Positions 1-64,000 of a stretch of 64,000 nt of DNA are shown piece by piece. This DNA is from a virus. A program made the position numbers and the translations under genes. The first letter of the stretch is position 1; each line of letters opens with the position of its first letter. Where the stretch lies: positions 11,653-75,652 of the IMG/VR virus record IMGVR_UViG_3300018424_003600. One strand, 5' to 3'. The notes beneath the pieces are model-generated. The model was not told the origin of the DNA. It worked only from the letters and a program-made list of their open reading frames with translations, and searched no databases.

Positions 1-498
1 GATCGAGGCGAAGCTAGAATTATAAAACTAGACATTAAAACGTGTTATGCTATGCATTCTGACATTGATGATAGATGGCATTTGGCATTACAAAAAGGTG
101 AAAGCTATCTAGTAGACTTAGACAAAAAAGACATGCACCAAACACTGCCAGGTATTTGGTATATTATGGATGCCGGAAGACTACATAGTGCAGTAAATTT
201 TGGAGATGCTAGTAGATATCAATTGGTTGTTAGAAAACTACTGAATAAAAATACACTAACTGCTCCAGTAGGAGTAAATTTATCTATTAACAATCCTCCT
301 GAAAATTATAGATATGTTGTAGATCAATTTATTAGTCCAAAGTTAAATTACTGGAACAAAAATAATAAATTATCAAATTTCAAACAAAATAACGACAAAT
401 CAATTTCTTTTATGTTAGAAAAAGATTCAATATCTGAATTAGAAAAAGCAGTAGACAAACTTAACTTAGACACAAGAGTAATTTATGACTCCATTTAA
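1..498 (+). CDS. 2OG-Fe(II) oxygenase, aspartyl/asparaginyl beta-hydroxylase-like (5' end outside window)
   Basis: Frame is open from base 1 (DRGEARIIKLDIKTCYAMHSD...). HxD (HSD) plus distal His (LHSAVN) and Arg (SRYQL) fit the double-stranded beta-helix facial triad; extra C-terminal domain. Confidence 0.7.
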   Translation, partial: DRGEARIIKLDIKTCYAMHSDIDDRWHLALQKGESYLVDLDKKDMHQTLPGIWYIMDAGRLHSAVNFGDASRYQLVVRKLLNKNTLTAPVGVNLSINNPPENYRYVVDQFISPKLNYWNKNNKLSNFKQNNDKSISFMLEKDSISELEKAVDKLNLDTRVIYDSI

Positions 499-1039
499 AA
501 AATATATAGATGGCAACTTATGTCAAGCAACACCTATATATGACGGGCTTTATGACGATGACACATTTGTAATGAAATTTAAAGATTCGTTTTGGTTTAA
601 CCAAGAAATAAGAGGCATAGGATTAATATCTCACAAATGGTATGCTCCTGAGATTACTTCTGTTAACTCTTTAGAAAAAGAAATTAAATTTAAGTGGTAT
701 GATACTAATCTAAATCATTTATTTCATTTTAACAAAAATTTACCAAATGACTGGAGAGAACAAATTAAGTATATTCTACAAGACTTAAAGGATGCAGGAT
801 TATATAAACTTAATATATATCCACATACTTTTTTTGTAAAAAACGATAAAATTTGTATAATGGATTTACATGCCTGTCTATGTCACGATGACGAAATAAA
901 ACAAGATGCTATTGGAGATGTTATAAACGACAAAAATAGATTTCAATTTGAAAACGGCATTTTAAATATCAAAGATACATATGAATATACAATAAAACAA
1001 AACATAGGAAACTGGCCTGGGAATTTTTTAAATGGTTAA
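485..1039 (+). CDS. Protein-kinase/APH-fold protein with degenerate catalytic loop
   Basis: VMK...FNQE...APEI N-lobe pattern; GLYKLNIYPHTFFV in the HxDxxxxN position; ICIMDLH in the DFG position. Paralogue of 2420..3112. Confidence 0.5.
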   Translation: MTPFKKYIDGNLCQATPIYDGLYDDDTFVMKFKDSFWFNQEIRGIGLISHKWYAPEITSVNSLEKEIKFKWYDTNLNHLFHFNKNLPNDWREQIKYILQDLKDAGLYKLNIYPHTFFVKNDKICIMDLHACLCHDDEIKQDAIGDVINDKNRFQFENGILNIKDTYEYTIKQNIGNWPGNFLNG

Positions 1040-1580
1040 ATTTATAGGAAACTGTAATAACATAATAGACTGGAATGCAGTTATTGAATGTGTAAACAAT
1101 TCTACACCTGCGTACATAGGTCCAAGACACGATGTAGGACATCATGTAGAAGGTGTTCAGGAAGTTGCAGCACCGTTGCGTGATGCAGGTTATAAATTTA
1201 AAGCAGAAGGCGGTAATGCTAGTTGGGAAATGCATTTTCCGGGCGAACAATTCCCCAAAGAAATAGTTACAACATTTATGGATTTTGTCGGAATGAAATC
1301 GTATATAAATTGTTGGATTAGTAAAGTATTACCAGGCGATGTTGCACCGTGGCATTGGGATATTACAGATGACGAAAAAACGTTAGATGCTAGTGGAGAT
1401 CTTAAAAGATTTCATTGTCATATAGATATTCCTAGACCTGGACATATTTTTATTTTAGACGATACTTGTTTATATAATGAAGCACAAGGAAATGTATATC
1501 AATGGCCAGATAGAAAAAGCTGGCATGCTGGTGCAAATGCAGGACTAACTCCAAAGTATCTTTTTAATATATGGGGTTAA
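1032..1580 (+). CDS. 2OG-Fe(II) oxygenase (AspH-like)
   Basis: WISKVLPGDVAPWHWD (HxD) ... WHAGANAG (distal His) ... PKYLF. Confidence 0.75.
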   Translation: MVKFIGNCNNIIDWNAVIECVNNSTPAYIGPRHDVGHHVEGVQEVAAPLRDAGYKFKAEGGNASWEMHFPGEQFPKEIVTTFMDFVGMKSYINCWISKVLPGDVAPWHWDITDDEKTLDASGDLKRFHCHIDIPRPGHIFILDDTCLYNEAQGNVYQWPDRKSWHAGANAGLTPKYLFNIWG

Positions 1581-2392
1581 TAAAATTCTAAAGTATTTAT
1601 ACCAAGTACTTTTCTAAACTCTGGTGTAAACTTACAATCAACTCGCATACCGTATTCAATTTCTTTAGATTCTTCACCTCCATGCCAATCTTGGTCATTC
1701 CAAAAACCTGCATGACAATTTAGATAGTGCTTGTTTTGTGTTTCTGGATCCCATATATAAAATCCTCTTTTTGTACGATAGCGTATGTGTATAAATTCGT
1801 TGTTGTGCGGACTATATTGTTTATCGTCCATGACGCCATTGTTTGCATCTAAATCTCTGTGTTCAAATGCTCTTCCGTTATGATCACAATGAAAAAATAT
1901 CACACGTCCTATTTGATCAATAACACCTTCTGTAACTAAATTTTCTACCCATTTAACTGCTCCTGGAAAATATGAGCTTTCTTCTGTTTTTTGACGTTCG
2001 GCATTGCGTTCGTTCCAATCGCCTTCATTCCATAAAAAATAATATATGTAAGGATCGTTAGCATCTAGAGTAGCTTTTAAATAACGTGTAAAAATATTTC
2101 GTTGTTTATAGTCACCAAAATTAGTAGGTAATATTTTATTGCCTTCTATCTTAATAGGATTATCGTCTGGTAATGCTTGATATTCTTCCCATGCCTTGTA
2201 TATAGGCTTCCAATTAATAGTGTAACTACAATCTTTCCAATCAAACCCGGGTGCCATCCACGTGCCTTCTTTTGCATAATCTCGTGCTAGTGCAAATCCT
2301 CGACATATTTCAGGATGCAAATTTTTGAATCCTTCTATGTCTAAGTAAGGATCTAAGTTAATATACGGTTTTCCGCCAATTCCTCTTATCAT
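1577..2392 (-). CDS. Putative 2OG-Fe(II) oxygenase (DSBH fold)
   Basis: GRVIFF...EHRD (HxD) ... DWHGG (distal His) ... MRVD (possible 2OG-binding Arg). Confidence 0.6.
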   Translation of the reverse strand: MIRGIGGKPYINLDPYLDIEGFKNLHPEICRGFALARDYAKEGTWMAPGFDWKDCSYTINWKPIYKAWEEYQALPDDNPIKIEGNKILPTNFGDYKQRNIFTRYLKATLDANDPYIYYFLWNEGDWNERNAERQKTEESSYFPGAVKWVENLVTEGVIDQIGRVIFFHCDHNGRAFEHRDLDANNGVMDDKQYSPHNNEFIHIRYRTKRGFYIWDPETQNKHYLNCHAGFWNDQDWHGGEESKEIEYGMRVDCKFTPEFRKVLGINTLEFY

Positions 2393-2395
2393 ATA

Positions 2396-2416
2396 ACTAC
2401 TTATGCGGTAAGTAGT
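2396..2416. promoter_or_regulatory. Back-to-back divergent late-type promoters forming an inverted repeat
   Basis: ACTACTTA-tgcgg-TAAGTAGT. TAAGTA lies exactly 5 nt before the ATG on each strand (2398-2403 minus, 2409-2414 plus). Confidence 0.65.
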
Positions 2417-2419
2417 AGT

Positions 2420-3112
2420 ATGAATACTAAGTTTGAGTATTATTTTAACGACATACCCGGAACTGGACTCTGTAGAAACAATTTAATTTATACAAGTCTT
2501 GTTGATTCTAATTTGACTACATTTGTACAATGGTATTATAATGACGGAGAATACCATAAAGGACAAAATCAAGTAGTTGATCCTAGTCTAATGCAAGAAA
2601 AATTTGATAGAGAAGTAAAATACTTAACTCTAATGACTGAAAATTTTCCCGAGCTTGTTCCTAAAATAAAAGAGATTGATACTACAAACCGTAAAATTTA
2701 TTTAGAAATTGACGGAAAAGATTTTTGGAATCGTGCAGGTTGCTTAACAGAAAATTATGATAATGTGTTACCGGACTGGCAAGATCAAATGATCGAAATA
2801 ATTAATGCACATAAAAGTTTAGGCCTTCACAAATATTCAATGCATCCTTCAAGTTATTTTGTAATAGATGGAAAACTAAAAAGTATTAATTACTTTTTTA
2901 CATACCATAACACCGAACCTAACTTTAGTATTGCAGATGTAGAAAGTCACATATACAGTACACGTCAAGATAAAATGCGAGAGCATTTAGAAACTTTAGG
3001 TATTGAGTGGAATACTCCGCAGACATTCGAAACTATGGATAAATTATGCTGGAATAGTTTTAGAAATAATTATCCTATAGAGTTTATAGAAAGAGTTTTA
3101 CAAAAAATATGA
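2420..3112 (+). CDS. Protein-kinase/APH-fold protein with degenerate catalytic loop
   Basis: FDREVKYL...VPKIKEID...KIYLE; LPDWQDQM matches LPNDWREQI of ORF 485; LGLHKYSMHPSSYFV and KSINYF replace HxDxxxxN and DFG. Confidence 0.5.
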   Translation: MNTKFEYYFNDIPGTGLCRNNLIYTSLVDSNLTTFVQWYYNDGEYHKGQNQVVDPSLMQEKFDREVKYLTLMTENFPELVPKIKEIDTTNRKIYLEIDGKDFWNRAGCLTENYDNVLPDWQDQMIEIINAHKSLGLHKYSMHPSSYFVIDGKLKSINYFFTYHNTEPNFSIADVESHIYSTRQDKMREHLETLGIEWNTPQTFETMDKLCWNSFRNNYPIEFIERVLQKI

Positions 3113-3789
3113 ATTTATACTTAAATCCAAAATGGCAGAGAATTGGAATTAGTCTTAGTGGAGGAGCAGATAGTGCTTTATTAGCATACCTTATCTTAAA
3201 ACAAACTAATGCCGAAATATTTTTTACTACACAAATACGTATGTGGAAGTCGAGACCTTGGCAAGGATATATTGCAAGACAAGTAGTACGTTGGTTTAAA
3301 TTTAATTTTCCGCACACAATACATCACATTGAAGGATTTATTCCTCCAGAAATGGAAGAACCGCATACTACAAATATAAAAGACGAATACGGTAAAATTA
3401 AACCTGGTAATAGAATTATACTTAGGGCGCATAATGAATATATTGCACACGAACACAAATTAGATGCTTGGTTTGCAGGAGTAAATAAAAATCCAGACAT
3501 AGAAATACCCGGAGCATTATCTGAAAGAGACGAAGGTACGTTACCTGTACATATGGAACATATGGGAGTTGACATTTATCATCCTTTCGTGTATACTAGT
3601 AAAGACTGGATTATAAAACAGTACTATGAAAATAAAATAGAAGATTTATTAAATTTAACTCGAAGTTGCGAAGGCGAGTTTGAAGGATTAGATTATACTA
3701 CATGGACTCCGGGTAAAAATGTACCCACTTGCGGAGAATGTTTTTGGTGTAAAGAAAGAGAATGGGCTATTAACAAATGTCAAGATTAA
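3109..3789 (+). CDS. queC: QueC-like PP-loop ATPase (7-cyano-7-deazaguanine synthase family)
   Basis: ISLSGGADS PP-loop; C-terminal Zn-binding TRSC...CGECFWCKER typical of QueC. Substrate not established. Confidence 0.7.
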   Translation: MNLYLNPKWQRIGISLSGGADSALLAYLILKQTNAEIFFTTQIRMWKSRPWQGYIARQVVRWFKFNFPHTIHHIEGFIPPEMEEPHTTNIKDEYGKIKPGNRIILRAHNEYIAHEHKLDAWFAGVNKNPDIEIPGALSERDEGTLPVHMEHMGVDIYHPFVYTSKDWIIKQYYENKIEDLLNLTRSCEGEFEGLDYTTWTPGKNVPTCGECFWCKEREWAINKCQD

Positions 3790-4364
3790 TTACCTTTGGT
3801 TGTTCTTACACTTGGGGAGCCGGGTTACCTGGAGATGGTCTTTTTCCAAGCAAATTATCATGGCCAGTTTTAGTAGCTGAAGAATTAAACTTAGAGTTAA
3901 TAAACAAAGGAGAACCTTCTGCTAGTAACACAGAAATATTATATGAGATTTTAACATTTGATTATAAACCAACAGATATTATTGTAATTATGTGGACACA
4001 TACACATAGAGATTTAATTTTTAGTAAATGGGGTGCTAGATTTAAGTCATTAAGAAAAAGATTTAATGCTTCAAAAAAAGATAAATCTTGGCAAAAAATG
4101 ATGAACAAAACAGATTATAATACAAAAAGTTGGTTGTGTATTCATCATGCAGATCTTTTTTTAAGATCAAAAAATTTAAAATATTTACACTATCCATTTT
4201 CTATACACGAGTTGTCTAAATGCACAATTAAAGGATTAGAAATTTCAAATTTTTGCAAAGATGGTATGGTTTTGTTAGACAAAGGGACAGATAATTTACA
4301 TCCTGGTATACGATCTCATAAAGCTACTAGTAAGAATATAGTTAAGGTATTAAATGAAAAATAA
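3777..4364 (+). CDS. SGNH/GDSL hydrolase-family protein (esterase or acyltransferase)
   Basis: Block I FGCSYTWG, block II NKGEPSASN, block V DNLHPG (DxxH). Confidence 0.75.
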   Translation: MSRLITFGCSYTWGAGLPGDGLFPSKLSWPVLVAEELNLELINKGEPSASNTEILYEILTFDYKPTDIIVIMWTHTHRDLIFSKWGARFKSLRKRFNASKKDKSWQKMMNKTDYNTKSWLCIHHADLFLRSKNLKYLHYPFSIHELSKCTIKGLEISNFCKDGMVLLDKGTDNLHPGIRSHKATSKNIVKVLNEK

Positions 4365-5622
4365 ATCGTGTACATTTTGTATGCACCCGTTTACAGGGCT
4401 TGCTACACGAGAAGACGGAGCAATTAAGGTTTGTTGCCGTAGTGCTCCTATTGGATTTATACAAAATGAAACTCTAGAAGAAGCATGGAACAACGATACC
4501 ATGCGAGAAGTACGCAGGCAAGTATTAAATAACGAGCGTCCAGAAGTTTGTAAGCCGTGCTTTGACCTAGAAGATCAGGGCGTACAGAGCTTACGACAGC
4601 GTCATATAGCAGGGGTTATACCAGAAGCACGTATAAACTTGTATCCAGATGCACTAGACGCACTAGACGACAATTATACAATGCCATTTGAGCTTCCTAC
4701 TATGGAAATTAAGCTCAATAATCTCTGTAACCTCAAATGTCGTATGTGCAATCCTTTAGATAGTACACAATGGAAAGACTGGAGTGAGGTAAAACCTTTT
4801 TACGAAAAAGAGAATAATATTCTTATTCCAATTATAGACAAACTTACAGACACACCTGGAAAATATATTGGACCGTTTGACAACAGTGAAAACTGGTGGG
4901 CATCCTTTACTAAACTATTGCCGCACTTCCGCAGAGTAGAATTTGCGGGTGGGGAACCTTTGATGGATCCTTATCATTACAAGATACTTGACATGTTAGC
5001 ACCTTACGGCGAAAACATAGAACTAAAGTATGCTACAAACGGTACTACGCTAGGTATAAAAGGGGGACGCACTATACACGACTATTGGCCTAAGTTTAAA
5101 TCAATCGCTGTAAACGTAAGTATAGACGGTATACACGATGTCTACGAGTACATTAGAGGCAATGGTAAGTTTAGCGAAATAGAAGAAAACATCAAAGTGT
5201 TTAAGTCATTTCCTAATGTAAGTCGTGTAGTAGGTGCGTTTACTGTACAAGCAAACAATATTATGCAGATTGACAAAGTAATAGAATACTTTTTAGAAGA
5301 AATGGGTATTGTTTTTTACTCGCATCGTGTAAACTATCCCATGGCACTATCTGCTCAAGTTATTCCAAACTTTTTAAAAACAATTGTAATTAATAATCTT
5401 GAACAAATGAAACACAAAGTATTAGGCTATAGTTTAGTTAAAGAGTATGATATAATAAAGCAAGTTACACTACAACAAATACAAGATAATATAAATTTCT
5501 TAGAAGCAAAAGACATGCATCCTACCCATTGGCAAGATTGTGTAAATTTTAATCGTGCGCTAGATAAAACACGTAATCAAGATTTTCTTACTGTAAACCC
5601 GGAGTTTGCTCCGTATGTATAG
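4354..5622 (+). CDS. Radical SAM enzyme with N-terminal twitch/SPASM-like domain
   Basis: CNLKCRMC (CxxxCxxC), FAGGEPL, TNGT, VSIDG; N-terminal FCMHPF...DGAIKVCC...CKPC. Confidence 0.9.
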   Translation: MKNKSCTFCMHPFTGLATREDGAIKVCCRSAPIGFIQNETLEEAWNNDTMREVRRQVLNNERPEVCKPCFDLEDQGVQSLRQRHIAGVIPEARINLYPDALDALDDNYTMPFELPTMEIKLNNLCNLKCRMCNPLDSTQWKDWSEVKPFYEKENNILIPIIDKLTDTPGKYIGPFDNSENWWASFTKLLPHFRRVEFAGGEPLMDPYHYKILDMLAPYGENIELKYATNGTTLGIKGGRTIHDYWPKFKSIAVNVSIDGIHDVYEYIRGNGKFSEIEENIKVFKSFPNVSRVVGAFTVQANNIMQIDKVIEYFLEEMGIVFYSHRVNYPMALSAQVIPNFLKTIVINNLEQMKHKVLGYSLVKEYDIIKQVTLQQIQDNINFLEAKDMHPTHWQDCVNFNRALDKTRNQDFLTVNPEFAPYV

Positions 5623-6526
5623 AATAGAAAGTAGATGGGGTCATCAAGATAGTATACATGTTGAATGGAATATTGGTAAACGCTGTAACCTAGACTGTGC
5701 GTATTGTCCTGCTGAAATACACGACAATTTTTCACCACACACTGACTTAGATGTTATGGTTAACACAATATACGAATTAGAAAAAATAAACAAACCTATA
5801 CGTTTAAGTTTAACTGGCGGTGAACCTACTGTGCATCCTAAAATTAATGATATATTAGAATGTGCTAGTGCTAGACTACAATGGCTAAGTGTTACAACTA
5901 ATGCATTACGTTCCCCCGAATGGTATATTAAACAGCCTGTGGACCAATGGGTGTTTAGTTTACATTTTGACAATGAACATTCTATAAGAGCAACAGAAAA
6001 TGTTGTTAGATATACACAGTTGCTTGATATGGAGAGTAAGGATACTAAATTTCAAGTAAACTTAATGTGTCATCATGAATATATGGAAGATGTAAAGGCT
6101 GCTGCTATTTTGTTAGATTCTCATCATGTTCCGTATGTAACTAGACGTATACGCTGGACTAAAGCAGATGACAGAGATTACTTTGACGATATGCGTTATA
6201 AAGAAAAAGACCTAGAATGGATACTTAGTAAAACTTCAACTGTTAAAGCAAATTGTGTTATCGACGGGGAACACAAAGTACATGCTAATGATATTATTAA
6301 GTACAAATGGAATCAATTTGAAAATTGGACTTGTAATGCAGGGCTAGAAAGTCTAATGATTAACTGGGACGGTGAAGTACATCGTGCTACATGTAGAGTA
6401 GGTGGGAGCTTAGGCAATATTTACGACGGTAGTTTTGAAATACCAAAAGAACCAATTGTTTGTACACGTAAATGGTGTACCTGTGCAGCAGACATTCCGT
6501 TGACTAAAGTAAACGTTGTTTCCTAG
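5615..6526 (+). CDS. Radical SAM enzyme with C-terminal twitch/SPASM-like domain
   Basis: CNLDCAYC, LTGGEPT, TTNA; C-terminal WTCNAG...INWDGEVHRATC...CTRKWCTC. ATG at 5615 preferred over TTG at 5606. Confidence 0.9.
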   Translation: MYRIESRWGHQDSIHVEWNIGKRCNLDCAYCPAEIHDNFSPHTDLDVMVNTIYELEKINKPIRLSLTGGEPTVHPKINDILECASARLQWLSVTTNALRSPEWYIKQPVDQWVFSLHFDNEHSIRATENVVRYTQLLDMESKDTKFQVNLMCHHEYMEDVKAAAILLDSHHVPYVTRRIRWTKADDRDYFDDMRYKEKDLEWILSKTSTVKANCVIDGEHKVHANDIIKYKWNQFENWTCNAGLESLMINWDGEVHRATCRVGGSLGNIYDGSFEIPKEPIVCTRKWCTCAADIPLTKVNVVS

Positions 6527-7481
6527 CATTTGTTTCTGGTTGACAATCACACACTCCTTGTTTCCTGCAAATAGTAGGTATTATTGTTGGAGCAAACTTG
6601 TTAATAAAATCTTCATCATAAATGTTATAGCATGTATCTAAATTATAAATTGGTTGTCCACAGCCTCCTCTAATATCACCAGTTTTATCAATAAAGAAAG
6701 TATCTATTCCAATATTACATTCCCAACCTGTAAAAATATTTTTATTGTTTAGCGATAGCCAGTTACGTGGAACTTCTTGTTCTGTTTTATCAGAAAAAAT
6801 TACTGTAGGATTATTTCTAGGTAACTTCTCAGCACCGAGCCAATATTCTTTGTTAGGCCAACGCTTTAAAGAATTGCTAAGATAGTCTTTTTGTTCTTGT
6901 GTATATTTTTGTTTATCATTGTGTACTTCAAGTGCAGTAATTGGCCATTCATATTTGCTTTTCTTAAGTGCTTCAACTATAGAAACGCATTTGTCCCAAA
7001 CAGTTGGATCCATTAATACCATTCCATTCACAGTTTTATTTTTAGTGTATAAAATATCACCAACTTCTGCAATGTGTGCAGGATCAACTCTTTCGTGATG
7101 ACAACTTAACATAGTATGGTCAACATAATCGCCATACTCGTTCCACCATCGTATAGTTCTACTTCCATTAGAACTCATACTAATAACACACTTATGTTCT
7201 TCGCTAAAATATTTTACAAAAGTGCCAAACTCTCTCCATAATGTAGGTTCACCGCCGATTATATGTAGATGTATTTCACGTTTATTTCCATTACTTTTAT
7301 AATAATCAATAATATGACTAAGATTATCTTTTATTCTTTCAAACTTAGGCCATGGTGTATCACCTTCGTGATATCCTGGAAAACAATACCAGCAATTATA
7401 GTTACAAATATTACTTAAAAATAATTCTATCCTTAAAATATCTTTAGGTATATTTGATTCTATTCTAATTATGTCTTTCAT
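6504..7481 (-). CDS. Radical SAM enzyme with C-terminal twitch/SPASM-like domain
   Basis: CNYNCWYC, IIGGEPT, SSNGSR; C-terminal WECNIG...IDKTGDIRGGC...CRKQGVCDC. Confidence 0.9.
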   Translation of the reverse strand: MKDIIRIESNIPKDILRIELFLSNICNYNCWYCFPGYHEGDTPWPKFERIKDNLSHIIDYYKSNGNKREIHLHIIGGEPTLWREFGTFVKYFSEEHKCVISMSSNGSRTIRWWNEYGDYVDHTMLSCHHERVDPAHIAEVGDILYTKNKTVNGMVLMDPTVWDKCVSIVEALKKSKYEWPITALEVHNDKQKYTQEQKDYLSNSLKRWPNKEYWLGAEKLPRNNPTVIFSDKTEQEVPRNWLSLNNKNIFTGWECNIGIDTFFIDKTGDIRGGCGQPIYNLDTCYNIYDEDFINKFAPTIIPTICRKQGVCDCQPETNARKQRLL

Positions 7482-8857
7482 AGCAAATGCTCTAACTCTG
7501 GAAAAATACTTGAAGCTGATAAACCTCGTATATTGTCTAGTTTGTTTACATATTCTTTAAAACCTGATAACAACCGGCTGTTGTCATATTTGTGCATATA
7601 ATTTAAAATGCCTTCCCACTGATTCCAACCTTTTGGATTTTTAACCCAAAAATCATCATCTTGAGTATAATTGTCCCACAACCATTGTTTTAGTTCATCA
7701 AATTTTTGTTGTACTTCTTGTTTATCCTTTTCTGGAAGTATTGAAATATTAAGAAATGTTGGAATATGTACTAGGTGTGCATTAACTAGTCCGCCGCCCA
7801 TTACGTGTCCGTCAATAGTTCCTATATTCATTTTTTTAAAATTACTGTTTACTTTCCATTTTATAAAATCAGGTATATGTTTTATATTAAAAATTTGTAT
7901 AGCTGTTGCTATGCTAACATGAATATTATCAGGCGTATTATCAAGTAAGTGCAGTGTGCGTTCTACATCTTTAAAACTTGTTGGATATCTTATATACTCG
8001 TCTCTTTCAAAACAAGCATCTATACTTACAGCAAATTTTACCTTTTTGAATTTACTCCAAATATTAATTAATTCTTCATCAACAAGTATACCATTTGAGT
8101 TATATCGAAGTAATATGTTTTGCGCATAGCCTTGACGTATGATTTCTTCTAAAAAAGTTTTATGTTCTTTAATCATTAACGGTTCGCCGCCTGCAAAGTA
8201 CACTTGCTTTAGATTAGGTATTTGTTCATACAACTCGTCCCAAAATTTTCCTTCTTCATACCATTTGTTGTTAAACCCCTTTTTGTCCCAAGTCATTTGA
8301 TTTTTAACTTCGGGGTCTTGGAGCACTGGTATAAGTTTTTTCCAATCACCTACCCATTTGCTACTATCATGAGGTGAACACATTACACACTTAATATTAC
8401 AAGTATGTCCTAAGCGTAAATCTAAATATTGTAAACGACTAGGAACAGTACCATCTTCTTCTGTTTGTTGTATTAATTCTTCAACATCTAAACCTTCATC
8501 TTGTATCCAAAAGCCTGTTTCCCAAATACGTTTACTTACAATTCCTTGATCTTCTTCTTTAAAACATCCTGTACAACTTGCTGGTATATTACCTTCTAGC
8601 ATAGTTTTACGAACACTACACATATACTTGTTATTAAATGCTTCTAACGGAGCAGTGTGTGCAAAGTTAGCAGGTTCTCCGTCCTCATTTTTAACCAATC
8701 CAATTTTATGATCAAAACCTGCTCCACTAGCATTTGATGTACAACACAATCTCATATCGCCGTTAGGGCGAGTGGCTAAATGTATCCACGGCAAAATACA
8801 AAATGTTGGTGAGCCTGTTATATCTTCAAGCTGTTTTTTATATTTTTCTATTGCCAT
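7478..8857 (-). CDS. Radical SAM enzyme with N-terminal twitch/SPASM-like domain
   Basis: FCILPWIH...NGDMRLCC...CTGC; CNIKCVMC; FAGGEPL; VSIDA; YIRYP. Confidence 0.9.
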   Translation of the reverse strand: MAIEKYKKQLEDITGSPTFCILPWIHLATRPNGDMRLCCTSNASGAGFDHKIGLVKNEDGEPANFAHTAPLEAFNNKYMCSVRKTMLEGNIPASCTGCFKEEDQGIVSKRIWETGFWIQDEGLDVEELIQQTEEDGTVPSRLQYLDLRLGHTCNIKCVMCSPHDSSKWVGDWKKLIPVLQDPEVKNQMTWDKKGFNNKWYEEGKFWDELYEQIPNLKQVYFAGGEPLMIKEHKTFLEEIIRQGYAQNILLRYNSNGILVDEELINIWSKFKKVKFAVSIDACFERDEYIRYPTSFKDVERTLHLLDNTPDNIHVSIATAIQIFNIKHIPDFIKWKVNSNFKKMNIGTIDGHVMGGGLVNAHLVHIPTFLNISILPEKDKQEVQQKFDELKQWLWDNYTQDDDFWVKNPKGWNQWEGILNYMHKYDNSRLLSGFKEYVNKLDNIRGLSASSIFPELEHLL

Positions 8858-9459
8858 TAGCTGCTTCTTTTTCCAATTATCATGTATCTATTATACAAAG
8901 GCAAAGATAATGTATCTTTGTATATAGGATTTATTTTACTCATTCTTACAAAATCATCAATATCAAACGCACATCTAATGTGTTCTTCAATATCAGTAAA
9001 ATTATTACTTTGTAATACAATCAACGAATCTGCTGGTACTAAATCTAACCATGCTTCATACTGTTCTTGCGTTAAATGTTCGCAACTTGTATTAATAATA
9101 ATATCCGCACCATAGTAATATTTAGACATGTCAGCAGTAATAGCTTGAAACTTACCATCAATGTGATATCTTTTGTTTATAGTATTTGCAACTTCTTCAC
9201 ATTCAGGGTCTATATCAATACTACTGATTGTAGTGATAGGAATGTTACTATTAAAAAGTAAACTAGCAAGTACACCATTCCAACCTGCACATATTTCAAT
9301 AGAATTATCATCAAGTTCTATATGTTCTTGTAATTTTTCTATAAGCCATATTTTTGAATTTATTTGACCTTTCCAAAAACTTTCTAAGGTACGGTATCTG
9401 TCTTCGCTGTTTCGAATTGCGTCCATCCAAAATAATATGTCCTGTATGTCAACTTTCAT
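8857..9459 (-). CDS. Class I SAM-dependent methyltransferase
   Basis: Motif I IEICAGWNG, motif II SIDID, TADM, DIIINTSCEH. Confidence 0.75.
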   Translation of the reverse strand: MKVDIQDILFWMDAIRNSEDRYRTLESFWKGQINSKIWLIEKLQEHIELDDNSIEICAGWNGVLASLLFNSNIPITTISSIDIDPECEEVANTINKRYHIDGKFQAITADMSKYYYGADIIINTSCEHLTQEQYEAWLDLVPADSLIVLQSNNFTDIEEHIRCAFDIDDFVRMSKINPIYKDTLSLPLYNRYMIIGKRSS

Positions 9460-10456
9460 TTTTTACCTTTGGCAATTTTGAATCTGCACTACTAACACAT
9501 GTTGGAGTAATACATTTACGCGGTTCTTTAAATATTTCAAATCCTTCACTAAGTGTTCCAATTGGCTCATCATGGCAACTATAGCTACGTTTAACTTCAT
9601 TTTCACGTATTACAATACCTTGATAGCCTGCATTACAAGTCCATCCTTGAAACTTATTAAATCCAAACGCATTAAATCTTTCTGCTTGATCTATATAATA
9701 TGTATTTCCTTTACTGTCTAAGAGTTCAACTTGTAACAAAGGAATTAACTTTTTGTATCTATCTGGGATTTGTTGTGGGAATCCTGTTTGCATTCTTCCA
9801 ATTTGTTCAGTTGTGTATCCAGATACAACATAGGATGCAGTAGGATCGGACTGGGGTTTAAGTGTGACATTGATACCTCTATCGGCAAACCGCTCACAGC
9901 GTTCGTATAATTCGTCAAACATTTCTGGAACCATAACTTGATTGATTGTGACAAACGTTTCATCGTTCATTAACTGGAGGCACTTGTCTCCAAACTCCTG
10001 TTCTTTTGCAAACTCTGCGTGGTAACTTGCTGTTATACTCCTACGCTCTAGAGTTTTAGTATTGTCTAACCATTTACTCCACCATTTGCTTCCTGGCGAA
10101 AGATTTGTAGTCATGTGTATACTCTGATACCCGGGTGCTGTATCACTACAGTAATGATCTATGATCTCCCCAAAGTATTTATAGGCTGTTGGTTCACCAC
10201 CGCTAAAACTGAAGTGGAAATCTGTAAAACCATTTGCACGAGCCTGTGCTTTGATGCTGTCAAGGGTGTTTAAGTAAATTTTTAAATCTTGGTGGTCTGG
10301 GGTACTAGATCTAGCGTATGGCCAGCAATATGAGCAGTTATAATTACAAAATCTAGCCAGAATCCACGAAACTGTAAAAAGATGGCTCTTTAGGAGGGTT
10401 TTCTGCCCAAACTCTGTAATATTATCCCACGGTATGTCTTGAAAATTATTGTTCAT
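9449..10456 (-). CDS. Radical SAM enzyme with C-terminal twitch-like domain
   Basis: CNYNCSYC, FSGGEPT, TTNLS; C-terminal WTCNAG...RSYSC...CITPTC. ATG at 10456 (ATGA overlap with the upstream stop) preferred over 10486. Confidence 0.9.
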   Translation of the reverse strand: MNNNFQDIPWDNITEFGQKTLLKSHLFTVSWILARFCNYNCSYCWPYARSSTPDHQDLKIYLNTLDSIKAQARANGFTDFHFSFSGGEPTAYKYFGEIIDHYCSDTAPGYQSIHMTTNLSPGSKWWSKWLDNTKTLERRSITASYHAEFAKEQEFGDKCLQLMNDETFVTINQVMVPEMFDELYERCERFADRGINVTLKPQSDPTASYVVSGYTTEQIGRMQTGFPQQIPDRYKKLIPLLQVELLDSKGNTYYIDQAERFNAFGFNKFQGWTCNAGYQGIVIRENEVKRSYSCHDEPIGTLSEGFEIFKEPRKCITPTCVSSADSKLPKVKNES

Positions 10457-11499
10457 TTTCTTTGATCGTATACACTTTTTGAACACGACTTAACACAAGT
10501 CATGCACTTATTTTTTCCTTGCCAGTACTCTGGTAATAACTTAAATAATATTTTATCAGTATGCAAAACACCGTCTTGACAATTTGGTAAACCAACTCGT
10601 TGTATTATTTCCTTTGTATTGTCTACTGCTAAATTACGCAAAGTATGTATTGGTAATTTTTCTTCAATATGGTTTTCTAGATAATCACTTCCTAACCAAC
10701 AACACGGAAAAATATTTCCGTAAGGATCTATATAAACACTTTGGTCTGTCTGACATAACGGGTTAATTGTTGCATTAGATAAAACGTTTTCTCTAATATT
10801 TTTATCAACTAGTTTATCTAACTCTAAATTAGGAGTTTTTTTAAATTTTGAACGCTGTGCAGGTTCTAAATAATATATTACTTCACCATTATCGTTGTGT
10901 ACTTCAAATTTATCTATATTATAAAATCTCGAAGTACTAATAAAATTAATTTTTTCAACACCTAAATTTAATATATATTTTTCAAGTTCTTCTACGTCAT
11001 GTTCGTTATGTGCAAACACAAGACTATCTACTCTTGCTTTTCCTCCTGCATCAACAAATGCACGTAAATTTTCAATTACTTTATCAAACTTTGTATTTTT
11101 ACGATATAGTTCATGCTTACCCTTAAAGCCGTCTACAGCAAATATAACTTCGACATTTTGTTTTGCAAGTTTGCGCCACCATTCTGTATTACGCATACCT
11201 CCGTTAGTATGTATTGCAAGTCTAGCAGTTGGATTGCACTCTCGAACATAAGAATAAATTTCTAAACAATCTTTTGCAAATGCAGGATCACCGTAGTTGC
11301 CGCAACTGTAAAAATTATCTAGTTGTGCTAAAAAGTGTTTAGGAAACCATTCTTTAAATTGTTCAATACTAATATCGCCATTACGTATAAAAGGACGAGT
11401 TTTGCCACCATTAAAATTTCTAGCACACATTGGACATTGTGCTTGACACTTATCTGTTAGTTCAATGTGAACTTGTTTTATCTTATATACTGGCTGCAT
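10453..11499 (-). CDS. Radical SAM/SPASM(twitch) enzyme
   Basis: CQAQCPMC, CGNYGDP (GGE-motif variant), HTNGG, FAVDG; C-terminal CQTDQSVYIDPYGNIFPCC...CMTCVKSC. Confidence 0.9.
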   Translation of the reverse strand: MQPVYKIKQVHIELTDKCQAQCPMCARNFNGGKTRPFIRNGDISIEQFKEWFPKHFLAQLDNFYSCGNYGDPAFAKDCLEIYSYVRECNPTARLAIHTNGGMRNTEWWRKLAKQNVEVIFAVDGFKGKHELYRKNTKFDKVIENLRAFVDAGGKARVDSLVFAHNEHDVEELEKYILNLGVEKINFISTSRFYNIDKFEVHNDNGEVIYYLEPAQRSKFKKTPNLELDKLVDKNIRENVLSNATINPLCQTDQSVYIDPYGNIFPCCWLGSDYLENHIEEKLPIHTLRNLAVDNTKEIIQRVGLPNCQDGVLHTDKILFKLLPEYWQGKNKCMTCVKSCSKSVYDQRK

Positions 11500-12166
11500 T
11501 AAATTGTTCCTCTAGCCAGTCAAAGTCATTTATAAGTTTTAACGCAGCATCATTATTAGAATTTACTGTACCGTATTCTTTTCCAGCTAGTGCTCCGCTA
11601 ATTGCCCATTTACCATTTTTACGTTCTTCGCCTACACTACACCAAATTTTTAATCTAGATTCTGTTTCTTCGCTTACTTGTCCTTCAATTACTTTTGACG
11701 ACAATTTAACACATTCTCTAAATGCACTACGCCAAGAACTATAAGGGTCTGTATTAAAGGAGGTATAATTTGATATTTGTTCAACTACTTTAAACTTATC
11801 GCTTATACTAGTTGTCATATCAGTTTTACTAGTATCCATATTAATTGTTAATTTACGAGGTAATAACTTTACTCCGCCATAGCCGTAAATTAAATCGTTA
11901 ACAGGATTTTGACTGCGCCATACGTGTACAGTATCTAAATCCCAGTCTGGAACTACATAATCAAAATTAAAGTTGTCTACAATGAGAGCATCAGCGTCTA
12001 CTATCCAAACCATTTTTGTTAGGCATTTTTTAGCAGCAGCAATATGGGCTTGGTGTATTCCTTTTACTCCGTTAATACGTTTAGCAACAGGAAACCGTTT
12101 TTTTAGTTTTTCGTAATTTGTGTCTGCATAACGTTCATTATAACTTATAAAGACTATATCGTACAT
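11483..12166 (-). CDS. Putative glycosyltransferase (GT-A fold)
   Basis: YDIVFISYNE first strand; hydrophobic strand plus DxD (WIVDAD); YGYGGVKL. Paralogue of 16716..17645. Confidence 0.7.
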   Translation of the reverse strand: MYDIVFISYNERYADTNYEKLKKRFPVAKRINGVKGIHQAHIAAAKKCLTKMVWIVDADALIVDNFNFDYVVPDWDLDTVHVWRSQNPVNDLIYGYGGVKLLPRKLTINMDTSKTDMTTSISDKFKVVEQISNYTSFNTDPYSSWRSAFRECVKLSSKVIEGQVSEETESRLKIWCSVGEERKNGKWAISGALAGKEYGTVNSNNDAALKLINDFDWLEEQFNAASI

Positions 12167-12168
12167 GT

Positions 12169-13395
12169 TTATGTTTTTCTAGTGTTGCCATAATGAACAA
12201 CTTCTATACCTTCTAGTTTTGGCATAGTCCTCCAAGGATCAACAATTACACTACCTGTTGTAGGAGTGAAGTACATTTCATCATCAGTAACACTAACTCC
12301 TGTGCCTGAATAAGTTACTTTAGCATTATGTGCCATTAATACTACAGCAGGTTCATCATCAACAGTTGTATCTCCTGTAAGAGGATCTGCATATGTTAAT
12401 TTTACGCCTGCGGCTTCTACAAAGTGTCCGACTAATTCACTATAACTTCCTATAGTGTACGGTACGTAAGGCTTATATGCTCTGCCATGAATTACTACAG
12501 GCAGATTCTTTTCTTGTGCGATAGATATTAATTTTTCAGCCATGTTTTTTGCTTGCATATCTCTACTATGCATAATAGCATGGAATAAATCATAACCTAA
12601 ATCTAGTTTTTCTGCTAGATATCTTAGTGCAATGTTGTCTCTAGGATGACATGCACCTGCATCACCTAAACCAGCAGTTAAATAACGAGGACCTGTAATA
12701 CGTTGTGTTGCTTTTTTAAGTGCATCTGTAACTACATCAACGTTTATATTACCATTACGTTCAGCAACGTCTTGAATCATATTAACTAAACCAATTTTAG
12801 CACTAATAAATGTATTATAAAAAACTTTAATTGCTTCTGCTTCGTCCCATGTTCCAATATTTACAATTGGATTGTTTTCCATTAGCGGCTGATAAAAATC
12901 TGTAAGTATTTTTGCATCGCCTGTTTCTGAACCATCATCCGTTCCAATAATTAAACATTCAGGATTTACCATATCCCATTTGACTGATCCCATAGCAATT
13001 AAATAAGGATTATAGATAAATCTTGCATTTGTAATACAAGGACGTAAATGTTCTCTAACTGTGCCTGGTAAAACTGTACTAATAAGAACAACCAATTGCT
13101 GTTGTGTTACATATTTGTTAATTTCAGTTAGAACATCTTGGACAATACTGTAATCAAAATCTTTTGTAGGTAAGTTAGCAATAGGTTTACTTCCACCGTA
13201 TTCTTCACTGTGCGGAGTTGGCACAGCTACAAAAATTAAATCTGCATTTTGAACTGCTTCTTCAACGGTATTTAATAACGGAATTTTTGCACTAGGATCC
13301 TTTACAACATCATATCCAACAACATTGTAATGATGACTCATAACCTCTGCACAAGGTAATCCTAATTTTCCGCATCCTATCATTGCTACGTTCAT
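12169..13395 (-). CDS. ugd: UDP-glucose/GDP-mannose dehydrogenase family
   Basis: Rossmann IGCGKLG, FVAVPTP, STVLPGT, EAEAIKVFYN, catalytic GDAGACHPRD, GRAYKP, VDPW; GAGG RBS upstream. Confidence 0.9.
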   Translation of the reverse strand: MNVAMIGCGKLGLPCAEVMSHHYNVVGYDVVKDPSAKIPLLNTVEEAVQNADLIFVAVPTPHSEEYGGSKPIANLPTKDFDYSIVQDVLTEINKYVTQQQLVVLISTVLPGTVREHLRPCITNARFIYNPYLIAMGSVKWDMVNPECLIIGTDDGSETGDAKILTDFYQPLMENNPIVNIGTWDEAEAIKVFYNTFISAKIGLVNMIQDVAERNGNINVDVVTDALKKATQRITGPRYLTAGLGDAGACHPRDNIALRYLAEKLDLGYDLFHAIMHSRDMQAKNMAEKLISIAQEKNLPVVIHGRAYKPYVPYTIGSYSELVGHFVEAAGVKLTYADPLTGDTTVDDEPAVVLMAHNAKVTYSGTGVSVTDDEMYFTPTTGSVIVDPWRTMPKLEGIEVVHYGNTRKT

Positions 13396-13439
13396 ATTTT
13401 TTCCTCTTATATTTTTATAGTTATCTAAGTATTTTTAAT

Positions 13440-14180
13440 TTATTTTAGATTGTGAAGAATTTGTTGTGTCCAAAGATCAATACCTTTCCTAGAAGGATGG
13501 TTATCTGTATCATATCCAAATACATCTCCTTGAAATTTGCGTTGTAATCTTAGTTTTTGTCCAGAACCTGTGATTACTACACTATTATCTTGGCTGTACG
13601 TTGGTATTGATTTTTCGTAATCATAAGTTGCTGAAAAAATACTGCTCTTATAACTAGGATCTCTTAGTAGGTTATAAAACGACTCACACAAAACATTCAA
13701 ATAAGGATATTGTTTTGTTAAACTTAAATCAATGTCGCTACATCCGCCAATTAAATTTATTTTAGTTTTATATGTTTTTCCGATTTCGTTTAAGTTATAG
13801 TAAAAAAGATCTATTAAAGTTTTATTAAATTCTTTATAATTGCCATTTTTAAATATGTGACTAAAATTAGCTGTATTATGATTTATCTTAGATATAACAC
13901 TTCTCATTGGTTCTGTTTGTATTACTAATATACAAGTTTTAGGTTTTCTAAAAGATTTTACAGTGTAAGATTCTAATACACCTCTTAAGGATTCTAATAT
14001 AAATTCATTACTTACGCCGCCTTGAGAAAAATTTTCAATTTCTGAAAAATATTCTAATAGTTTTTCGCTGAAATAATTGTCGCCATTGTCGATAAAAGAT
14101 CCGTCAGGCGTTGTCCAAGCGCCTCTACCCCAGCTGTCTCCAAAAATTAAAGCTCTGTGATACTTTGATGCTTTCCACAT
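13440..14180 (-). CDS. SGNH/GDSL hydrolase-family protein
   Basis: IFGDSWG, NFSQGGVSN, TDNHPS. Confidence 0.7.
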   Translation of the reverse strand: MWKASKYHRALIFGDSWGRGAWTTPDGSFIDNGDNYFSEKLLEYFSEIENFSQGGVSNEFILESLRGVLESYTVKSFRKPKTCILVIQTEPMRSVISKINHNTANFSHIFKNGNYKEFNKTLIDLFYYNLNEIGKTYKTKINLIGGCSDIDLSLTKQYPYLNVLCESFYNLLRDPSYKSSIFSATYDYEKSIPTYSQDNSVVITGSGQKLRLQRKFQGDVFGYDTDNHPSRKGIDLWTQQILHNLK

Positions 14181-15454
14181 TATATTAACTCATAAATTTC
14201 TGGAAATTTAACAGGACGCATATTGTCTAAGGTTTTTAAATAATCAAGTGTTTGGTCTAACTTATCACTCCAGTCTTCACTATTCATAAAATCTATTAAT
14301 CCGCTCCATTGTTGTACTTCGCTGTTGTCTGGATATTTTGCCATAAAGTTTCTTAACTTTTCTTCTACTCGTTTTTTTGATTCAGCAGATAAAACCTTTG
14401 TACAAAGATATTGAGGCCAATGTAGTGTAGCAGCGTGAAATAGTCCGTTACGTCTTGTTCTTTTTCCTATTTTTTTAAAGTTTTGCGACCAAAGCCATTC
14501 AGCAAATTCTGGTAGCCAATAGATGTTAAGTGCCTGAACAGTAGTGTTAATGTCTACAATAATGTCGCCGCCAGTAGTATTATCAAATGTTTTTAAATTC
14601 TTTACTACTTCATCCCACTTTGAAGGATATCTAATATAAGAATTTAAATCTTCGTGCGCATCTAAACTTACCATAATGTGTGTTTTCTTAAAGTGAGTCC
14701 AAAGCTCTAACAATTCTTCGTCTACAACAGTGGCATTTGTATGATAACGTATTTCTACATTTTTAGCATGATCAATTTCTACAAGATATTTTATTAAGTC
14801 TTTGTGTTGTTTAATTAGTAGAGGCTCTCCTCCTGCAAAAATAAGATCTCTAATATTATGTACATCTTTATAAAAGCTATCCCAAAACGCTTGGTTTCTA
14901 TACCATTCGAACTGTTCAACAACAATATTACTTTTATGTTCCCAATCCCACTTAGCTTCACTAGTTAAATTTTTTGCAAGTATTTTAGAATGATTAAGCC
15001 ATTTACTGCTATCATGTGGTCTACACATTATACACTGTAAATTACAAGTATTGCCTAATCTAAAATCAACACTAACAATGCCGCTATCTATAGAACCGTC
15101 TTCATTTGTTTCTGCAACAATTTGTCTTAGTTCATTTATTTTTATAGGGCTCCATTGATTTGCCCAAACATCGTTTTCGTTCTGTCTATGACTTCTGACT
15201 CCAGCAGCTTCTTCTTTATAACAACTATTACAGTACTTGACAGGTTCATTGTTGAGCATCTTTTTGCGAACTTCTTTGTATTGCGGACTATTCCAAATTT
15301 CTTCCCAAGTCATATTATTAAGATTTAATTCGTGTATAGGAGAAGCAACACAACATAGTTGCACTGCGCCGTTTGTTTGTGTTGCACAATGTATCCACGG
15401 CATTATACAAAATTTTTCTGTGGATTTTAATCTATCAAAAAGTGGTTTTGTCAT
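14180..15454 (-). CDS. Radical SAM enzyme with N-terminal twitch/SPASM-like domain
   Basis: FCIMPWIH...NGAVQLCC...CNSC; CNLQCIMC; FAGGEPL; HTNAT; VSLDA; YIRYP. Confidence 0.9.
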   Translation of the reverse strand: MTKPLFDRLKSTEKFCIMPWIHCATQTNGAVQLCCVASPIHELNLNNMTWEEIWNSPQYKEVRKKMLNNEPVKYCNSCYKEEAAGVRSHRQNENDVWANQWSPIKINELRQIVAETNEDGSIDSGIVSVDFRLGNTCNLQCIMCRPHDSSKWLNHSKILAKNLTSEAKWDWEHKSNIVVEQFEWYRNQAFWDSFYKDVHNIRDLIFAGGEPLLIKQHKDLIKYLVEIDHAKNVEIRYHTNATVVDEELLELWTHFKKTHIMVSLDAHEDLNSYIRYPSKWDEVVKNLKTFDNTTGGDIIVDINTTVQALNIYWLPEFAEWLWSQNFKKIGKRTRRNGLFHAATLHWPQYLCTKVLSAESKKRVEEKLRNFMAKYPDNSEVQQWSGLIDFMNSEDWSDKLDQTLDYLKTLDNMRPVKFPEIYELI

Positions 15455-15457
15455 TAT

Positions 15458-16714
15458 CTATTCCATAAGTGCATTCATTAAATCTTCTTTGAGATTTTTA
15501 TATATTGTAACATCGTGTCTTTCTTTTAGCAATCTATAATTATGTTCAAATATAGGTTTCATTTCTATCATAAGTTTGTTTAATTCTTCATGAGTCCTGC
15601 TTATAAAAGTGTTTATACTAGTAATAGCCATTTTTAGTCTTGTTTTATCGTCTAGTACATCGTCGTAGGATTCGTCTATATAGTCTCCAAATGTTTTATA
15701 GCCTAACTCTTTAAGTAATTTTACTGTTCCAGGGCGAGCAATTGCAACAAAAGGTTGCATAAAAACAATAGGCTTAAACATTTTTTCACTTAAAAATAAA
15801 GTATCTTGTCCTTGAGCTTTGTTTTCAAAAAATGTTTCTGTTACAATATACAAATAACTATCATAATATTTTCTTATTTTTCCCCATTCGTTTGATGCAG
15901 GATTTTGAACTTCAGGATTTATTCCATCATTGTATGTTAACGGAATTAACGGCTTTACTTCGTTGATATATTTTTCTTTTAGATCTGGATAGTCTTGGTA
16001 AAAACAATCTTCAACCCAATCAGTATAATCTTTGCCGTATCCTGCAGACTTAGCACAGGTTAAAATTCCTTGTTTTTTTACATCAAATAAACTCGTTACT
16101 GTTGCATATCTATGTATCGAAGGTCTTCTATTTAAACATATAAATTTATGTGTTCGAGGACGCTCTACAGCATTCATAAATGTGTTATAGTGTGTATCTC
16201 CGTTATAGTTTCCGTATATTTGCCGTTCCCAAGTATTAAAAGTTACTGTTTTTACAGTAGGATGAGGATTATAATTTCCTGATAAAAAAACAACATGTTT
16301 TTCTTTTAGGTCATATTTAGATTTTAATATGTCTAAAAGACTATCCCACCAAGTCCATGTCCATCCTTCAAATGGACAAAGAAGCAATATTTTACAATTA
16401 CCTTTTTTAATTTGTTCAATAATTTCAGGTTCTATCTCAACTTGATCAAATACAGTTTCTATTGACCAAAGACTAAGTGGTATTGGATAATAAAATTTTG
16501 GTGCTTTTTTTGTAAACTTATTACGCTTGGGTATTTTAGAAATAGGTTTATAAACAAGTTCAAAATCATTACCAAACACTGCATAAAGATGTGTTGTGTC
16601 TACTAAATCCACTTGAGGATTAGCTGTATGCTTCCGGTATAACTTTTTAGTAAATCCGTTAACATAAGGAAGTTTATTTTTTCGAGGTTTTATGTCTACA
16701 TAAATTGGAATCAT
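15458..16714 (-). CDS. Putative GT-B glycosyltransferase (GT10/fucosyltransferase-motif-like)
   Basis: FICLNRR...HR and YIVTET...FLSEKMFKPI...PF resemble the E-N...Y-x-(T/S)EK nucleotide-sugar-binding motif of GT10; followed by LGYKTF...IDESYD. Confidence 0.5.
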   Translation of the reverse strand: MIPIYVDIKPRKNKLPYVNGFTKKLYRKHTANPQVDLVDTTHLYAVFGNDFELVYKPISKIPKRNKFTKKAPKFYYPIPLSLWSIETVFDQVEIEPEIIEQIKKGNCKILLLCPFEGWTWTWWDSLLDILKSKYDLKEKHVVFLSGNYNPHPTVKTVTFNTWERQIYGNYNGDTHYNTFMNAVERPRTHKFICLNRRPSIHRYATVTSLFDVKKQGILTCAKSAGYGKDYTDWVEDCFYQDYPDLKEKYINEVKPLIPLTYNDGINPEVQNPASNEWGKIRKYYDSYLYIVTETFFENKAQGQDTLFLSEKMFKPIVFMQPFVAIARPGTVKLLKELGYKTFGDYIDESYDDVLDDKTRLKMAITSINTFISRTHEELNKLMIEMKPIFEHNYRLLKERHDVTIYKNLKEDLMNALME

Positions 16715-16715
16715 A

Positions 16716-17645
16716 TTACAACTTTTCTATAAATCTTTGATGGTCTGTTCTAGCAGGATGTTCATATACTTCTTTAAAAAATTTACTTTGATCTTTATCA
16801 AGTGGTGCTGCTGCTATAGGTAATTTGAGCTCACTTACTAGTTGCTGTCCTAATACTACAGTTTCTTCTAATAATGTATCATTGGTGATTTTCTTTGAAA
16901 CAGTATTATCCCAATAATTATTAAGATATTCAAAGTCACGAACATTAACATAATCCCAGTCTGTACACATAGTTTTATATAACCCTTCTCTAGCACCATA
17001 TATAGCCCAAAGCCCGTTAGTAACATCAGAACCTACCATACTCCAAATGTACAGCCAATGTAGGCAACGCCAATGATTATTTTTAAATTCTTCTTTAGCA
17101 ATTCTTACACCACGATCAGTGGCAAGTTTTACTCCTTCTCTAAATCCTGCTCTCCAAGCCTGTGCAGGTGTTTCATTATTATATACATCAGAATATGTAC
17201 TGTTCATTTGTATGTAATGAGCGTCCCAACAAAAGTCTACTTGGGCATGAGCATTATTTGGATCTGCATTTTCATGAGTACGCATACGTAAAACATATTG
17301 TTTAGGCCAACATTTAAGTCCACCATTGCCATAACGCAACCCGTTGATTTCGTTTCTGCCGCACCAACTTATTACAGCATTTTCTAAATCCATGTGTTCG
17401 TTAAAATCAATTTCTTGGTTTAAAAAATCTTCCCTAATCCTATTGTCGCCGTCAACAGTAATAAACCGCTCAGTTTCTGATAATTCAGCACAAGCCTTGT
17501 GTGCAGCATCTGAACCTTTTACTCCGTGTACACGCTTTGCCCAGGGCACTTTTGAACACAAGTCTGCGTAATTTTTTTCTGCATTTGGTTCATCATAACT
17601 TAGATAAATTATGTCGTAGTCAATAGGTTTAAAAATTTTTGACAT
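16716..17645 (-). CDS. Putative glycosyltransferase (GT-A fold)
   Basis: YDIIYLSYDE, KRVHGVKG, ITVDGD (DxD), YGNGGLK, AWRAGFREGVKL; colinear with 11483..12166. Confidence 0.7.
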   Translation of the reverse strand: MSKIFKPIDYDIIYLSYDEPNAEKNYADLCSKVPWAKRVHGVKGSDAAHKACAELSETERFITVDGDNRIREDFLNQEIDFNEHMDLENAVISWCGRNEINGLRYGNGGLKCWPKQYVLRMRTHENADPNNAHAQVDFCWDAHYIQMNSTYSDVYNNETPAQAWRAGFREGVKLATDRGVRIAKEEFKNNHWRCLHWLYIWSMVGSDVTNGLWAIYGAREGLYKTMCTDWDYVNVRDFEYLNNYWDNTVSKKITNDTLLEETVVLGQQLVSELKLPIAAAPLDKDQSKFFKEVYEHPARTDHQRFIEKL

Positions 17646-18949
17646 TACTCAAGTACCTCATGTGTATAATGATTAAAATACTTTGATGTATATACGCTTA
17701 CTTCATCAGTTTCATAGTCTGATTCAAAATCAAAAGAAACTGTAGATTCCAATATTTCTTTTAGTTTAAAAGACAAACTTCTATACAAAACATTAGGATT
17801 GCTAGGAGAAGTTACACTAAAATAAAGCATAGAATTAGAATTAGCAAATGAAGTTTTTAAAAACTTTTTAGTTAATGGATGAAGTGCAATGTTCCACTTT
17901 TTGTTTATTTTATTTTGTGTTAGTACAATATCTACATCTATAGCCGACTGTATTCTATATAATTGTCTTTCTAATAAAACTAAACTTCCGTTTTTAAGTT
18001 CTTCAATGTTTGTAAATTTAACATTATCTTTTAAATTTTCCCCGTGTACAATATTGTTGTTAGAGGTATAATAAAATTGTGTTATTCTATCAGTTGAGTA
18101 ATTTTCAAATTCAGTAGTGCTATCTTTTTCGACAAACATATAAAGACTATTATTATCTAAAAATAGTTCATAATTATCAACATTTTCAAATTCTAAGTCT
18201 TTGTTTTCGTCATCATATAACTTTACATTTTTTTCGACTAAAGTAGCATTGTTTGTTCTAAACTTACTACCTTTGCGTTGATTCTTTTTAATTTTATAAA
18301 CTTTGTTGTTTATAAAAATATGCTGACCTTCGTAGTGTTCAACATCGTCGTACCAAACATCAACATTTACTCCTACATACTGCTGTTCTTTAACAATCAT
18401 TTTACCAGTATTAATTTCGTGCGTAGGTGTAGGTACGTCTGGAATATATACATCTTTAATATATATTCTACTGATATTTTCTAAACTAGAAGCAGCCTTT
18501 ACATCTACATTTAAAATGTAAACATTATTGTCAAACCATACAAAATTACCTTTGTTATATTTTTCTCCTTGTTTCCAAATAAAAACATCAATACCTTTAT
18601 ACTCTTTTATAAACTTGTATAACGGATTTATATTTGAAAACTCAATCTTAGGAAGTTCGTAACAAAAATTACCAAGAGAATTTGCTGCTAGTTCAGCATT
18701 TATTTTTTTCAAACGAGTTTGCTTTTCGACTATGTCGTAAATTACTGTATATTCGTCAATATTTGACTCACCATTTAAAATAGGTTTAGCATCATATATA
18801 GGAACAGCTAGTACATCATATTCGCTATCTTCTTTTGTGCCACTAACTTTGTGTATTTTTCCAGTTGCTTGGTCATAATACACATATGCATCATTTGATG
18901 CTGCTTTTACTTTTAAATTAGTTATTAGTTCAGCTAGATTAGACGCCAT
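17645..18949 (-). CDS. Hypothetical protein with two CBM5/12-like aromatic repeats
   Basis: WKQGEKYNKGNFVWFDNNVY and WYDDVEHYEGQHIFINNKVY; no catalytic motif recognised. Confidence 0.45.
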   Translation of the reverse strand: MASNLAELITNLKVKAASNDAYVYYDQATGKIHKVSGTKEDSEYDVLAVPIYDAKPILNGESNIDEYTVIYDIVEKQTRLKKINAELAANSLGNFCYELPKIEFSNINPLYKFIKEYKGIDVFIWKQGEKYNKGNFVWFDNNVYILNVDVKAASSLENISRIYIKDVYIPDVPTPTHEINTGKMIVKEQQYVGVNVDVWYDDVEHYEGQHIFINNKVYKIKKNQRKGSKFRTNNATLVEKNVKLYDDENKDLEFENVDNYELFLDNNSLYMFVEKDSTTEFENYSTDRITQFYYTSNNNIVHGENLKDNVKFTNIEELKNGSLVLLERQLYRIQSAIDVDIVLTQNKINKKWNIALHPLTKKFLKTSFANSNSMLYFSVTSPSNPNVLYRSLSFKLKEILESTVSFDFESDYETDEVSVYTSKYFNHYTHEVLE

Positions 18950-19781
18950 TATAACTCCTATAACTTTTTAAAACCGGTGTTTTTTCAATAAAACTATTTT
19001 CTGTATAATGAAAAATTCCTGATTGTATATAGTTGCCTATTTGTAATTCGCAGTTTTCTGTCGTATATACTGGTATCTTATCTTGCCAACTTGATTTAAC
19101 TTGTTCCCATCCTTGACAATATGGTTTCATATGTACAAATGTTGGAAAACTAGTTTTAGAATTTGTGATTTCAGTTTCACAGTCTAAAATTTTAGTAACA
19201 ATTGCTGCACAAACATCGATACTTACATGTTTGGGTCTAGTTTCTGGTGTAAGATTTTTTTCGTAAAATGCTTCCCAGTTTTGTATTACAAGTTCTAGCC
19301 ATGTATAAAATTCTTGTGCAAAATCTGATTTTTTAAAGTAATGAAATCCTGCAAACAAATTAGGCAAATTATTATCAATAAATGTTTTTCTATAATAACT
19401 AGTGTTTGCAGTGTTTCCTCTATAGTCTAGTACTTTGTTTGTAAAAAATAGCTCATAGTTCGATAAGAAGTCCCACCATCTATCAATGTTTTGTAAAACT
19501 AGCATATCAGTATCCATTACAATAGTTTCATCATATGGACTAGCATGATAGATTTTCCAACGATTTTCTACTTTCCATTCACTTTCTTCAGCAGCGTCTC
19601 CAAAAGGGATCGGAATAATGTTATCAAAAAACTTTTGGTAATTTAAAGGAACATCGTCATCAGTAATAACTGAAATTTTAGTTTCTTTATTGTGTGTTTG
19701 TAAACTCATTGCTAACAAACATGCTTGCATTACATAATCTGTTTCGCCGTTTTGTGCTAGAACAACTATACCTTTACTCAT
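18939..19781 (-). CDS. Putative glycosyltransferase (GT-A, GT8/mannosyltransferase-like)
   Basis: KGIVVLA...YV.QA..LA.SL; ASPYDETIVMDTD (DxD); AGFHYFKK; FVHMK. Confidence 0.7.
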   Translation of the reverse strand: MSKGIVVLAQNGETDYVMQACLLAMSLQTHNKETKISVITDDDVPLNYQKFFDNIIPIPFGDAAEESEWKVENRWKIYHASPYDETIVMDTDMLVLQNIDRWWDFLSNYELFFTNKVLDYRGNTANTSYYRKTFIDNNLPNLFAGFHYFKKSDFAQEFYTWLELVIQNWEAFYEKNLTPETRPKHVSIDVCAAIVTKILDCETEITNSKTSFPTFVHMKPYCQGWEQVKSSWQDKIPVYTTENCELQIGNYIQSGIFHYTENSFIEKTPVLKSYRSYNGV

Positions 19782-20629
19782 AGAGGTACCTCATCAATAA
19801 TTCTACCTAAACTAAATTTATTCATTACATGAATGTTTTGTCCTTTGGTTTTGATTGCAGTGTATTCTCCTAAATAATCTTTCTTTTCAACTAAAAACAT
19901 CATTTCGTCATCTTGTAGTTTCCAAAGGATATCTTTGTCGGTTGTGTAAAGCATAGAACCCGGTAACTGAGATGCAAAACTTCCTGATTCAAAACCATTC
20001 ATAATATGAATAGCAATACTAAATGCAAAGTCATTTCTAAAAAGTGAAGAATTAATTTGGTATGTTCGTTTGTAATGTGTCCATTCTTGCTCTATGTGTT
20101 GTACTAAATCAAAGAATATTTTATTAGTTGGTGTTTTTCTAAAAAACACAACAGTTGCCCAATAAAAATCTACACTAGAATCAGTAATGTATTTGAATTC
20201 ATTTTCATTTCTAACTTTTGCTATATCATTAGAATTTTTATAAAGAGCAAAATCTACATCTAGATCAAATACATTTGATAACATATTGTTAGACACAACA
20301 TAATCAGTGTCCATTATAATAGTTTCGTCATAAGGAGAAAGTTCGTAGACACTTGCACGATTACTATTCTTAAAACTTGCAGTTCTTTGAGACATAGCAC
20401 CATCATGGAACAGCCTAGAGTTTGTTCCATCTGTCCAATCTAGTTCAATTACAGTATCAAATATACTAGAATCAAAAGAACCTTTTAAATAGTCAACGCA
20501 ATCTGTTGCTACTGTAGTAGGTAAATTTAAATATTTTTTTATTCTTTTTGCTAAAAAAACAGCCTGCTTAACATAGTCAATTTGTGAATTATTTTTGGCT
20601 ATTAAAAATACACCTTTAGTCTTGCTCAT
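19778..20629 (-). CDS. Putative glycosyltransferase (GT-A, GT8/mannosyltransferase-like)
   Basis: KGVFLIA...YVKQA; LSPYDETIIMDTD; WATVVFFRK; RNDFAFSIA; HVMNK. Tandem paralogue of 18939..19781. Confidence 0.7.
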   Translation of the reverse strand: MSKTKGVFLIAKNNSQIDYVKQAVFLAKRIKKYLNLPTTVATDCVDYLKGSFDSSIFDTVIELDWTDGTNSRLFHDGAMSQRTASFKNSNRASVYELSPYDETIIMDTDYVVSNNMLSNVFDLDVDFALYKNSNDIAKVRNENEFKYITDSSVDFYWATVVFFRKTPTNKIFFDLVQHIEQEWTHYKRTYQINSSLFRNDFAFSIAIHIMNGFESGSFASQLPGSMLYTTDKDILWKLQDDEMMFLVEKKDYLGEYTAIKTKGQNIHVMNKFSLGRIIDEVPL

Positions 20630-20972
20630 ATCCTACTAATTTTTCCACTTTTCTATTTTTCTTAAGATTACTATATTCTGAATAATAATCGTTAGATGCA
20701 CTAGAATACTTTTCAACAATTTCTTCTAAAAAATCTTCTAAGTTATCAATAGAAGCAGGCAAGCCGTTGTCGTCAATTAATACCGTTGTATCTTGTCCTA
20801 GATTCAACATTGTACTACAAAAGGTTATAAGTTCTCTAGTTATGGTAAATTGACAGCCGCTAAAAAAATGTATCAAATCGTCATTGTATTTTTCTTTGAG
20901 GAGACGCTTTTGATTGTTGAGTGTAGTCATATAGTTGGAAAAGTCAAGTGCTTTTTCTAAACGTTCATCCAT
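20616..20972 (-). CDS. Small hypothetical protein (possibly fibre-associated/chaperone)
   Basis: 118 aa, AGGAG RBS, first gene after the fibre genes; function guessed from position only. Confidence 0.5.
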   Translation of the reverse strand: MDERLEKALDFSNYMTTLNNQKRLLKEKYNDDLIHFFSGCQFTITRELITFCSTMLNLGQDTTVLIDDNGLPASIDNLEDFLEEIVEKYSSASNDYYSEYSNLKKNRKVEKLVGYEQD

Positions 20973-21045
20973 AGATTTCTCCTGTGTGTATTATATATTG
21001 TGTGGAGCAGATTTTTAAAGTCAATCTGACTTTGCCATTTATATT

Positions 21046-21074
21046 ATAATAACACAGGATTTAAGAAATGTCAA
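21046..21074 (-). promoter_or_regulatory. Sigma70-type promoter pointing into the GT/radical SAM block
   Basis: Minus strand TTGACA-N17-TATTAT with TG just upstream of -10. Perfect inverted repeat AAAGTCA-atc-TGACTTT at 21017-21033 downstream. Confidence 0.6.
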
Positions 21075-21077
21075 GGA

Positions 21078-24000
21078 TTAAGAAGCCCAATAAATTAAGG
21101 TACTTGCACTTACTGAATTTCCATCGTTGTGTGTATAAGTAACTGTTAAATTTTCGTAAAAGCCTTGAGATTTTGTACCGGCTCTCCAAGTTCCAGTTAC
21201 AGTGCCGTCAGTAACTTGAGATCCATTAACGCTAGTAAGTGTAGTATTTGCGCCGCTTTCGCTCCACGTTCCTACTCCATTAGGTAATGCACTACCACCT
21301 GTGTCGTAGGCTGTGAGAGTAATACTAAAGCTACTTCCGCTAGTTACTATAATATAACCAACACCAGGCAAGCCGCCGATACTACCAATTGTTGGTCCTG
21401 TTGCTGCATCAATTGTTGCATTATCTGTATCTAATGTGTCAGTACCGTGTGCTAGTACTGCTGTAAGTGAACTGCCTGGGTAACCTGCTGTATCAAATAC
21501 TAATTGACCTGATGTACCATTACCCGATACAACCAATGTATTAAGATCACGATACATATATGCTGTTACTGTAGTAGTTGTATTTGATGTTGACCAAATT
21601 GCAACTGCTGAATCACCTTCTTGATAAGAACTAGCATCAAAGTATATCTGTCCGCTGACTGTAGGCGGTGGTGTTGCTGTAACTAGAACACTATCAGTTG
21701 CTAAAGTTCCGCTATCATCTATTAATGAAAAACTCCAAGTACCTGCAGAACTAAGTGTTTGTGATAAACTTGACGGATTTAGCGTTGGGCTGAAGCTACC
21801 TTGAGATACTCCGTCTTTGAAATATTCAATATAAACATTGTTAGCATTTGAATAACTCCATGCTACTGTAAACGTGGTAGAATTCGCAACACCAGAACTT
21901 GGCGAAACTTGAATCGATCCGCTTGGTGGAGGATATCTCACTTGTAGTGTGTTTGATGTTGTAGAGCCGCCAATTGAACTAGTTCCTGATAAAGTTATAT
22001 AATAGTCAATCTCACCGGTATGGACTTGATTAGATACGGTATAGTTTCCGCTCGAGTCAGCATTAAAAGTTACGCTAGTACCTGAAGTACTCCATGGCTG
22101 TCCACCTGGATACAATGTGCCATATACAGTAAGGATGTATGTTCCGTTTGGTTCAGCGTTTGTTAATGATACTGTATATGGCTCGTTAACTTCTACAGAG
22201 CTAGGACTTATAGTTAGACTAGGAGCATATGTAACTGTTGTAGAAGCCGAATCACTGCCTGCACTGTCAGATATAGATGCTGACCATGTACCGACAACAT
22301 TCAACGGTCCAACAACCGAACCGGTGGCGTCTGTAGATTGTGCATGGAGGATGCCGTTTGGTTTATATAATGATGCAACAGTACCAGTACCATAAGAATT
22401 CCATGTAAGTGTAAAGTTATCTGAATTAATTGCGCCGCTGCTTGGTGATAAACTAATAGTCGGCGGGTCTGCTGCAGGTGGATTAATTGTTTGTACAACT
22501 GTTATTGAACTAGGAGATCCAACTCCAAACGTAAATACATATGTAAACGTTCCCCAGTCAGTGTGTACTCCAGATCCAGAAGCTTCTCCATTTGAGTCTA
22601 AAATAACGTTATTGTTTCCAGTGAATGGGCCTCTATCGTAAGTCCAACTTATATTTACAGTATCTCCTGGAGTTCCCGAAACTGCTATAGTATATGTATC
22701 AGACTGCCCTGTTCCTGCTGCACCTGTGAATCCAATAGGATTTGGTGTGATTGAAGCTGAGTTTGGTCTATATCCGATAGTTGTTTCAACAGTATTTGCT
22801 GCTACAGTTCCGCCTGCGCCAGTAGCAGTACCGGATATTGCTACCGTACCTACAGAATTTTGCGCAGGAATTGTTTGGGTTCCTGACGTAGCTGTTCCTG
22901 GAGAGGTTATTGAATTTCCGAGTACACCAACTATTACTCTAGTTGTAGATGTTGCATTTGTTGCCGACCAACTAAAATCAAATGGGTCACCTATATATGC
23001 CGATGACGGTGCTGTAATAGTCATAGTCGGTGATGGTGCTGCTGAGCCAACATTAACAGTTTGTGAAGTTGTTACACTTCCTGCTCCGTTAGTTGCAGTA
23101 AGCGTATATGTAGTATTTGTTGTAGGAGATATTGTTGTAGCACCACTTGAAGCATTAACTGATCCAATTCCTTGGTCAATAGTAACAGTATCAGCATATT
23201 GTACAACCCAGCTTAGTGTTGTACTATCTCCTGATGTGATAGAACTTGATCCTGCTGTAAAATATACTATTGAGGGAATATCAATAACAGTAGCACTATC
23301 GTTTATATTAACTCCGTCATAACTAGCTGCTCCTGCAATGGAGCCTCTGCCTGAGACTGTAATCGATACACTATTAGATCCTGTTTTAGAACCAGATGTA
23401 TTGTTGATAGGACTACCTACTAAAGAATATCCGACTGATGCATTTGTATCGTTTGGATCAAGTGTCCAATTAAATGTTGCTGTGTCACCTGAATTATATT
23501 GTGCTTGATCCCAACTAGCGGCAGTTAATACAGAAGCCTGAGATGTTACTACTATTGTGTCTTCTACGTATGTTGCACCTTTTACTGACGTTAGTCCATT
23601 AGGATATCCATTTGGTGAAATTCTAACAGTCCATGTGCCTGTGAGTGCCGGAGTTGACGTAGCCGATCCTATTAAATCAGTACCATTTGGTACTCCGTAC
23701 GTAATGCCATTAGAACCAATTATACTAACTATTGAACTAGTATATCCTCCAGCATTCCACGAATAGGTAACACTATTGTTAACTTCTACTGTACTTGCAG
23801 CATATGATATTGACGGTGCTTGAACTCCTTCAAAAGTAGTCGAATACGATCCGTTGCCCCAAGAGTTAGACGTTGTAATATTTGCTGTGTATGTTCCTGT
23901 TCCTGTTGGTGTAATTGTTTCGTTGCCGGATGTAAGGTTACTACTAAAAATAGTAGTTCCGTTATGGTTAGTTACTGTAACTGTAGTTGTTGTGCCGCCG

Positions 24001-24570
24001 CCGGAAGTCCAAGAAAGTAACGTTGAACTTCTTGTGTCAACACCACTATCATTAAAACTAATACTAGGCGTTGGAGGATCTTGTGTTGCTGCAACGTAGT
24101 GAGTTGCACTTACAGTGCCTGCCGCGTTTGATGCTGTTAGTGTATATGTAATGTTGTTTGAAATAGTTACATTTTCAGTACCTGTTGCGCCTGTAACTGT
24201 AACTGATGGCGATCCGTCATCTGCAGAAAGTATCAAAGTTGTTGCATTACTAACATTCCACGATAATCCTATACTACTTCCAATTGTAGCAGAGCTTGCG
24301 CCGCCAAACGAATTAATAACAGGGGGTTGTACAACACTAACTGTTGCTGTTGCTGAGTCTGTTCCGTCACTGTTTGTAGCTGTTAGAGTGTATGTTGTTG
24401 ATGATGTAGGACCAACAACTGTACTTCCACTAGAAGAATTAACCGTTCCGATGCCTCTGTTGATACTTGCACTTGTTCCATTTAATATAGTCCAAGATAA
24501 TGTAGAACTGCTTCCACTTGAAATGCTGCTAGGTAATGCTGTAAAACTTGTAATAGTTGGCGGAACTGGA
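21078..24570 (-). repeat. Array of roughly a dozen diverged Ig-like (~80 aa) domains
   Basis: e.g. SSISSGSSSTLSWT...IGTVNSSSG...TTYTLTATNSDG vs SSITSGDSTTLSWV...IGSVNASSG...TTYTLTATNGAG. Confidence 0.7.
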
Positions 24571-25574
24571 ATTGTATTACCTAAAGGAGTAAGTAATGAT
24601 CCAACCGGCGGAGTTGAAATAACCACAGTGTCATAATCAGTTCCATTAATGTTAACTTGTCCATTTGGTAGTGCAACTTCTGCTATACTACTAAAGTCTC
24701 CTAGTACAGTTTCGTCAATTCCCCATGTTGTATTATTTGGTGCATCGTCTGTAAATGATGCTTTAAATTGTATTGTAGTTGCATTAACTTCTCTAGCAAA
24801 TAATTCATAATCATTTCTAGTATAAACTGAGCCGCCTGTTTGACGGTATACTTTTTGATATGCAGAGCCAAGTTGATAGTTTCCTATACTATAACCTGTT
24901 CCTGCGCCTGTACTACTAGAAGTTGCATTTGCTTTAAACGAAATAGCACCCATAGCACTTAGTCTAGTTTGCCAGTCAACTGTTTTAGCTTGAGATCCTG
25001 TATATGCAACATTTGCACTACATCTAATTTGTCCGCCGGCATTAAAAAATTCTTGTCTTGCAATTGCACTTGCAAAAGTAACTTGGAAAATATGGTTAAT
25101 TGTTCCATTCCAGTTACCACTTACTGTATTATATCTTGTACTAGTTATTACTGCATTTTGAGAATCTAGTAGTGCAGAAACACTTAGTTGTGTTGTTGCA
25201 TCAACTAAAAATTTATCAGTATCAATGTCTGTTGCAAGAGACTCTAAACCTTGCATATAAATTTCTTCAACTTTATCAGTATCTTCAAGATTTATATCGT
25301 AGTCGCCCACAACAAAGGGATTTATAGTTACACTAGAAGCACCTAATTGGTGTGCTCTAATACGGATTAAATCAATATAAAGATTTTCGTAATCTTCTGC
25401 TGAAATTTTATCAGCATCTAAAGGATCAGTTACTGATCCTGTACCAGTAACACTTTGAGTAGTAAATGATTGTCCATAACCGTATGTAGGCGTAACAGAT
25501 GTTGAACTACCAAGAATCAAATTAACTTGATCTCTAAGAGTATTATATCTATTAGCTAGAATTACAGTTGGCAT
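21078..25574 (-). CDS. Large Ser/Thr-rich fibre/adhesin: conserved ~330-aa N-terminal domain plus tandem Ig/PKD-like repeats
   Basis: N-terminus paralogous to 25639..26589; then ~80-aa repeats of the type P-I-SF...G...TLSW...TTYTLTATN..G...TV.V. Confidence 0.75.
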   Translation of the reverse strand: MPTVILANRYNTLRDQVNLILGSSTSVTPTYGYGQSFTTQSVTGTGSVTDPLDADKISAEDYENLYIDLIRIRAHQLGASSVTINPFVVGDYDINLEDTDKVEEIYMQGLESLATDIDTDKFLVDATTQLSVSALLDSQNAVITSTRYNTVSGNWNGTINHIFQVTFASAIARQEFFNAGGQIRCSANVAYTGSQAKTVDWQTRLSAMGAISFKANATSSSTGAGTGYSIGNYQLGSAYQKVYRQTGGSVYTRNDYELFAREVNATTIQFKASFTDDAPNNTTWGIDETVLGDFSSIAEVALPNGQVNINGTDYDTVVISTPPVGSLLTPLGNTIPVPPTITSFTALPSSISSGSSSTLSWTILNGTSASINRGIGTVNSSSGSTVVGPTSSTTYTLTATNSDGTDSATATVSVVQPPVINSFGGASSATIGSSIGLSWNVSNATTLILSADDGSPSVTVTGATGTENVTISNNITYTLTASNAAGTVSATHYVAATQDPPTPSISFNDSGVDTRSSTLLSWTSGGGTTTTVTVTNHNGTTIFSSNLTSGNETITPTGTGTYTANITTSNSWGNGSYSTTFEGVQAPSISYAASTVEVNNSVTYSWNAGGYTSSIVSIIGSNGITYGVPNGTDLIGSATSTPALTGTWTVRISPNGYPNGLTSVKGATYVEDTIVVTSQASVLTAASWDQAQYNSGDTATFNWTLDPNDTNASVGYSLVGSPINNTSGSKTGSNSVSITVSGRGSIAGAASYDGVNINDSATVIDIPSIVYFTAGSSSITSGDSTTLSWVVQYADTVTIDQGIGSVNASSGATTISPTTNTTYTLTATNGAGSVTTSQTVNVGSAAPSPTMTITAPSSAYIGDPFDFSWSATNATSTTRVIVGVLGNSITSPGTATSGTQTIPAQNSVGTVAISGTATGAGGTVAANTVETTIGYRPNSASITPNPIGFTGAAGTGQSDTYTIAVSGTPGDTVNISWTYDRGPFTGNNNVILDSNGEASGSGVHTDWGTFTYVFTFGVGSPSSITVVQTINPPAADPPTISLSPSSGAINSDNFTLTWNSYGTGTVASLYKPNGILHAQSTDATGSVVGPLNVVGTWSASISDSAGSDSASTTVTYAPSLTISPSSVEVNEPYTVSLTNAEPNGTYILTVYGTLYPGGQPWSTSGTSVTFNADSSGNYTVSNQVHTGEIDYYITLSGTSSIGGSTTSNTLQVRYPPPSGSIQVSPSSGVANSTTFTVAWSYSNANNVYIEYFKDGVSQGSFSPTLNPSSLSQTLSSAGTWSFSLIDDSGTLATDSVLVTATPPPTVSGQIYFDASSYQEGDSAVAIWSTSNTTTTVTAYMYRDLNTLVVSGNGTSGQLVFDTAGYPGSSLTAVLAHGTDTLDTDNATIDAATGPTIGSIGGLPGVGYIIVTSGSSFSITLTAYDTGGSALPNGVGTWSESGANTTLTSVNGSQVTDGTVTGTWRAGTKSQGFYENLTVTYTHNDGNSVSASTLIYWAS

Positions 25575-25599
25575 CTACATCTCTCTTTTTTAATTATAG

Positions 25600-25607
25600 T
25601 ATTTATT
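25600..25607 (-). promoter_or_regulatory. T4-like late promoter motif (AATAAATA)
   Basis: 25 nt upstream of the adhesin start; same core recurs before other structural genes. Confidence 0.55.
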
Positions 25608-25638
25608 TAGAAAAAAATTCTAATAAATTACTATAGGA

Positions 25639-26589
25639 TTATGCCAACTCGTGGTCGTTAAAATAAGTAGGAGCAGGAACAACTACGTCTGAGTCAGCTC
25701 TATAATGCTGAACAAAACTTTCAAGTCTTCCGTCTACATTGTTGTCAATATTATTATCAAATACAGTATCGTTAAATTCAACTCTAAAAATAATTCTATT
25801 TGCTATATCACTTCTAGCTTTAATAGTGTATAAGTTGCCTGCATATATACCACTGTATGTTCCTGCGCCAACTTTTTGGTAGATTGTTTGATAAGCACTA
25901 GTTAAACCATAATTACCAATTGCTTGTGTTACCGTATCTGCATTTGAACCAATTTTTTGATAAGTTTCGTTTGCTTTAAATTTAATAATTCCAACTTGCG
26001 AAGTTAGCTGCGTCCAATCTAACCCTTTTGGCGTTGCTGCGTTAGTTACATTTGCTGTAAATCTAATTTCTCCGCCTGTGTTAAAAAAGAATCTTCTGTG
26101 ATTTTCTGACGAAAAAGTAACTGTAAATTCATGATATAATAGACCGTTCCAATTTGAAGCTCTAGCAGTAGCAATACCATATTCTAAAGATGCTTGTGTG
26201 CTATCCATTAACCTCTTATCAGCTTCTACTTGAGTCATTAAACGTTCAAAATCAGCAATACCTTTTTTATCACCGTCTGGATCTGTACTTGATACACCAT
26301 CATCATTTACAAAAAAGCTAGTTTCTTCTGCAACTACGTTTAAATTTTGTATTACTTCAGCAATACCAGTATCGCCAGGTCCAACTTGGTGGACTCTTGC
26401 TTTAATAATATCAGTATAGATGTTGTTTAAATCTTCGGCAGTGATAACATTATTATTATCACCCGGCGCACTAGATACTTGATTACTTGACAGTGTTTGT
26501 CCATAACCGTTTTGTCCCGAGCCTGTTCCTAAAATTAGTTCTACTCGAGATTGTAAGTTATTAATTCGTGCTGCTGTAATATCTGCCAT
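25639..26589 (-). CDS. Virion structural protein (fibre/baseplate-associated)
   Basis: LILG...GYGQ and WNG..H.F.VTFSS...R..FFNTGGEIRF shared with the N-terminus of the 1498-aa protein; located in the fibre module. Confidence 0.6.
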   Translation of the reverse strand: MADITAARINNLQSRVELILGTGSGQNGYGQTLSSNQVSSAPGDNNNVITAEDLNNIYTDIIKARVHQVGPGDTGIAEVIQNLNVVAEETSFFVNDDGVSSTDPDGDKKGIADFERLMTQVEADKRLMDSTQASLEYGIATARASNWNGLLYHEFTVTFSSENHRRFFFNTGGEIRFTANVTNAATPKGLDWTQLTSQVGIIKFKANETYQKIGSNADTVTQAIGNYGLTSAYQTIYQKVGAGTYSGIYAGNLYTIKARSDIANRIIFRVEFNDTVFDNNIDNNVDGRLESFVQHYRADSDVVVPAPTYFNDHELA

Positions 26590-26598
26590 GACGATTCC

Positions 26599-28086
26599 TT
26601 ATACCTTTAGCACACATTCTACTAACTTTTCACCCTCGTCATGATTGCTTTCTAGTGCAATTCCAACCATTGATCCGCCATTAATTGCAGTACTTGCACA
26701 ACCATTTTCGTCTACATATACTGCATCACCTTTGCTTACTGGACCAATTACTCTAACCGGTAAGCGTCCTTTTAAGCCAATGTATTGTCCTTCTGCATCA
26801 CTGTTCATCATTACAGCAGGCTGAGTTGACACTACACCAATTGCTATACAACCTCTGCCAGCTGCTTCAACTTCATGATCATCATGTCTGCACACACATA
26901 CTACTGTACCTGGTGCTAATTCTTCGCCTGTGCTGTATTTTTCTGCTAAGTCAGCATAACGTGCTGTTGTTGCTGTACCGTCAAATAAATTTGCTGCAAT
27001 AGTTCCTGTCGCATCTCTAACTGCAACTGTATCTGGATTTGCACTTGTACTTGCACTACGGAAATTTGTTCCTACTCTAAGTGTATTTGCCTTAGTAGCT
27101 TCACCAACAAATGATGTAGCGTATACATTTGCCCATGTTGCAGAACCTGAACCTAAATTAAATGTTGCATCTGCTCCAGGAATAAGCGATGTAGAGTTTA
27201 TTGTTGCAACGTGGGTTAATGTGCCGCCGCTGTCTGTAGTTTTAAACTTAATTACACCATTATTTGTAACGTTTTGAATTACGCCATCAAATCCATTAGT
27301 ATCAATTTTTATGTGTAAATCATTACTATCTCCAACAAAGGCACCAGAGTCAGGTATTTCAATTGATTCTGTAAAGACAGTATTTTGTCCTTGTGAAATT
27401 TGTACAAAATCACTAGCAGGAATACCTCCTAATTTTGCTGCGTTAGACGCTGTACCCCAGAAATAGTGATCAGTACTTGTTACACCATTAGTTGCTGCCT
27501 TTGTATTTTTAAGGGTAATACCTTTTTTGATTCTATCAAATCCTTGAGCTCTTAAGTTAACTTCGCTTACATTTAAGTCAAATTCATTTGGGCTAGTTAT
27601 AAATAGATATTCATCTTCAATAATGGCTACAATAATGCCTCTTGGAGTACTAGTAGTATCTAAAACTTCCATACTTTGCATTTGGGTTACGCCTTCGCCT
27701 GCATTCTGCGGGCCAATTAGTATGAAGCTAGTTCCGTTGTATACATAAAGCTGATCGTTTGCACTATCCCACCAAAAATCTCCTACTGCAAGTCCGCTTG
27801 GCTCGCCTGTTGAAATTTCTGCGCCGCCTGTTGTTCGCCATTGTGCGCCGTCATAAAATTTTAATTTGCTATTTCCAGTATCAAACCAAATCTGTCCGCT
27901 GATTGGTCTTGCTGGCTGATTTGCTCCAGCAAAATTTTCTAGCAAAAACAGGAAGTTTTCATTCTGGATCTCACCGTAACCTGCATAGTTTTTACCTATA
28001 AATTTTAGGTCAGTGGTTTGATCAACAGTTCCGTCTTCGACTGTTGTTAATAATGTATTGTTATATCTGTCTATTTGATAAGCCAT
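26599..28086 (-). CDS. Tail fibre protein with C-terminal intramolecular-chaperone (peptidase G2/S74-like) domain
   Basis: Shared fibre N-terminus (IGKNYAGYG...ENF..LLENFA...GQIWFDT); C-terminal YADLAEKY...GVVSTQP..MN...IGLKGRLPVRV.GPV.KGD. Confidence 0.7.
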   Translation of the reverse strand: MAYQIDRYNNTLLTTVEDGTVDQTTDLKFIGKNYAGYGEIQNENFLFLLENFAGANQPARPISGQIWFDTGNSKLKFYDGAQWRTTGGAEISTGEPSGLAVGDFWWDSANDQLYVYNGTSFILIGPQNAGEGVTQMQSMEVLDTTSTPRGIIVAIIEDEYLFITSPNEFDLNVSEVNLRAQGFDRIKKGITLKNTKAATNGVTSTDHYFWGTASNAAKLGGIPASDFVQISQGQNTVFTESIEIPDSGAFVGDSNDLHIKIDTNGFDGVIQNVTNNGVIKFKTTDSGGTLTHVATINSTSLIPGADATFNLGSGSATWANVYATSFVGEATKANTLRVGTNFRSASTSANPDTVAVRDATGTIAANLFDGTATTARYADLAEKYSTGEELAPGTVVCVCRHDDHEVEAAGRGCIAIGVVSTQPAVMMNSDAEGQYIGLKGRLPVRVIGPVSKGDAVYVDENGCASTAINGGSMVGIALESNHDEGEKLVECVLKV

Positions 28087-28111
28087 TCGTGTAACCCCTA
28101 AGCATTTATAT

Positions 28112-28119
28112 TATTTATC
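28112..28119 (-). promoter_or_regulatory. T4-like late promoter motif (GATAAATA)
   Basis: Intergenic, 25 nt upstream of the 28086 start. Confidence 0.55.
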
Positions 28120-28123
28120 GTTT

Positions 28124-30070
28124 TTATGGATATGCGGTTGTTGATACCCACTGCCAATTTGTTCCGTTACTTTCAAATGTCATTACAGATCTTACTGGCG
28201 ATAGTACAACACTACCAGATGCACCAGCTGGATCAAATACTACATCTTGCGTAACAGTTTCGTTTAATGTTCCTCCTGCATCAACAGCAATATAACTTAT
28301 TTGTTTTATTGATTCAATATCAACACCCGATACAGTTGCGCCTGAATATGATGTTGCATGTATTCTAGCTACCTTTCTGTTATGTGTTGTTGTTAAAGGA
28401 TACAAATCATCTAAATATCCTGCTACAGCATTTTGTAATGCTGTACCAGAACCTAAACCTGTAATGTCCATAGAAAATACTATAGTTTCTGTTGCAATTT
28501 CTTCGTCTACATAGCCTTTGTTTGCAACTGTATCATCTGAATCTTCGCTAACTGATAAAATTGCTGCTTGTTTTTCACTAATTGCTTTGCCTGCACCAGT
28601 AATTTTTTGATTATCTGTTATATTAATGTCACCTAATGCAGTAATATTGATACCATTAGTACCAACAAGATTCATTGCTAACAGATTGTCAGATGCATCG
28701 CCTAGTGATATAGCTGCACCTACTTTAATAGTAGTTCCGTCAAGTCTTATATTATCAACAGATAATGCTGATAGTGTACCAAGACTTGTTAATTGTGGAG
28801 CACTTGTAACATTAACTAAACTGTTGTTTGTTAGTTTGTCTACGCCACCAATTTTATAAGTTAAATTTGTATTCAATAAGTCTATGTTTACGTTAGATGT
28901 GAAGGCATTTGTTGCAAATCTCCAAAGCAAATCTTTACTTCCACTTAGACTATTAACTCTTAATCCTGATTCGTCTGCTAATCCATCAGTTAAAGCAGTA
29001 CTATCATTAAGTATACCAATCTCTATGAGTTTATCTTCTACTCTAAGTGTTTGTACATCAAGTGCTACACGGTCACCTTCAACAATTAAATCTCCGGTTA
29101 CTCTCAAGTCACCTTCTACATCTAGTGTATACTCTGGTAATCTATCAGTTGTAAAAATACCAACTCTTGCTGTACTTGCATCTACATAAACAGCATCAAC
29201 TGTAACAGCACCAAAAACCGACGACTTAACACGTAAACTTAAATCATGGTCTGTTAGCTGATTTTCAATGTAAAAACGTGGTCCTACAACTCTTTGAACA
29301 TTGTTTTGAGATAATCCAATAGTTAAACCACCTGAGTTTTGTATAGTTAATGTTCCGGTTGTAACACCATTAGCAGTTGACGGGAGGAAACTATCAGCAG
29401 TTCTTACAACTCCTGAAGCAGTTACTAGTGCGTTTGCAGAATCAGCAGTTCCTCTATATTTAAAATTGCTTTTATCGATTATGTTATAGCCTTGATAGAT
29501 AATACCGTCTGGATTAGTATCTGTAACAAGACTTAAAATTCTTTGACTGTATATCGGTGTAAATTCAATATTACTAATAACAGCAGACATTGTACCGCCT
29601 ATATACAAATAAACAACTGTTCGAGAACGACTTTGTGTATCTAATATACTTCCAACTTCAAAACCACTTTTTCCTTGTGCTTCTGTATATTGAGGACCAA
29701 CAAGTATTAAATCAACACCATCAAAAGCATAAAGTTGATTTGCTAAATTATCAATCCATAAGTCTCCAGCAACCATCTGCGGTCTTGTATCTGTTACGCT
29801 AGGTCCGCCACTTGCTTTCCATTGCGTTCCATCATAAACTTTTAAACGTTGCTCTGATGTATCCCACCATATTTGACCAATAATAGGATTGCTAGGAGCA
29901 GCAGTATTTGCAAAATTTTCTAAAAGTTTTACAAAGTTCTCGTTAAAGTATTCACCATATCCGCTATAGTTTCTACCAACAAGAGTAAGATTGGTGCTAT
30001 TAGTGTCTAATTGCCCGTCTATAAGATCTATTAGTAAAGTTCCATCTGTCTTGTTTATTTGGTAGCTCAT
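28124..30070 (-). CDS. Tail fibre protein
   Basis: Shared N-terminus (VGRNYSGYG...ENF..LLENFA...GQIWWDT); VGI...LDVEGDLRVTGDLIVEG fibre repeats. Confidence 0.7.
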   Translation of the reverse strand: MSYQINKTDGTLLIDLIDGQLDTNSTNLTLVGRNYSGYGEYFNENFVKLLENFANTAAPSNPIIGQIWWDTSEQRLKVYDGTQWKASGGPSVTDTRPQMVAGDLWIDNLANQLYAFDGVDLILVGPQYTEAQGKSGFEVGSILDTQSRSRTVVYLYIGGTMSAVISNIEFTPIYSQRILSLVTDTNPDGIIYQGYNIIDKSNFKYRGTADSANALVTASGVVRTADSFLPSTANGVTTGTLTIQNSGGLTIGLSQNNVQRVVGPRFYIENQLTDHDLSLRVKSSVFGAVTVDAVYVDASTARVGIFTTDRLPEYTLDVEGDLRVTGDLIVEGDRVALDVQTLRVEDKLIEIGILNDSTALTDGLADESGLRVNSLSGSKDLLWRFATNAFTSNVNIDLLNTNLTYKIGGVDKLTNNSLVNVTSAPQLTSLGTLSALSVDNIRLDGTTIKVGAAISLGDASDNLLAMNLVGTNGINITALGDINITDNQKITGAGKAISEKQAAILSVSEDSDDTVANKGYVDEEIATETIVFSMDITGLGSGTALQNAVAGYLDDLYPLTTTHNRKVARIHATSYSGATVSGVDIESIKQISYIAVDAGGTLNETVTQDVVFDPAGASGSVVLSPVRSVMTFESNGTNWQWVSTTAYP

Positions 30071-30071
30071 G

Positions 30072-32129
30072 TTATTGTCCTGTATAAATTATGTAATTAA
30101 CGGCTAAGTATGGGTTCATTACATTTAATGCTTCGCCTATTGATGTATCAGTCTTAATACCTCCACTTGTCGCCAATCCTTGTGTTCCGCCGCCGCCTGG
30201 TTCAATAGGCAACGTAATAGCATTACTGTCTGAAGCTTCTCCAGCAGCAACTCTAATACCATAGAATTGACCGTTAGTAACATCGCCTTTTAAATCGTGT
30301 TCGTGTTCTGGTAAATTGTCTAATTCAATATTTACACCTTCAGAGCCTCCAGTGCCGCCCATTGAATCTGCTGCAATATCAGTTACTCTATTTGCGGTTG
30401 GGCCTCCCATGTTATCTAAGCCCATTGCAAATCTACCACGTAAGTCAGGTAGTGTAAATCTGTTAACTCCGTTGTCAGAAACTAGTGTCGGATCTTTAAA
30501 ATTATGTTGGATTGCTAACCACAACTCATTATAATCTGTTTTAAGAACTTCCGAACCATCGCACAATAACCATCCTTCTGGTGCTTCTTCGCCACCATAT
30601 GGCATAATTGCTCCTGCAGGAACTAATGGTATTGATTTTAAGAAGTTACGTTTTGTAATTCTGTAAACACCTGTTGTTCCAGTTGTTCTATTTAAAAGGA
30701 TTTCGTCTGCATTACCTGCATCATATGTAACATCTTTACTACTAATAAATCCATTGGAAATACTCACATTAAAAGTTTTGCTTGTTCCGCCAGTTTGTCC
30801 GTCGAATTCAAAACTATTATTTTCTACATCACCTGTAATATTAAATGTAGTTGAGCTTGCAAGTCTATCTGCTGAGCCTGCTCTCCCTGATACTGTACCG
30901 CTTACGTTACCTTGTAGGTTACCAAAAAATGTTGTAGCATAAACTTCATCATATTTGTTGTTAGTTGTACCAATATTTCTAGCTGCATTTTCGTCTGGAA
31001 CTACATTTCCAGTATATAAAATTCCGCCAATATCTACATCGCCTCCGATGTAAGCGTTTAGTGAAACACCTAAGCCCCCTGTTGTTGTAATACTTCCTGT
31101 TCCTATCGATGTAGATTGTTCAGTACTAGCAACTTGAATTACTCCTGTTCCGGGTTCTCCAGTTTTTGGTGCAACTTTAATATTACCTTTAACATCTAAT
31201 GCTTCTTCTGGAGCACCATTGTTAATACCTACTGAACCTTCACTATTAATAGTTACTATTGTAGGAGACAAGTTACCATTACGCATTCTTACATCAATAC
31301 TAGAACCATTTGTATTGTGTTGTATTACACCTGTTTCACCGTCAATACCAATAGTTAATTGTCCGCCAGTACCAATGCTAATTCCGTCATTTGATTTTAC
31401 ACTAAGTTGGTAGTTGGTTGTACTTGCTGCATTGCCTTGTAAAAAATTACTTGCAGATACAACTTCACCGCCTACAACTAATGCTTCAGCTTTTTCAGCA
31501 ATACCATAATACTTTAATGTTTGTGTGCCAACTATTGCCTCATTAGCAATGTTCATTCCTGCACTAATACCTTGTCTAAATCCTTTGATAGATGTTTTAG
31601 GTATAAATGATTGGCTACTAATAATAATTGCAGGTTTGTCTTCAACTTTAATAGTAAGAACACTATACGTAACATCATCTGTTCCTACTATTGATTCTGC
31701 TTGTGCTCCAGTTAAAAGGCCGTCGCTGAAACTTGGGCCAACTAGCACCCAGCCTGCGCCAGTAAACAAATAAAGCTGTTGACTTTCTGTGTTTACCCAA
31801 AGATCACCGGCTGTTGAATTTGCTACAGCAGGTTGCGAAGTTGCTTTTTTAAGTCCGCCACTAGCAACCCAATTAGTACCATCATATACCTTTAATTGAT
31901 CAATTCCTGCTGAAGTATCGTACCATAATTGTCCTTCTACTGGACGAGCAGGTGCTGTATTATTTGCAAAGTTTTCTAATAGATGTAACAGGTCTTCTGC
32001 AATTGCTTGTCCGTAACCAGTAGTAAATCTACCAGGAATACTTAAACTAGTTTCTTGGTTGAGAGTATTGTCTTCAACGGTAATTGTACCTTTGTTTACA
32101 GTATCGGTATAGTTTATTGTGTATGCCAT
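30072..32129 (-). CDS. Short tail fibre with phage tail-collar domain (gp12-like)
   Basis: VPAGAIMPYGGEEAPEGWLLCDG...FTLPDLRGRF...LPEHEH...NVMNPYLAVNYIIYTG; shared N-terminus. Confidence 0.85.
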   Translation of the reverse strand: MAYTINYTDTVNKGTITVEDNTLNQETSLSIPGRFTTGYGQAIAEDLLHLLENFANNTAPARPVEGQLWYDTSAGIDQLKVYDGTNWVASGGLKKATSQPAVANSTAGDLWVNTESQQLYLFTGAGWVLVGPSFSDGLLTGAQAESIVGTDDVTYSVLTIKVEDKPAIIISSQSFIPKTSIKGFRQGISAGMNIANEAIVGTQTLKYYGIAEKAEALVVGGEVVSASNFLQGNAASTTNYQLSVKSNDGISIGTGGQLTIGIDGETGVIQHNTNGSSIDVRMRNGNLSPTIVTINSEGSVGINNGAPEEALDVKGNIKVAPKTGEPGTGVIQVASTEQSTSIGTGSITTTGGLGVSLNAYIGGDVDIGGILYTGNVVPDENAARNIGTTNNKYDEVYATTFFGNLQGNVSGTVSGRAGSADRLASSTTFNITGDVENNSFEFDGQTGGTSKTFNVSISNGFISSKDVTYDAGNADEILLNRTTGTTGVYRITKRNFLKSIPLVPAGAIMPYGGEEAPEGWLLCDGSEVLKTDYNELWLAIQHNFKDPTLVSDNGVNRFTLPDLRGRFAMGLDNMGGPTANRVTDIAADSMGGTGGSEGVNIELDNLPEHEHDLKGDVTNGQFYGIRVAAGEASDSNAITLPIEPGGGGTQGLATSGGIKTDTSIGEALNVMNPYLAVNYIIYTGQ

Positions 32130-32140
32130 TTATATACCCC

Positions 32141-32743
32141 TTACCCTGCTAAACTCTGAACTCTTACAGTATAGTCAATTTGTATTAAGCGGTTTAACGA
32201 TTTTTGCACAGGGTGGAAAATTACATGAGTGATTAATTTACCTTCTCCGTCCTGTGAATAACTACGTAACCCTAACTCGTCAAATACATATGGACTATCA
32301 GTTGCAGATGCAGTATCAAACGCCTCTTGACCGTTTGGCTCGCCATAATCAAGCAAACAACTTACAACAATATCAGTATAATTTGTACCTGCAACGTGTC
32401 TTGTTTCTAACTTATTACGTGCAGGGTCTGTATTGTTTACGCTTCTGTCGTCTACAACTTTAGTGTAAGTTTGATTGTACAAACTTGCGTTTGTGCCAGT
32501 TGAATTTGGTGTTAGGTATGTAATAATACCAGTTGGATCGACGTTTGTACCGCCGTTACCAAAACTCATCTGGTAAATGAATCCTTGTCCTTCGTTTGCC
32601 AAACTTTCTGCAAGCGCAATACTCATATTTTCATAATGAATTGCGTTGCGTTTGTCAACGTAGACTTTTTGAGATTCAGGGTCATATATTTTTATATGTC
32701 CTTGAACTAGTACTCCGTTTGTATCTTGCATAATGTCACTCAT
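32141..32743 (-). CDS. Baseplate/fibre-attachment structural protein
   Basis: MSFGNGG...FDELGL...THVIF.PVQKS...IDYTV pattern; located between the wedge and fibre genes. Confidence 0.55.
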   Translation of the reverse strand: MSDIMQDTNGVLVQGHIKIYDPESQKVYVDKRNAIHYENMSIALAESLANEGQGFIYQMSFGNGGTNVDPTGIITYLTPNSTGTNASLYNQTYTKVVDDRSVNNTDPARNKLETRHVAGTNYTDIVVSCLLDYGEPNGQEAFDTASATDSPYVFDELGLRSYSQDGEGKLITHVIFHPVQKSLNRLIQIDYTVRVQSLAG

Positions 32744-32760
32744 CTATTTTTCCTATACTG

Positions 32761-32768
32761 TATTTATT
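32761..32768 (-). promoter_or_regulatory. T4-like late promoter motif (AATAAATA) overlapping the stop of the giant gene
   Basis: 17 nt upstream of the 32743 start, followed by an AGGA RBS. Confidence 0.5.
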
Positions 32769-35700
32769 CTGGTAGCTCAGATGTTCCTGCACGTAAGAAT
32801 CTTGCAATTGAATTTTCTGTATTTCCTAGTGTAGTTCCTTGTGTTGTCCACGCTCGACCTACTTTTTTAACAACTGTAATTCTAGAATTTTCTGCAGGAG
32901 TGTTTAATAAAGTAATACTATTTGTATCTGCATCAAAACTAAAATCTGCACTAATTGTTACATCGCCTTCTGGACTATCTAACGCAAGCGTTGGATCAAA
33001 AACTTCAATTGTAGTTTTACGCTGTCTTGTGCCGCCAACAAATACTTCAATTTCATTTATAGAATTAACATCGTAATCTATTTCAAAATTGTTTGTATTT
33101 CCGTCAGCTATTGTGTTATAAGCTAAAGTTGTATCTCTGTATGGAACGGTTTTACTTATGTTTTGATCAAATACATTTGTTCCCGCTGAGTGTACTTCTT
33201 TAACTCCTGTTCCTAGTGTACCTCTACGTAATTGACGTAATGTATTATCTTCTTTTACAAAGTACTCTATACGTTCGCCATTTATAAAAATTACACCCGG
33301 TAAATTTAAATCTTTGTTAGGGGTTGATAGCGTAGATCCGTCAACAACTTCTATACGTAAATCATAATAATTTAAATCTTGTGCAAGTGTAGTTGCTGCA
33401 CTATCAAGTCGTTTAAAGTGTGTTCTGTTAAGCATATCTTTAAACTGTCTAAACGCAAATTTAGGAACACTTACATTAGCAGCAAAATGTAATATATCTA
33501 TTACATCGTTTGCTTGTGGTGTAACTGTTAATCTAACTTTTTGTTTATCATCTGTTATATAATAATCTACACTCGGAGTTAACAATTCTCCATTTAAAGA
33601 TACCCAAACATACTGTGCATCTACAGCAGGTTTACGTAGTTTTATTTCACCTAGTGTTAATCTGTTGTATGTTACATACTCTACTTCGCCTGCATATGTA
33701 GTAGTTCTTTCAACAACATCATAATTTATTCTTTCTAATTTTAGAATGTCATGATTTGTCATTTGAATAATTTCAACAGTTTCTTGATCAGCTGGCGGTG
33801 TATCTAATATTACTGTTGATCCAATAACACGATATTCACCATCTGTTATAACATAGATATCTAATAAATCTCCAGGGGTACCAATATCATCTGGAAGTAC
33901 AATACTACTGTTTGCAATATCAAATCTCCATTGTACCGGAGTTTCAATTAATTTTCCATTTAAATAAACACTAACATCAGAAACATCTAAACTTCCTTGT
34001 GGTTGTTGGAAAATTTCTAAAGCATATTCTCTTTGATTGTTTTCTGGAATTTCAAACTTTGTATTATAACCAGCGTTTAAAATTCTGTTTCCAACTTTTA
34101 CAAGTATGTTATGTTGAGTTGGAGCAGCATAAAGAGGTGTTGACTGAATATCATACTCTATACTAACACCATCACCTACAAACATACTTGACGACATTTG
34201 ACTATAATTTACAACATCGCTGTTTCCAAATAGCGTAAAATTAATTACACTATTAAGATTTGGTGGTGTGTCAAAACGTATAAACGCTCTTGTTGAATCA
34301 TTAGTGTTATAAACTGTTACGTCTTGCTGTACTCCATTAATATTAGCATAGCCAGACATTCCTTCTACAAATTCAACATTAGTTTCAAAGTCTGTTTGTT
34401 CTCCGTCTCCAGTAAATTTACCATAATCAAGTATACTTTGAACACCTTGTGCAACTGCAACTATGTTAAGTTCCTCACCTCCAATTAAAGACGGAATAGT
34501 TATAATATTTGAACTCCAGTTAATTGTAAACTCAGAATCTGCAAGTATTACATTGTCAACTTTTACAATTACTGCTGATATATTGTTAGGAATAACTCCT
34601 AGATTATAGTTAAGTGTTCCTGGAACTGCACGATAACTTTGAGAATATATTACGCCTTGTCCGTCGCTGTCTCTTGTATAAACTTTAATATCAAGTGTAT
34701 CAAGAATTTGTCCAGGTACTAATTCTTCAGGACCACCACTAGTTGTTGGCGTAACAAATCCATCGCCGTCAACAATTATATCCTCAGCATTAAGTCCTGT
34801 TGCTGTTGAATATTGTAAGTCGCCGCCTTCTAATTGCGTATCATAACTATCAGGGTCAATTTTAACACTGCCATCACTAGTAATTTTTCGAATAGCAAGT
34901 ACGTCTCCGTCTAACATCAAAATATCTCTTGATGCTAGATCAATTGTATCAGTTACTCCGTCGCCTGTAATGCTATTTGTAATAGCGTGTACATTTGTCG
35001 GTGTGCCTGCATCGTAGTCAGGATCATCAATTCTTACACCATTTTTATATAAGTTGTAAACAACTCCGTCTTCTAATGGTGCAGAAAGTTGAACCGAAAC
35101 TGTTGAACCATCTGCTGTAAAAATTTCATCTTCAAATGTATTAACAAAAGAATCCCAATTATCAGTATACCAAGGTTGACTATCCCATCCTGCAGAACTT
35201 GTAAAGTCAAAACTTGTTACTTCAACTCCACCATAGTCAATACCTGTCATTAGCTGCGCTAAATCTTTACCATACATTCCTGCTGTTGGTGCATATGCTA
35301 AATTAATTCTGTCTTGTGCAGTTAGCATACTTAATGGTTTATAATATTCTACACGAATACTTGCTCCAAGTGCAGGAGGTGTAGTAAATATAATTTTTCC
35401 TTGATGTCTAGTATATGTCTTACTATTGTCAATAATATTTTCGTATGAATATTTGCTTCTTAATTGTAATACATCATCAACATAAATTTTAACTTTCTTT
35501 TTATCAAGGTCCATTGGCCATTCTAAGAAGAAACGTGTTTCAGAATTTGTTCCTACAAAAGTCTCGGTTTCTGCTAACGACTCTATAGTAAATGTTTTAG
35601 AAACACGGTCAAACTTAACTTTAACTCTTGTAGATCTTACAGATCCGTTGCCTAATACCGCAGTTGCTTTAGCAGGAGTTCCGGTATCTAGTTGTGAACC

Positions 35701-38700
35701 TTCAATTACTACTGTTGGTGCGCTTGTATAGCCTGTTCCAGGATTGGTGATTTCAATCTTTGTAATTTTTCCGTAACCTAAGTATGCCTTAGCTGTTGCG
35801 CCTGTACCATTGCCGCCTACAAATTTAATTATAGGTTCATAAGTATATCCGCTTCCTGTATCACCTATATCAACTTTGGTTATTTGATAACCTAAATTAT
35901 TCTTCCAGTTGTTTCTTGGTGGAGTTTCTAAATCAAAGTTTACATCTTGCAAACTGCCATCAACAATAATAGCTTTACTCGGTTCTATTTTTCCAGTCAA
36001 ACTATTATACTTAGGCGGTAAATCAAAATCAGTTACTACACTGTTGGTTTCTTCAGTTACAGTATATTGACTTACAAATTCTCTTAATTTAGTTTTATAA
36101 GGTTTAAATTCTTCTACAAAATCTTGATAGCTTTGTAAATTATCATTATTGAATGTAAGATCTTTTTGTCCTAGATCGCCTCGATTGTGTTTTGCTTTTA
36201 CAAAACTAGTTTTAAATACCCAATCTGCTGCTGGCTGTTCAGCCAATACATAACGTAGTGTAGAAGCAAAAAGTTTATTATATTCTACTTCTAAATCACC
36301 AACAAATAATTTATCACGTATAGTGTTAAGAATTATTCTTAGTTCAAATGCAGGATTGCTATCATAAAAATAATTGTCAAAACTTCTATTACTATAACCT
36401 ATAGTATTTTTACTAAAATTATACAATGACTCATTAAATTCTATGGTACCATTTTGTCTACCAATAGTTTTATAATTAACAGTATAATCTTCTGTATCTT
36501 GAGTATCTATTTTTTCAAGTAATAACCAGCCGCCTGAGCCAATATTATTAATTTTAATAACATCGCCAATGCTATCAGATAGCGTAGGTAACTGATAAGA
36601 ACCATCAATGTTATGTTTAATGTTTGTAAACTGATTATAACCAGTAGCGTACCAATCTTTATAATCCCAATAAAGTTCTACGTTATATCCTTGAACTGAT
36701 ATTCTATTCCATGATTGGCTTTCTATATTCCAGCTATGTAGTGCCCATTTATCCTGAACTTCACTATCTGCTGTTACAAGTGCAGTAAATGGTCTAACTG
36801 TTATAGTAGTGTTATTATCATATCCATAACCGTCATTAGTTATTTTAACATTTGTTATTTGTCCTAAATTATTAAGAGTAATATCAAAATCTGCATCAAA
36901 CCCTTTGCCGTTTATTTTAAATGAAGGTGCTACTTTGTAACCTCTTCCAGAATTAATAATATTAATTCTTGTAATTCTTCCATTTACTATCACAGGCTCT
37001 AAAATTGCTTGTGTAATTTTACTTGTACTAATATATTGTAATTCGCTAATAGAGTCAACTGATATATCGTATTTTTTACTAATTAGCGTTGGCGCTTCGT
37101 CTTTTGCTGTTAAATCAGATATGTCATACTCATCAGTAATTAGACTATTGCCTAATACAAAATTAACTCTTTCAATTGTTTGTTTAAGAGCTTCGATTCT
37201 ATTAACAAACATACTTTGTCTAGGACGACTTTGTACACCATAACGATTTTTTACTGTTATATCAGGATCTGGAACTAATCTAGAATTTTCATCAAAGCCA
37301 ATTAAACTATCAAACCATTTGCGCTCAATATCAGCATCAGGTTTAGACGACTTGTCGTTTTCTGAAAGCAATTTATATTGACTATGTAGATTTTGATTTT
37401 CTTTTGGACCAGTTGAATATTTAATGTTAAGAACAACATCATCACCTTCAATAACATCGTCGCAGTTGTTTAAAACAAATTTGTTATTTGTTAGTAATGA
37501 TAAAAACTTATAACCTTGTGTTCTAGGATTTGCAATAAGTGCTGCAATATCAAATATTGATAAGAATCTGTCTTCCATTACTGGAACTGTTCGTTTTGAT
37601 TCTACCCAGTAGTAGTACTTGTTTTTAAAAGTTTTAGAAACATCATCATATATAATTCTTGTAGAGAATTTTTCATCTCCATACAAAGATGTACCACTTA
37701 TATCTTGTGATGCACCTTCTGGAGTATCTGCAAGAGTATCCCAAGAACTTGGTAGGTAGTCACTTTCAACCCATTCATATATGTTAATAGTTGCGTTAGG
37801 TAATAATTTATTCCAGTTATTTTTTTGGAATGTAGTTGAACCTTGGTGTGCATTAGCAAATTTAGCTGTAGAAATATCCCACCAAACTTTACCAACATAT
37901 TCGTCTGTCCACACTCTGTCAGGATCAACATTATTATCTGTAAGCTCTCCTGTGTTATAAAGCGCAGGATCGTATGGTGCTTTAAATGCTATTTCTTGAT
38001 CAGCTACTCCTGGGATTTTTCCTTGTACAGGGTCTACATAATCAACATAAGTGATAATTTCATTCTTTCTTTTATTGTAAAGAAATGCTCCTCTAATTTT
38101 AGAAACATCTACAGGAATAACATTTTGACTTATTGCTTCCCAAGCAAATACACCATTACCTTTTCTAAAGTCTAACATAATGCCTTTGTAGTCGCCACTG
38201 TATTGTTGCGGCATTCCTACATAAACATGATTGTTATTTGAATATACATTTTCGCCAAACATACGTTGTGACAACGAATATCTAAACTGTTCAGAATATA
38301 TTAGTGTATCTTCTAAATTTTCGTAAACATAAACAACACCTTTATCAAGTATAATATTATTAAATGTAGTAAACTCAGCATCAAATGTTGTAGCAGTTCT
38401 TTCTTTAGATGTAGTATCTAATGTATAAGAGTTTTCATCTACTCTATCTGTATATGTGTCGAAACGTGTTGGAATTTTTTGATCGCCATTTAAACTTGAT
38501 ATAACAAGATTGTCTTCACCAAAGTTTAAACTGTAACCAAACCCTTCGCTTTCTTCATTATTTGGCGGCGTTAATGTTTGTGTTTGTACAAATTTTCCGT
38601 TAACTTGACTATAGATATAAACAATACCTTGATTAATCTTTTTGTCGTCATTATACGGTGCGCCTATAGCAATTTTTCTGCCATCTGGACTTAGACTAAC

Positions 38701-41700
38701 AACATCTGCAAATCCTTCAGTATTATTAGGAGAAGGTATAACTTGATCTACCATATACTTGTCATCTACTTCCCTGTAAACTACAATAGATTTGTGTATA
38801 GTACTGTCTGTTTCCATTTGCTTACTAGTAACAATTAAAACATTACCATCGTCACTAATATCGAACGCCTCACTAAATTGTTCAATATTTTGTATAGGAT
38901 CAAATACTTCTTCATTATAAAAATGTGTTGATGTAAGATTCGGCAAGTAACCTAAGTAATCAATCTTAGTGCTTATTTCACTCCATGATGCATTTGAATT
39001 TGAAGGTACAGGTGCATTAACATCAATATTAGTATTAGCAGACCAAAGTTTGTTATCGTAAACAACTATATTACCAGATTTATAAGTATAAGAATTATCA
39101 AAATCTCCTCGATAATTTGTATCTTGGCCGTAACGCCAACTAATGTTAGTCCAATATATAGAATCTTGTATTACATTTTGTGTTTCAAGAATTGCTTTGT
39201 TTGCACGGTAGTAATTATCTTTATAAATTACAATATCGCCTATGTCATATGCTGTTAACTGGTACTCTCCTTTGAAATTATCTGACGGTTTTGTACCGTG
39301 TCTAACTATTTCAATAGTTCCTGGATATGTGCGTCTGCCTATTGAATCGTCTAATAATTCTTCTGTTGTGTCAACGCCCTTAGAGCCAATCATTAATGTA
39401 TAATAATTATTATTTTGAGTAATTTTTACTAAATTACCAAACTGTCTACCAGCATGTCTATATTCTGATACAAATATATTTTGTAAACGATATTCGCCTG
39501 CAACTCTTCTAAAAATAGCAACTGCGCCTTCGTTTTCTAGTCCAGTTTTTGCAACTCCGTATTTGTCTGCAGGAATATTGTAAACTTGAGTATAATCTTT
39601 GTTTAGACTGTAAGGAGGATTAGCTAGACGTTGTATTCCAGATTCAGTATTTTCGTTGAAGAACCAATATTCTTCGTCAACAACTTCTGGTTGCGTAACA
39701 ATATTTAAATTGCTATCATTTGCAAATACTAATAATTTACCTACTAAATTTGTACCTAGTACAATATCATTATTAATATCTTCAACTGTACCAATTACTC
39801 TGTCAACATCGTTAACACCTCTAATGTTTGGATTAACTGTGTTGTTAGTTCCTGCTTTTCTACGGATTTCGTATCTTCCAATATTTGATAATTCATTCCA
39901 ATTTCCTGACAACACTTTTACATAAACTCTAATACTATTAAAGTTTCTTCTCATAAACACAACTTCGGCACTACTTGTTGTAGTTGAAGTTAGTGCTAGT
40001 CCGCCTTGTCCGTCTCTTGGAATTTGTACATCTTCTAAAATATCACCAATTTGTGGTTCATATGGGAAGCCTTGGAAGTCAAATTCTGTAAGTTCAAAAT
40101 CTATGTATCCATCCCAAATATCAGTTATTGTATGTTTTTTGTTTAAAAATTCGTATGTGAAAGCAGTATTACTTAAATCAATATTTCTATTATCTAAATC
40201 ATACAATCTAAATTCGTATTCTTCTCCAACTTGTACTATGTTACTAAATTCTTTTCCTACTCGAGCAATCCATCTATTATCAAGTTGCGGAGAACTAACT
40301 CCGCTAGTTCCGTCTGCGCCAGCCGGGTCACCAGTATACGAAAGACTTGACAAGAAGCTCGCTTGGTTTTTATTAGTAATGTATGGGCCAACGGCTGCAA
40401 TTGTATTTTGAATATTGTAATAATAGTTTACTGGACGTTGCGAGTCAGCAGGTCTAACATCTGCATAAACTAGACCTTTACCTGAATCATAATATCTTCC
40501 ATTGTTTGAATATGTAAATCCAGTTTCAATATACCAGTAACCTGCAACAGCATCTGTTATAGAGTACGTTGATTCTTCTGTATAATCACCAATTAAATCG
40601 CCTTCGGCATTGTAAGCAGTACCAGAAATATCAAATACACCATTTGTGTTTGAAACATAAATTACTGCACTATCACGCCTTGTTCCAACATATACAATTT
40701 CCGCTGCGCCGGTGTCTGTAGTAAATGTATCGCCTACGTTAGGCAATGTAACAAATGTCTCAAGGAAAAATACATGATCTACTTTTTTAGCAATAGTATG
40801 TTCTTGATTTAACCAATTAACAGTTATTTCAGCAATTTCATTATCAAACGGATATTGAATGTCTGAAGTATTGAATGCATAACTTACTGTATTCCAATAT
40901 AAGTTTACTAAATCGCCCACTGCTGTACCAAGGTACATATCTTTAGGAGCTCTTACTAGAATGTGATCAACAGTATTGTTAGGTAATCCAGGATCGCCTG
41001 CAACTAATAAATTTAAACTGGTACTATCAGCATCTTGCTGTGATGCAATATTAATATATGTATCAAATGTAGTAAACGGTTGATTGCCTATTTGTGGTAA
41101 TATTTCTCTATTAGCTTTCCATAGTGTTTCTCTATAACGAACAATATCACCTTTTACATAAGTCTTATCAGATTGAAAGTCAAAAGTTTGTTCATTTGTA
41201 TTTGAATCTGTTTTATAAGCCAATTTAGTTTTAATATTACTTGCATTAGGAACACCTACTACTAAGTATTCACCATCTGGAGAAACATCTATACTTCTAC
41301 TAAAGTCTAAATTATCTAATGCAAAATAATCATCATTGTCAAGTTCAATTTCTTGAGACAAGTTTAAATTAGATGCTTCTCTACTTCTACGGTAGAAATA
41401 GACTTTTCCGTTTACATCATTTGGAGAAGCTACAAATACATTGTTGTTATCTTTAGTTACAGCAAGACTATCTGTAAATCCATGAGTGGTACTATCGTAC
41501 TCGCTAGGATTGACTATTGTTTGCTCATTATTGTAAACAGAATTATTTTCTAATACTGCCCAAGTGCTATTATAGTCATCTATCCATATTTTTTGATCTT
41601 GGTAAAATTCTTGGTTTGTTAAAGAATTAACTCCGTTAAGAGAATCTGTTCTAACAGTCCTTAACTTAACAACTGAAAAGTTTTCTTCTTCAAAATCTAA

Positions 41701-44700
41701 AACATCATCAGTTAGTTCATTACCAGCAAACGGAACTTCAATTTTTATTTTATTAAGTTCTGCAGAAATAACTTTGTAAAATCCATTAAGTAAATATTCT
41801 TCTGCATGTTGTAATCCAATATAGTCTCCTTCAGTAACAATAGAAGCAGACCATCTATCTAGTGTAAGTTCTCCAATTCCGTAACCTGGATCTGCATCTT
41901 CAATCAAAGAAACTGTAAATTCAGATGCATATGCTCCTGAACGAACTACTTGCATTACTGTCCAGTCATTAGACTCTGTGTTAGTAATCCAAATATTATC
42001 TCCTAAATTTAGTCCATTTACATTAACTAAAATTAAATTTGAAATATTACCTATAGTTGTTGCAACATCACTTTCTTTAACATATCCGCCTGTTTTAATA
42101 TATTCAGATTCAATATTTTTTACAGGAAGAGGTGCATGATCGTAATCTTCCGGTTTGTCATAAACTTCGTTTGGTAAAATTCTATATATCTTGTCATAGT
42201 TAGTAGCAGGTAATGTATTCAGCAATTCAAATGCTTGAGGCGATTCTTGAACTTTTTCTTCTTGAATAATGTATTCTACTTGTTTAATATCATCAACAGA
42301 ACCATATCTTCCAACTTGTAATGCCCACTCTTCATAAAATTCTAAATTATCTGTAGTCTTACCTAGAGCATCAAACAATTTAGTAAAGACATTCATAGTT
42401 CCTTTTTCTGCTATAGCTCCGCGATAAAACTTAAACTGACTTACATCGTCGTTAATAATGTTTGCAAGATACTGACGCTTTTGGTAACCAATTAGATGCT
42501 GAGCCATTCTTTGTTGTTCAATATCAAAACTATCGCTATCTAAATCATAAAAGTCTGTAAACTGAGTAGTTCTGTAATCAAAGTTTGTTAACAACTGAGA
42601 TTCTGGTTTCTCTGAAAGCAAGTACCAATCATTAGAATTAAAATTTTGTGATCCCGAAATATTTTTTGATGCAACATAATAATATTGTTTGTATTTTACT
42701 ATGTCGCCAATTGTATAATCTTTCCATTGTGTCCAGTCAGTAAATGTTCCGTCGTCATACAAGAATCCCGGAATGTTTAATCCGCCATTCCAGTTATCTG
42801 ATCTATAGCCACTAACTTTAATTCTTTCTTGTCTATAACCAGTTGATGGTCTATATATGATATCGTTAAACACTGTAGTATTATCTAATAACACAACATG
42901 TTCTTTTTGAATCAAAGGTAATGATGCATGGAATAAACCCTCGTCGGTATTTGTAACTTCAACACCAAAACTGTTTTCGTTTCTAAGTAAACTATTAAAT
43001 TCTGAATCTAAAAATAAACCGTCTGCTTTCAATATTGAATATCCATAAAACGGATCTTTAATATCGTCAACAACATAAAAATCTTTTTGGAATTCTAATA
43101 TATTTGCAGCAGGACTTAGTGTAATAATACCTCCAGAAGCCCAACCTTGGGTTGTCCAGAACATAAATTCTTTTGCGCTTTGATTCCAATTGTTTACTTC
43201 TCCAAAGCCTTCACTCACATCGTCAAATATAAATCCAATATCTGTTAGTCTTTCGTTATACCCTAAAATAAAATCTACAACTTCTTGTACTGTTTTTAAT
43301 CTAGTACCATATTCTAAAGTTTTTACAGATGTTTTATCAAAATTCTTTTTAAACTGTGCAACTCTGCCGCCTTCAATTGGCAAGGTTGGTAACTTAGAAA
43401 GATTTTCTAAAGTAAAACTTACTCCAGTTTCGAAAGATTTTGTAACTCTATAATACGAATTATTGTGTATTATAATTTCGCCTGCTGTATAAAGTGTATT
43501 AGAATCCCAAGGAACAACTGCTTCGTTTATTCCTCCTACCGTTACAGTAGAAGAAGATGAACCTTCTCTAGCTTCATAATATTCAAAATAAGGTTTTTCT
43601 AAATTGTAACCTCTAAGTACATAACCAACTTCGGCTTTTTCTACAATTAATCCACTGTATATTGCTAGTTGCGAAGGACTACTTGTGTTTAAGAAAATTT
43701 GGTAATTTTCTTGTGGTACAAAAATTCCATCTTGTGTAAGATTTTGTGTAGGTGATCTGCTATCAAGTATAAGATTGAATTTTGGTTTACTAGTAAAGCC
43801 TCCAATTTTTATACCAATTTGATTTGATATATTTTTAAGATTAGTTTCATAACTTGAATAAAGTGTTAAAATATTACTTGCTACTAGATTGTAAACATAA
43901 TTTACTAAACCAGAAGTTAACACTCTTGAATCTGAGTTGTAAGTATTTGGTAATAATAAATTTTTTGTTTCGATAGGTTTATTTGTTTCTTTATAAACCC
44001 ATTGATTAGCTTTGTTTTTATTAATTCTAGATATATCAAAACCTAAGCCCATTACTTTTGCAGGCTTGTTTAATAGATAAGATGTTAATAGTGCAAACGG
44101 ATATTCTGAACTTCTTCTCCATGCATTTTCTGTAGGAGAATAATCTCCAAAACTAAAGTTTCTAGACGTCTGCTGGATGTTAAATCCGTTAGCATATCCT
44201 ATTCTAGTAGGAGTTACTAATTTTCCATCACTACCAACAGGAATATGATTAGTTAGCCCAGGACGAGCATAATCTAAATTTATTCTAACGTTGCCGGGTT
44301 CTGCAATCTTACCGGCTTCTAAATCTTTCCACAACACCAAGTTATCACCAGTATACGGCGCAGGACCATATACTTCATCCCACCAACTTGGTTTTATTGT
44401 GATGCCTAACATTTCCCATGGGCATGTGTGCGGACGATCTGTATCAAACGCATAAACAAACAATGATCTCCAAAATCCTGGATTTTTATTTCCGTTTGGT
44501 GTTTTAGTATCGGAGTAATTAAATGTCCAAGCATTATTTCTATCGTAGAATGTATTGTTTGTATAACTTGTATTAGTTAAACTAGTAGTCAGCCATTGTT
44601 GGAAATCTCCAAGTAATGTTCTATTAATTTCATTTCTACTAAATTCAGTTTCTCTATGATCTCCTGGAATAAAATTATGAATGTCTAATCTATCTGTCGA

Positions 44701-47700
44701 ATAATCAGCTTTAATGTTATTGAATATTCTTTTTTCTAATTCCAGTAATAGTTCGTCTCTGTAATCTTTGTATGCTTTAATAAAGCTACCGTCATGTCCT
44801 TTAACAAAAGCAACGCCTAAAGGATACTCGTTAATTTCAACATTATCATAATGTCCGTAAAAAGAACCGGTTGCAGGCATATAGAAAATTTTGTTTAAAC
44901 CAACAAATGTAATTGTGTTAGCAGTATCATTTGCATCTGCATCTTTAGCAGCTTTTCTAGTTGTATATATAGGATAAAACCAGCCTCTAGTTCCTTTGTT
45001 GCTGCCTGATTCAGCTTGTCCGTAAATTTTAAATGGACCAGTTTCTGAAGGTTCATCTACTATAACTGTATCATCAATGTATAGTTCTGGTTCATATTTA
45101 GGATAAAGTCCTAACTTTGTAGGTGTTGGAGGAACAAATGATCCGTCAGTATTATCATACTCATAAATTTCTATCTTGTCATCTTCGACTTGTCCTGCAT
45201 CAATACTTACATAACCTGTAGAGTCAAAATTATAATCTCTGCCATGTATTAATTGTTCTCCGTTCAAGTATACTAAAACACTTTTTACAGACAAACTAGA
45301 TAGATTAAAAGGAGAACTTAAAGGATATTCTTTTGTTCTAGGATCTAAAACTGTATATTCTATAATATTAGTGTTGCTATATGATAGCATATCACTAAAG
45401 TAAAACGGCTGAGTTTTTACTTTATCTTTATTAATTTCTTCTAATAATTTATCAACATGTACTTTAGTAGTTCCGTCATACCCTAAACTTAGAGCACTTT
45501 CTAAAAATACTTTTTTAAATCTTGAATATTCATTTTTAGAATATTTTAAGGCTTTTATAATATTAGTTTCTTTATTTGTTATATGATATAAAGATAAATT
45601 TATCGGTCCGCTGTGTTTTACAAAACGCTTACCAAATCTATCTAAGTTTCCTAAATCACGCAAATTACTTGAGCCTAAAAACACACCTTTAAAGTTTGGT
45701 AATTCTTCAAGCATAGTGTCAACATGATCAACTACTTCACCTAAGGTAAACTCACTTACATCCTCGTTTAGTGGATTGCGTTCTAGGTTATGTGGGAACT
45801 CATAATGTCCATTACTATTTTTAGATGTTTTAGATCTTGTTTTTATTTTAACAATATCTCCAGAATTTAAATTATCATAAAATCTAACATATGCAATTTT
45901 GTTTATTCTGTCAAGTTCATAATCTGTTAATTTAATTTGTATTTTATTATTAACATAAACTACAACATATAAATCATTTAAATCTCCAGAATTATTATAA
46001 ACATCTATTGCAAAATTATTATTTTTTATGTCTGTTACATCGTATTGTCTAACAACATATTGTTTACTTTCTGTAGGAATGTTACTGAAAGCATTTACAT
46101 AAGTAAAGTCCGAAAGTGTTTTGTATTTTTTTAGGTAGCCAGAACTAATATCTTGAGATATAATTTCTGTTCCTTCTTGATATTCAAATGTATCGTTTAA
46201 TAAATCAAAGTTAAAAAGTATATCACTCGAATTTTCAATAGTTCTGTAATTTAAAGGAAATCCTAACTCTAAATCATTAGTACCTTCACCTAACTTATAT
46301 GAAAATAATTTAGTTCCTTTAAAGGTAGTAGATTCATAATAAGTTTCGTCAGCAAAACTATTATCGTTTACATCACAAACTTCAAATAACGGAGACTGGT
46401 TTCTTTGAGTTTTTTCTTGTGCTTCTAGCCAGCTTCCGCCGTGATAGTGATAACTTTTTCCTGCATTTTTTACACCACTAGTTACTAGTATAGTTTCTAA
46501 ATCTTGCGGTTCAGTATCATCAGTTTCAATTAATGCAATTTGTTTATTATTACCAATTTCAATAAATTTAACTTGATAAATTTTTCCAGATACTAAAATA
46601 TCAGTATCTGCTACAAAAAGAATGCGCATGCCTTCTGCTAAATCAATACCGTCGATATTATACCCTAATGCTCCTTCAATTGTACTAAAAACATCTTTTG
46701 TAAAAGTATCAATTAAATCAACATCTTTTTTAGCAAAACTACCAAAGTTGTTTAATTTTAGTCCTGCTTCAAATTCAATAATCGGACGTTTAGCTCTTTT
46801 GCTTTCGTCAATATTTTCAGGTAAATTATTAAATTTAAAACTATCTTTTAAAACATCTTTATGGAACCATTTATTATAACGACTCCATGCGTTTCTATCT
46901 TTACTTGCTCTATTAATAATAATATAATCTGGTTCAGTTGCTGAAGCAGTAGCATCAGAAAAAGGTAATGTATCAAATTCTTCACTATCAAATGGAACAT
47001 AACGTGCTTCTGTATATGCAGCAGGAATAATTAAATCTTGATCTTTGATTAATTTAATATTTTCTCCTACACCTTCAACATACCAATTATTTTGAGCATA
47101 ATAAGCAGGTTCAACATCGCCTTGGAACTTAATCTTCATACCGTTGGACAATTCAACTCCGTTTGCACTTAGATATGTTTTCTTTCCTAAGATTTCGTCA
47201 GTAACATTTAAGAAAGCATTTTCTTCAATGTCATAAATTTTAATTAATCCGCTAGTGTCAATTGAATTCTTGCTAACATAGTATAATCTATTAGGTGCGT
47301 TAAATGGAATTGTAAATTCAATTGTACCTTTTTCAACATATGCAACTGCAACTTCTTCACCTTCTTCACCTAATTTGCGTATTCCGTCAGGATAAAGTGT
47401 TGAAACGTTTTCATCATCTTCAAAAGTAACACTGCCGCCGGAAGGAAGAACAATAAAGTCTCCTTGATCATATTCATTGCCATATAGATCTGCTCCAAAT
47501 AGTCCGTCAGCTCTTATTCCTTCTGTTCCTGCTGTTAATATTGCACTACCTGGAGTAAAACTTCTAGTAATTGCAAATGCTATTGGATGTCCTGGAGTGT
47601 CAATATCAAAACGATAAGTTTGTCCTCTATAAAGTTTTAACGATGGATTTCTAGTCAATCCGTCATTAAAGACATATGCTTTATTATCTCCTTGATCTTC

Positions 47701-48225
47701 AATAGTTACAGAATACGTACTAACAACTTCTCTACTTTGTCCTCTAACAGGAATGCTAATAGGACCGTGCGGTAACCAATAATACTCACGGAAGTTTACA
47801 AACTTATCCCAATCTATACTTGGGTTCCAACTATAAGTTTCTTGATTATTTAATCTACTATGGTTTTCTATATTTGCACCAAAAACATTTAGTTGTCCAA
47901 GATAGTCATTATAGTCTTTATAAAAAGTAACATTATCATACAGATCTTTAACTACTACGCTAGGTTCTAGTTGATAATCTTCTCTTGTTTTATTAACATC
48001 AGCAACATAATTGTCAGTTGACTGATGTGCTTTTGCTGTCCTTCTACCATAATATCCATTTAATTTTTCAGCAACACCCGGTTGGATCATTTGATCCATT
48101 GTAGCTTGTAAAAACTTTTGGTTTGCCGTACTCCTAAAAAATCTAGGTAAAAAATCTGCAGAACTAATTTTATTATTTCCGCCTGGAATTGGCAAAGCCG
48201 AATCTTGTTGAGTTTTCTTAGCCAT
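32764..48225 (-). CDS. Giant 5153-aa baseplate wedge protein (gp7-like position)
   Basis: Uninterrupted ORF directly after gp6; N-terminal FLPRFF...FL pattern; I...GxGY...P repeats; FG-GAP-like propeller blades; CBM-like aromatic repeats. Confidence 0.7.
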   Translation of the reverse strand: MAKKTQQDSALPIPGGNNKISSADFLPRFFRSTANQKFLQATMDQMIQPGVAEKLNGYYGRRTAKAHQSTDNYVADVNKTREDYQLEPSVVVKDLYDNVTFYKDYNDYLGQLNVFGANIENHSRLNNQETYSWNPSIDWDKFVNFREYYWLPHGPISIPVRGQSREVVSTYSVTIEDQGDNKAYVFNDGLTRNPSLKLYRGQTYRFDIDTPGHPIAFAITRSFTPGSAILTAGTEGIRADGLFGADLYGNEYDQGDFIVLPSGGSVTFEDDENVSTLYPDGIRKLGEEGEEVAVAYVEKGTIEFTIPFNAPNRLYYVSKNSIDTSGLIKIYDIEENAFLNVTDEILGKKTYLSANGVELSNGMKIKFQGDVEPAYYAQNNWYVEGVGENIKLIKDQDLIIPAAYTEARYVPFDSEEFDTLPFSDATASATEPDYIIINRASKDRNAWSRYNKWFHKDVLKDSFKFNNLPENIDESKRAKRPIIEFEAGLKLNNFGSFAKKDVDLIDTFTKDVFSTIEGALGYNIDGIDLAEGMRILFVADTDILVSGKIYQVKFIEIGNNKQIALIETDDTEPQDLETILVTSGVKNAGKSYHYHGGSWLEAQEKTQRNQSPLFEVCDVNDNSFADETYYESTTFKGTKLFSYKLGEGTNDLELGFPLNYRTIENSSDILFNFDLLNDTFEYQEGTEIISQDISSGYLKKYKTLSDFTYVNAFSNIPTESKQYVVRQYDVTDIKNNNFAIDVYNNSGDLNDLYVVVYVNNKIQIKLTDYELDRINKIAYVRFYDNLNSGDIVKIKTRSKTSKNSNGHYEFPHNLERNPLNEDVSEFTLGEVVDHVDTMLEELPNFKGVFLGSSNLRDLGNLDRFGKRFVKHSGPINLSLYHITNKETNIIKALKYSKNEYSRFKKVFLESALSLGYDGTTKVHVDKLLEEINKDKVKTQPFYFSDMLSYSNTNIIEYTVLDPRTKEYPLSSPFNLSSLSVKSVLVYLNGEQLIHGRDYNFDSTGYVSIDAGQVEDDKIEIYEYDNTDGSFVPPTPTKLGLYPKYEPELYIDDTVIVDEPSETGPFKIYGQAESGSNKGTRGWFYPIYTTRKAAKDADANDTANTITFVGLNKIFYMPATGSFYGHYDNVEINEYPLGVAFVKGHDGSFIKAYKDYRDELLLELEKRIFNNIKADYSTDRLDIHNFIPGDHRETEFSRNEINRTLLGDFQQWLTTSLTNTSYTNNTFYDRNNAWTFNYSDTKTPNGNKNPGFWRSLFVYAFDTDRPHTCPWEMLGITIKPSWWDEVYGPAPYTGDNLVLWKDLEAGKIAEPGNVRINLDYARPGLTNHIPVGSDGKLVTPTRIGYANGFNIQQTSRNFSFGDYSPTENAWRRSSEYPFALLTSYLLNKPAKVMGLGFDISRINKNKANQWVYKETNKPIETKNLLLPNTYNSDSRVLTSGLVNYVYNLVASNILTLYSSYETNLKNISNQIGIKIGGFTSKPKFNLILDSRSPTQNLTQDGIFVPQENYQIFLNTSSPSQLAIYSGLIVEKAEVGYVLRGYNLEKPYFEYYEAREGSSSSTVTVGGINEAVVPWDSNTLYTAGEIIIHNNSYYRVTKSFETGVSFTLENLSKLPTLPIEGGRVAQFKKNFDKTSVKTLEYGTRLKTVQEVVDFILGYNERLTDIGFIFDDVSEGFGEVNNWNQSAKEFMFWTTQGWASGGIITLSPAANILEFQKDFYVVDDIKDPFYGYSILKADGLFLDSEFNSLLRNENSFGVEVTNTDEGLFHASLPLIQKEHVVLLDNTTVFNDIIYRPSTGYRQERIKVSGYRSDNWNGGLNIPGFLYDDGTFTDWTQWKDYTIGDIVKYKQYYYVASKNISGSQNFNSNDWYLLSEKPESQLLTNFDYRTTQFTDFYDLDSDSFDIEQQRMAQHLIGYQKRQYLANIINDDVSQFKFYRGAIAEKGTMNVFTKLFDALGKTTDNLEFYEEWALQVGRYGSVDDIKQVEYIIQEEKVQESPQAFELLNTLPATNYDKIYRILPNEVYDKPEDYDHAPLPVKNIESEYIKTGGYVKESDVATTIGNISNLILVNVNGLNLGDNIWITNTESNDWTVMQVVRSGAYASEFTVSLIEDADPGYGIGELTLDRWSASIVTEGDYIGLQHAEEYLLNGFYKVISAELNKIKIEVPFAGNELTDDVLDFEEENFSVVKLRTVRTDSLNGVNSLTNQEFYQDQKIWIDDYNSTWAVLENNSVYNNEQTIVNPSEYDSTTHGFTDSLAVTKDNNNVFVASPNDVNGKVYFYRRSREASNLNLSQEIELDNDDYFALDNLDFSRSIDVSPDGEYLVVGVPNASNIKTKLAYKTDSNTNEQTFDFQSDKTYVKGDIVRYRETLWKANREILPQIGNQPFTTFDTYINIASQQDADSTSLNLLVAGDPGLPNNTVDHILVRAPKDMYLGTAVGDLVNLYWNTVSYAFNTSDIQYPFDNEIAEITVNWLNQEHTIAKKVDHVFFLETFVTLPNVGDTFTTDTGAAEIVYVGTRRDSAVIYVSNTNGVFDISGTAYNAEGDLIGDYTEESTYSITDAVAGYWYIETGFTYSNNGRYYDSGKGLVYADVRPADSQRPVNYYYNIQNTIAAVGPYITNKNQASFLSSLSYTGDPAGADGTSGVSSPQLDNRWIARVGKEFSNIVQVGEEYEFRLYDLDNRNIDLSNTAFTYEFLNKKHTITDIWDGYIDFELTEFDFQGFPYEPQIGDILEDVQIPRDGQGGLALTSTTTSSAEVVFMRRNFNSIRVYVKVLSGNWNELSNIGRYEIRRKAGTNNTVNPNIRGVNDVDRVIGTVEDINNDIVLGTNLVGKLLVFANDSNLNIVTQPEVVDEEYWFFNENTESGIQRLANPPYSLNKDYTQVYNIPADKYGVAKTGLENEGAVAIFRRVAGEYRLQNIFVSEYRHAGRQFGNLVKITQNNNYYTLMIGSKGVDTTEELLDDSIGRRTYPGTIEIVRHGTKPSDNFKGEYQLTAYDIGDIVIYKDNYYRANKAILETQNVIQDSIYWTNISWRYGQDTNYRGDFDNSYTYKSGNIVVYDNKLWSANTNIDVNAPVPSNSNASWSEISTKIDYLGYLPNLTSTHFYNEEVFDPIQNIEQFSEAFDISDDGNVLIVTSKQMETDSTIHKSIVVYREVDDKYMVDQVIPSPNNTEGFADVVSLSPDGRKIAIGAPYNDDKKINQGIVYIYSQVNGKFVQTQTLTPPNNEESEGFGYSLNFGEDNLVISSLNGDQKIPTRFDTYTDRVDENSYTLDTTSKERTATTFDAEFTTFNNIILDKGVVYVYENLEDTLIYSEQFRYSLSQRMFGENVYSNNNHVYVGMPQQYSGDYKGIMLDFRKGNGVFAWEAISQNVIPVDVSKIRGAFLYNKRKNEIITYVDYVDPVQGKIPGVADQEIAFKAPYDPALYNTGELTDNNVDPDRVWTDEYVGKVWWDISTAKFANAHQGSTTFQKNNWNKLLPNATINIYEWVESDYLPSSWDTLADTPEGASQDISGTSLYGDEKFSTRIIYDDVSKTFKNKYYYWVESKRTVPVMEDRFLSIFDIAALIANPRTQGYKFLSLLTNNKFVLNNCDDVIEGDDVVLNIKYSTGPKENQNLHSQYKLLSENDKSSKPDADIERKWFDSLIGFDENSRLVPDPDITVKNRYGVQSRPRQSMFVNRIEALKQTIERVNFVLGNSLITDEYDISDLTAKDEAPTLISKKYDISVDSISELQYISTSKITQAILEPVIVNGRITRINIINSGRGYKVAPSFKINGKGFDADFDITLNNLGQITNVKITNDGYGYDNNTTITVRPFTALVTADSEVQDKWALHSWNIESQSWNRISVQGYNVELYWDYKDWYATGYNQFTNIKHNIDGSYQLPTLSDSIGDVIKINNIGSGGWLLLEKIDTQDTEDYTVNYKTIGRQNGTIEFNESLYNFSKNTIGYSNRSFDNYFYDSNPAFELRIILNTIRDKLFVGDLEVEYNKLFASTLRYVLAEQPAADWVFKTSFVKAKHNRGDLGQKDLTFNNDNLQSYQDFVEEFKPYKTKLREFVSQYTVTEETNSVVTDFDLPPKYNSLTGKIEPSKAIIVDGSLQDVNFDLETPPRNNWKNNLGYQITKVDIGDTGSGYTYEPIIKFVGGNGTGATAKAYLGYGKITKIEITNPGTGYTSAPTVVIEGSQLDTGTPAKATAVLGNGSVRSTRVKVKFDRVSKTFTIESLAETETFVGTNSETRFFLEWPMDLDKKKVKIYVDDVLQLRSKYSYENIIDNSKTYTRHQGKIIFTTPPALGASIRVEYYKPLSMLTAQDRINLAYAPTAGMYGKDLAQLMTGIDYGGVEVTSFDFTSSAGWDSQPWYTDNWDSFVNTFEDEIFTADGSTVSVQLSAPLEDGVVYNLYKNGVRIDDPDYDAGTPTNVHAITNSITGDGVTDTIDLASRDILMLDGDVLAIRKITSDGSVKIDPDSYDTQLEGGDLQYSTATGLNAEDIIVDGDGFVTPTTSGGPEELVPGQILDTLDIKVYTRDSDGQGVIYSQSYRAVPGTLNYNLGVIPNNISAVIVKVDNVILADSEFTINWSSNIITIPSLIGGEELNIVAVAQGVQSILDYGKFTGDGEQTDFETNVEFVEGMSGYANINGVQQDVTVYNTNDSTRAFIRFDTPPNLNSVINFTLFGNSDVVNYSQMSSSMFVGDGVSIEYDIQSTPLYAAPTQHNILVKVGNRILNAGYNTKFEIPENNQREYALEIFQQPQGSLDVSDVSVYLNGKLIETPVQWRFDIANSSIVLPDDIGTPGDLLDIYVITDGEYRVIGSTVILDTPPADQETVEIIQMTNHDILKLERINYDVVERTTTYAGEVEYVTYNRLTLGEIKLRKPAVDAQYVWVSLNGELLTPSVDYYITDDKQKVRLTVTPQANDVIDILHFAANVSVPKFAFRQFKDMLNRTHFKRLDSAATTLAQDLNYYDLRIEVVDGSTLSTPNKDLNLPGVIFINGERIEYFVKEDNTLRQLRRGTLGTGVKEVHSAGTNVFDQNISKTVPYRDTTLAYNTIADGNTNNFEIDYDVNSINEIEVFVGGTRQRKTTIEVFDPTLALDSPEGDVTISADFSFDADTNSITLLNTPAENSRITVVKKVGRAWTTQGTTLGNTENSIARFLRAGTSELPE

Positions 48226-51200
48226 TAGTAACTATAACCTCCGCCTGTAGAGCTTGATGTAGATGATGCACTACTTGTTATTTGATTAGATGTTGTGCTT
48301 GTTGAACTTGTAATTACATTGCCGCTTGCTTGTAAATTAGTTGCTGTAATTTCGTCTATTGTTTCTATGTCAGATACTTTTGCGCCGCTGGCAAAAATTT
48401 CATCTGCTTCAGATTTTATTTCAAATAAACTACCAAAACTTTGTGTAGTTTGTCTAGGTACAATTAATATACTAACTAATTTTGGCGATAACTGACTCAT
48501 AATATAAGAACTTAGCTCTTGGAAATAAAATGTTTCACCAAAATCCCAATTTTCAATATCAAAGAAACGATTTATTGATTCAATAATATCAGATTTAAGT
48601 TCATTATCATTAATTACTAAGTTAGGATTTTTTACAATTTTAAATTTAACTTGTAAATCTGCAGGTGCTTTGTCGCCAAATAAAATTTTATATTTTACTG
48701 GATGATATATAATTTCATCACTTATACTTTTAATTTCATTAATTGAACTTCCATAAGATCTAAAAAGCTCATCATTACTTGGCGGCTTTGGTTTTACAGA
48801 AAGTGTTCCATCAATATATTGTTTGACTTGATCGTCATATGTTTTTGATAAAATATATGTATCAATAATATTTGATGCACTAGGATCTATTCTGTATCCA
48901 CTGTCTGCAACATGAACATAATGAAGTTTTAATCCTGCTCTACCATAGTATGCTTTGTAGTTTACATCAAGTGTAGTATTGTTTAATGTTTTATTAAGTT
49001 TCTTAAAAACACCTTCGTCTATCAAGTAAAAAATTTGTCCGTTATTGTCCCATTGGGTATACGGAGCAATACTAGATTCATTTTGCACTAAAACAACTTC
49101 ACTTGTTGAATTATCAAGATATTTAAAATCTTCGACGCCATCTGTAGTAGTATATTTCTTTTGGAATATAATTTTTTCTTCTGTAGAAATTGAAGTATCT
49201 TCTTCTCCAACTATTTGTTCAAAGATATCCGGATCATCAACTACCCCGTCATCATCTAAATCAATAAATTGTACTTGTATTTTACGACTATCTAAGTAAC
49301 CTTCAGAATCTTTATAAGCATCAGTTATGGTCCAAGTAAAATCTTTTGTAAATGGTGTTAATTGTCCAGGTTGAGTATTGATGTTTAGCACATCAATTCT
49401 ATCTCTAACAACTTGTCCAGTTGACGGATCGTAAATTTTATCAGCACTATCAAAGAAAAATCTTATTTCGTCTGCACTTTCAAAAACATATCTTAACTGT
49501 CTATATGTTATTGTGTATTTTTCACCGTCTGTTTTAAAATACAACATCCAACTAGAATCTAAGTTTTCTCCAGTTGTGTCTCCTGCTTTACCAGTTGCAA
49601 AATCGCTAATAGTATTAATATCTTCTGCTAATACTATTTTCCAAATTCTGTCTGTTATATCGTATCTTAAAGCAAAATCTTTATATTCAAATGTTTGATC
49701 AATGATTTCTGTTTTAAGATCGTCTACTAATGATTTAGAATAGTTAGGAATAACTTGTGAAATTAATGCACCGTCAGGAATAATATCATTTAATATAACC
49801 GGACCAGTTCCGTCATCTTCAACATCAACACCTGTGTTAGAAACTGCAATAACTTTTGCCCATTTATATGTAGATTGACCTTTTTTAATAGTTCCTGTTT
49901 CGTTCCATGTGCCGTTTGGCATGAAGGTTTTTGTATCCGGAGACGTAAATTTAATTAAGGATCCAGGTTCTACAAAACGGAGTGCATTAACTGTAAAGTC
50001 ACCTAAAGGATATGTTTGATTTGAAGAATCTTTAAACAAGCCTGTACAAATATTTGTGCCTTTAGTTGACTGTGTCCACGTTGCATTAAGGTCACTTACT
50101 ATTGTTTTAGGATATTTTGCTAAAAAGAAATTTTTAGAATTTATATTACCAATAATACGCTCAACTGTATTGTAAATAATACCTTCAATGTCAGTTTGAG
50201 TTGTAAATGTAAAAGATTGTTTTTCTACAAATTCTTCTTTGTATAATATTCCGTCATCTGCAAACAAACTTGTATTTGAATATTTTCCACTAGCATCTTT
50301 TAAATCAAAAAATCTGCTTATTCCGCTTGATATTCTATTTGAACTTTTTGTTTTAATAATATCTTGGCTTATAGCAAGAGGTCCAACATTGTAATCTTCG
50401 CCTGTAACTAGTCTATTTTGTGTATAATAAGTTGCTGGAGCATTTGCTTTTATTTCTTCATTAGATTCTGTTGCAGTTCCATTTGTTACTGTGTAATTTA
50501 ATTTTAATCCAATTGTAAGTGTTTGCTTAGTACCATTTCTAGCTTGGTAAGGAATATCAATACTAACTGTATTAATTGCTCCAGGAGTTATAACACTTTT
50601 TAAACCATTACTAGTTCTATAATATACTTTAAAATCTCCTGCTGGTAAATTACCAAAAACACCATCACTAAAAACTAAATTAATTCTATCACCTATTCTT
50701 GTAGTGACTGCAAAAACATCTCTTGTTTGATTAAACAAACTATTATAGATAACATTATTTCCTTCTGTAGAAGAAACTTTTGTCCACTGTTTATTTTCTA
50801 TTCCTAAACTATTAACTTCATATAACCAAACATCGGTATCATTAATATTTCTTGAATCGATTGCCACTGATTGGTTTGGTATCGGATTTGACATGTTAAA
50901 CGAGCCGTTTTCAAGACGTCCTTGACGGAAGTGCATAAAAAATCCTGTATTATTAGATCCTGCGCCTTGTCCATCATCACGGAAAAGAAATGCTGGACTA
51001 TTGCCAGGCAACGGTGGTTCTTCTACAATACTTCCAGAAGAAATGTCTGAACTTACAATTTCAAATCTAGTTGTAACACCTTCTATTTGTTTTGTAAACG
51101 GATATACTGCACTACCTGTGTTTAGTGCGTTTATACGATATTTTTGAGTTTGTACATCTGCAACCTGTTCTGATTTTAGTGGATTTCCAATTGAGTTTGC

Positions 51201-51698
51201 AAGCGGCATTGCAGAATTTAAAATTTTAACAAATTGTTCAAAATAGTTTGTATTTGCTTGGTCATTCCATTTTACAGTAATGCCAGCTAGATTTAACCCG
51301 TTACTATCTATAATACTCTCAGTTGTTGATAATGTATCAATTTTTAATAATCCGTTGGCTGCTTGATTTCTGCGTGGATTATAAGAAAGCATACGTGCAA
51401 GACGTAGTACACTTTCTCTACGTTCTGCTGTTTCAAGGAAGTTTTCACGAGCATTTAGATCTACACGGAATGATAAGTTTTGCCCAAGGAAAGCAATCAT
51501 ATCAATCAGTGCAAGATATTCGCTTGACTCAATGTAATCGTTAAAATCTTCTGGATAGTTTTGACGCAGATAATTAATCATTGTTCTGCGTAGGTTATCA
51601 AAATCATAGCTTTGGAAATCTGCGTTCCTAAAGCTCTGGTAAATTCTTTTCCAATCTTCGGCTACAAGTAGCCTAGACTGTCTATCGGTTGCAGCCAT
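48225..51698 (-). CDS. gp6: Baseplate wedge subunit (T4 gp6-like)
   Basis: YDFDNLR..MINYL...FNDY..S...LIDMIAF...ENFLETA.RRESV..LA..L.Y.P; ESNEEIK.NAP..Y..QNRLVT.EDY. Confidence 0.85.
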   Translation of the reverse strand: MAATDRQSRLLVAEDWKRIYQSFRNADFQSYDFDNLRRTMINYLRQNYPEDFNDYIESSEYLALIDMIAFLGQNLSFRVDLNARENFLETAERRESVLRLARMLSYNPRRNQAANGLLKIDTLSTTESIIDSNGLNLAGITVKWNDQANTNYFEQFVKILNSAMPLANSIGNPLKSEQVADVQTQKYRINALNTGSAVYPFTKQIEGVTTRFEIVSSDISSGSIVEEPPLPGNSPAFLFRDDGQGAGSNNTGFFMHFRQGRLENGSFNMSNPIPNQSVAIDSRNINDTDVWLYEVNSLGIENKQWTKVSSTEGNNVIYNSLFNQTRDVFAVTTRIGDRINLVFSDGVFGNLPAGDFKVYYRTSNGLKSVITPGAINTVSIDIPYQARNGTKQTLTIGLKLNYTVTNGTATESNEEIKANAPATYYTQNRLVTGEDYNVGPLAISQDIIKTKSSNRISSGISRFFDLKDASGKYSNTSLFADDGILYKEEFVEKQSFTFTTQTDIEGIIYNTVERIIGNINSKNFFLAKYPKTIVSDLNATWTQSTKGTNICTGLFKDSSNQTYPLGDFTVNALRFVEPGSLIKFTSPDTKTFMPNGTWNETGTIKKGQSTYKWAKVIAVSNTGVDVEDDGTGPVILNDIIPDGALISQVIPNYSKSLVDDLKTEIIDQTFEYKDFALRYDITDRIWKIVLAEDINTISDFATGKAGDTTGENLDSSWMLYFKTDGEKYTITYRQLRYVFESADEIRFFFDSADKIYDPSTGQVVRDRIDVLNINTQPGQLTPFTKDFTWTITDAYKDSEGYLDSRKIQVQFIDLDDDGVVDDPDIFEQIVGEEDTSISTEEKIIFQKKYTTTDGVEDFKYLDNSTSEVVLVQNESSIAPYTQWDNNGQIFYLIDEGVFKKLNKTLNNTTLDVNYKAYYGRAGLKLHYVHVADSGYRIDPSASNIIDTYILSKTYDDQVKQYIDGTLSVKPKPPSNDELFRSYGSSINEIKSISDEIIYHPVKYKILFGDKAPADLQVKFKIVKNPNLVINDNELKSDIIESINRFFDIENWDFGETFYFQELSSYIMSQLSPKLVSILIVPRQTTQSFGSLFEIKSEADEIFASGAKVSDIETIDEITATNLQASGNVITSSTSTTSNQITSSASSTSSSTGGGYSY

Positions 51699-51722
51699 AT
51701 TAGTATTCCTTGTTTACTATGA

Positions 51723-51730
51723 TATTTATC
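51723..51730 (-). promoter_or_regulatory. T4-like late promoter motif (GATAAATA)
   Basis: Intergenic, 24 nt upstream of the gp6 start. Confidence 0.55.
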
Positions 51731-51758
51731 TGATATTGAAAAGTGCGTGTTTAATTGT

Positions 51759-52196
51759 TTACGAAAGTAAACCGTTTTCTTTGTCAAATTTAAATCGTAA
51801 TTGGTCTACAATTTGATATGGTAAAAATGTTATTGTACACTCTACTTGTAATCCTTGCTCATACGTGTCAACGATAATTTCTTCTGCACGTACTCTTGGA
51901 TCATAGTTGATAATTGTAGTTACATCTTCAATTACAAGTTCTTGTACTTCGTTTGTAAATGGCTCATATAATATATCCCATATTATTGTGCCAAATGTAG
52001 GATCACTAAGTTTTTCAGTTTGTCTAATATGAAAGTGGTTGATTATATCTTGTTTTATTAGATCGAAATCATATAAACTAAAACTTTTAGCGTCTGAGAT
52101 CGTAGAAAAACCTCTATAAGCTCTGCCTGAAGAAGCATCACGCATTGTTTGTTTAACAGTTACACGTTTATATAAATTTTTTTCTAATTCGCTCAT
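51759..52196 (-). CDS. gp25: Baseplate wedge subunit gp25
   Basis: LIKQDIINHF..R..EK...PTFGT.I..ILYEP...I..YDPRV. Confidence 0.9.
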   Translation of the reverse strand: MSELEKNLYKRVTVKQTMRDASSGRAYRGFSTISDAKSFSLYDFDLIKQDIINHFHIRQTEKLSDPTFGTIIWDILYEPFTNEVQELVIEDVTTIINYDPRVRAEEIIVDTYEQGLQVECTITFLPYQIVDQLRFKFDKENGLLS

Positions 52197-52200
52197 ACTA

Positions 52201-52206
52201 TATTTA
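52201..52206 (-). promoter_or_regulatory. Late promoter TAAATA 4 nt before the gp25 ATG (possibly leaderless)
   Basis: Minus strand GGTAAATA-TAGT-ATG; no room for an SD between motif and ATG. Confidence 0.55.
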
Positions 52207-52208
52207 CC

Positions 52209-54683
52209 CTATTGTACTGTACGTGGAACTTCTTCAACTGTTGAAACACTGTCTTTACCACTAATTGTTGGTGGTGTAGTTGTTTTTGACAATTCTTGTT
52301 CTAAACTTTTTAGAGCGTCAGCTTTTTCATTTTTAAATCTATTTACAACACCAGCTCTAACATTTGGTTTACTTTTTCCAAAATATCGTTGTCCATTGTT
52401 TGCACCACGTTCATCATATACTGCACGAATTAATGCATCGTCGCTTGGATTAGAACTACCAGTACGCTCTACTGCTTTCTTAAATATTTTAGATGCTCCT
52501 CCGTTGCCGTGTTGAATAGCTGTGGACCATAAAACATCTTGTACAGTTTTAGATCTAGTAGTTACATCAATACCTGTATTACGTTTAACTTTAGCTGCTG
52601 CTGGAGTAAAATAAAGTTGTACACCAAATCCGTGTTGTGCTTTATTTCCTGCTGCGGTACCCATTACACTTTTCCAAGTTTGCTTAAATGTATCAGTTCC
52701 TTGTTTAGCGGCTGCTGCGCCGCCTGCTGCTTGTAATTTACTGTGTATATCAGGATGTGCAGATTTAGCATAGTTCATAAAGTCGTCCATTGCACCTGTT
52801 TTTGCTGCAATTTGGTACGTACCGTAACTCCAACCGCCTGTAGTATCATAACCAATAGCACCTGGATTTCCTCTAGACTCGTACTTTGAACTTAGCGATC
52901 CAAGTTCATCACTAAATTTAAAATTACTATTTTTTGGAGTAACATTTGGATCTGGTACTGCGCCTGTTCCTGTTGATGTTCCTCCTCCAGAGTTTATAAC
53001 ACCAGAATTTATTCCGCCGCCTGATCCTCCTACAAATGCGCTAGATTTCCTTCCTCCTAGATTTTTAAAGAAAGTATCAGGTGTTAACACTCTGTCTGCA
53101 CTAGTTAATGCTCCTGGAGATTCTCTATCAGTTTCACCTTTTTTAAATGCTAAAGGATCTAAGTTTTCATGATGTAACCAAGGTTCGTGCTGTGGTGCTC
53201 TTCCAAGTATAGTTTCAAACGGTTGAACTACGTTTCCTGGTTTTGTTTGAGGTAATGTAATTGTACTCAAAGGTGTAACTTCAGTTGCAGGATTTGCTAA
53301 TGCTGCACCAGGTCCATTCATATGTATGTATTTTGCAGTTTCTCTATGCTCTGCTCCACTGTTAATGTGTGTATATTGTTTAGCAGTTAAAAAGTTATTT
53401 TGTCCTGTATTAACATGTAGAGATTTTGCTGTTTCAATATATTGTGATTCGTTAACTTTTGTATGTTGATTTTTTGCTACTGTAATTTTGCTATCTTTGC
53501 CAACATTTAAATTATAATTAAAAGCAGATTCAAATTGAATTCTACCAGATTCTAAACCTTCTTCGTCTGTTGCACCACCACTACTATAACGTGCTGATGC
53601 TTTCATATTAATATTACGCCCGGCTTCTACATTAAAGTCTCTATCAGCAGTAAAATTAATGTCAGCTTCAGATCTAACACTTATACTATCGTATCCATAA
53701 ATGTCAATTTTTCCATCAGACGATAGTTCTACCCAAGCAGTACCTCTTGAGTTGCTAATATAAATTAAATCTTCACTATTGTGTAAAAGTATCTGATGCC
53801 CGGTTCTAGTTCTAAGCCTCATTAATTCATTTTGAGGAATAGTGTTATCGCCTGTTTCACCTTCTTTTATATTTTTATAAATTGGTGGACCGTCTTCTGC
53901 ATGGGTTGATCTAACAAATCTATCATCACCGTCGTCCATTACAAAACTAGAACCACCTAAACGGTTACTTGGAACATTTATTTTTTGACCTGCTGTACCG
54001 ATCGGTGCTTGCGGTGCACCAGATCTGTAATCTTTTGGACCAGGTGTACTAATACCAAATACCATACTTGGTATTTCTCTTCTAGCACTCGAAGTTGTTG
54101 TTCCTCTAGCTTCGTCTCTTAAAAGTCCTTGGACTTCTAAAACTTCTGTAAAATCTTTATTGTAAGGTTTGTTAAACAACGTAGGATCAACTAACGAACC
54201 ATCTTCAACAGTTTTGTTATATTCTCCTACAGGAAGTTTATAACCTTTTAAGTTTTCCGGAGTATGGTCTGTTGTTTTTTCTGTTGATGCTCTACCATCT
54301 GGTACCATAAAATTCATATAATCTGCAGGTACGCAACCTATCCAATATCCAAAGTTTGGATTTCCTTCAGCAAAAATTACAAGTACACGAGTTCCTATAT
54401 CTGGAGGTACCATCCACATTCCATATGATTTTTGTGTATGTTCAAAACCGTCATTTGCTGTAAGAGCAGTTTGCGGTGTTATTCCATAAAATGGACTTAA
54501 ATATCTTACATTTAATAATTGTCCTGTACGCTCCGGAGTGCCGCCTGCGCTAGTATATTTTAACAATTCTACCGTTAAGCCGCCCATATAACGTGTGTCT
54601 AAATTATTAACAACAATTGCTTCGTAGGGTCCCGAATCTTTAATGTTAGTAAGTGCGTCTCTAGTTCTAGTATAGTTTGCCAT
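52209..54683 (-). CDS. gp5: Baseplate central spike (gp5/VgrG-like) with C-terminal muramidase-like domain
   Basis: OB-fold GMWMVPPDIGTRVLVIF.EG...WIG; RTRTGHQILL and beta-helix repeats; Gly-rich linker; LGSLSSKYES...DTTGGWSYGTYQ...WSTAIQHG resembling the VgrG3 C-terminal lysozyme domain. Confidence 0.8.
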   Translation of the reverse strand: MANYTRTRDALTNIKDSGPYEAIVVNNLDTRYMGGLTVELLKYTSAGGTPERTGQLLNVRYLSPFYGITPQTALTANDGFEHTQKSYGMWMVPPDIGTRVLVIFAEGNPNFGYWIGCVPADYMNFMVPDGRASTEKTTDHTPENLKGYKLPVGEYNKTVEDGSLVDPTLFNKPYNKDFTEVLEVQGLLRDEARGTTTSSARREIPSMVFGISTPGPKDYRSGAPQAPIGTAGQKINVPSNRLGGSSFVMDDGDDRFVRSTHAEDGPPIYKNIKEGETGDNTIPQNELMRLRTRTGHQILLHNSEDLIYISNSRGTAWVELSSDGKIDIYGYDSISVRSEADINFTADRDFNVEAGRNINMKASARYSSGGATDEEGLESGRIQFESAFNYNLNVGKDSKITVAKNQHTKVNESQYIETAKSLHVNTGQNNFLTAKQYTHINSGAEHRETAKYIHMNGPGAALANPATEVTPLSTITLPQTKPGNVVQPFETILGRAPQHEPWLHHENLDPLAFKKGETDRESPGALTSADRVLTPDTFFKNLGGRKSSAFVGGSGGGINSGVINSGGGTSTGTGAVPDPNVTPKNSNFKFSDELGSLSSKYESRGNPGAIGYDTTGGWSYGTYQIAAKTGAMDDFMNYAKSAHPDIHSKLQAAGGAAAAKQGTDTFKQTWKSVMGTAAGNKAQHGFGVQLYFTPAAAKVKRNTGIDVTTRSKTVQDVLWSTAIQHGNGGASKIFKKAVERTGSSNPSDDALIRAVYDERGANNGQRYFGKSKPNVRAGVVNRFKNEKADALKSLEQELSKTTTPPTISGKDSVSTVEEVPRTVQ

Positions 54684-54692
54684 TTTGACTCC

Positions 54693-55622
54693 TTACTGTG
54701 GTCCTACTCGATTTGGATCTCTTTCGCGATCTTGACGTTGTCTTAATAAACTAGGCCCTCCAGTTGTTGTACCAACAGCAATGCCGCCGTCAATTGCAGT
54801 TTTATTTGATTCTGCTACTTTTGCAGGAGGAGTAGGCTCATTGCTTCCTGCATATGTTTGCAAACTGCCGCCTGTGTCTGGTGTAAAAACTTTTTTACCT
54901 AAATTAAAATCGTATCTATCAAACCCAGGACGTATAGGTTCGTATACATATGCGTTACCTGTTGATTTAGTTGCAACTGGGTCTGTTCTAGATACAGTTT
55001 TTGGAGATACTTTGCTATCAGTTTTTGTTTTACTAATAACATCCTTGTCTGTTTTTGTAGAAGTGTTTTCTGTGTCTGTTGTACTTTCTGTTTTAGTTGT
55101 AGTTGAGTTCGATTTACTAGTTGTAGTTGTAGTTGTAACTCCGGTTGATTTGCTAACAGTTTTTCCTGTATTTGTACCTGGCTTTTCATTGCTACTTTTT
55201 GGATCAGCTTGAAAAATTGGAACTCCTTGTAGTTCATCAATTTGAACTGCTCCTGGTGGAACAAAAGGTTTGCCGCCTGCTTCAATTCTTTGTTTGTTAG
55301 TAGCTGCTAAAGATTTAAAAGTAGTTTCACCTTCTGCTTCTGATGGACTGAATACTACCCAAAAGAAATTACTATCTGCATAATTTGGAGCACCATCAAC
55401 TACTCTCACTAACTGTCCTGTAGGTGCCGGTTTACCTATATTATCTTTATCAGCTTCAAATTCTCCAAATGTTTCGTAAGTAAGAATTCCGTTTTCGTCT
55501 CGCCACGGTTTACCGTCTTCAACAATTTCAGCAGACTGATCTGCGCCTCCTTGAGAGGCGCCAACTGAATCGTCTTCTATATCGTTGTCATCAAGTTTTG
55601 GATCTAAATCTTGAAATGGCAT
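54693..55622 (-). CDS. Hypothetical protein with acidic N-terminus and Thr/Lys/Ser-rich linker
   Basis: 309-aa ORF with AAGGA RBS, between the hub and spike genes. Confidence 0.55.
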   Translation of the reverse strand: MPFQDLDPKLDDNDIEDDSVGASQGGADQSAEIVEDGKPWRDENGILTYETFGEFEADKDNIGKPAPTGQLVRVVDGAPNYADSNFFWVVFSPSEAEGETTFKSLAATNKQRIEAGGKPFVPPGAVQIDELQGVPIFQADPKSSNEKPGTNTGKTVSKSTGVTTTTTTSKSNSTTTKTESTTDTENTSTKTDKDVISKTKTDSKVSPKTVSRTDPVATKSTGNAYVYEPIRPGFDRYDFNLGKKVFTPDTGGSLQTYAGSNEPTPPAKVAESNKTAIDGGIAVGTTTGGPSLLRQRQDRERDPNRVGPQ

Positions 55623-55635
55623 ATTTTAAAATCCT

Positions 55636-58620
55636 TTATCCAAATAAACTGTTTATTTTTGAACTTGCAGTTTTAGTAATGCTATCTATTTGCGCGGAAG
55701 CATCTGCTACTGCTGTATTTAATTGTGTTTTTGCTCCAGCAAGATCACTTTCGAATTGTTTAACTGCACTTGCTGCTTGAGCATTAATTTTTGTAAGATC
55801 AGGCAATTTTGCTAGTCCTATATCAACTCCAGGTATAGAAAGTTTTATATCAGCTACTGCTGTATCAATAATATCTGGAATAATATTATCTACAGCAGGT
55901 AACAAATTTGTAATATCATCTTTAACTGTTTTTTCTAATGAGTTTGCATAATCTTTCCATTTAGAAGACATAGTATTCTTTGCTTGAGCTGCTGTTTGAT
56001 TTGACGATCCGCTACCAACTGTTCCTTTTGAACTTTCTTGTTGTTTGTTAATTTTTGAATCTTCGTCTACCTTAATAAATGCATTTGAGTTTGTAGTTGG
56101 CGGATCATCTTGCCCTCTACGCCTGGTCATTTTTAATCTTTGAACAAACTGACCGTTTGAAAAAGAATTAGTAACTGCCCAGACACTATACAATCCACTA
56201 AAGCCTCTAACAATTGACGGCATCTCCATTGTTGCTCCTTTAACTTGATAATCAAAAGGAGTTAAAAAGTTTACAACAATTAAAACTTGCGATTGTTGAT
56301 ATGTCATTGTTCCGTCAGCAGTAATTGTAGGCGTTGCTCCTCTTTTTGCAGCGTAGTTTCCTGTTTCTTGTGGTAAGAAATAAGGATCGCCAATTATTTC
56401 CATTTCTGCTGTAATCATATCAATGGGTAAATTAGTAATTCTATCATGAAACTGCTCAGCAATTCTTACTCTAATGTCTGAACTTCTAGATCCCGAAGAA
56501 ACAAGATTATCTGTTTTAAAATCTAGTGTTCCACCAGGTTCGCTCTTGTTAGCTAAATCATTAGTATCATCTGCTTTAGCACCTTGTGCTTGATTTTCAA
56601 TTGCTGTTGCAGTTTTTTGCCCATCTAGTCCTGCTGCTTGACCACCGCTGTTCATACCAAAATTTGAAAGAGCTGTTGTTAAAAACGCTTGATTAAAATT
56701 AATATTAAAATCTAATACATCTTCATTTTTTCCAGTATAAATGTAATTGTATTCTTTTACGGCAGCGGCTTTTAATCCTTTCGTATTTCCTGCTTTTTGA
56801 TTTGTACCTAGTGTTACTGCTTCATCTACTTCATACGGTACAACACTATACACATAAACTTTTGGAGGTCGTCCAGTTTGTGCTTCTGTTCCAGGATTTG
56901 GTTCTATAAAAACTTGAGTATCAATTCTAAACCATTTGTTAAGTCCGTTTTTTGGACCTTCAGTAGATTTTTCAGCAGCATATTGACTTTCTAAAATAAC
57001 TTTTTCAATTATTCTAGTAATTTTTTCTTTTTGTGAAAATTGATAATCTCTAGCCTTTTCTGTTTGTTGAGTTTGTTTTGCTGTTGCATCAACTTTTCCT
57101 GTTCTTGGATCTATAACAGAAGAAGGTTCTGCTTCTGATGCATTACCGCCCGAATTCGTATCTACGTTAATTGCACTTAGTCCAATAGGATTCATTAAAT
57201 TTTCATTTTCTGCAAAAGATTTTAGTACAGCATAAGTTGCAAACGTAGGCTTAACTACAACTTCTTTTACAGTTGTACCAAAGTCATAAACTTCTCCTGT
57301 TTTTCTAGCACCTTTTTGAATAATTATTTCTTTGTCTGCTTCTGTTGTAAGTGCTTCATCAGTAACTACACCCGATTCAAGTGCTTCAACTAACGCTGTT
57401 CTTGATTTAGGAAAAGCAATTACATATCTATCGTAAGGTGCCAGCGATCCACTTTCTTCTAGTTTTTCTATTTGCGAATTTACTCCTGCTGTAACCGAAG
57501 TTGCAGCAGTTTCAAGAACTTCATGAACTATAGTTCCTGTTGCTTTTATAGGTGTTTTTATTTTATTCACGTTATCCGCTAATCCTGATTCGCTCATAGG
57601 TATTGCTTTAACCTGATACTCGCTTCCGCCAGCGTTAACTTCAAATTCCATATTAATAAATTTAATTGGAATAAAAATTGGACGTTTAATAAAGTTTGCA
57701 TTATATTGACCGTCTTCGTTCCATCCTTTAAAATCTATTCTTAAACAAAATGGTGCTTCAACATAATTTTTATATCCAGCAGTAGATGCTGCGCCAATTA
57801 CTGCCTGTACAAAGTTTCCCATGCTGTAAGGTTCAATCACTCTAAAACTAAGTGTAGTTCCTAGTGTAACTCCTGTATTTTTATTAGGAGCAATTACTGC
57901 ATCTAAGTCAAGATCTTCAATATAATATTCTGCATCGCCGCCGCCAAAGCCGGTGCTTGAAGCTCCCATTTCATCAAGTGTTCTATACCTTTTAGCATAT
58001 TCTCCGCCGCCACTGCGAATTATATAATTTTTAAAACCGCCTGCGGCTCTATAAACTGCTGGATTGTTATATTCTTCAGGACTTAATACTCCAAGAGTAA
58101 TAATATAGTTGTAACTGTTATGGTTTCTTAAAGGATTAGGGATTTTACTCGATGATTTTCCAGCATGTTTTACAGTTCCAAAACTTGGGTATAAAACTGC
58201 GCCTGGTTGAAGCCAATCATCAAATGCACTATCTGCTGTTCTGTCTCTGTAGAGCTGTGTTACTTGAGAAAATTCTTCATCTGCTAGACCAAATAATTCA
58301 GCCGCTCCTTTTTCAATTAAACGTAAAGGTTGATTAATTAAGCCTTGGATTTCTTCTGAGTTAGCTATTAATGCTCCAAGAGGTCCTAAACCTCTTATTT
58401 TGTTCGTAATCGAATATCTTAAAGAACCAGTAATTCCTGCTGTAATATTACCTAGTGCTCCTTGAGCTGCACTTCCTAACAATTGCGAATTAAATTTTCC
58501 TGAAGATAGTTGTTTAGAAGCATCGTTTATAAATGAATTTGTTTCAGCTGAAACTTGTTTAAAAGTAGCCGTTGCCTGTGATGCTACAGATGACACTGCT
58601 TTTTTAAAGTTAAATGGCAT
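55636..58620 (-). CDS. Baseplate hub / tail protein (gp27/late control D-like)
   Basis: F.VIEPY, KEYNYIYTGKN.DVLDF, MEIIGDPYFL and FSGLYSV..V.N.F..GQF.Q.L hub-like C-terminal signature; position before the spike. Confidence 0.6.
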   Translation of the reverse strand: MPFNFKKAVSSVASQATATFKQVSAETNSFINDASKQLSSGKFNSQLLGSAAQGALGNITAGITGSLRYSITNKIRGLGPLGALIANSEEIQGLINQPLRLIEKGAAELFGLADEEFSQVTQLYRDRTADSAFDDWLQPGAVLYPSFGTVKHAGKSSSKIPNPLRNHNSYNYIITLGVLSPEEYNNPAVYRAAGGFKNYIIRSGGGEYAKRYRTLDEMGASSTGFGGGDAEYYIEDLDLDAVIAPNKNTGVTLGTTLSFRVIEPYSMGNFVQAVIGAASTAGYKNYVEAPFCLRIDFKGWNEDGQYNANFIKRPIFIPIKFINMEFEVNAGGSEYQVKAIPMSESGLADNVNKIKTPIKATGTIVHEVLETAATSVTAGVNSQIEKLEESGSLAPYDRYVIAFPKSRTALVEALESGVVTDEALTTEADKEIIIQKGARKTGEVYDFGTTVKEVVVKPTFATYAVLKSFAENENLMNPIGLSAINVDTNSGGNASEAEPSSVIDPRTGKVDATAKQTQQTEKARDYQFSQKEKITRIIEKVILESQYAAEKSTEGPKNGLNKWFRIDTQVFIEPNPGTEAQTGRPPKVYVYSVVPYEVDEAVTLGTNQKAGNTKGLKAAAVKEYNYIYTGKNEDVLDFNINFNQAFLTTALSNFGMNSGGQAAGLDGQKTATAIENQAQGAKADDTNDLANKSEPGGTLDFKTDNLVSSGSRSSDIRVRIAEQFHDRITNLPIDMITAEMEIIGDPYFLPQETGNYAAKRGATPTITADGTMTYQQSQVLIVVNFLTPFDYQVKGATMEMPSIVRGFSGLYSVWAVTNSFSNGQFVQRLKMTRRRGQDDPPTTNSNAFIKVDEDSKINKQQESSKGTVGSGSSNQTAAQAKNTMSSKWKDYANSLEKTVKDDITNLLPAVDNIIPDIIDTAVADIKLSIPGVDIGLAKLPDLTKINAQAASAVKQFESDLAGAKTQLNTAVADASAQIDSITKTASSKINSLFG

Positions 58621-58621
58621 T

Positions 58622-58921
58622 TTATGTTCCTAGCTGCTCTCGTAAATACTTTTCTTGCGGCAGATATATTTTTGTACCTGCAATAAAATCAAATACAGGA
58701 TCTTTAAGTATATCCATATTCCTTTGTGCAAAAACCCACCATAACTCTCTGTTTCCATACATAATATGTGCTAACAAATCTGGTCTATATGTATATTCTG
58801 GTGTTATTTCAAAAAGTATATCGTCTTTTGCAACTGGAATAGGACGAGGTTTTAGAATATCTAAATATCCTGCATTAGTAATTTGTGTATTTGCATAAGG
58901 ACTTGAAATTGAAATTGACAT
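58622..58921 (-). CDS. gp53: Baseplate wedge gp53-like (LysM-like) protein
   Basis: RPDLLAHIMYG..ELWWVFA..N..I.DP...F.AG..IYLP. Confidence 0.8.
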   Translation of the reverse strand: MSISISSPYANTQITNAGYLDILKPRPIPVAKDDILFEITPEYTYRPDLLAHIMYGNRELWWVFAQRNMDILKDPVFDFIAGTKIYLPQEKYLREQLGT

Positions 58922-59745
58922 TAGATAAATCCTTCATCACCGCCTACGTGATTTCCTTTTGCAAAATCATTAAGACTAAATCTTGATTGTGAACGTCTTG
59001 CATACTGCGGTTGTACTGTAACTGTAATTGTACTTTGTACTGGTACCATGTTAGTTTGTCCGTCTACTATACATTCTATGTAATCAACATCTGCCGGCAT
59101 GTCTGTTGTAAAGTTTGTTATAATAACTGGAACATTATTAATTACATGAGGACCATAACCATTTAACCGGCAAACAGGTGGCGGATTTCCTAACGGATCA
59201 CTGTAACCATAAAACATTTTAGTAGCAGTTCTTAAAAAATGAATTGCTGCTATCCAATATTGTGCATCTCTATAGTTTTCTTGGAAGAATTCGCCAGTAA
59301 TTGTCATTGCATCCACAACACTGTTTTGGTAAGCATAATATGGATAATTAGTATGTGTAGGTTGTACAGAATTATAATTTGCACTATGACTAAAAAGTAT
59401 TGTAGGGTTAAAAGGAAATACTAATCTATTTCCAGTGTTAAATGCTGCACTTGATCCTTCTCTTAATGGATCTAATACAGGACCATTTAACAAAATTTCA
59501 GGAATGCTAATACTGACTCTCCAATCACTTGCATCTGATACGCTAATATCTTTAGATATTATTGCTCTTGTGATTGTTCTGTCATTAATAGCAGTAGTGC
59601 TAATAAATTTTGAAGCAAGTTTTCCAAGAGGACCTAAGCCGCCAAGTTTTTGTTGCACTACATCAAGTGCAGCATTCTTTAAGGCCTTCTTTCCGTCGTT
59701 TACTATGCTTTCTACAAAACTAGAAGCGTTAAATTTAAATGGCAT
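58921..59745 (-). CDS. Tail-tube initiator / baseplate-tube cap (gp48/gp54-like)
   Basis: VFPFNPTI...A.Y....PTH.NY...PPPVCRL..YG...NVPV.I.NF...P; first gene of the baseplate operon, AGGAG RBS. Confidence 0.65.
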   Translation of the reverse strand: MPFKFNASSFVESIVNDGKKALKNAALDVVQQKLGGLGPLGKLASKFISTTAINDRTITRAIISKDISVSDASDWRVSISIPEILLNGPVLDPLREGSSAAFNTGNRLVFPFNPTILFSHSANYNSVQPTHTNYPYYAYQNSVVDAMTITGEFFQENYRDAQYWIAAIHFLRTATKMFYGYSDPLGNPPPVCRLNGYGPHVINNVPVIITNFTTDMPADVDYIECIVDGQTNMVPVQSTITVTVQPQYARRSQSRFSLNDFAKGNHVGGDEGFI

Positions 59746-59765
59746 AAATGTTTCTCCTACACTAC

Positions 59766-59771
59766 TATTTA
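59766..59771 (-). promoter_or_regulatory. Late promoter (TAAATA) for the baseplate/fibre operon
   Basis: 20 nt upstream of the 59745 start. Confidence 0.55.
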
Positions 59772-59772
59772 G

Positions 59773-59806
59773 TTGACAAAATTATGTATGTATATTATAA
59801 TAAATA
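59773..59806 (+). promoter_or_regulatory. Perfect sigma70 promoter plus overlapping late motif, upstream of gp55
   Basis: TTGACA (59773-78), N17, TATAAT (59796-801); AATAAATA at 59799-806; GGAG RBS at 59816. Confidence 0.85.
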
Positions 59807-59825
59807 CAATTAACTGGAGCAATAG

Positions 59826-60665
59826 ATGAGACCTAAGAACTATCTTAACAACAAAGACATTTTAAAAGAAATTCACAAATCAAAAAATACGTTTAATAGC
59901 TATGTTGAACAAGATTACGCAAATTATGATATCATACTAGATAGCGTAGAAAAAATCAATATAAGAACTATTGCAGATGCAAAAAGAAATAAAGCAAAAA
60001 AACTAAGTCAACAAGATTACGAACAAAGAAAACTTGCAGGCGAACGGGTAAAACAAGCAGACTGCGAAGTTGACTACAAAAAAATCACAAAAGAAGAACT
60101 AATCTTTCGTATTATGACGTTTGATCATATTCCAGACGAACCCGGACGCAAGAAAAATCCAAAAACAGTAGCAGATAAAAAAACTAAACTAAATTTTCCT
60201 CCTTTCCAACACTACAAGTTTAACGAAAACGACGAATTAGTTTGTGTAGGTAAAAGTCACTGGCAAGGTGGCATGGAAAATGGGTATTTTTCAAAAGATC
60301 ACGGAAAGGCTACTAATAAATTAGCAATGATGTGGCTAAAATTGGTAGATCGCTATGCAACTCGTGGAAATGTGAGAGGATATACTTACAATGACGAAAT
60401 GAAAGGACAAGCAATACTGCAACTTGCTCAAATTGGTTTACAGTTTGATGAATCGAAGAGCGACAACCCGTTTGCTTACTACACAGCGGCAGTTACAAAC
60501 TCATTTGTACGTGTTATCAACCTTGAAAAACGCAATCAAAACATTAGAGACGACATCCTTGAAATGAATGACTTAACACCAAGTTATACAAGACAACATC
60601 AAGGGGAATGGGAAGCTGCTATTAGACGCAACGAGGAAGCCTCACAGTCACCTTATTCAAAATAA
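59826..60665 (+). CDS. gp55: Late-transcription sigma factor (T4 gp55-like)
   Basis: NYLNNKD...; RYA.R.N.RGYTY.DEM...FDE.KS.NPFAYYT....NSF.R.I..EK; directly upstream of gp47/gp46, the T4 gene order. Confidence 0.85.
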   Translation: MRPKNYLNNKDILKEIHKSKNTFNSYVEQDYANYDIILDSVEKINIRTIADAKRNKAKKLSQQDYEQRKLAGERVKQADCEVDYKKITKEELIFRIMTFDHIPDEPGRKKNPKTVADKKTKLNFPPFQHYKFNENDELVCVGKSHWQGGMENGYFSKDHGKATNKLAMMWLKLVDRYATRGNVRGYTYNDEMKGQAILQLAQIGLQFDESKSDNPFAYYTAAVTNSFVRVINLEKRNQNIRDDILEMNDLTPSYTRQHQGEWEAAIRRNEEASQSPYSK

Positions 60666-60668
60666 CGG

Positions 60669-60706
60669 TTGACTAGTGTATATTTTTAGTATATACTTGT
60701 ACAAGT
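60669..60706 (+). promoter_or_regulatory. Sigma70-type promoter with overlapping palindrome
   Basis: TTGACT (60669-74), N17, TATACT (60692-97); perfect 12-bp palindrome ACTTGTACAAGT at 60695-60706; GAGGT RBS before the TTG start. Confidence 0.7.
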
Positions 60707-60725
60707 AACTATGAGGTAACTAGAC

Positions 60726-61748
60726 TTGTTTAAAAAAGCTGCCGTATTTACGGACATACACTTTGGCCTTAAAGGCAACAGTCGTGTACACAACGACGAC
60801 TGTGAAGAATTTATAGATTGGTTTATTAATACTGCAAAAGAACACGGTTGTGAAACTGCTATCTTTTGTGGAGACTGGCATCACAACCGAAATTCGCTCA
60901 ATCTTACCACAATGGACGCAACTATCCGCAGTTTAGAAAAACTAGGTAAAGCGTTTGACAAATTTTATATGTTTGTAGGCAATCACGACTTGTATTACAA
61001 AGACAAGCGAGAAGTAAGTTCTACAATATTTGGTAAACATATTCCAGGTGTAACATTTGTTGACGAAATATATGAAGAAGAAGATGTAGCACTTGTTCCG
61101 TGGCTAGTAGGCGACGAATGGAAAAAAATGGGCAGTGTTAAGTCTAAATATTTGTTTGGTCACTTTGAACTTCCTAGTTTTTACATGAATGCTATGGTAC
61201 AAATGCCAGATCATGGTGATTTAAAACCTGAACACTTTAAAAATCAAGAGTATGTATTCTCAGGACATTTCCATAAACGCCAAGTACAAGGTAAAATTCA
61301 TTATATTGGTAATGCGTTTCCGCACAACTATGCAGATGCTTGGGACGACGAACGTGGTATGATGATTCTTGACAAAGAAAACAATGCGGAACCAGAGTAT
61401 ATCAACTGGTGGAACTGTCCTAAATATCGAACAGTTAAACTTTCTGAACTTTTAGACAAGACTGACGAACTTATTAAACCAAAAATGTATCTAAGAGTTA
61501 CATTAGATTTGCCTATTTCATACGAAGAAGCAAATTTTATCAAAGAAACATTTATTACACAATATGGTTGTAGAGAAATTACACTAATTCCGCAAAAACA
61601 AATTGAAGAAATTACAACAGATTTAGATATTGCACAATTTGAAAGTGTAGATCAAATTGTAGCCAGTGAAATTGCAGAATTAGACACAGAAAACTATAAT
61701 AAAAAAACATTACTAGACATTTATAACGGGTTAGAACATCACACATGA
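60726..61748 (+). CDS. gp47: Recombination endonuclease subunit (gp47/Mre11/SbcD)
   Basis: Metallophosphoesterase motifs FTDIHFG, CGDWHH, VGNHD, FGHFE, SGHFH. Confidence 0.92.
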   Translation: MFKKAAVFTDIHFGLKGNSRVHNDDCEEFIDWFINTAKEHGCETAIFCGDWHHNRNSLNLTTMDATIRSLEKLGKAFDKFYMFVGNHDLYYKDKREVSSTIFGKHIPGVTFVDEIYEEEDVALVPWLVGDEWKKMGSVKSKYLFGHFELPSFYMNAMVQMPDHGDLKPEHFKNQEYVFSGHFHKRQVQGKIHYIGNAFPHNYADAWDDERGMMILDKENNAEPEYINWWNCPKYRTVKLSELLDKTDELIKPKMYLRVTLDLPISYEEANFIKETFITQYGCREITLIPQKQIEEITTDLDIAQFESVDQIVASEIAELDTENYNKKTLLDIYNGLEHHT

Positions 61749-63517
61749 TAAAAATTAAAGATTTAACCGTAAAAAACTTTATGAGTGTGGGCAATCAAAC
61801 CCAAGCTGTTGACTTTAACCGTGAACAGCTTACTTTAGTGCTTGGCGAAAACTTAGACCAAGGAGGTGACGATTCTGGATCACGCAACGGTACAGGCAAA
61901 ACTACGATAATCAATGCATTATCCTACGCTCTGTACGGTCAAGCACTGACCAACATTAAGAGAAACAATCTTATCAACAAGACAAACTCTAAAGGAATGT
62001 TGGTCACCCTACATTTTGAAAAAGACGGACAGGATTATAGGATCGAGCGTGGAAGATCTCCTAATATACTCAAGTTTTTTATCAATGATCACGAGCAAGA
62101 ACTAACAGACGAAAGCCAAGGCGATAGTCGTAAGACACAAGAAAGCATTAGTGACTTACTTGGTATGAGTCATGATATGTTTAAGCATGTTGTTGCACTT
62201 AATACATACTCAGAACCTTTTTTAAGTATGCGAGCAAACGATCAACGTGCTATTATTGAACAGTTATTAGGTATAACACTTCTAACTGAAAAAGCGGAAT
62301 TACTGAAAGAACAAGTTCGTGTTACTAAAGATTCTATTACAGAAGAAACATTAAAAATAGAAGCAATAAAAACTGCAAATAGTAAAATTGAAGAAAGCAT
62401 TACTAGTTTAGAAAGTAGACAACGTGCATGGCATGCTAAAAAAGAGCAAGATTGTGCTAAATTACAGCACGGTATTACAGAATTAGAACATTTAAACATT
62501 GATGAAGAACTAGAAAAACACGAAGCGTTGTCTAATTGGACTGAAATGAACAATGCTATTTTGGCTCTTAATAAAGAAAAAAGTACACTAGAAGCAGCAC
62601 TATTACGTGCTACTAAATCTGTTGAAAAGGCTGAAAAAGACATCGCAAATCTCGAAGATGCTACTTGTTATACTTGTGGTCAAGCACTACATGACGATAA
62701 AAAAGCAGAAATCGAAGCACGAAAAACTAAAGAATTAAATGATGCATTAGCATATCAGACTGAAGTTGCTGGAAAATTACAAGACGTTCTTGAAGGACTT
62801 GACGGAATTGGTAACATCAACGGTAAACCTAATACATTTTATGAAACTGCTAAAGAAGCATACGATCATAGAAACAATGTAGATAATTTAAAGCAAGCAT
62901 TGCTAAGTAAAGAGCAAGAAGATGATCCATACCAAGCACAAATTGACGATTTAAAAACTACAGCATTACAAGAAATTGATTGGGAGCCAGTAAACGAACT
63001 TACTAGCTTAAAAGAACATCAAGAGTTTTTGTTAAAACTGCTAACAAACAAAGATTCGTTTATTCGTAAGAAGATTATTGATCAGAATCTTGCATATTTG
63101 AACAACAGGCTCACATATTACCTTGATAAACTAGGCTTACCACACCAAGTAGTATTCCAAAACGACCTAAATGTAGAAATTACCCAACTAGGACAGGATT
63201 TAGACTTTGACAACTTGTCAAGAGGTGAACGCAACCGCTTGATACTTGGACTAAGTTTTGCATTCCGTGATGTTTGGGAAAGCCTATACCAAAATATCAA
63301 CTTATTATTCATTGACGAATTGATTGATAGTGGTATGGACACTGCCGGTGTTGAAAATTCACTAGGCATTCTTAAGAAAATGGGTAGAGAACGTAATAAA
63401 AACATTTATTTGATTAGTCACAAAGATGAATTAGTAGGTAGAGTTAATCATGTTCTTAAAGTTGTTAAAGAAAATGGCTTTACAAGCTATGCAAATGATA
63501 TAGATGTGGTAGATTAA
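61745..63517 (+). CDS. gp46: Recombination ATPase subunit (gp46/Rad50/SbcC)
   Basis: KNFMSVG, Walker A NGTGKT, coiled coil with Zn hook CYTCG, signature LSRGE, Walker B LFIDE, ISH. Confidence 0.95.
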   Translation: MIKIKDLTVKNFMSVGNQTQAVDFNREQLTLVLGENLDQGGDDSGSRNGTGKTTIINALSYALYGQALTNIKRNNLINKTNSKGMLVTLHFEKDGQDYRIERGRSPNILKFFINDHEQELTDESQGDSRKTQESISDLLGMSHDMFKHVVALNTYSEPFLSMRANDQRAIIEQLLGITLLTEKAELLKEQVRVTKDSITEETLKIEAIKTANSKIEESITSLESRQRAWHAKKEQDCAKLQHGITELEHLNIDEELEKHEALSNWTEMNNAILALNKEKSTLEAALLRATKSVEKAEKDIANLEDATCYTCGQALHDDKKAEIEARKTKELNDALAYQTEVAGKLQDVLEGLDGIGNINGKPNTFYETAKEAYDHRNNVDNLKQALLSKEQEDDPYQAQIDDLKTTALQEIDWEPVNELTSLKEHQEFLLKLLTNKDSFIRKKIIDQNLAYLNNRLTYYLDKLGLPHQVVFQNDLNVEITQLGQDLDFDNLSRGERNRLILGLSFAFRDVWESLYQNINLLFIDELIDSGMDTAGVENSLGILKKMGRERNKNIYLISHKDELVGRVNHVLKVVKENGFTSYANDIDVVD

Positions 63518-63723
63518 TGGAAAGTGACGTACACGATCAGTTAGTTCAAGCATATTTAGAATATTTTAAGGCTAACGAAAAATTTGAAAGGCAAAATAGC
63601 GTTCGTACTCATAGGTATGTACGCAAATGTTTACGAGATATTAGGCAACTAGCAAAAGATAGAGCTGACGAAATACATATTCATCATAACACAACAAGAA
63701 CAACCAGAAAAGATAAAAAATAA
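63517..63723 (+). CDS. Small basic helical protein (possibly Hc1-like nucleic-acid binding)
   Basis: 68 aa, TAATG coupling to gp46; NEKF..NS.R...VRK.L..I..LAK.R..EI pattern. Confidence 0.45.
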   Translation: MESDVHDQLVQAYLEYFKANEKFERQNSVRTHRYVRKCLRDIRQLAKDRADEIHIHHNTTRTTRKDKK

Positions 63724-63735
63724 TATAGGCACCGG

Positions 63736-63741
63736 TAAGTA
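63736..63741 (+). promoter_or_regulatory. Late promoter variant TAAGTA 5 nt before ATG
   Basis: GGTAAGTA-AGTTC-ATG; same geometry as 2396-2420. Confidence 0.55.
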
Positions 63742-63746
63742 AGTTC

Positions 63747-64000
63747 ATGCAATGGACTTATGATGGGAAACAAATTGATACTATACCAGACGAGTATGAA
63801 GGATTTGTTTATCTCATAACCAATCTAAAGACTGGACAAAAGTATATAGGCAAGAAACTAGCAAAGTTTAAAACTACAAAGCCACCTCTCAAAGGCAAAA
63901 AAAACAAACGCAGAGGCAGTAAAGAATCAGACTGGCGTGACTATTGGGGATCATCAGACAGATTAAATGCAGACGTACAGGCACTAGGCCCAGAAAACTT
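63747..64000 (+). CDS. GIY-YIG endonuclease (Seg-like), runs off the window; absent from the ORF track
   Basis: My translation: MQWTYDGKQIDTIPDEYEGFVYLITNLKTGQKYIGKK...ESDWRDYWGSS; GFVY...YIG motif. Confidence 0.85.
   Translation, partial: MQWTYDGKQIDTIPDEYEGFVYLITNLKTGQKYIGKKLAKFKTTKPPLKGKKNKRRGSKESDWRDYWGSSDRLNADVQALGPEN

What the first reader, a model, noticed from the sequence alone, without database searches (positions are those of the whole stretch)
1..20972. Phage-encoded >=21-kb radical SAM / glycosyltransferase biosynthetic cluster abutting the tail-fibre genes: candidate virion (or host-surface) glycan decoration system
Seen: about 22 consecutive, mostly overlapping enzyme-like genes (7 radical SAM, 5 GT-like, UDP-sugar dehydrogenase, 2 SGNH, 3 2OG-Fe(II) oxygenases, 2 kinase-fold, QueC-like, methyltransferase), continuing beyond base 1. 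The GTs sit nearest to and co-oriented with the fibre genes. Established: twitch-domain radical SAMs such as BtrN oxidise sugar/cyclitol substrates; UGD-family enzymes make uronic acids; SGNH proteins such as AlgX and PatB O-acetylate glycans; some giant viruses and mycobacteriophages glycosylate their own virions. Inference: GTs build a glycan that the other enzymes tailor (oxidation, epimerisation, methylation, acylation, amidation), giving a chemically variable coat on fibres or capsid. I know of no characterised phage pathway with this many radical SAM enzymes.
Basis: partly seen in the sequence, partly recalled or inferred. Interest (0 to 1): 0.92.

Follow-up and report, generated by a model that had tools for sequence, protein, structure and literature searches.

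The report
Jumbo-phage radical-SAM sugar-tailoring island
A fragment of an uncultured salt-marsh giant phage carries, inside its tail-fibre gene block, a real island of about 28 kb of soluble enzymes (eight radical-SAM enzymes, four to six sugar transferases and sugar-tailoring enzymes) that most likely builds and edits an unusual sugar decoration; neither its chemistry nor its target has been tested.

Summary
Window 1-20972 has 24 tightly packed ORFs, including seven radical SAM genes, a UDP-sugar dehydrogenase and a QueC-like PP-loop enzyme. Fold-level evidence supports four GT-A-type glycosyltransferases. The island runs a further 7.6 kb left of base 1. That part holds a B12-radical SAM, a StrB1-type amidinotransferase, a PLP enzyme and an NDP-sugar epimerase/dehydratase.

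Three radical SAMs belong to the catalogued but uncharacterised family NF033640 (N_Twi_rSAM). None of 38 island proteins has a predicted membrane segment.

The order fibre genes, 118-aa gene, two GT8-like genes, GT-A, radical SAMs is invariant in 80 related viral loci. It recurs in miniature in the cultured Ralstonia jumbo phage RsoM2USA. The radical SAM/GT-A core also occurs in Bdellovibrionota chromosomes, beside GT2 and carbamoyltransferase genes.

Sugar chemistry is well supported. Virion glycosylation is the favoured acceptor but is unproven. Host-surface glycan, a small molecule and DNA remain rivals.

Fibre-linked GT/UGD islands (the pelagimyophage "HRC") and multi-radical-SAM phages (CP220) are already in print, but uncharacterised. 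This scan has reported the same island type many times on other DNA.

The parts
1..498 (+). 3' part of a Cpz10-like AspH-type Fe(II)/2OG hydroxylase gene (whole gene L009:11467-12150)
   Evidence: A profile of 11 homologues hits PDB 7v4f (Cpz10) at E 1e-15. H81/D83/H124 are invariant. The Pfam Asp_Arg_Hydrox hit is weak.
   Evidence: Paralogy at E 3e-4. No Pfam or NCBIfam hit. The kinase fold was not verified.
1032..1580 (+). cupin/2OG-oxygenase-like protein. Paralogues lie upstream at L009:9175-9696 and 10928-11428.
   Evidence: Invariant H108-x-D110...H165. Weak match to Cpz10, E 0.048.
1577..2392 (-). unknown conserved protein (possible third oxygenase, unverified)
   Evidence: 55-81% identical homologues in related loci. 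No family hit.
2420..3112 (+). unknown protein, paralogue of 485-1039
3109..3789 (+). QueC-like PP-loop ATP pyrophosphatase (probable carboxylate-activating amidating enzyme)
   Evidence: Invariant SGGxDS plus C187/C208/C211/C214. Weak Pfam QueC hit. Weak PDB hits to asparagine synthetase and NAD synthetase PP-loops.
3777..4364 (+). possible SGNH-like esterase/acyltransferase (motif only)
   Evidence: N-terminal FGCSYTWG motif. No family hit.
4354..5622 (+). N-terminal-twitch radical SAM (NF033640)
   Evidence: 327 bits against a cut-off of 170. Pfam SPASM at residues 9-69 and Radical_SAM at 122-287.
5606..6526 (+). short radical SAM with a C-terminal Cys cluster
   Evidence: PF04055 39.6 bits. 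Cys pattern.
6504..7481 (-). short radical SAM with a C-terminal Cys cluster
   Evidence: PF04055 48.7 bits
7478..8857 (-). N-terminal-twitch radical SAM, the conserved core orthologue
   Evidence: NF033640 387 bits. 57-92% identical in 36 viral loci. 46-49% identical in Bdellovibrionota.
8857..9459 (-). conserved core protein, class-I methyltransferase-like (unverified)
   Evidence: Homologues in 44 loci. GGWxG...DID motifs. Only E 0.48 to PDB methyltransferases.
9449..10486 (-). short radical SAM, conserved core
   Evidence: PF04055 47.8 bits. 49% identical in 56 bacterial loci.
10453..11499 (-). radical SAM with a C-terminal SPASM-like domain. Its nearest solved relative is BlsE.
   Evidence: Pfam. 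PDB 7vob at E 6e-9. TIGR04466 42.9 bits, far below the cut-off of 400.
11483..12166 (-). GT-A-fold nucleotide-sugar transferase, conserved core
   Evidence: AF2 pLDDT 94. Foldseek gives GT2-type glycosyltransferases at E about 1e-5. VIA Z 10-11.6 over residues 1-138. D59 of VDAD is invariant.
12169..13395 (-). NDP-sugar 6-dehydrogenase (UGD family)
   Evidence: PF03721 65 bits and PF00984 61 bits. GACHPRD catalytic-Cys motif. TIGR03026 154 bits, below the cut-off of 190.
13440..14180 (-). possible SGNH hydrolase/acyltransferase (motif only)
   Evidence: FGDSWGRG near the N-terminus. No family hit. Not conserved in related loci.
14180..15454 (-). N-terminal-twitch radical SAM (NF033640)
   Evidence: 374 bits
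15458..16714 (-). GT10-like candidate (lead only). A paralogue lies at L009:9697-10944.
   Evidence: Atlas feature score 0.79 to GT10 clusters. A structural neighbour is a viral fusion with an NAD epimerase/dehydratase domain. Paralogy.
16716..17645 (-). GT-A-fold protein, paralogue of 11483-12166
   Evidence: 33% identity, E 5e-27. Conserved downstream of the GT8 pair in 56/56 loci.
17645..18949 (-). unknown 434-aa protein
   Evidence: No hit. 34% identical homologue in G001 only.
18939..19781 (-). GT8-like GT-A glycosyltransferase (paralogue b)
   Evidence: Aligns with 19778-20629 and shares the DxD motif. Weak glycogenin hit. Present in 74/74 loci.
19778..20629 (-). GT8-like GT-A glycosyltransferase (paralogue a)
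   Evidence: AF2 pLDDT 75. Foldseek gives glycogenin, LgtC, alpha3GalT and UGGT at E about 1e-5. D107xD109 invariant. 1822 metagenomic homologues.
20616..20972 (-). conserved 118-aa protein between the fibre genes and the GT8 pair (function unknown; could be a fibre chaperone)
   Evidence: Present directly upstream of the GT8 gene in 79/79 loci and in RsoM2USA.
21078..25574 (-). 1498-aa fibre-family protein. The N-terminal domain is shared with 25639-26589. It is followed by about 1150 aa of Ser/Thr-rich Ig-like repeats. Candidate acceptor, not part of the enzyme set.
   Evidence: S+T is 24-50% per 50 aa from residue 300 on. I-set hit. Paralogy.
25639..32129 (-). four fibre-family genes (25639, 26599, 28124, 30072)
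   Evidence: PHROG tail fibre and tail collar fibre hits. Syntenic in G001 and G004.

Best explanation
The island is a wholly cytoplasmic pathway that makes, transfers and chemically edits sugars.

Proposed steps:
1. Nucleotide sugars are prepared by the UGD-family dehydrogenase and the NDP-sugar epimerase/dehydratase.
2. Four GT-A-fold transferases (two GT8-like, two GT2-like), and perhaps two GT10-like proteins, build a short glycan on a soluble acceptor.
3. Eight radical SAM enzymes then diversify the sugars: three N-terminal-twitch, three short C-terminal-twitch, one SPASM-type and one B12-type.
4. They act together with Fe(II)/2OG hydroxylases, a PP-loop amidating enzyme, a PLP aminotransferase, a StrB1-type amidinotransferase, a methyltransferase-like protein and SGNH-like proteins.
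5. The reactions would be C-H abstraction chemistry such as oxidation, epimerisation, decarboxylation and C-methylation, plus amination, amidino transfer and acylation.

The most likely acceptor is a virion protein of the fibre module in which the island is embedded, so that progeny carry a decorated host-recognition apparatus.

Shown: the enzyme families and folds, the absence of membrane components, and the invariant synteny with fibre genes.
Inferred: sugars as the radical SAM substrates, the order of steps, and the virion as acceptor.
For: Families and folds: radical SAMs, UGD, epimerase/dehydratase, NF033640; GT-A and GT8-like folds with invariant DxD; amidinotransferase, E 4e-84; Cpz10-like hydroxylase; PP-loop.

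Sugar context of the same core elsewhere: Bdellovibrionota loci combine the radical SAM trio and the GT-A protein with Pfam GT2 proteins, a carbamoyltransferase and an SDR.

No membrane step: no island protein reaches a Kyte-Doolittle 19-residue mean of 1.6. There is no flippase, polymerase, polyprenyl-phosphate transferase or exporter.

Fibre linkage:
- The same order (baseplate, giant protein, fibres, 118-aa gene, GT8 pair, GT-A, radical SAMs) occurs in G001 and G004.
- In 80 viral loci, fibres lie upstream on the same strand in 67/67, and a radical SAM lies downstream in 54/56. The order is never reversed.
- The same order occurs in the cultured Ralstonia phage RsoM2USA, ORFs 355-347.
- No other record among the 50,697 in the phage collection has these genes.
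- An Mtd_N fibre-like gene flanks the far side here and in G001-G003.

Candidate acceptor: a Ser/Thr-rich 1498-aa fibre-family protein sits immediately upstream of the GT genes.
Against: - No glycan, mass shift or transcript timing has been measured.
- The 80 loci are one phage lineage, so conserved order may be inherited rather than functional.
- The Ser/Thr-rich extension is missing from the G001 homologue.
- The best characterised relatives of several enzymes (StrB1, Cpz10, BlsE, BtrN) act on small molecules, not on glycoproteins.
- The N-twitch radical SAMs are nearest to the peptide maturase SkfB.
- The bacterial versions have no virion, so the core chemistry is not tied to virions.
- GT8 enzymes also build LPS. 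The published reading of similar islands is host O-chain modification (PMC7029224).
Confidence: 0.4

Rival explanations
1. Host-surface remodelling. The island supplies unusual nucleotide sugars and peripheral transferases that alter the host's LPS O-chain or capsule during infection. This would block superinfection or stop progeny from sticking to debris. It is the reading given for pelagimyophage host-recognition clusters.
For: GT8-like enzymes and UGD are typical LPS genes, and this interpretation is published for fibre-linked GT/UGD islands (PMC7029224). GT-A enzymes that act on lipid-linked acceptors often lack membrane segments. The bacterial versions sit in chromosomes.
Against: No membrane protein, flippase, polymerase or initiating transferase occurs among the 38 proteins. 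The island lies downstream of, and co-oriented with, late-type structural genes, a poor position for an early exclusion function. The GT8 pair is far more conserved (about 70% identity across more than 100 homologues) than would be expected for enzymes tracking variable host O-antigens.
Confidence: 0.2
2. A small-molecule product. The island makes a diffusible aminoglycoside-like or nucleoside-antibiotic-like compound (a guanidino, amino, uronic-acid-derived sugar). The compound would act on the host or on competitors, and nothing is attached to the virion.
For: Nearest characterised relatives come from antibiotic pathways: StrB1 inosamine-phosphate amidinotransferase (E 4e-84), Cpz10, BlsE and BtrN (weak). 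A similar aminotransferase, amidinotransferase and radical SAM trio is annotated as 'antibiotic synthesis' in a cyanophage (PMC12801897). An MFS transporter and an asparagine synthase lie beside some bacterial arrays.
Against: The phage island has no exporter or resistance gene. Four to six glycosyltransferases are more than such molecules usually need. The amidinotransferase cassette belongs to the variable left part and not to the conserved core. The invariant position behind the fibre genes is unexplained.
Confidence: 0.15
3. Protein side-chain or RiPP-type maturation. The SPASM/twitch radical SAMs and the oxygenases modify amino-acid residues of a fibre protein or a small peptide (cross-links, epimerisation, hydroxylation), and the transferases add sugars only secondarily.
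For: The best solved match of the N-twitch family is SkfB (E 2e-9). Many NCBIfam sub-threshold hits are peptide maturases. AspH-type hydroxylases often act on proteins.
Against: No conserved small ORF occurs in or near the island in 43 related loci or in the intergenic gaps. All peptide-maturase hits are far below their cut-offs and cover only the generic radical SAM core. Sugar-nucleotide enzymes are part of the conserved context.
Confidence: 0.08
4. DNA hypermodification. The transferases and tailoring enzymes decorate bases of the phage genome with an edited sugar, to evade restriction.
For: Phage GT-A-like enzymes glycosylate DNA in other systems. A QueC-like PP-loop enzyme, 2OG oxygenases, a PLP enzyme and radical SAMs also occur in known base-hypermodification pathways (background knowledge). 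One bacterial GT2 neighbour has a faint TAGT hit, E 0.009.
Against: The 75-kb contig shows no hydroxymethylase, DpdA/TGT or other queuosine-pathway gene. The island lies in the structural and fibre module, not the replication module. The same core occurs in 31 of 151 Bdellovibrionota genomes, where DNA sugar hypermodification is not known. The oxygenases resemble AspH/Cpz10, not TET/JBP.
Confidence: 0.05

Closest known systems
NCBIfam NF033640, N_Twi_rSAM (twitch domain-containing radical SAM protein)
   Same: Three island genes score 327-387 bits against a cut-off of 170. They have the N-terminal five-Cys auxiliary domain ahead of CxxxCxxC.
   Different: The family has no assigned reaction or substrate. 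Here its members occur in arrays with two other radical SAM types and GT-A proteins, in phages and in Bdellovibrionota.
Host recognition cluster (HRC) of pelagimyophages and cyanomyophages (Zaragoza-Solas et al. 2020, PMC7029224)
   Same: A large island inside the structural region that mixes tail-fibre genes with glycosyltransferases (GT8 the most common) and UDP-glucose 6-dehydrogenase. The paper mentions radical SAM proteins in marine members.
   Different: The HRC is described in T4-like phages of about 150 kb, between VrlC and gp14, as hypervariable, and is read as host O-chain modification. Here the phage is a Rak2/Atu_ph07-type jumbo phage. The fibre-proximal part is invariant rather than variable. 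The island is dominated by eight radical SAMs.
Campylobacter phages CP220/CPt10 (Timms et al. 2010, PMC2853527)
   Same: T4-like phages with 11-12 radical SAM genes, including an exchangeable five-gene module, plus an amidinotransferase. Function unknown.
   Different: No detectable similarity to the N-twitch genes at E 1e-5 in the phage collection. No fibre linkage or GT core is reported.
Mycobacteriophage virion glycosylation (Freeman et al. 2023, cited in PMC12801897) and chlorovirus PBCV-1 capsid glycosylation (PDB 2p72)
   Same: Virus-encoded cytoplasmic GT-A enzymes encoded beside structural genes. PBCV-1 A64R is among the structural matches of the GT-A model (Z 9.4).
   Different: Those systems have demonstrated glycans and few tailoring enzymes, with no radical SAMs. 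Nothing has been demonstrated here.
BlsE (cytosylglucuronate decarboxylase) and StrB1 (inosamine-phosphate amidinotransferase) of antibiotic pathways
   Same: These are the nearest solved relatives of 10453-11499 (E 6e-9) and of L009:7243-8301 (E 4e-84, full length). A UGD that would make the uronic acid lies two genes from the BlsE-like gene.
   Different: The BlsE similarity is generic (42.9 bits against a cut-off of 400). No cytosine- or cyclitol-forming enzymes were found. The amidinotransferase is in the variable part of the island.

Membership tests
Radical SAM superfamily (PF04055) | Pfam score above the gathering cut-off, and a CxxxCxxC cluster motif | tested here: met
   All seven window genes and the upstream B12-type gene score 35-49 bits against a cut-off of 29.5. 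CxxxCxxC is present in all eight.
NF033640 N_Twi_rSAM | Whole-protein score above 170 bits, with the auxiliary Cys domain N-terminal to the radical SAM core | tested here: met
   4354-5622 scores 327 bits, 7478-8857 scores 387 and 14180-15454 scores 374. Conserved C20, C38, C39, C95 and C98 precede C153/C157/C160.
NF033640 N_Twi_rSAM | A defined reaction or substrate | not testable with these tools
   The model is a 'subfamily' with no function. No paper was found.
UDP-glucose/GDP-mannose dehydrogenase family | N-terminal NAD-binding domain and central domain above the Pfam cut-offs, plus a catalytic Cys | tested here: met
   PF03721 65 bits and PF00984 61 bits. GACHPRD motif.
UDP-glucose/GDP-mannose dehydrogenase family | NCBIfam TIGR03026 score above cut-off, and the C-terminal UDP-binding domain | tested here: not met
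   154 bits against a cut-off of 189.8. No PF03720 hit. This is a divergent member, so its substrate is uncertain.
GT-A glycosyltransferases (GT2-like), for 11483-12166 and 16716-17645 | GT-A Rossmann-like fold with a DxD motif | tested here: met
   pLDDT 94. Foldseek E about 1e-5 to WrtF, CgT, PcManGT, ppGalNAcT and SunS. VIA Z 10-11.6 over residues 1-138. VDAD with invariant D59. IspD-type nucleotidyltransferases score equally, so transferase chemistry is not proven.
GT-A glycosyltransferases (GT2-like), for 11483-12166 and 16716-17645 | Sequence membership of a curated GT family | tested here: not met
   No Pfam, NCBIfam or PHROG hit. The profile finds no PDB relative.
GT8 (glycogenin/LgtC type), for 19778-20629 and 18939-19781 | GT-A fold resembling retaining GT8 enzymes, with a DxD motif | tested here: met
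   Foldseek E 1e-5 to 1e-4 to glycogenin, LgtC, alpha3GalT, UGGT and GlyE, with TM 0.36-0.46 on a model of pLDDT 75. Invariant D107xD109.
GT8 (glycogenin/LgtC type), for 19778-20629 and 18939-19781 | Pfam PF01501 membership | tested here: not met
   No Pfam hit. phmmer against glycogenin gives only E 0.36.
Host recognition cluster (HRC) of T4-like marine myophages | An island within the structural module that contains tail fibres together with GT and LPS-type sugar genes | tested here: met
Host recognition cluster (HRC) of T4-like marine myophages | Located between VrlC and gp14 of a T4-like pelagi- or cyanomyophage, and hypervariable | tested here: not met
   The baseplate wedge is closest to Rak2/Atu_ph07-type jumbo phages. 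The fibre-proximal module is invariant in 80 loci. VrlC and gp14 were not looked for.
BlsE (TIGR04466) | Equivalog score above 400 bits | tested here: not met
   42.9 bits. BlsE is only the nearest solved structure.
Amidinotransferase (StrB1/AGAT) family, upstream gene L009:7243-8301 | Full-length similarity to solved members | tested here: met
   1bwd at E 4e-84 over residues 3-350. SxtG and AGAT at E 1e-53 to 1e-57. Catalytic residues were not checked.
RiPP systems with radical SAM/SPASM maturases | A precursor peptide gene beside the maturase | tested here: inconclusive
   No conserved short ORF in 43 related loci or in the window's gaps. A larger protein as substrate cannot be excluded.
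Virus-encoded virion glycosylation systems | A glycan demonstrated on a virion protein | not testable with these tools
   Needs glycoproteomics of virions. RsoM2USA is the only cultured carrier found.

The most novel reading that the evidence does not exclude
Giant phages use an uncharacterised family of radical SAM enzymes (N-terminal twitch) to perform new radical chemistry on sugars already destined for, or attached to, their tail fibres. This would give a chemically diversified glycan coat on the host-recognition apparatus. The same toolkit is shared with predatory Bdellovibrionota, which would use it on their own surface structures.
Probability: 0.25. Interest if true: 0.85.

Novelty: new variant of a known kind. 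Interest (0 to 1): 0.6.

Why it matters
If the reading holds, three things follow.
- It would add radical-SAM sugar editing to the ways in which viruses decorate their particles.
- It would give the first function to a curated but unstudied enzyme family (NF033640). That family is expanded to about 17 copies in some 1.9-Mb Bdellovibrionota genomes, and its fibre-proximal partner genes have at least 579 loci in IMG/VR.
- It would bear on how aquatic jumbo phages tune host recognition or evade recognition.

A cultured phage, Ralstonia phage RsoM2USA, carries a one-radical-SAM miniature of the system, so the question can be tested directly.

Even if the target proves to be the host surface or a small molecule, the enzymology (arrays of paralogous twitch radical SAMs with GT-A proteins) is unexplored.

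Tried and rejected
Searches that found nothing:
- Megablast of the 21 kb against 50,697 phage records: no match.
- T4-type late promoter TATAAATA: 3 sites against 13.7 expected, so no support. A looser ATAAATA motif sits 15-30 nt before several structural genes and before the UGD gene, but I did not test it statistically.
- Pfam, NCBIfam and PHROGs on the GT-like and other unknown ORFs: no hits.
- Profile against PDB for the GT-A family: nothing. For the methyltransferase-like family: only E 0.48.
- Literature searches for jumbo-phage radical SAM/GT clusters, N-terminal twitch in phages and Bdellovibrio radical SAM clusters: nothing relevant.

Leads tested and not found here:
- A conserved 33-residue peptide reported by earlier notes on other DNA: not found in this window or in 43 related loci.
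- The flanks of the bacterial arrays hold housekeeping genes (primase, Lon, an aminoacyl-tRNA synthetase), not fibre-like or flagellar genes. The idea that the bacterial versions sit beside adhesin fibres found no support.

Inconclusive or abandoned:
- Short, low-depth contigs from four salt-marsh RNA libraries lie on both the island and the fibre gene. DNA carry-over cannot be excluded, and contigs give neither strand nor level, so this is not evidence of expression.
- A first maximum-likelihood tree run did not finish. The FastTree result is used only to say that phage and Bdellovibrionota sequences form separate groups. No donor is inferred.
- Complex prediction was not used, because an enzyme-substrate pair is a poor case for it.

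Full report
**Source and setting**

The window is bases 11653-75652 of a 75.6-kb IMG/VR viral contig that CheckV rates about 20% complete. Its baseplate wedge protein is about 35% identical to those of the Rak2/Atu_ph07/Serratia BF/Salicola SCTP-2 group of jumbo myoviruses. The rest of the window encodes a baseplate hub, a 5153-aa giant protein and a series of fibre paralogues with PHROG tail-fibre hits. Near-identical DNA occurs in many salt-marsh metagenomes from 2018.

**Checking the observation**

Twenty-four ORFs fill window 1-20972, with overlaps or gaps of 105 nt or less.

What is confirmed:
- Pfam confirms seven radical SAM genes and a UDP-glucose/GDP-mannose dehydrogenase.
- All radical SAMs keep CxxxCxxC.
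- The ORF at 3109-3789 has an invariant SGGxDS PP-loop and four C-terminal Cys, like QueC.
- The ORF that crosses base 1 is an AspH-type Fe(II)/2OG hydroxylase. Its profile hits Cpz10 of caprazamycin biosynthesis at E 1e-15.
- 1032-1580 and two upstream paralogues keep an HxD...H triad.

The 'GT-like' ORFs hit no curated family, so I folded two of them.
- 11483-12166 gives a confident model (pLDDT 94). Its N-terminal 138 residues match GT-A glycosyltransferases, and equally IspD-type nucleotidyltransferases, at VIA Z 10-11.6. Foldseek lists only GT2-type enzymes at the top. Its VDAD motif has an invariant second Asp.
- 19778-20629 (pLDDT 75) matches glycogenin, LgtC, alpha-1,3-GalT, UGGT and GlyE, with an invariant DxD.
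- Each has a paralogue in the island.
- 15458-16714 is GT10-like only as a weak lead.

The SGNH, methyltransferase and 'kinase-fold' calls rest on motifs or on nothing.

The island continues 7.6 kb to the left of base 1. That part holds:
- an NDP-sugar epimerase/dehydratase;
- a B12-binding radical SAM;
- a full-length StrB1-type amidinotransferase (PDB 1bwd, E 4e-84);
- a fold-type-I aminotransferase-like protein;
- two more cupins and a second GT10-like protein.

Further left lies an Mtd_N fibre-like gene. The island therefore spans about 28.5 kb and is bracketed by fibre genes.

**What the radical SAMs are**

- Three of them (4354, 7478, 14180) are members of NCBIfam NF033640, 'twitch domain-containing radical SAM protein', at 327-387 bits against a cut-off of 170. 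The N-terminal auxiliary-cluster architecture is thus a known family, though one without a known function.
- Three are short enzymes with C-terminal Cys clusters.
- One has a SPASM-like C-terminus. Its nearest solved relative is the sugar decarboxylase BlsE (E 6e-9), but it falls far below the BlsE family cut-off.
- The nearest solved relative of the N-twitch family is SkfB (E 2e-9). BtrN scores only E 0.003.

Sequence similarity therefore does not say whether the substrate is a sugar or a peptide.

**Relatives and synteny**

The 7478-8857 protein retrieves 36 viral loci. The conserved core consists of 3109, 4354, 5606, 7478, 8857, 9449, 10453 and 11483.

Two larger related contigs were compared, with baseplate identity of 65% and 45%. 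Both have the same order: baseplate wedge, giant protein, fibres, the 118-aa gene, the GT8 pair, a GT-A gene, then UGD and the radical SAMs.

A search with the GT8 alignment found at least 579 loci in IMG/VR. Counts among the best 80, each over the loci with enough flanking sequence:

| Feature relative to the GT8 gene | Loci |
|---|---|
| 118-aa gene directly upstream | 79/79 |
| Fibre-family genes upstream on the same strand | 67/67 |
| Second GT8 gene downstream | 74/74 |
| GT-A gene downstream | 56/56 |
| Radical SAM within 10 kb downstream | 54/56 |
| Radical SAM within 10 kb upstream | 0/67 |
| Fibre-family genes downstream | 0/56 |

These loci belong to one lineage, so the counts are not independent.

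The cultured Ralstonia jumbo phage RsoM2USA is distant, yet it has a miniature of the same arrangement after its fibre-like ORF355: the 118-aa gene, two GT8-like genes, a GT-A gene, one N-twitch radical SAM, a second GT-A gene and the methyltransferase-like gene. It is the only one of 50,697 phage records with these genes.

**Cellular relatives**

The closest cellular homologues of the core are in Bdellovibrionota chromosomes. Identities are 46-49% for 7478, 49% for 9449, 34% for 10453, 41% for 11483 and 31% for 8857.
- These loci contain arrays of up to seven or more N-twitch paralogues.
- They also contain Pfam GT2 proteins, a carbamoyltransferase, an SDR, PP-loop and PLP enzymes like those of the phage, and B12 radical SAMs.
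- Their flanks are housekeeping genes.
- NF033640 members above cut-off occur in 31 of 151 sampled species of the phylum and in none of 14 control genomes. One 1.9-Mb genome has about 17.
- In a FastTree of the 7478 orthologues, the phage sequences and the Bdellovibrionota sequences form separate groups. I infer no donor.
- Several 'MAG' hits from other phyla group with phage contigs and are probably mis-binned phage DNA.

**What the island most likely does**

The recurring partners of the radical SAMs, in phages and bacteria alike, are nucleotide-sugar enzymes and GT-A transferases. That makes sugar chemistry the best-supported substrate class; I put it near 75%.

None of the 38 island proteins has a predicted membrane segment. 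The pathway therefore has no flippase, polymerase, initiating transferase or exporter, and it must act on a soluble acceptor or feed host machinery.

Three points make a virion protein the favoured acceptor:
- the invariant position behind the fibre genes, on the same strand;
- the fibre-like gene on the far side;
- a 1498-aa fibre-family protein directly upstream whose last 1150 residues are 24-50% Ser/Thr in Ig-like repeats.

This step is inference, and the Ser/Thr-rich tail is absent from the G001 homologue.

The rivals are host O-chain or capsule modification (the published reading of similar islands), a diffusible amino- or guanidino-sugar metabolite, residue-level protein maturation, and DNA hypermodification. 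The structured fields weigh each of them. No conserved short ORF that could be a RiPP precursor was found.

**Comparison with what is known**

- Fibre-linked islands with GT8 and UGD genes are described as the host recognition cluster of pelagimyophages and cyanomyophages (PMC7029224).
- Phages with 11-12 radical SAM genes and an amidinotransferase have been known since 2010 (PMC2853527).
- An aminotransferase, amidinotransferase and radical SAM trio is reported in a cyanophage (PMC12801897).

None of these has been characterised. I found no paper on the N-twitch family or on the phage/Bdellovibrionota core.

Earlier notes of this scan describe the same island type on many other genomes. I treated them as leads only. 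I tested the amidinotransferase lead and it held. I looked for the invariant-peptide lead and did not find it here.

**Verdict**

The feature is real, large and well conserved. The sugar-tailoring reading is supported, and the virion-coat reading is plausible but unproven. I rate it a new variant of a known kind, namely phage glycan and host-recognition islands. Its real interest lies in the unexplored radical SAM enzymology and in the availability of a cultured test phage.

Noticed in passing
window 32764-48225 (-): A single 5153-aa ORF lies between the baseplate wedge and the fibre genes. It is 53% identical over its full length in a related contig, and a 2541-aa counterpart (ORF361, a confirmed virion protein) lies at the same place in RsoM2USA.
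   Followed up: partly
window 21078-25574 (-): A 1498-aa fibre-family protein whose last roughly 1150 residues are Ser/Thr-rich (up to 50%) Ig-like repeats joined by Pro-rich linkers. This explains the local GC rise to 0.41. The closest relative, G001, lacks the repeat region.
   Followed up: partly
G007 (Bdellovibrionales chromosome behind L106), e.g. C1:792-803 kb and 1068-1092 kb: About 17 NF033640 radical SAM genes lie in three arrays in a 1.9-Mb genome. This is an extreme paralogue expansion for such a small genome.
   Followed up: partly
L048, L089, L090, L091, L094, L097 (genome contigs): Contigs filed under Thermoplasmata, Gammaproteobacteria, Rickettsiales, Acidimicrobiaceae, Verrucomicrobiales and Chloroflexota MAGs carry the phage-type island, and some group with phage contigs in the tree. 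They are probably mis-binned phage DNA.
   Followed up: partly
window 2393-2419: The 27-nt divergent intergenic region between 1577-2392(-) and 2420-3112(+) is an almost perfect palindrome (ACTACTTACCGCATAAGTAGT), with start codons a few nt from each end. It may be a shared operator or promoter.
   Followed up: no
window, upstream of 21078, 26599, 32141, 48225 and 12169: An ATAAATA-like motif lies 15-30 nt before the start codons of several structural genes and of the UGD gene, while the exact T4 late box TATAAATA is under-represented (3 sites against 13.7 expected).
   Followed up: partly
L009:56-1381 (+), left end of the contig: A DUF2201 metallopeptidase/VWA-like protein (CobT-like) lies at the contig start, outside the island.
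   Followed up: no
L011 (Vibrio phage K566, OZ196521, about 160-180 kb): A cultured 255-kb Vibrio phage has five or six clustered radical SAM genes distantly related (22-25% identity) to the N-twitch genes. They lie beside NAMPT and ribonucleotide reductase genes rather than fibre genes.
   Followed up: no
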